This document shows, one piece after another, positions 1 to 13,565 of a stretch of 13,565 bases of DNA. The notes under the pieces are model-generated. The model was not told the DNA's origin. It saw only the letters and a program-made list of their open reading frames with translations, and did not search any database. How positions within the stretch are numbered: the stretch's first letter is position 1; every line of letters begins with the position of its first letter. The stretch comes from Candidatus Bipolaricaulia bacterium (GTDB taxonomy: Bacteria; Bipolaricaulota; Bipolaricaulia; JBHIAT01). The stretch spans positions 1 through 13,565 of the forward strand of contig JBHIAT010000096.1 in the NCBI GenBank assembly GCA_046758705.1. The letters are read 5' to 3'. The position numbers were made by a program, and so were the translations under genes.

Positions 1-86
1 TCCATGGAAACGTTTTGGCAACTCTCCTCCCCAACTCGGGGGCTGAGTAGTTACCTTTATCTTTTACTTCCGATAGTAGTTCCCAA

Positions 87-1175
87 TTATAAAGGCAAGT
101 CTGTATAGCTGTCAAGAATCTCCGCTGGGCTGACCCAACGTCCCTCATCGACTGATCGATAGCCGGCCAGCGCCAAGGCGATGCTGTTGAGGTTGTCACG
201 GCCGCTGATCTCTGGTTCTGTGTCTTCATCGATGGCGCGCATCAGCTGGGCCATCGTGCCCACAAACGCATCCGGGAACCAACGCTCTGACCAGCGCGGC
301 CGGTGCCAGACGCCGGGCCGGTCTCGGAAGGTAAAGTCGAGCGTGCTGGGCGCGCCCTCCGGATGGTACATCCAGCCGACCGTCCCCCGGGCGATCCCGT
401 CGGGGCCTTCGATTCGGAAGCGGTTGTATTTGTCGTCGTCGGTCCATGAGAATGTGTCACTCCACAGCGCGCAGCGCAGATTGCCCTCGTATTCGAGGAT
501 CGCCAAGGAGATTGATTCACCCACGAACACCTGGTCTGGATAACGGGTCTGGCTGACCACGATGCGGGTCGGTTCGCCAAACCAGTAACGGAAGCAGTCC
601 ATATGGTGAATGTCTTCGTTCATCCACTGGCAGCGATAGCCCCGGGAGTAGGTCTGGGGGATATCCAAGACGCGCAACTCGATCGTCGCCACGATTACCT
701 CACCGAGCAGTCCATGGTTGAGCAGCGTCTTGACAGAGCGTACCGCTTGGTCGTAGCGCATGTTCTGGTTCACACCGAGCTTGACACCGGCACGCTCCGC
801 CGTCTCGACGATCTGGACCGCGTCTTCGTAGGTCCAGGCGAGCGGCTTTTGCGCCAGGATGTGTTTTTCATTGGCAGCAGCAGCCCGGACCACATCGAGC
901 TGGTGTTCGGGAGGAAAGGCGATGTCCACGATCTCGATCTCGGAGTCGGCGCACAGCTCCTCGTAGGTGTCGTAAACTTTGGGGATGTCAAACTGGGCGG
1001 CGAGTTTTTGGGCGTGGGCCGGGGTGTGCGAAGCGATGGCGACCACGTTGAAGCCGGCCTTTTGGTAGGCGATCAGATGGCATTCGCGTACGATGAATCC
1101 CGCGCCGACCACGCCGATGCGGTAGTCGGTGTTGTGGTCCAGGTGAGGCAGATAATCGAGGTCGATGTCAGTCAT
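87..1175 (-). CDS. Gfo/Idh/MocA family NAD(P)-dependent oxidoreductase
   Basis: 362-aa ORF with Rossmann motif RIGVVGAGFIV, AQKP (variant of the family EKP motif), NQNMRY and IHHMD. AAGGGGA RBS lies about 10 nt upstream of the ATG. Confidence 0.9.
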   Translation of the reverse strand: MTDIDLDYLPHLDHNTDYRIGVVGAGFIVRECHLIAYQKAGFNVVAIASHTPAHAQKLAAQFDIPKVYDTYEELCADSEIEIVDIAFPPEHQLDVVRAAAANEKHILAQKPLAWTYEDAVQIVETAERAGVKLGVNQNMRYDQAVRSVKTLLNHGLLGEVIVATIELRVLDIPQTYSRGYRCQWMNEDIHHMDCFRYWFGEPTRIVVSQTRYPDQVFVGESISLAILEYEGNLRCALWSDTFSWTDDDKYNRFRIEGPDGIARGTVGWMYHPEGAPSTLDFTFRDRPGVWHRPRWSERWFPDAFVGTMAQLMRAIDEDTEPEISGRDNLNSIALALAGYRSVDEGRWVSPAEILDSYTDLPL

Positions 1176-1227
1176 GATGGATGTGTCCCCTTTATAGAGG
1201 GATCAAATGAATCGTCCCCGGCTTGTC

Positions 1228-1258
1228 TTGACAAATGAGATCCCCAATGGGATATAGT
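1228..1258 (+). promoter_or_regulatory. Putative sigma70 promoter for the TIM-barrel/iolG-like operon
   Basis: TTGACA (1228-1233) and TATAGT (1253-1258) with an unusually long 19-bp spacer. Imperfect inverted repeat ATCCC-CAAT-GGGAT (1240-1253) sits between the two boxes. Confidence 0.55.
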
Positions 1259-1285
1259 GTATCACGACATAGACAATCGTTGCAA
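1256..1285 (-). promoter_or_regulatory. Putative sigma70 promoter for the leftward Gfo/Idh/MocA gene
   Basis: Minus strand reads TTGCAA (1285-1280), 18 bp, TACACT (1261-1256), preceded by TGn (extended -10). Confidence 0.4.
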
Positions 1286-1306
1286 TTACCAAGGAGGGAG
1301 AAGCCG

Positions 1307-2215
1307 ATGAAGCTGGCGTGCAACACCTTGTCTTACAACCGGTCTTTAAAACCAACCGCCACCGTGATCCCTGCCAGCCCACCAGGCGATCTCGACCTGT
1401 TCGATCTGATCGAGCGGTTCGCCAACGAGTTGAGGGTGGGGGGGATCGAGATCGACGGCCAACATATCGTCGATCGGTCGAGTCAAACCCTAAAACAGAT
1501 CAAGCGCACTTGCATTGACAACGGTCTGACCATCGCCAGTGTCACTGCCTATACCAATTTCGGATACCGGGATCCGACCCAAATCCGCAGCGAGATTGAC
1601 AAGGTCAAGGCCGGGGTCGACTTGGCCGTCAGGCTCGGCACCCCGATCCTGCGGATCTTCGCCGGTCGCCCTGAAGAGAGTCGGGAGGCCCAATGGGGGA
1701 GTATGATTGAAGGGCTAAGTCAGGCCGCCGAGGTCGCGGAGTCGGTCGGAGTGGTGCTGGGGATGGAAAATCATAACGACGACGGGTTCGCTGAATCGGC
1801 TGAAGCCGTGGAGCGGATCTTTTCCGAAGTCGGCTCACCATGGTTGCGATTGAACCTGGACACCGGCAACTATCTGGACGGCCTGCGCTCGATCGAGAAG
1901 ACGATTCCGTATACCGTTCACATTCATCTGAAATTCCTTCAGGTCGACGAGCAAGGGCGAGAGATGGGCATCGATTATGATGCCCCCCCGGGCGAATCGA
2001 TGAAGGTGATCGTCGTGGAGGTCGAGGAGCACGGCGAGGTGATGCGGTACAAGCAGTACATGACCAACCTGACTTGGGTCTTTGATGCGCTGAGGGAGCA
2101 GAGCTATCGCGGGTTTGTGTCGGTCGAGTACGAAGGGCAGGAGGAGGCCGGAGAGACCGCCGTACCCCGGGCGGTCGAGTACGTTCGGAGGTTGATCCAG
2201 GAGCGGTTCCGATGA
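1307..2215 (+). CDS. Sugar phosphate isomerase/epimerase family protein (xylose isomerase-like TIM barrel, IolE/MocC-like fold)
   Basis: Metal-ligand motifs GMENHN, NLDTGN, HIHLK and SVEYEG. Start moved from 1235 to ATG 1307 because AAGGAGGGAG RBS lies at 1291-1300 and the 1235 start falls inside the promoter. Confidence 0.85.
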   Translation: MKLACNTLSYNRSLKPTATVIPASPPGDLDLFDLIERFANELRVGGIEIDGQHIVDRSSQTLKQIKRTCIDNGLTIASVTAYTNFGYRDPTQIRSEIDKVKAGVDLAVRLGTPILRIFAGRPEESREAQWGSMIEGLSQAAEVAESVGVVLGMENHNDDGFAESAEAVERIFSEVGSPWLRLNLDTGNYLDGLRSIEKTIPYTVHIHLKFLQVDEQGREMGIDYDAPPGESMKVIVVEVEEHGEVMRYKQYMTNLTWVFDALREQSYRGFVSVEYEGQEEAGETAVPRAVEYVRRLIQERFR

Positions 2216-3240
2216 ATTCTCAAAGACAGCAACTCAACGTTGGGGTGATCGGGCTGGGAAGGATAGGAGGCATCCACGCCGAATCGCTGGCGAACCGCAT
2301 CCCTCGGGCCCGTCTGGCGGCTGTCGCCGACCTGCGGACCGACCTCGCTGAGCGAGTTGCGGCCCAGTATGGGGTAGAGCGTTGGTACAATGACTACCGC
2401 CCGTTGCTCGACGACCGGCGGATCGAGGCAGTGCTCATTACCACGCCAACGAGCACCCACAAGGAGATGATCGTCGCCGCCGCCCAGGCCGGCAAGCAGA
2501 TCTTCTGCGAGAAGCCGATCGCGCTCACGCTGGAGGAGACCGATGCTGCGCTGGACGCGGTCAAAAGAGCGGGGGTCAAGTTCCAGGTCGGGTTCATGAT
2601 GCGGTTCGATGCCGGCAATATCCGGGCGAAGGAGCAGATCGAGGCCGGGGTCATCGGAACACCGCTGACGTTCAAGACGATCACCCGCGATGCAGGATGC
2701 CCCGATCCCCAGTTCGCCAATCCCAAGCACAGCGGCGGGATCATCATCGACATGGGAATCCACGACTTCGATCGCGGCCGGTGGTTGATGAACAGCGAGG
2801 TCGAGCGCGTCTACGCCGAGGGAGGGTTGCTGGTCTGTCAGGATCTGGAGCCGGTCGGGGATATCGACAACGCGTCGGTGAACCTGCGGTTCGCGAACGG
2901 GGCGCTCGGCAACGTTGAGGTGAGCCGCACCGCGTTCTACGGATACGATCTGCGCGCCGAGGTGCTCGGCTCCAAAGGGGCATTGCTGATCGGAGAGGTG
3001 AAGAAAACCCCGGTCTGGATGCTGACGGAGGCGGGTGTGACCCACGATACCTTGCGGATGTTTGAAGGGTCAGGGACCCTTCGGGACGCTTACACGGAGG
3101 AGATCAAGCACTTCGTCGACTGCGTGTTGGAGGATCGAGAGCCGGCCGTCGGCGGACAGGACGGGCGCGTAGCGATGGAGGTCGCGCTGGCCGCCGCGCG
3201 GTCGTATCAGGAGGGAAGACCGATCGAGCTGAGTTCGTAG
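2212..3240 (+). CDS. iolG: Inositol 2-dehydrogenase-like Gfo/Idh/MocA oxidoreductase
   Basis: GVIGLGRIG, FCEKP, GFMMRFD and DMGIHDFD motifs typical of IolG-type enzymes. ATGA overlap with the upstream gene indicates translational coupling. Exact substrate not provable from sequence. Confidence 0.75.
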   Translation: MNSQRQQLNVGVIGLGRIGGIHAESLANRIPRARLAAVADLRTDLAERVAAQYGVERWYNDYRPLLDDRRIEAVLITTPTSTHKEMIVAAAQAGKQIFCEKPIALTLEETDAALDAVKRAGVKFQVGFMMRFDAGNIRAKEQIEAGVIGTPLTFKTITRDAGCPDPQFANPKHSGGIIIDMGIHDFDRGRWLMNSEVERVYAEGGLLVCQDLEPVGDIDNASVNLRFANGALGNVEVSRTAFYGYDLRAEVLGSKGALLIGEVKKTPVWMLTEAGVTHDTLRMFEGSGTLRDAYTEEIKHFVDCVLEDREPAVGGQDGRVAMEVALAAARSYQEGRPIELSS

Positions 3241-3296
3241 TCGCAGTGCTACCGGCGTGCGGTGAGCGATTCCCTGAGCCAGAAGGCGGGGTCGGT

Positions 3297-4130
3297 CTAG
3301 TCTACCGCCCCAAACGTCATCCCGCGTACCAGGTACTTCTGCGAGAAGAAGGCGAGCACAAGCACCGGGATCATGCCGACCACCGATAGGGCGGACATCA
3401 CCGAAAACAGGAAGCCGGATCCTGACCCGTGCATCCCGGAGACTATCACCGGCAGGGTGGTGGCCGCACGCCGGCTTAGGATGACCGCGAAGATGAGCTC
3501 GTTCCAGGAGAAGATAAACGTGAAGAACGCCGTCACCACCAGCCCGGGCGCGGTGAGCGGCAACACGATACGAAACAGCGCCCTCAATCGGGAAGCGCCG
3601 TCGATCATCGCCGACTCCTCCAGCTCCACCGGGACCTCCATGAAAAAGCCGCGCATCATCCACACGGCGAACGGCAACGTGATCACCAGATGGGCGATGG
3701 CAATCCCGTACCAGGTGTCGATGAATCCCAGGTTCTTGAATAGGATGAAGATGGGGATGATGCTGGCGACGGCGGGCATCATGCGGGTGGACAAAATCCA
3801 GAACGGAAGATGAAAACCGCCGAGTTTGAACCGGGCGAAGCTGTAAGCGGCCAGCGAGCCGGCCACGATCGAGACGGCGGTGGTGACGGTGGCGACCAGC
3901 AAACTGTTCTTGAGCGCTGTACCGCCCCGTGCCTGGAATCCCTCAATGTAACCGGAGAGTGTCGGACGGTCCGGGATAAAGGTCGGCGGGTAGGTGATCA
4001 CCTCGCTATTGGGCTTGAATGAGGACACCAACATCCAGAAGATCGGGAAGAAGAAGACAACGACGATCGCCACAAAGGTGAGGTGCTTGAGCCAGGTGAT
4101 TGGCTTCAATCGCTTCTGTCCTTTGGGCAT
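3297..4130 (-). CDS. Carbohydrate ABC transporter permease (MalG-like), copy 2
   Basis: Hydrophobic helices, EAA loop ELEESAMIDGAS, SWNE motif and C-terminal QKYLVRGMTFGAV. Confidence 0.92.
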   Translation of the reverse strand: MPKGQKRLKPITWLKHLTFVAIVVVFFFPIFWMLVSSFKPNSEVITYPPTFIPDRPTLSGYIEGFQARGGTALKNSLLVATVTTAVSIVAGSLAAYSFARFKLGGFHLPFWILSTRMMPAVASIIPIFILFKNLGFIDTWYGIAIAHLVITLPFAVWMMRGFFMEVPVELEESAMIDGASRLRALFRIVLPLTAPGLVVTAFFTFIFSWNELIFAVILSRRAATTLPVIVSGMHGSGSGFLFSVMSALSVVGMIPVLVLAFFSQKYLVRGMTFGAVD

Positions 4131-4182
4131 TGGATCCCCTCTTGAAGTGCAGTCAGCAATGCCCTGAGCCGGACCCGGAGGG

Positions 4183-5070
4183 TTATTCTATCGCACCGAG
4201 CGTCATGCCGCGTACCAGGTACTTCTGTGAGAAGAAGGCGAGCACGAGCACCGGAATCATGCCGAGCACCGCCAGAGCCGACATCACCGACCATAGAACG
4301 CCATGTGCCGCGTGCATCCCGGAGATCAGCACCGGCAGGGTGGTGGCCGCGCGCCGGCTTAGGATGAGCGCGAAGATGAACTCGTTCCAGGAGAAGATAA
4401 ACGTGAAGAACGCCGTCACCGCTAGCCCGGACGCAGTGATCGGCAACACGACTCGAAACAGTGCTTTCAATCGGGAAGCGCCGTCGATCATCGCCGACTC
4501 CTCCAGCTCCACCGGGACCTCCATGAAGAAGCCGCGCATCATCCACACGGCGAACGGCAATGTGATCACCAAATGGGTGATGGAGATCCCGTACCAGGTG
4601 TCGATGAATCCCAGGTTCTTGAACAGGATGAAGATCGGAATGATGCTGGCGACGGCGGGCATCATGCGAGTGGACAGGATCCAGAACGGCAGGTGGAAGC
4701 CGCCGAGTTTAAATCGGGCGAAGCTGTAAGCAGCCAGGGAGCCGGTCACGATCGAGACGATGGTGGCGGCCGTGGAGACGATCAAACTGTTCCTGAGCGC
4801 GATGGTGCCGCGTGCCTCAAGCGCCTCAATGTAACCGGAGATTGTTGGACGGCTGGTGACGAAGATCGGTGGGGAGTTGATCACCTCGTTATTAGGTTTG
4901 AACGAGGTCGACAACATCCAGAAGATCGGGAAGAAGAAGACAACGACAATTACCAGGAAGGTGAGATACTTGAGCAGGGTGATCGGCTTCAACCATTTCC
5001 GTTTCCTCCGACCTCGGGCTTGAACTTGGGTTTGGGTTTGGGCTTTGACTTTGACTTGAGTTTGGGCCAT
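4183..5070 (-). CDS. Carbohydrate ABC transporter permease (MalG-like), copy 1
   Basis: EAA loop ELEESAMIDGAS, SWNEF and QKYLVRGMTLGAI. About 82% identical to the adjacent permease by hand alignment. Confidence 0.92.
   Translation of the reverse strand: MAQTQVKVKAQTQTQVQARGRRKRKWLKPITLLKYLTFLVIVVVFFFPIFWMLSTSFKPNNEVINSPPIFVTSRPTISGYIEALEARGTIALRNSLIVSTAATIVSIVTGSLAAYSFARFKLGGFHLPFWILSTRMMPAVASIIPIFILFKNLGFIDTWYGISITHLVITLPFAVWMMRGFFMEVPVELEESAMIDGASRLKALFRVVLPITASGLAVTAFFTFIFSWNEFIFALILSRRAATTLPVLISGMHAAHGVLWSVMSALAVLGMIPVLVLAFFSQKYLVRGMTLGAIE
5020..5067. repeat. Degenerate hexamer tandem repeat (8 units) encoding the low-complexity N-terminus AQTQVKVKAQTQTQVQ
   Basis: ttgaac ttgggt ttgggt ttgggc tttgac tttgac ttgagt ttgggc read directly on the + strand. 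Confidence 0.6.
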
Positions 5071-5076
5071 CAGATC

Positions 5077-5967
5077 TCACTCCTCGCGGTGGAGCACCTT
5101 GGCGATGCTCATCGTGATGATCACGGTCACGACCAGCAGCAGAAAGGCCATCGCTGCGGCATAACCGACCCTGAAGTACTTGAAGCCGGCGAAGTAAGCG
5201 TAGAATGACGCCGTCTCTGTCGCAGTCCCAGGTCCACCTTGGGTCATGATGAAGATCTTATCGAACATGCGGAACGCATCCAAGGTCCGAATCAGAAGCA
5301 CAATGGCGATCAGTCGCTTCAGCATCGGCAGGATAATATGGATCAGCCGTTGCCATGCAGAGGCGCCGTCGACTGCCGCTGCTTCAAACAGCTCGTTGGG
5401 CAGGGAGACGAGCCCGGCCAACATCACCAGCACGACGAACGGTGTCCACTGCCAGACATCGGCGATGATGATTGACGGGAGGGCGGTGGTCACGTTTGCG
5501 GTCCACGCATAGGGACCCAGACCGATAAACCCCAACAGGTAATTGATCGGACCGGCCTCCACGTTATACAACAGCCGCCACATATAGCCGACGATGACCG
5601 GTGCGACCATCATCGGAATCAGGATGATGGGGATGAACCGCTTGAAGACCGGGTGCTCCATCACCTCTCCGAAGATGAGCAGTGCAATCCCCAGCCCGAG
5701 CAGGAATTCGAGCGAGATCGATCCGCCCAACAGGATGCCGGTCTGCTTGAGCGATGCCCAGAATCGCGGGTCCTTCAGCACCTCGGCGTAGTTCGCTCCG
5801 CCGACGAACGTCTGGAGGTGAGGTCGGGGCAGATAATAGTCGAAGAAACTGATCCGGACCGCATAGATCAACGGGAAGATCGTGATCGCCAGCAGGATAA
5901 GCACAGCAGGCAGGGCGGCCAGGAGGGCGAACCGCCGGCGGTTGAAGTATGCAAGTGCCTTATCCAT
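5077..5967 (-). CDS. Carbohydrate ABC transporter permease (MalF-like)
   Basis: FVGGANY, ADVWQWTPF, EAA loop ELFEAAAVDGAS and TQGGPGTATET. Start placed at ATG 5967 (MDKALAYF) because the longer ORF start at 6048 runs through an intergenic hairpin. The start is uncertain. Confidence 0.88.
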   Translation of the reverse strand: MDKALAYFNRRRFALLAALPAVLILLAITIFPLIYAVRISFFDYYLPRPHLQTFVGGANYAEVLKDPRFWASLKQTGILLGGSISLEFLLGLGIALLIFGEVMEHPVFKRFIPIILIPMMVAPVIVGYMWRLLYNVEAGPINYLLGFIGLGPYAWTANVTTALPSIIIADVWQWTPFVVLVMLAGLVSLPNELFEAAAVDGASAWQRLIHIILPMLKRLIAIVLLIRTLDAFRMFDKIFIMTQGGPGTATETASFYAYFAGFKYFRVGYAAAMAFLLLVVTVIITMSIAKVLHREE

Positions 5968-6003
5968 AACCTGAGATGAATCGAACTTGAACTTAAGGAT
6001 AGA

Positions 6004-6045
6004 AGAGAGAAGGCCGGGCCAAGTGACGGACCCCGCCTCCTCTCT
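6004..6045 (-). terminator. Intercistronic stem-loop after the binding-protein gene (mRNA stabiliser or partial terminator)
   Basis: On the mRNA, AGAGAGGAGGC pairs with GCCUUCUCUCU (11 bp, one G-U) with further internal GC pairing. It begins about 15 nt after the SBP stop codon. Confidence 0.6.
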
Positions 6046-6059
6046 CAACTTCGACTCGA

Positions 6060-7484
6060 CTACAAGCTAAACGCTTCCCGGTACTTCTGCGTCTGTCCCC
6101 GTCTGCCGAGGCGGTTGGTGATCCGGTCCCACTCCTGAGCGACCCGATCCAACGCCTGCTTCGGAGTCAGCCGTCCGGTGAGCGCCTCCTGGACGAACCG
6201 ATCCAGGGTGTCGTAGTAGTCGAACGACCCGGGGATGCGGAGTTCGGGGTACAGGGCGGCGATGTTGTCGTTGTAGGCCTGGAGGTAATCCGGAGTCACG
6301 ATCACATTGCTGACCCCCGACTCAAAGTGGGAGATCCGGTAGAAGTCCTGACCGGTCCCCGGATCGAGCACGAGCGACAGGCTCACCTCGGGCCCGAGCA
6401 TGTACCACATGACGGTGTAGGCCGCCTCCTTGTTCCGGCTGTCCGCGGACAGCCCCATGACCCAACCGCCACCGGTTGACGAGCGGCGGTAGACCTGGCC
6501 GTCGTGAAGCGCACCCGGAATTGTCCCGAAGCCCATGTCACCACCTATACTGCGAAGTTCGGCGACCCGCTTGCCCTCATCGGGCCAGTGGACCTGCATT
6601 GCCAGATTGCCCTTCATGAACGCGTTGAACAGCTCGTCCCATTCCCAGCCAAGCACGCCCGGCGGTGCCAGATCGATCGCCTGCTTGTAGTTCTCCAGCG
6701 CTTGCACGCCGCAGGGCTGATTGACCAGTGGCTGCATCGTATTCGGGTCGAACAGGTGGGGGTCCGCGAAGTTCTTGTAAGGGCCGCAGAAGCCGAAGTA
6801 ACGGATTAGGAACCAGTAGAACGACCGTCCTCGCTTTGCCTGATCGGCATAGCCCCAGAGGTCGATGTCGCCGTCGCCGTCAGTATCACGCGTGAAGAAT
6901 TCGGCAATGTCGAGCACCTGATCCCAGGTCTCCGGTGCCCCGAGCTCGTAACCGTAGCGCTGACGGAACGCGGCCTTCTCGCGCGGATCCTCGAACAGGT
7001 CTTTGCGGTAGTAGAGCAGGAAGACGTCCCCGTCCAGCGTGATCGAGTACCGCTTGCCAGCGAAGGTGTTCTCCCACACCTGGAAGCCCGGATGGATATC
7101 TTCCCAGCCCGGATCCAAGCGCTCTATGAAGGGATCCAACGGCGTGAGGAAATCGACGAAGTCGCCGTACCAGGCAGGGTTGAACATGAGCAGATCGAAG
7201 GCGCCCGTCCCGGTCGCCAGCTCGATGAGCTCCTTGTCGAACATGTCCGAGACGGTGATACCGACGACTTCGATCTCGATGTCGAACAGCTCTTTGATCC
7301 GTTCGGCGCGATCCCGCCACGGGATCTCGAAGTGGCCGGCGTGCAACGCGATGGTGACCTTCGTCCCATCGAATTGGGGCAGCTCTGCCCTCTGGGCATA
7401 AGACAGAGACGAGAGTCCCCCGACGAGCAACAGCGTCAGGACCATCGCTCCCACCATCATCCGTGCTGCACCTTTGTGCATCAC
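6060..7484 (-). CDS. Sugar ABC transporter extracellular solute-binding protein (CUT1 family)
   Basis: Sec signal peptide (hydrophobic core ending LSYA-Q, no lipobox Cys), LLYYRKDLF and APETWDQ motifs. First gene of the permease cluster. Start is GTG 7484 or ATG 7481. Confidence 0.9.
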   Translation of the reverse strand: MMHKGAARMMVGAMVLTLLLVGGLSSLSYAQRAELPQFDGTKVTIALHAGHFEIPWRDRAERIKELFDIEIEVVGITVSDMFDKELIELATGTGAFDLLMFNPAWYGDFVDFLTPLDPFIERLDPGWEDIHPGFQVWENTFAGKRYSITLDGDVFLLYYRKDLFEDPREKAAFRQRYGYELGAPETWDQVLDIAEFFTRDTDGDGDIDLWGYADQAKRGRSFYWFLIRYFGFCGPYKNFADPHLFDPNTMQPLVNQPCGVQALENYKQAIDLAPPGVLGWEWDELFNAFMKGNLAMQVHWPDEGKRVAELRSIGGDMGFGTIPGALHDGQVYRRSSTGGGWVMGLSADSRNKEAAYTVMWYMLGPEVSLSLVLDPGTGQDFYRISHFESGVSNVIVTPDYLQAYNDNIAALYPELRIPGSFDYYDTLDRFVQEALTGRLTPKQALDRVAQEWDRITNRLGRRGQTQKYREAFSL

Positions 7485-7519
7485 TGTGAATCACCCACCC
7501 TCTTCTGAGTTTTGAGCCC

Positions 7520-7548
7520 ATCATATCATGCTTAATTTCACGTGTCAA
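7520..7548 (-). promoter_or_regulatory. Sigma70 promoter of the ABC transporter operon
   Basis: Minus strand reads TTGACA (7548-7543), 17 bp, TATGAT (7525-7520), with TGn extended -10. Confidence 0.8.
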
Positions 7549-7574
7549 TAGTCACTTAATCTCCCTCAGAACGT

Positions 7575-7602
7575 TTGACCGGAGGCTGATTGCTGCTATA
7601 AT
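7575..7602 (+). promoter_or_regulatory. Sigma70 promoter of the small Virulence_fact-like gene
   Basis: TTGACC (7575-7580), 16 bp, TATAAT (7597-7602), with extended -10 TGcTATAAT. Confidence 0.75.
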
Positions 7603-7660
7603 GAGACCCACTGGATATCGGGTCGGATGAGACGGTTTGGTGAAGGAGGTGGAGGATCGG

Positions 7661-7954
7661 ATGGCAGAGTATCAGGTTCTTTACTGGAAGGAGATTCCGG
7701 CCCAAATCAAGGTCGAAGACGGCAAGCAGGAGGTCAGGCGACCCCTGCCCGAACGGTTCCAGGCGACCATTGACGCGATCGCGATGCGCCAGGGGGAGGT
7801 CGGAACGGACGCCTATCTTCAGAGTTGGCGTTGGGGGTCGAAGCAGGTCCGGGAGGGGACACCGGAGGCGGTAGCCGAGGCGATTGTCGCCGAACTCGAC
7901 GCTGCCTATCCCCCGAAGCGGCTCGGGGAAATGATCGGCGAAACGGAAGTGTGA
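7661..7954 (+). CDS. Small 'virulence factor' domain protein (Pfam Virulence_fact/PF13769-like), function unknown
   Basis: YWKEIPAQI...LPERFQATIDAIAM...DAYLQSWRW pattern recognised from memory of the family. GGAGG RBS 5 nt before ATG 7661. Confidence 0.75.
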   Translation: MAEYQVLYWKEIPAQIKVEDGKQEVRRPLPERFQATIDAIAMRQGEVGTDAYLQSWRWGSKQVREGTPEAVAEAIVAELDAAYPPKRLGEMIGETEV

Positions 7955-7963
7955 GCGGAAGTT

Positions 7964-8989
7964 TTAAGGCCTAAGAAGGATTTTGATCGCCTGTCCCTCT
8001 CTGAGCAGATCGATGGCCTGATCGAACTCGTTCAGACCGAATTCGTGCGTGATCAGCTCCTCAACCCGCAGCGCACCGCTATCCAGGAGCCGAATCGCTG
8101 TCGGGAAGGTATAGTTGGTGATCCAGCTCCCGATCACGGTGAGACACCGTTGCGTGATATCGTTCTGGGTGATCTCGGCGTGGGCCTCTGTGTTCTGACC
8201 GAACAGCATGACACGACCGCCCGTCCGGGCGACTTGGAGGGTCTGAGGGAACAGGCTGCCGACAGCATCGACGACGATATCGGCCCCCCGGCCAGTCTCC
8301 TTTTGGACGGCCGCTTCCAGAGACTCTTCCAAAGGATTGACGACGCGGTGGGCGCCACTGCGCTTCGCGTACTCCCGACGAAACTCAGACGGCTCCGAGA
8401 CGATGATCGGTCGGACCCCCTCAGCACCGAGCACCTGAGTGAACAGCTGGCCGATCGGCCCGGCGCCCAAGATGGCAACGCTCTCCCCGGCTTGTGGTCT
8501 CAGCTGGTTCCTGGCGTTGACCACACACGCCAGCGGCTCGGCGAACGCGGCCCGCTCGGGCAGCATGTGATCAGGGACCTGATGCAAGTTGCTCTCCGGA
8601 GCGATGTTGTACTCGGCGAATCCCCCGTCGATGAAGATCCCCAGCGCGGTCAGGTTCTGACACATGTTGGTGAGTCCGTCCTTGCAGAAGTTGCAGTAAC
8701 CACACCTGACGGTGGGATCGACGACGACGCGATCTCCGACCGAGACACTTCGGACACCGTTACCGACTTCGACGACCTCTCCGGTGTACTCATGGCCGAG
8801 GATGACGCCTTCGCTGGCCTCTTGACCGGGTGGAACGCTCAGGATATGGACATCGGTGCCACAGACACCGACCGCCTGGACCCTGAGCAGGACGTCATCA
8901 GGGTTCTTGACTTCAGGAATGGGTCGCTCGAGCACGGCCGCACGGCCGTTCCCCTGAAACTCTACCGCCCTCATCACACCGGCTGGCAT
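7964..8989 (-). CDS. Zinc-dependent MDR-family dehydrogenase (sorbitol/iditol/threonine dehydrogenase-like)
   Basis: GVCGTDVH, GHE, structural Zn site CGYCNFC-x7-C, EPLAC and GAGPIG. AAGGAGG RBS. Confidence 0.9.
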   Translation of the reverse strand: MPAGVMRAVEFQGNGRAAVLERPIPEVKNPDDVLLRVQAVGVCGTDVHILSVPPGQEASEGVILGHEYTGEVVEVGNGVRSVSVGDRVVVDPTVRCGYCNFCKDGLTNMCQNLTALGIFIDGGFAEYNIAPESNLHQVPDHMLPERAAFAEPLACVVNARNQLRPQAGESVAILGAGPIGQLFTQVLGAEGVRPIIVSEPSEFRREYAKRSGAHRVVNPLEESLEAAVQKETGRGADIVVDAVGSLFPQTLQVARTGGRVMLFGQNTEAHAEITQNDITQRCLTVIGSWITNYTFPTAIRLLDSGALRVEELITHEFGLNEFDQAIDLLREGQAIKILLRP

Positions 8990-9008
8990 GATCGTACCCT
9001 CCTTAACC

Positions 9009-10061
9009 TTAACTCTCGTTCCCGTCGTACCAACCGTACTTGCGAACGACCTCAGCCATCATCTGGACGTTTTCGACGGGCGTGTCTCGACCGAGCTCGC
9101 AGCCGGAGCCGAGGATGAACCCCCCGCCTGGAGCGCACCCCTCGACCAACTTCTTGCTGATCTGCTCGATATCCTCGGGTGTGCCCCGGACCATCAACGT
9201 GGTGTCGATGTTCCCTTTGATGCAGATCCGATCCCCCAGTTGTTGTTTCGCTGCCGCCATATCGATGGGCGCATCGAGATCGAACAGGTCGGCTCCGGTC
9301 TCCAACATCTCCTCCCAGCGATCCGACGTCCGGCCGCAGATGTGGAGAATCACCTTGGCGCCCTTGTTGTGTGCCAGCTGGATGATCTCCCGTTCGTAAG
9401 GCCGGGCCCACTTCTTGTAGTCGTCGACGGAGATCAGGTCTCCGGTGGCGAGTGAGTCCCCAATGAACAGGATGTCCGCACCGGCGTCGATCATCGCCTC
9501 GGCCCAGATGGACACCGCCTTGCCACAGAACTCGAGGGTTTTGTCGATCAACTCTGGGTTCATGATCGAATCGACGAACCACTCCTGGAGCCCCCTTAAG
9601 TTCCCGGCCACCTGCCACGGGGCACTGGTCGCGCTCCAGACCGGGACTTCGTCCTTGAGCTGCCGTTTGAGGATGCGGATCGCGCCCAACATCGTCGGCA
9701 TGAAGCCATCCTTCTCGGGGTCGGGCAGCTTCAGCTTGTTGACGTCGTCGACCGAGTGGACGATGTGGCCCTGGACCTTGGGGAAATCGTCCTCCGGTTC
9801 GTCGACAGGACAGCCGATCGCGCCGGGCACGACCGGGATGCCGATGTTGACGTTGACGCCGTCGAGCTTGCAGATCTCATAGGCAGCCAGTTGGGACTCG
9901 GCGTGGACCTGGGGATCGTTGCTGTGCTCGATCCATTTTCTGTCGATGAGCCGGGTTGCCCAGCCGCCCTGCCACGGGGAGGCAGCGACCCGATCGGGCT
10001 CCTGGAGGTCGATGGTCGCCATCGTACGCTCCATCGGAGTCATGGACTCCTCTCGCGTCAT
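9009..10061 (-). CDS. MtaA/CmuA-type methyltransferase (uroporphyrinogen decarboxylase family)
   Basis: N-terminal MTPMER...EPDRV, Zn-binding HxC (VILHICG) plus distal Cys (FILGSGCEL), CIKGNIDT and TPVENV. Located in a corrinoid operon. Confidence 0.85.
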   Translation of the reverse strand: MTREESMTPMERTMATIDLQEPDRVAASPWQGGWATRLIDRKWIEHSNDPQVHAESQLAAYEICKLDGVNVNIGIPVVPGAIGCPVDEPEDDFPKVQGHIVHSVDDVNKLKLPDPEKDGFMPTMLGAIRILKRQLKDEVPVWSATSAPWQVAGNLRGLQEWFVDSIMNPELIDKTLEFCGKAVSIWAEAMIDAGADILFIGDSLATGDLISVDDYKKWARPYEREIIQLAHNKGAKVILHICGRTSDRWEEMLETGADLFDLDAPIDMAAAKQQLGDRICIKGNIDTTLMVRGTPEDIEQISKKLVEGCAPGGGFILGSGCELGRDTPVENVQMMAEVVRKYGWYDGNES

Positions 10062-10067
10062 GGTCCC

Positions 10068-10835
10068 TCACCCCTTCCTTATGTGGATTTTATTACGACC
10101 CTTAATATGACCGTCTACACTGGCCCACCACCTGTTCGTGGCCTTGATCGTGTTGAACGTGTAGACATGAAAGCCATCCACGTGTTCGTAGACCGCCTCC
10201 ATCAGCGGACGCGGGTCGTAATGGCTGATCATACTCACCACATCGCGCTTGGCCATTCTCTTCAGGAAGTTAACCGATCCGGTCACGCCGCAACGCATCG
10301 CGAATTGCGTCAGCCTCGCAATGTTGATCGGGGCGGCGACTCCGCACTGGATGGGCAACGTGATGCCTTTATCGCGAATCCGCTTCGTCCAGTCGACAAT
10401 AGCTTGAGGGTTGAAGCACATCTGCGTGATCGCGTAGGTCGCCCCGAGGTGTTGTTTTTCGAGCAAGATCTCGTCACCGAAGGTTTCGTACGGATAGGAA
10501 GGATGACCTTCCGGATAGCTGGCCACGCCGATTTCATCGCAATGGCGAAAGTACGGGATCAACTGAGCTGAACGGTCGAACAGTCCGTGCGGCTTTTGAT
10601 CTCCTGCGATTAAAAGAACTTTCTTCGTGAAGATCTCAGTGAGGGCGCGTAGATGGTCCTCACTTTCCACCAGTGCGGCGGATAGATGCGGCGTATGTCG
10701 TGATCCGAGTTTACGATAGGTGTCAATGGTCGGCTGGAGGTCTTGGGCCGTGCACGTGATGGAAAGTTCCCAGACCTCAGGGATGATATCGAGCCTGAGC
10801 TTCTTACTCGGAAAGATTTCAAAGATGACCTTCAT
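10068..10835 (-). CDS. metF: Methylenetetrahydrofolate reductase (short, divergent)
   Basis: FEIFP (catalytic Glu), PHLSA, IAGD, YPEGHP, AITQMCF and GFHVYTFN motifs of the MTHFR fold. ATGA overlap with the upstream gene at 10832-10835. Confidence 0.85.
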   Translation of the reverse strand: MKVIFEIFPSKKLRLDIIPEVWELSITCTAQDLQPTIDTYRKLGSRHTPHLSAALVESEDHLRALTEIFTKKVLLIAGDQKPHGLFDRSAQLIPYFRHCDEIGVASYPEGHPSYPYETFGDEILLEKQHLGATYAITQMCFNPQAIVDWTKRIRDKGITLPIQCGVAAPINIARLTQFAMRCGVTGSVNFLKRMAKRDVVSMISHYDPRPLMEAVYEHVDGFHVYTFNTIKATNRWWASVDGHIKGRNKIHIRKG

Positions 10836-12718
10836 AAATCCTCATCCTCCAACAGATTTTTTTCGGTGAAGAACATGCTGACCATGAACACATCCCCGAA
10901 GTCGCTTCTCGCGGAGAGCTCCAGGTAATCGACCCGTTCGACGATCTCCTGAACCTCATCCCACTTATCGCGGTTGACGAGACAGATCTTCGCTCCCTGG
11001 CCGGCGGCGTTGCCAACAGCATTGATCTTCTCCAAGGGAAAGTTCGGCAACATCCCGGTCCGCACCACGTTCTCCGCCCGCAGGAAACTGCCAAATGCCC
11101 CGGCCAGGAACACCTGATCGATCTGGTCAGGTGTCACCCCCCACTCCTTCATCACGATCTCGACACCGGACCGGATCGCCCCCTTGGCGACCTGGAGTTC
11201 ACGCACATCCTTCTGGCTGAGGTAAACCGGGTGCTCCCCGTCGGTCAAGATGAACCGCTTCATCTTGATTCGTTCTCCCGGCCGTCCTTCTCTATCGACC
11301 TCGACCTCGACCAACCGCTTGCCGATCGGGAGGTCGGGCCGCGGTTGAAAGTGCCCTTGCTTGGCCAGCATCTCCACCTTCCACAGCTGACCGACGATGT
11401 CGACCAGCCCTGTCCCACAGATGCCGATCGGTTTGGCATCGTCGATCGTTTCGAGATGGACGGCATCGGGGTCGATGACCACGTGGGAGATCGCTCCAGG
11501 ATGGGCCGTCATCCCCTGCTCGATCTTCGCCCCCTCGAGCGCCGGCCCGGCCGGAGACGAGCAACTGACGATCCGCTCCCGGTTGCCGAGGGTGATCTCG
11601 CAGTTCGTCCCGATGTCAACCAACAGCATCAGACCCTCAGCGTGGTGGAGGTCGGTGGCCAGCATCCCGGCGGTGATATCTCCACCCACATACCCTGAGA
11701 CGTTCGGCAGGATCAACACCCGACCCGCCGGGTTCATTTTGACCCCGAGTTCGACACCGGTGAACTCGTTGCGATCTCGGGTTGCGGGGATATAAGGGCT
11801 GTGGTCGATGTAGGAGGGATCGGCCCCGATGAACAGATGGGTCATCGTCGGATTCCCGGCGAACGTTGCCTGGTAGATGTTCCCTGGGGTGATCCCTGTC
11901 TCATCGCACAGCTTCTGGATGATCGAGTTCACCGCCGAAAGCACCTTGCCCCGTAGCTTCCTCAAGCCCTTGTCTCCGTGGTCGTGGACGTGCTTGATCC
12001 GGGCGATGACATCGGCTCCGTAGCTGCGCTGCGGGTTCATCCCTGAACGGACTCCGAGCTCTTCGCCGGTGTTGAGGTTCAACAGATAACCGGCGATGGT
12101 CGTCGTTCCGATGTCGAACGCGACGCCGTAGCTGTCGGCCGAGGTGTCCTCCGGCTCCACGTCCAACACCCGGCCTCCCGCGACGGTGACCGTCGCCTTG
12201 AAGTCGTTGCGGTGCAGAACCTCGGTGACCTTCTGAAGGGCGGGGAGTGAGAACTCAAGCTCTTCCCCCAACCCCAACTCCTCCTGGATCCGCAGCGTAT
12301 CGGGGCGCTGGTCCTCGATGTGCGGCTTGGGGAACTCGCGGTAGAACTTCTTGACGCCGCTGTCGATCGCCACGCCCTGGACACCCTTGCTCATCAACTG
12401 CTTGGCGACGGCGCTCTGATCGACGCTCGGCGCCTCGATGACCATTCCGTCGGTGACCTGGTGCATGCAGGAGAGCCGAACCCCGCTCTCCAGCTCGCGC
12501 TCGTTAAGCGTCTTGTGATCCGCCACGGTCGGATCCGGGATCCCGTCGAGGATCCGCACCCGACACTTGCGGCACGTCCCCACCCCGCCACACTCGCTGA
12601 TAACCGGGTAGTCCTCCCGCTGCAGCAGGCTCAGGATCGTCTCATCCGACCCGGCTCGCACTCGCCGTTCATCGGGGCGGATCAGGATCTCGGTCTGCAT
12701 TTGCGATCGTGTTCCCAT
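10832..12718 (-). CDS. ASKHA-domain ATP-dependent reductive activator of corrinoid proteins (RACo/RamA-like) with N-terminal [2Fe-2S] domain
   Basis: CGGVGTCRKC...RLSC ferredoxin motif, FDIGTTT, NPQRSYGADVIARI, VDIGTNCE, AGPALEG, GICGTG, LAGAFG and GNAAGQGA. Confidence 0.93.
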   Translation of the reverse strand: MGTRSQMQTEILIRPDERRVRAGSDETILSLLQREDYPVISECGGVGTCRKCRVRILDGIPDPTVADHKTLNERELESGVRLSCMHQVTDGMVIEAPSVDQSAVAKQLMSKGVQGVAIDSGVKKFYREFPKPHIEDQRPDTLRIQEELGLGEELEFSLPALQKVTEVLHRNDFKATVTVAGGRVLDVEPEDTSADSYGVAFDIGTTTIAGYLLNLNTGEELGVRSGMNPQRSYGADVIARIKHVHDHGDKGLRKLRGKVLSAVNSIIQKLCDETGITPGNIYQATFAGNPTMTHLFIGADPSYIDHSPYIPATRDRNEFTGVELGVKMNPAGRVLILPNVSGYVGGDITAGMLATDLHHAEGLMLLVDIGTNCEITLGNRERIVSCSSPAGPALEGAKIEQGMTAHPGAISHVVIDPDAVHLETIDDAKPIGICGTGLVDIVGQLWKVEMLAKQGHFQPRPDLPIGKRLVEVEVDREGRPGERIKMKRFILTDGEHPVYLSQKDVRELQVAKGAIRSGVEIVMKEWGVTPDQIDQVFLAGAFGSFLRAENVVRTGMLPNFPLEKINAVGNAAGQGAKICLVNRDKWDEVQEIVERVDYLELSARSDFGDVFMVSMFFTEKNLLEDEDL

Positions 12719-12729
12719 AGGCGGTTCTC

Positions 12730-13401
12730 TTACCCATCCCAGCGATCTCGGGGTAGCTCTGCAGTCAGCTGCTTGGCCTGGTCGGTCGCGGTGGCGGCGT
12801 CCGGTCCGTAAGCATCCGCGCTCATCTCATCGGCGAACTCTTGAGATATCGGTGCGCCCCCGACCATCACCTTCACCTTGTCGCGAACTCCGACCTCCTC
12901 GAACAGCTTGATGTTCTCAGGCATGTGCATCATCGTCGTGGTCAACAGCGCCGACATGCCGACGATATGCGGCTTATACTTCTGGATCGCTTCGACGAAC
13001 TCCTCGCCGGTCGTTTCGGTGCCCAGGTTGTAGACTTCGAAGCCGGCGCCCTCCCACATCATCGACACCAGACTCTGGCCGATGTCGTGCAGGTCGCCCT
13101 CGACCGTCCCGATGATACACACCCCTCTAGATTCGGCCCCGGTTTCTACCAAGATAGGCCTTAGAATCTCCATCGCCCCCTTCATCGCGTAGGCGGCGAT
13201 CAGCATCTCGGGGACAAAGATCTCCTGGCGGGAGAACTTATCGCCGATGATATCCATCGCATAGATCAGCCCATCATCCAGGATCTGCTCAACTTCATAA
13301 CCTTGCTCCAGCGCCTGGTTGGTCAGCTCCACCGTTCGCTCCCGATCGCCCGCCTGCGTGCTCTGGTTGATCTGCTCAAAGATGTCGTTCTCGTCGGCCA
13401 T
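12730..13401 (-). CDS. Corrinoid (cobalamin-binding) methyl-carrier protein (MtaC/MttC-like)
   Basis: Cap domain (FVPEMLIAAYAMK), DxHxxG (GDLHDIG), MSALLTTT and VMVGGAP. Start placed at ATG 13401, 6 nt after GGGAGG RBS (13413-13408). Confidence 0.93.
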   Translation of the reverse strand: MADENDIFEQINQSTQAGDRERTVELTNQALEQGYEVEQILDDGLIYAMDIIGDKFSRQEIFVPEMLIAAYAMKGAMEILRPILVETGAESRGVCIIGTVEGDLHDIGQSLVSMMWEGAGFEVYNLGTETTGEEFVEAIQKYKPHIVGMSALLTTTMMHMPENIKLFEEVGVRDKVKVMVGGAPISQEFADEMSADAYGPDAATATDQAKQLTAELPRDRWDG

Positions 13402-13403
13402 CA

Positions 13404-13565
13404 TCATCCTCCCGATGACGTACTTCGGATCCGTGCCGGTGTCCGCTTGCCTTCCTCCTGCCATACTTGCTTCGTGTACTTCACATAACCCAGGCAGCCC
13501 GGGTCATCTCCGAGGAGCGCCTCGATCGCCTTGATGGTGTCGATCGTATCCCGATCGGTGGGGTC
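13404..13565 (-). CDS. C-terminal fragment of a methyltetrahydrofolate:corrinoid methyltransferase (AcsE-like, pterin-binding), truncated by the window edge
   Basis: Hand translation gives DPTDRDTIDTIKAIEALLGDDPGCLGYVKYTKQVWQEEGKRTPARIRSTSSGG*. This resembles the AcsE-type C-terminus (DP.D......A.EALLG.D..C..Y). The stop codon abuts the corrinoid-protein start. Confidence 0.72.
   Translation of the reverse strand, partial: DPTDRDTIDTIKAIEALLGDDPGCLGYVKYTKQVWQEEGKRTPARIRSTSSGG

Follow-up and report, generated by a model that had tools for sequence, protein, structure and literature searches.

The minus strand of the DNA analyzed here (the window: 13,565 nucleotides, one entire contig, G000:C96) carries, beside a set of sugar-type genes, an operon that we propose to encode a complete four-component corrinoid methyl-transfer system feeding tetrahydrofolate (THF). 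Within it, a methyltransferase of the URO-D fold would act as MT1 (methyl donor:corrinoid protein) of a demethylase for a methylated cyclitol, polyol or sugar that the cell imports, a proposition for which we judge the chances evenly balanced. Gene families were assigned by Pfam and NCBIfam profile searches of the window, bit scores being compared with the family cut-offs (Table 1). The operon runs from the 3' end of the MT2 gene through the corrinoid protein, RACo, the short MTHFR and the URO-D enzyme to a Zn-dependent dehydrogenase (ADH). The four methyl-transfer components and the MTHFR are encoded on one strand, each gene overlapping the next or lying close to it, in agreement with the tight, co-oriented set of corrinoid protein, RACo, URO-D methyltransferase and MetF-type MTHFR claimed in a preliminary description. 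Beyond the ADH lie a PF13769 gene on the opposite strand, a CUT1 ABC operon, IolG, a TIM-barrel enzyme and a Gfo oxidoreductase. The same profiles detected in the window neither MttB, MtaB or another MT1 family nor any sulfur-metabolism gene.

Table 1. Features of the window
Feature	Position	Strand	Evidence
AcsE-like MT2, last 53 codons	13404-13565	-	blastp to C-termini of PF00809 proteins
Corrinoid (B12-binding) protein, methyl carrier	12730-13407 (ORF open to 13464)	-	PF02607+PF02310
RACo-type ATP-dependent reductive activase	10832-12718	-	PF14574, PF17651, PF17650, PF00111, Fer2
Short MTHFR-like protein, 255 aa	10068-10835	-	PF02219, 59.5 bits
MtaA/Mlp-like zinc methyltransferase, URO-D fold, candidate MT1	9009-10061	-	PF01208, 246 bits
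Zn-dependent medium-chain dehydrogenase, polyol/threonine-dehydrogenase-like	7964-8989	-	PF08240+PF00107
Small PF13769 ('Virulence_fact') protein	7661-7954	+	PF13769, 91.6 bits
Two divergent sigma-70-like promoter sites	7520-7602	both	11/12 positions matched by each
CUT1-type solute-binding protein, signal peptide	6060-7484	-	SBP_bac_1, PF01547/PF13416
ABC permease, MalF/GlcT-like	5077-6048	-	PF00528 (BPD_transp_1); NCBIfam below cut-off
ABC permease, MalG/GlcU-like	4183-5070	-	PF00528 (BPD_transp_1); NCBIfam below cut-off
ABC permease, MalG/GlcU-like	3297-4130	-	PF00528 (BPD_transp_1); NCBIfam below cut-off
IolG, inositol 2-dehydrogenase	2212-3240	+	TIGR04380, 374 bits vs. 355 cut-off
Xylose-isomerase-like TIM-barrel enzyme (isomerase, epimerase or dehydratase fold)	1235-2215	+	PF01261, 116 bits
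Second Gfo/Idh/MocA oxidoreductase	87-1175	-	PF01408, PF02894

The truncated MT2 fragment at the contig end gave no match in the Pfam scan. By blastp it aligns with the C-termini of two PF00809 proteins, at 53% identity to residues 234–278 of 279 of P0125 (E 1.5e-11), itself above the NF005719 cut-off (275 bits vs. 259), and at 58% identity to residues 234–271 of 271 of P0121. The AcsE-like THF methyltransferase of the preliminary description is therefore recovered in its C-terminal part, but the rest is cut off by the contig end. A tblastn search of the genome with P0121, P0122 and P0125 returned two matches only: C96:13565–13407, which covers the protein from residue 234 to its end, and C210:327–1, which covers residues 1–115 and is 64–70% identical to the same best homologues as the C96 fragment. 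From these alignments we infer that C210 continues into C96 within one split MT2 gene, of which about 118 codons are absent from the assembly. The N-terminal part on C210 is preceded on its own strand, across 7 nt, by the stop codon of a LacI-family regulator, which through this join appears to head the operon. Among NCBIfam profiles the regulator scores highest with ribose repressors, though short of their cut-off (266 bits vs. 382), and its homologues in class relatives (48–53% identity) adjoin URO-D-like genes and sugar-type ABC sets. A known MT1 (MttB, MtaB, MtvB) just upstream, which would account for the operon otherwise, was not found; MT2 and then, by the putative join, LacI occupy this position.

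The MT2 and corrinoid protein genes overlap in an ATGA, where the stop codon of the former meets the first ATG of the latter; the corrinoid protein probably begins at one of three successive ATGs (13407–13399). The translation carries the D-x-H-x-x-G motif as DLHDIG; its best NCBIfam match is MtgC-like (211 bits, below the cut-off of 370), and it is 50–58% identical to its counterparts in MT2–corrinoid protein–RACo clusters of class relatives. RACo, which has an N-terminal 2Fe-2S domain, is the sole PF14574 match in a whole-genome search, and this core, with the only AcsE-like MT2, is present in the genome as a single copy. Class relatives pair the core with FolD, MetVF and Fhs, and with MttB demethylases, MttB adjoining MT2 in 8 of their 20 loci; none of these 20 includes an MtaA-like URO-D, a short MTHFR or an ADH. 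Judged from these relatives, MT2–corrinoid protein–RACo is a generic class-wide module, to which LacI, the short MTHFR, the URO-D enzyme and the ADH are lineage-specific additions. Genome-wide, profiles match 7 MttB and 12 URO-D proteins, and the core probably also serves MttB-type and other MT1s encoded elsewhere. Since it is generic, and the sole copy alongside 7 MttB matches, its proximity to sugar genes could be incidental.

The URO-D enzyme has MtaA (4ay7, E 6e-32) as its best solved relative, with which the H-x-C...C residues align; H240, C242 and C321 are invariant. Its score against TIGR01463 (MtaA/CmuA-like) is 194 bits, below the cut-off of 235, and few homologues come close to it (71%, 51%, then at most 36% identity). 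These features point to an MtaA-like zinc methyltransferase, the only MT1 candidate in the operon because the AcsE-like gene fills the MT2 role. Zinc sites of the His-Cys-Cys kind, however, typically serve methyl chemistry on thiols rather than the cleavage of ethers, and aliphatic alkoxides leave poorly; both points weigh against the proposed reading. The start of the short MTHFR gene overlaps the RACo stop codon. The protein scores well above the PF02219 cut-off (24 bits), the only other match in the genome being weak (C20, 33 bits), and its best solved relative is S6MTHFR (7xg9, E 1.4e-23), described in PMC11868366 as oxidizing CH3-THF, coupling with demethylases and not using NADH. By analogy, the short MTHFR is proposed to oxidize methyl-THF to methylene-THF.

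The polyol dehydrogenase described earlier as packed with the operon is its last gene, an ADH starting 19 nt beyond the URO-D gene (Tdh 235 bits, IolM 211 bits, both below cut-off) and 33% identical to IolM of a class relative's ABC–URO-D-like–IolG–IolM operon. Convergent with it, between ADH and ABC genes, stands the PF13769 gene, with a strong Shine-Dalgarno sequence; of 184 genomes of the class, only the present one has a PF13769 match above cut-off. One promoter of the divergent pair (minus strand, 7548–7520) faces the ABC operon and the other (plus strand, 7575–7602) the PF13769 gene; shuffled sequence gave a mean of 0.3 such sites, against these two. Neither this gene nor the promoter pair figured in the preliminary description. 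The ABC operon stands apart from the ADH because an opposite-strand gene and its own promoter intervene. It corresponds to the CUT1 importer described earlier and comprises a solute-binding protein and three permeases, with no ABC ATPase gene beside them in the window; the nearest solved relatives of the binding protein, trehalose/maltose-binding protein 1eu8 (E 7e-20) and MalE3, bind disaccharides. Convergent with the ABC operon are IolG, which passes the equivalog cut-off and is 43% identical to IolG of the same relative's operon, and the TIM-barrel gene, which overlaps it by 4 nt. The IolE/MocC-fold assignment of the latter holds as a fold match only, its scores (IolE 21.8 bits vs. 290; IolO 21.4 bits) being far below the cut-offs. 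The second Gfo/Idh/MocA gene, also recognized earlier, is divergent from this pair. The window's sugar genes thus form transcription units separate from the corrinoid operon, and no operator common to both was found.

URO-D-superfamily genes recur within sugar operons elsewhere. In the neighborhood search proposed earlier, sugar-type neighbors turned up for 25 of 80 URO-D homologue loci from genomes and for 8 of 80 from metagenomes, among them LacI–URO-D–solute-binding protein–permease–permease operons, but most loci (41/80 and 54/80) had neither sugar nor corrinoid-type neighbors. MtaA-like homologues of the window's enzyme occur within sugar operons of Chloroflexota, Spirochaetota and Bathyarchaeia, and sugar-context labels force at least six changes on the homologue tree of the genome loci. 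In all five tested genomes with URO-D sugar operons, RACo and free-standing corrinoid proteins are encoded at other loci (control: a RACo match in 1 of 14 well-known genomes). The density of sugar-type matches around the homologues is flat from 0 to 7.5 kb (0.87–0.98 per 10 kb) and then 0.35, unlike that of corrinoid protein and RACo matches, which peak sharply beside them. The closest relative with any context (L123, 50% identity) adjoins a corrinoid protein, on a contig of 2.3 kb without sugar genes. In class relatives, 16 of 23 URO-D-like MT1-type loci have at least two ABC components within 5 kb. An FGGY kinase and a LacI, SorC or GntR regulator each occur at 6 of the 23, and an IolG, IolM, ADH or Gfo enzyme at 4. 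By Pfam, one tight operon (L301) reads solute-binding protein (Peripla_BP_4)–permease–ATPase–URO-D-like–Gfo–ADH–creatininase-like, its Gfo passing IolG (466 vs. 355) and its ADH IolM (542 vs. 450), and another locus (L304) reads SorC–CUT1 ABC–URO-D-like–FGGY–ADH. A second locus of the present genome (C12) is CUT2 ABC–URO-D-like–NYN–ADH–Gfo–IolD–IolE-like, with IolD above cut-off (787 vs. 715).

In the pathway proposed, the donor would enter through a sugar-type ABC system, perhaps the neighboring importer, and the URO-D enzyme would transfer its methyl group to the Co(I) corrinoid protein. MT2, encoded across C96 and the start of C210, would pass the methyl to THF, the short MTHFR would oxidize methyl-THF to methylene-THF, and RACo with ATP would reduce oxidized cobalt again. 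The donor would be a methylated compound of carbohydrate type; an O-methyl cyclitol or polyol is the likeliest, an O- or S-methyl sugar the alternative. Once demethylated, its carbon skeleton may be oxidized by the nearby ADH, IolG, Gfo and TIM-barrel enzymes. B12-dependent demethylation of an O-methyl-inositol or sugar, as first put forward, withstood most of the refuting tests set out with it and is plausible and now better founded, but O-methyl-inositol is only one of several possible donors. No published precedent for corrinoid demethylation of methylated sugars or cyclitols was found in the literature.

The main rival, which we regard as unlikely though a serious competitor, joins the shared C1 core to a methyl-sulfur methyltransferase and leaves the sugar neighbors unrelated. 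The operon would then be the genome's central methyl-to-THF module for MttB-type and other MT1s encoded elsewhere, the URO-D substrate a small methyl-sulfur or methyl-selenium compound (e.g., methanethiol, DMS, methylmercaptopropionate or 2-(methylthio)ethanol), and the ADH would act on the resulting alcohol or aldehyde. In its favor, the window contains the sole RACo and sole AcsE-like MT2 of the genome together with its best MTHFR match, while 7 MttB and 12 URO-D matches occur genome-wide; core–MttB synteny in class relatives, the zinc residues shared with MtaA and the separate transcription of the sugar genes argue for it too. Methyl-sulfur or methyl-selenide roles have, moreover, been proposed for MtaA-like proteins by Kountz and Balskus (PMC10418091), but the window holds a single Mlp and so differs from the type 1 mlp cluster as defined there. 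The LacI-family regulator apparently heading the operon, the repeated presence of URO-D-superfamily genes in operons for sugars, inositol and polyols in this class and other phyla, and the lack of a sulfur-metabolism gene in the window also speak against it.

Salvage of an S-methyl sugar, with a methylthio-sugar such as 5-methylthioribose as donor, is improbable. The URO-D enzyme would move the S-methyl to the corrinoid protein, reversing the thiolate chemistry of MtaA, and the thio-sugar left over would be processed further; the MtaA-like zinc site, the sub-threshold ribose-repressor matches of LacI and the sugar-type context fit this. It is nevertheless pure inference, the window has no MtnK, MtnA or other methylthioribose genes, and IolG here, with IolG, IolM and IolD at related loci, points to cyclitols. 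A biosynthetic direction is very improbable. Methyl-THF produced by the MTHFR would then be used by MT2 to load the corrinoid protein, and the URO-D enzyme would methylate a sugar-like compound at a thiol or hydroxyl, in the manner of corrinoid-dependent methylations. Every step is reversible in principle, and MtaA itself delivers cobalt-bound methyl to an acceptor; yet the surroundings, importers and dehydrogenases, are catabolic, class relatives join the core to FolD, MetVF, Fhs and MttB demethylases, and the nearest solved relative of the MTHFR is described as oxidizing without NADH (PMC11868366).

If the URO-D enzyme is indeed the MT1 of a demethylase for imported methylated cyclitols, polyols or sugars, methyl groups would be removed from methylated sugars or cyclitols without oxygen, a capacity that the related genomes suggest.

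Listing of the open reading frames together with Pfam and NCBIfam scans confirmed the gene content previously claimed for the window, namely a corrinoid methyl-transfer set beside a sugar importer and inositol-type enzymes (see the table), and added two details, a PF13769 gene on the opposite strand and a promoter belonging to the ABC operon itself. The window constitutes the entire contig C96 of a genome bin of 3.7 Mb in 319 contigs. Genes of the minus-strand operon overlap by ATGA at the MT2/CP and RACo/MTHFR junctions (MT2, AcsE-like methyl-THF:corrinoid methyltransferase; CP, corrinoid protein), and the remaining gaps measure 6-19 nt. A pair of divergent sigma-70-like promoters, both with 11 of 12 positions matched, separates the PF13769 gene from the ABC set (two found, against a mean of 0.3 in shuffled sequence). 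The CP contains a B12-binding domain and the D-x-H-x-x-G motif, which reads DLHDIG in the translation; RACo reaches 432 bits with the AcsV model, under its cut-off of 800. The iolG product is assigned to the NCBIfam IolG equivalog (374.1 vs. 355 bits), and no IolE, IolM or IolO equivalog was detected in the window, the TIM-barrel protein scoring 21.8 vs. 290 for IolE and 21.4 vs. 300 for IolO, and the dehydrogenase (ADH) 211 vs. 450 for IolM.

Features of the window and gene order at related loci
Feature	Location	Strand	Basis or remark
Cut MT2, open end of 53 codons	13404-13565	-	ORF listing; high-coordinate end
Corrinoid protein	12730-13464, probable start 13407-13399	-	PF02607+PF02310
RACo	10832-12718	-	RACo domains and 2Fe-2S domain
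MTHFR-like, 255 aa	10068-10835	-	Pfam/NCBIfam
URO-D-fold protein	9009-10061	-	Pfam URO-D, 246 bits
Zn-dependent dehydrogenase (ADH)	7964-8989	-	Pfam/NCBIfam
PF13769 gene, 97 aa	7661-7954	+	Pfam
CUT1-type ABC set: one binding protein, three permeases	3297-7484	-	Pfam/NCBIfam
TIM-barrel gene and iolG	1235-3240	+	Convergent with ABC set
Gfo/Idh/MocA gene	87-1175	-	Divergent from TIM-barrel/iolG pair
Peripla_BP_4 binding protein, permease, ATPase, URO-D-like (536 aa), NYN, Zn-ADH, Gfo, IolD, IolE-like	L264:7782-19145 (contig C12)	-	All on one strand
Peripla_BP_4 binding protein-permease-ATPase-URO-D-like (384 aa)-IolG-IolM-creatininase-like	L301:4699-12140 (class relative G028)		Single-strand tight operon; Pfam
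SorC-CUT1 ABC-URO-D-like-FGGY kinase-ADH	L304 (class relative)		Pfam
LacI-URO-D-SBP-permease-permease	Homologue locus		Operon; Pfam-confirmed
ROK...URO-D-SBP-permease-permease-?-PfkB	Homologue locus		Pfam-confirmed
GntR-TRAP-URO-D'-SDR-URO-D-ADH-Gfo	Homologue locus		Pfam-confirmed
URO-D-TIM-Gfo	Homologue locus		Pfam-confirmed
PIG-L-URO-D by corrinoid protein, Gfo gene, MalK-type ATPases, permease	Bathyarchaeia contig		Pfam-confirmed

The ABC operon encodes, in 3297-6048, one MalF/GlcT-like permease followed by two tandem MalG/GlcU-like paralogues; Pfam and NCBIfam revealed no ABC ATPase gene on the contig. The PF13769 ("Virulence_fact") gene is preceded by a strong Shine-Dalgarno sequence, with the ADH on one side of it and the ABC promoter on the other. 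Since among the 184 genomes of the class PF13769 exceeds its cut-off in one alone, the present genome itself, part of the region around this gene hints at a foreign origin; with no other copy in the 184 genomes, the relatives offer no context for it.

The 53-codon open end of the window has no Pfam match; neither tblastn against the genome nor a word-index search of longer proteins yielded a relative, and the open end was identified solely through the homologues of a fragment on another contig. A PF00809 search of the genome yielded one full-length protein on contig C29 and one N-terminal fragment of 114 residues (41 bits vs. a cut-off of 25.5) right at the beginning of contig C210, where it runs off the contig. 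The best homologues of this fragment are pterin-binding proteins of 262-290 residues (64-70% identity), and the 53 residues of the window align to the C-termini of the same proteins, i.e. to residues 234-278 of 279 in P0125 (53% identity, E 1.5e-11) and to residues 234-271 of 271 in P0121 (58% identity). P0125 passes NF005719, the model for methyl-THF:corrinoid/iron-sulfur protein methyltransferases (275 vs. 259). Searching the genome with these MT2 homologues by tblastn gave only two matches, C210:327-1 for residues 1-115 and C96:13565-13407 for residue 234 to the C-terminus. A single AcsE-like MT2 would thus be represented in the assembly by just two orphan pieces, one N-terminal and one C-terminal. 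Each sits at the end of a contig, and their orientations are compatible; approximately 118 codons are absent between them, so that C96 would continue into C210 and the two pieces would form one gene. Contigs of two other runs extend beyond the end of the window; one of them, 3,723 letters long and overlapping the window at 13222-13565, does so by 3,379 letters. The C29 protein was rejected as the MT2 of the operon: it is full-length (279 residues, 301 bits), adjoins an AI-2E transporter and is probably a dihydropteroate synthase. Elsewhere in the assembly, the starts of C254/C132 and of C239/C156 make two near-duplicate pairs of contig ends carrying N- and C-terminal parts of MttB; here, as at the end of the window, the breaks in the assembly fall inside repeated methyltransferase genes.

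On C210 a LacI-family regulator (PF00356 and a sugar-binding-type domain) precedes MT2 in the same orientation, its stop lying 7 nt from the MT2 start, and the minus-strand operon is apparently headed by this gene. The preliminary description had considered that a known MT1 (donor:corrinoid protein methyltransferase) just beyond the window might account for the operon; none was found, LacI being the gene that precedes MT2 across the predicted join. At L253 (C210) 1409-1431, in the 5' part of the LacI reading frame as annotated, two TTAACGTTAA palindromes adjoin a TATAAT box; they probably represent the true LacI promoter with a predicted operator, in which case LacI would start about 30 codons further in. 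The TTAACGTTAA repeat was found only before the LacI gene on C210: its sole match in the window, with one mismatch, lies at 9003 and overlaps the ADH ribosome-binding site, the ABC promoter region has no such site, and a generic LacI-type operator pattern gave too many matches to be informative. LacI proteins 48-53% identical to that of C210 adjoin URO-D-like genes, i.e. genes for other members of the superfamily, in two class relatives.

Among solved structures, the URO-D-fold protein matches best the methyltransferase MtaA (4ay7, E 6e-32), compared with only 2e-5 for CdmB (9rui). It belongs to the Pfam URO-D fold but stays below the MtaA/CmuA family cut-offs (TIGR01463, 194.4 vs. 235.4 bits; PRK06252, 195.3 vs. 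244 bits). In the alignment with MtaA, its H240, C242 and C321 fall on residues of the LHICG and GC segments, the His-x-Cys...Cys set that we take to be the zinc ligands. None of the three varies among 19 homologues or across a set of 81 sequences, the last cysteine having belonged to the search pattern. Because the zinc motif is kept in all 81, a role as decarboxylase was rejected. With MT2 accounted for, the URO-D protein would be the sole candidate MT1 of the operon. Close relatives are scarce: among 5.8 billion proteins, identities fall from 71% and 51% directly to at most 36%. The only close relative with genomic context (locus L123, 50% identity) is convergent with a corrinoid protein 50% identical to the CP of the window.

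To analyze the surroundings of the MT2-CP-RACo core, we used the MT2 fragment as query against 184 class genomes; 53 matched, and 20 loci were enlarged. MT2 is adjacent to a CP in 15 of these 20 loci and RACo lies within 11; an MttB-family gene adjoins MT2 in 8 and occurs anywhere in the locus in 12, and none of the 20 carries an MtaA-like URO-D, a short MTHFR or an ADH. Two relatives display the order MT2-CP-RACo-(FolD)-MetV-MetF-(Fhs), in one case preceded by a glycine-betaine-type binding protein. The core is thus generic, and what distinguishes the window are the additions, LacI before it and the short MTHFR, the MtaA-like URO-D and the Zn-ADH behind it. The best solved relative of the MTHFR is 7xg9 (S6MTHFR, E 1.4e-23), the window protein being about 23 residues shorter at the N-terminus; excerpts of PMC11868366 describe S6MTHFR as a demethylase partner that oxidises methyl-THF and hardly uses NADH. 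In whole-genome searches the window proved to contain the only RACo, the only AcsE-like MT2 and the better of two PF02219 matches, and two corrinoid proteins besides its own were found. As the genome also has 7 MttB and 12 URO-D matches, this single core probably serves methyltransferases encoded elsewhere as well. A metagenome scan with the RACo protein as query returned no relatives.

Several of the URO-D-like paralogues in the genome lie in sugar-type surroundings. That on C12 belongs to a CUT2 ABC locus with a true IolD (787 vs. 715) next to an IolE-like gene, that on C43 is 2 kb from a CUT1 ABC set, and that on C52 is flanked by an MFS transporter and a PfkB kinase. The paralogues on C124 and C213 each adjoin a corrinoid protein, and those on C85, C117 and C3 show neither a sugar-type nor a corrinoid-protein context. 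The C12 protein has an N-terminal extension of about 145 residues, the Gfo protein of its locus resembles levoglucosan dehydrogenase (336 bits, under the cut-off), and a 239-residue protein encoded 8.5 kb from the URO-D-like gene (L264:4709-5428, plus strand) shows a weak match to PF02965 (26.4 bits), the domain for reactivation of B12-dependent methionine synthase.

Homologues of the C12-type protein occur in 42 of the 184 class genomes. We enlarged 23 of the 24 best-per-genome loci, omitting a 1.9 kb contig; genes were labelled by tblastn, and by Pfam at five loci. Within 5 kb of the URO-D-like gene, at least two ABC components are present at 16 of the 23 loci, a LacI/SorC/GntR regulator at 6, an FGGY kinase at 6, an IolG/IolM/ADH/Gfo enzyme at 4 and MttB at 1; CP, RACo and MT2 are present at none. 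At L301 the Gfo protein passes IolG (466 vs. 355) and the ADH passes IolM (542 vs. 450), the two being 43% and 33% identical to the IolG and ADH of the window; judged by these family assignments, this locus is a Thermotoga-type inositol operon with a putative methyltransferase gene inserted. At four other loci (L314-L316, L318), MtaA-like and MT1-like URO-D genes alternate, up to four in a row, beside genes for an ABC permease and an ATPase. In the relatives, several of the six-frame matches to the query contain a single in-frame TGA, TAA or TAG, probably through read-through into upstream DNA from its N-terminal extension.

We also probed 80 genome and 80 metagenome loci around homologues of the window's URO-D (28-37% identity, plus one at 50%) by tblastn with the window's own proteins. 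The scan pattern came from a 6-sequence alignment, a 19-sequence alignment having no sufficiently conserved stretch, and loci were classed by a sugar-type neighbour within 3 kb and by CP/RACo within 5 kb. The genome loci comprise 23 that are sugar-type without CP/RACo, 14 with CP/RACo only, 2 with both and 41 with neither; the corresponding metagenome figures are 7, 18, 1 and 54. A neighbourhood search of this sort had been proposed in the preliminary description. Of the genomes whose URO-D genes are embedded among sugar genes, five were tested, and each has, at other positions, RACo (1-6 matches) and numerous free-standing corrinoid proteins; in the control, RACo was positive in 1 of 14 well-known genomes. 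The distance control is only mildly supportive of the sugar link: per 10 kb there are 0.87-0.98 sugar-type matches up to a distance of 7.5 kb and 0.35 farther out, with no sharp rise right beside the URO-D homologues, and CP/RACo matches are concentrated within 2.5 kb. In the tree, the window protein and its two close relatives form their own clade (support 100), without firm placement relative to the sugar-linked clades, and the sugar label requires at least six changes. PIG-L-family deacetylase genes directly adjoin sugar-embedded MtaA-like URO-D genes at L039, L041, L056 and L028 (Chloroflexota; a Bathyarchaeia contig), L056 also having a GlcNAc 2-epimerase; these neighbours may point to amino-sugar substrates.

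Four-component O-demethylases of aryl methyl ethers are known from anaerobes, as in Acetobacterium dehalogenans (Odm/Vdm), Desulfitobacterium hafniense and Moorella (MtvABC). These and the chloromethane system CdmBCA (PMC13222342) share with the window a URO-D-fold MT1 (here a candidate), a small CP, a methyl-THF-forming MT2 and an ATP-dependent activase. Unlike them, the window's candidate MT1 lies on the MtaA-like branch, the proposed donor would be non-aromatic, and the operon has LacI, an MTHFR, a polyol-type dehydrogenase and sugar/inositol neighbours. With the MttB-superfamily quaternary-amine systems (MtgB/MtgC/MtgA type) the window shares its core, which is orthologous to that beside MttB in class relatives: gene order is the same, the CP is 50-58% identical to those of the relatives, and its best NCBIfam match is MtgC. 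However, no MttB gene lies in the window or before MT2 on C210, where LacI stands; the seven PF06253 (MttB) matches of the genome are distributed over C180, C254, C132, C239 and C156. Contig C180 (6,325 bp) carries three tandem MttB-family genes and a TPP enzyme at a GC content of 0.498 vs. 0.57-0.60 for the other contigs examined, and could be either foreign or misbinned. Inositol catabolism by IolG/IolE/IolD or by the Thermotoga-type route IolG/IolM/IolN/IolO is echoed by IolG in the window, by IolD and the IolE-like gene on C12 and by IolG and IolM in the class relative, but differs in the inserted URO-D-superfamily methyltransferase-like gene and in that the ADH and TIM-barrel proteins of the window fall below the IolM, IolE and IolO cut-offs.

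Both the gene families and the order of the genes are consistent with a canonical four-component corrinoid demethylase that delivers methyl groups to THF, a putative methyl-THF oxidase being added here. As to its donor, one explanation sees in the operon the C1 core shared across the genome, joined by a methyl-sulfur methyltransferase of the Mlp type, and regards the sugar genes of the window as bystanders. The latter indeed form separate transcription units, and the operon resembles type 1 mlp clusters in bringing together an MtaA-like protein, a corrinoid protein and a RACE/RACo activase. Kountz and Balskus (bioRxiv 2023, PMC10418091), though, define such clusters by at least Mlp2 and Mlp3 with corrinoid protein and activase and remark on the lack of a THF methylase, whereas the window has a single Mlp (one URO-D gene) along with an MTHFR and an AcsE-like MT2. 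Neither "sugar" nor "carbohydrate" occurs in the main text of their paper. We consider this explanation, the main rival of our own reading, rather unlikely. A methylated carbohydrate-type compound is our best single guess for the donor, to which we give an even chance, with O-methyl-cyclitols as the leading subclass. It is favoured because URO-D-superfamily genes recur in LacI-, SorC- and GntR-controlled sugar, inositol and polyol operons, because this pattern occurs in the class, in the genome itself and in other phyla, and because LacI apparently heads the operon and a polyol-type dehydrogenase closes it.

For a carbohydrate-type donor, the dehydrogenases could oxidise next to the methoxy carbon, by which the poor alkoxide leaving group would become enolate-like and thus nearer to that of the cleavable aryl ethers. 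More generally, and somewhat short of even chances, the URO-D-superfamily proteins of sugar, inositol and polyol operons might be O2-independent demethylases of non-aromatic methyl ethers, handing the methyl group through the shared MT2-CP-RACo core to THF. This proposal covers both the MtaA-like type of the window and the MT1-like type of the class relatives, with O-methyl-inositols such as pinitol, methylated polyols and methylated sugars as donors. The window is the only place found where methyltransferase, core, LacI (through the predicted join) and inositol-type genes come together. While the kind of system is already known, the novelty would lie in its genomic context and in the class of substrates that this context implies.

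Methylated sugars and cyclitols are common in plants, algae and marine dissolved organic matter, and their methyl ether stops ordinary catabolism. Rhizopine demethylation by MocDEF depends on oxygen. Full-text searches turned up no account of a corrinoid system acting on donors of this kind; the demethylases for them that came up were oxygen-using only, namely a P450 acting on 6-O-methyl-D-galactose (PMC6292453) and fungal P450s implicated in the use of D-pinitol (PMC9788770). Erwinia reportedly uses pinitol via iol genes without demethylation. The task proposed here is the same as that of the oxygen-dependent enzymes, removal of an O-methyl group for entry of a sugar or cyclitol into central catabolism, but those are oxygenases that release formaldehyde, whereas here the methyl group would stay on THF without O2. 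If true, such a corrinoid route would explain the use of methylated sugars and cyclitols by anaerobes, would make aliphatic methyl ethers a new and chemically demanding substrate class for corrinoid methyltransferases, and would tie carbohydrate breakdown to C1 metabolism.
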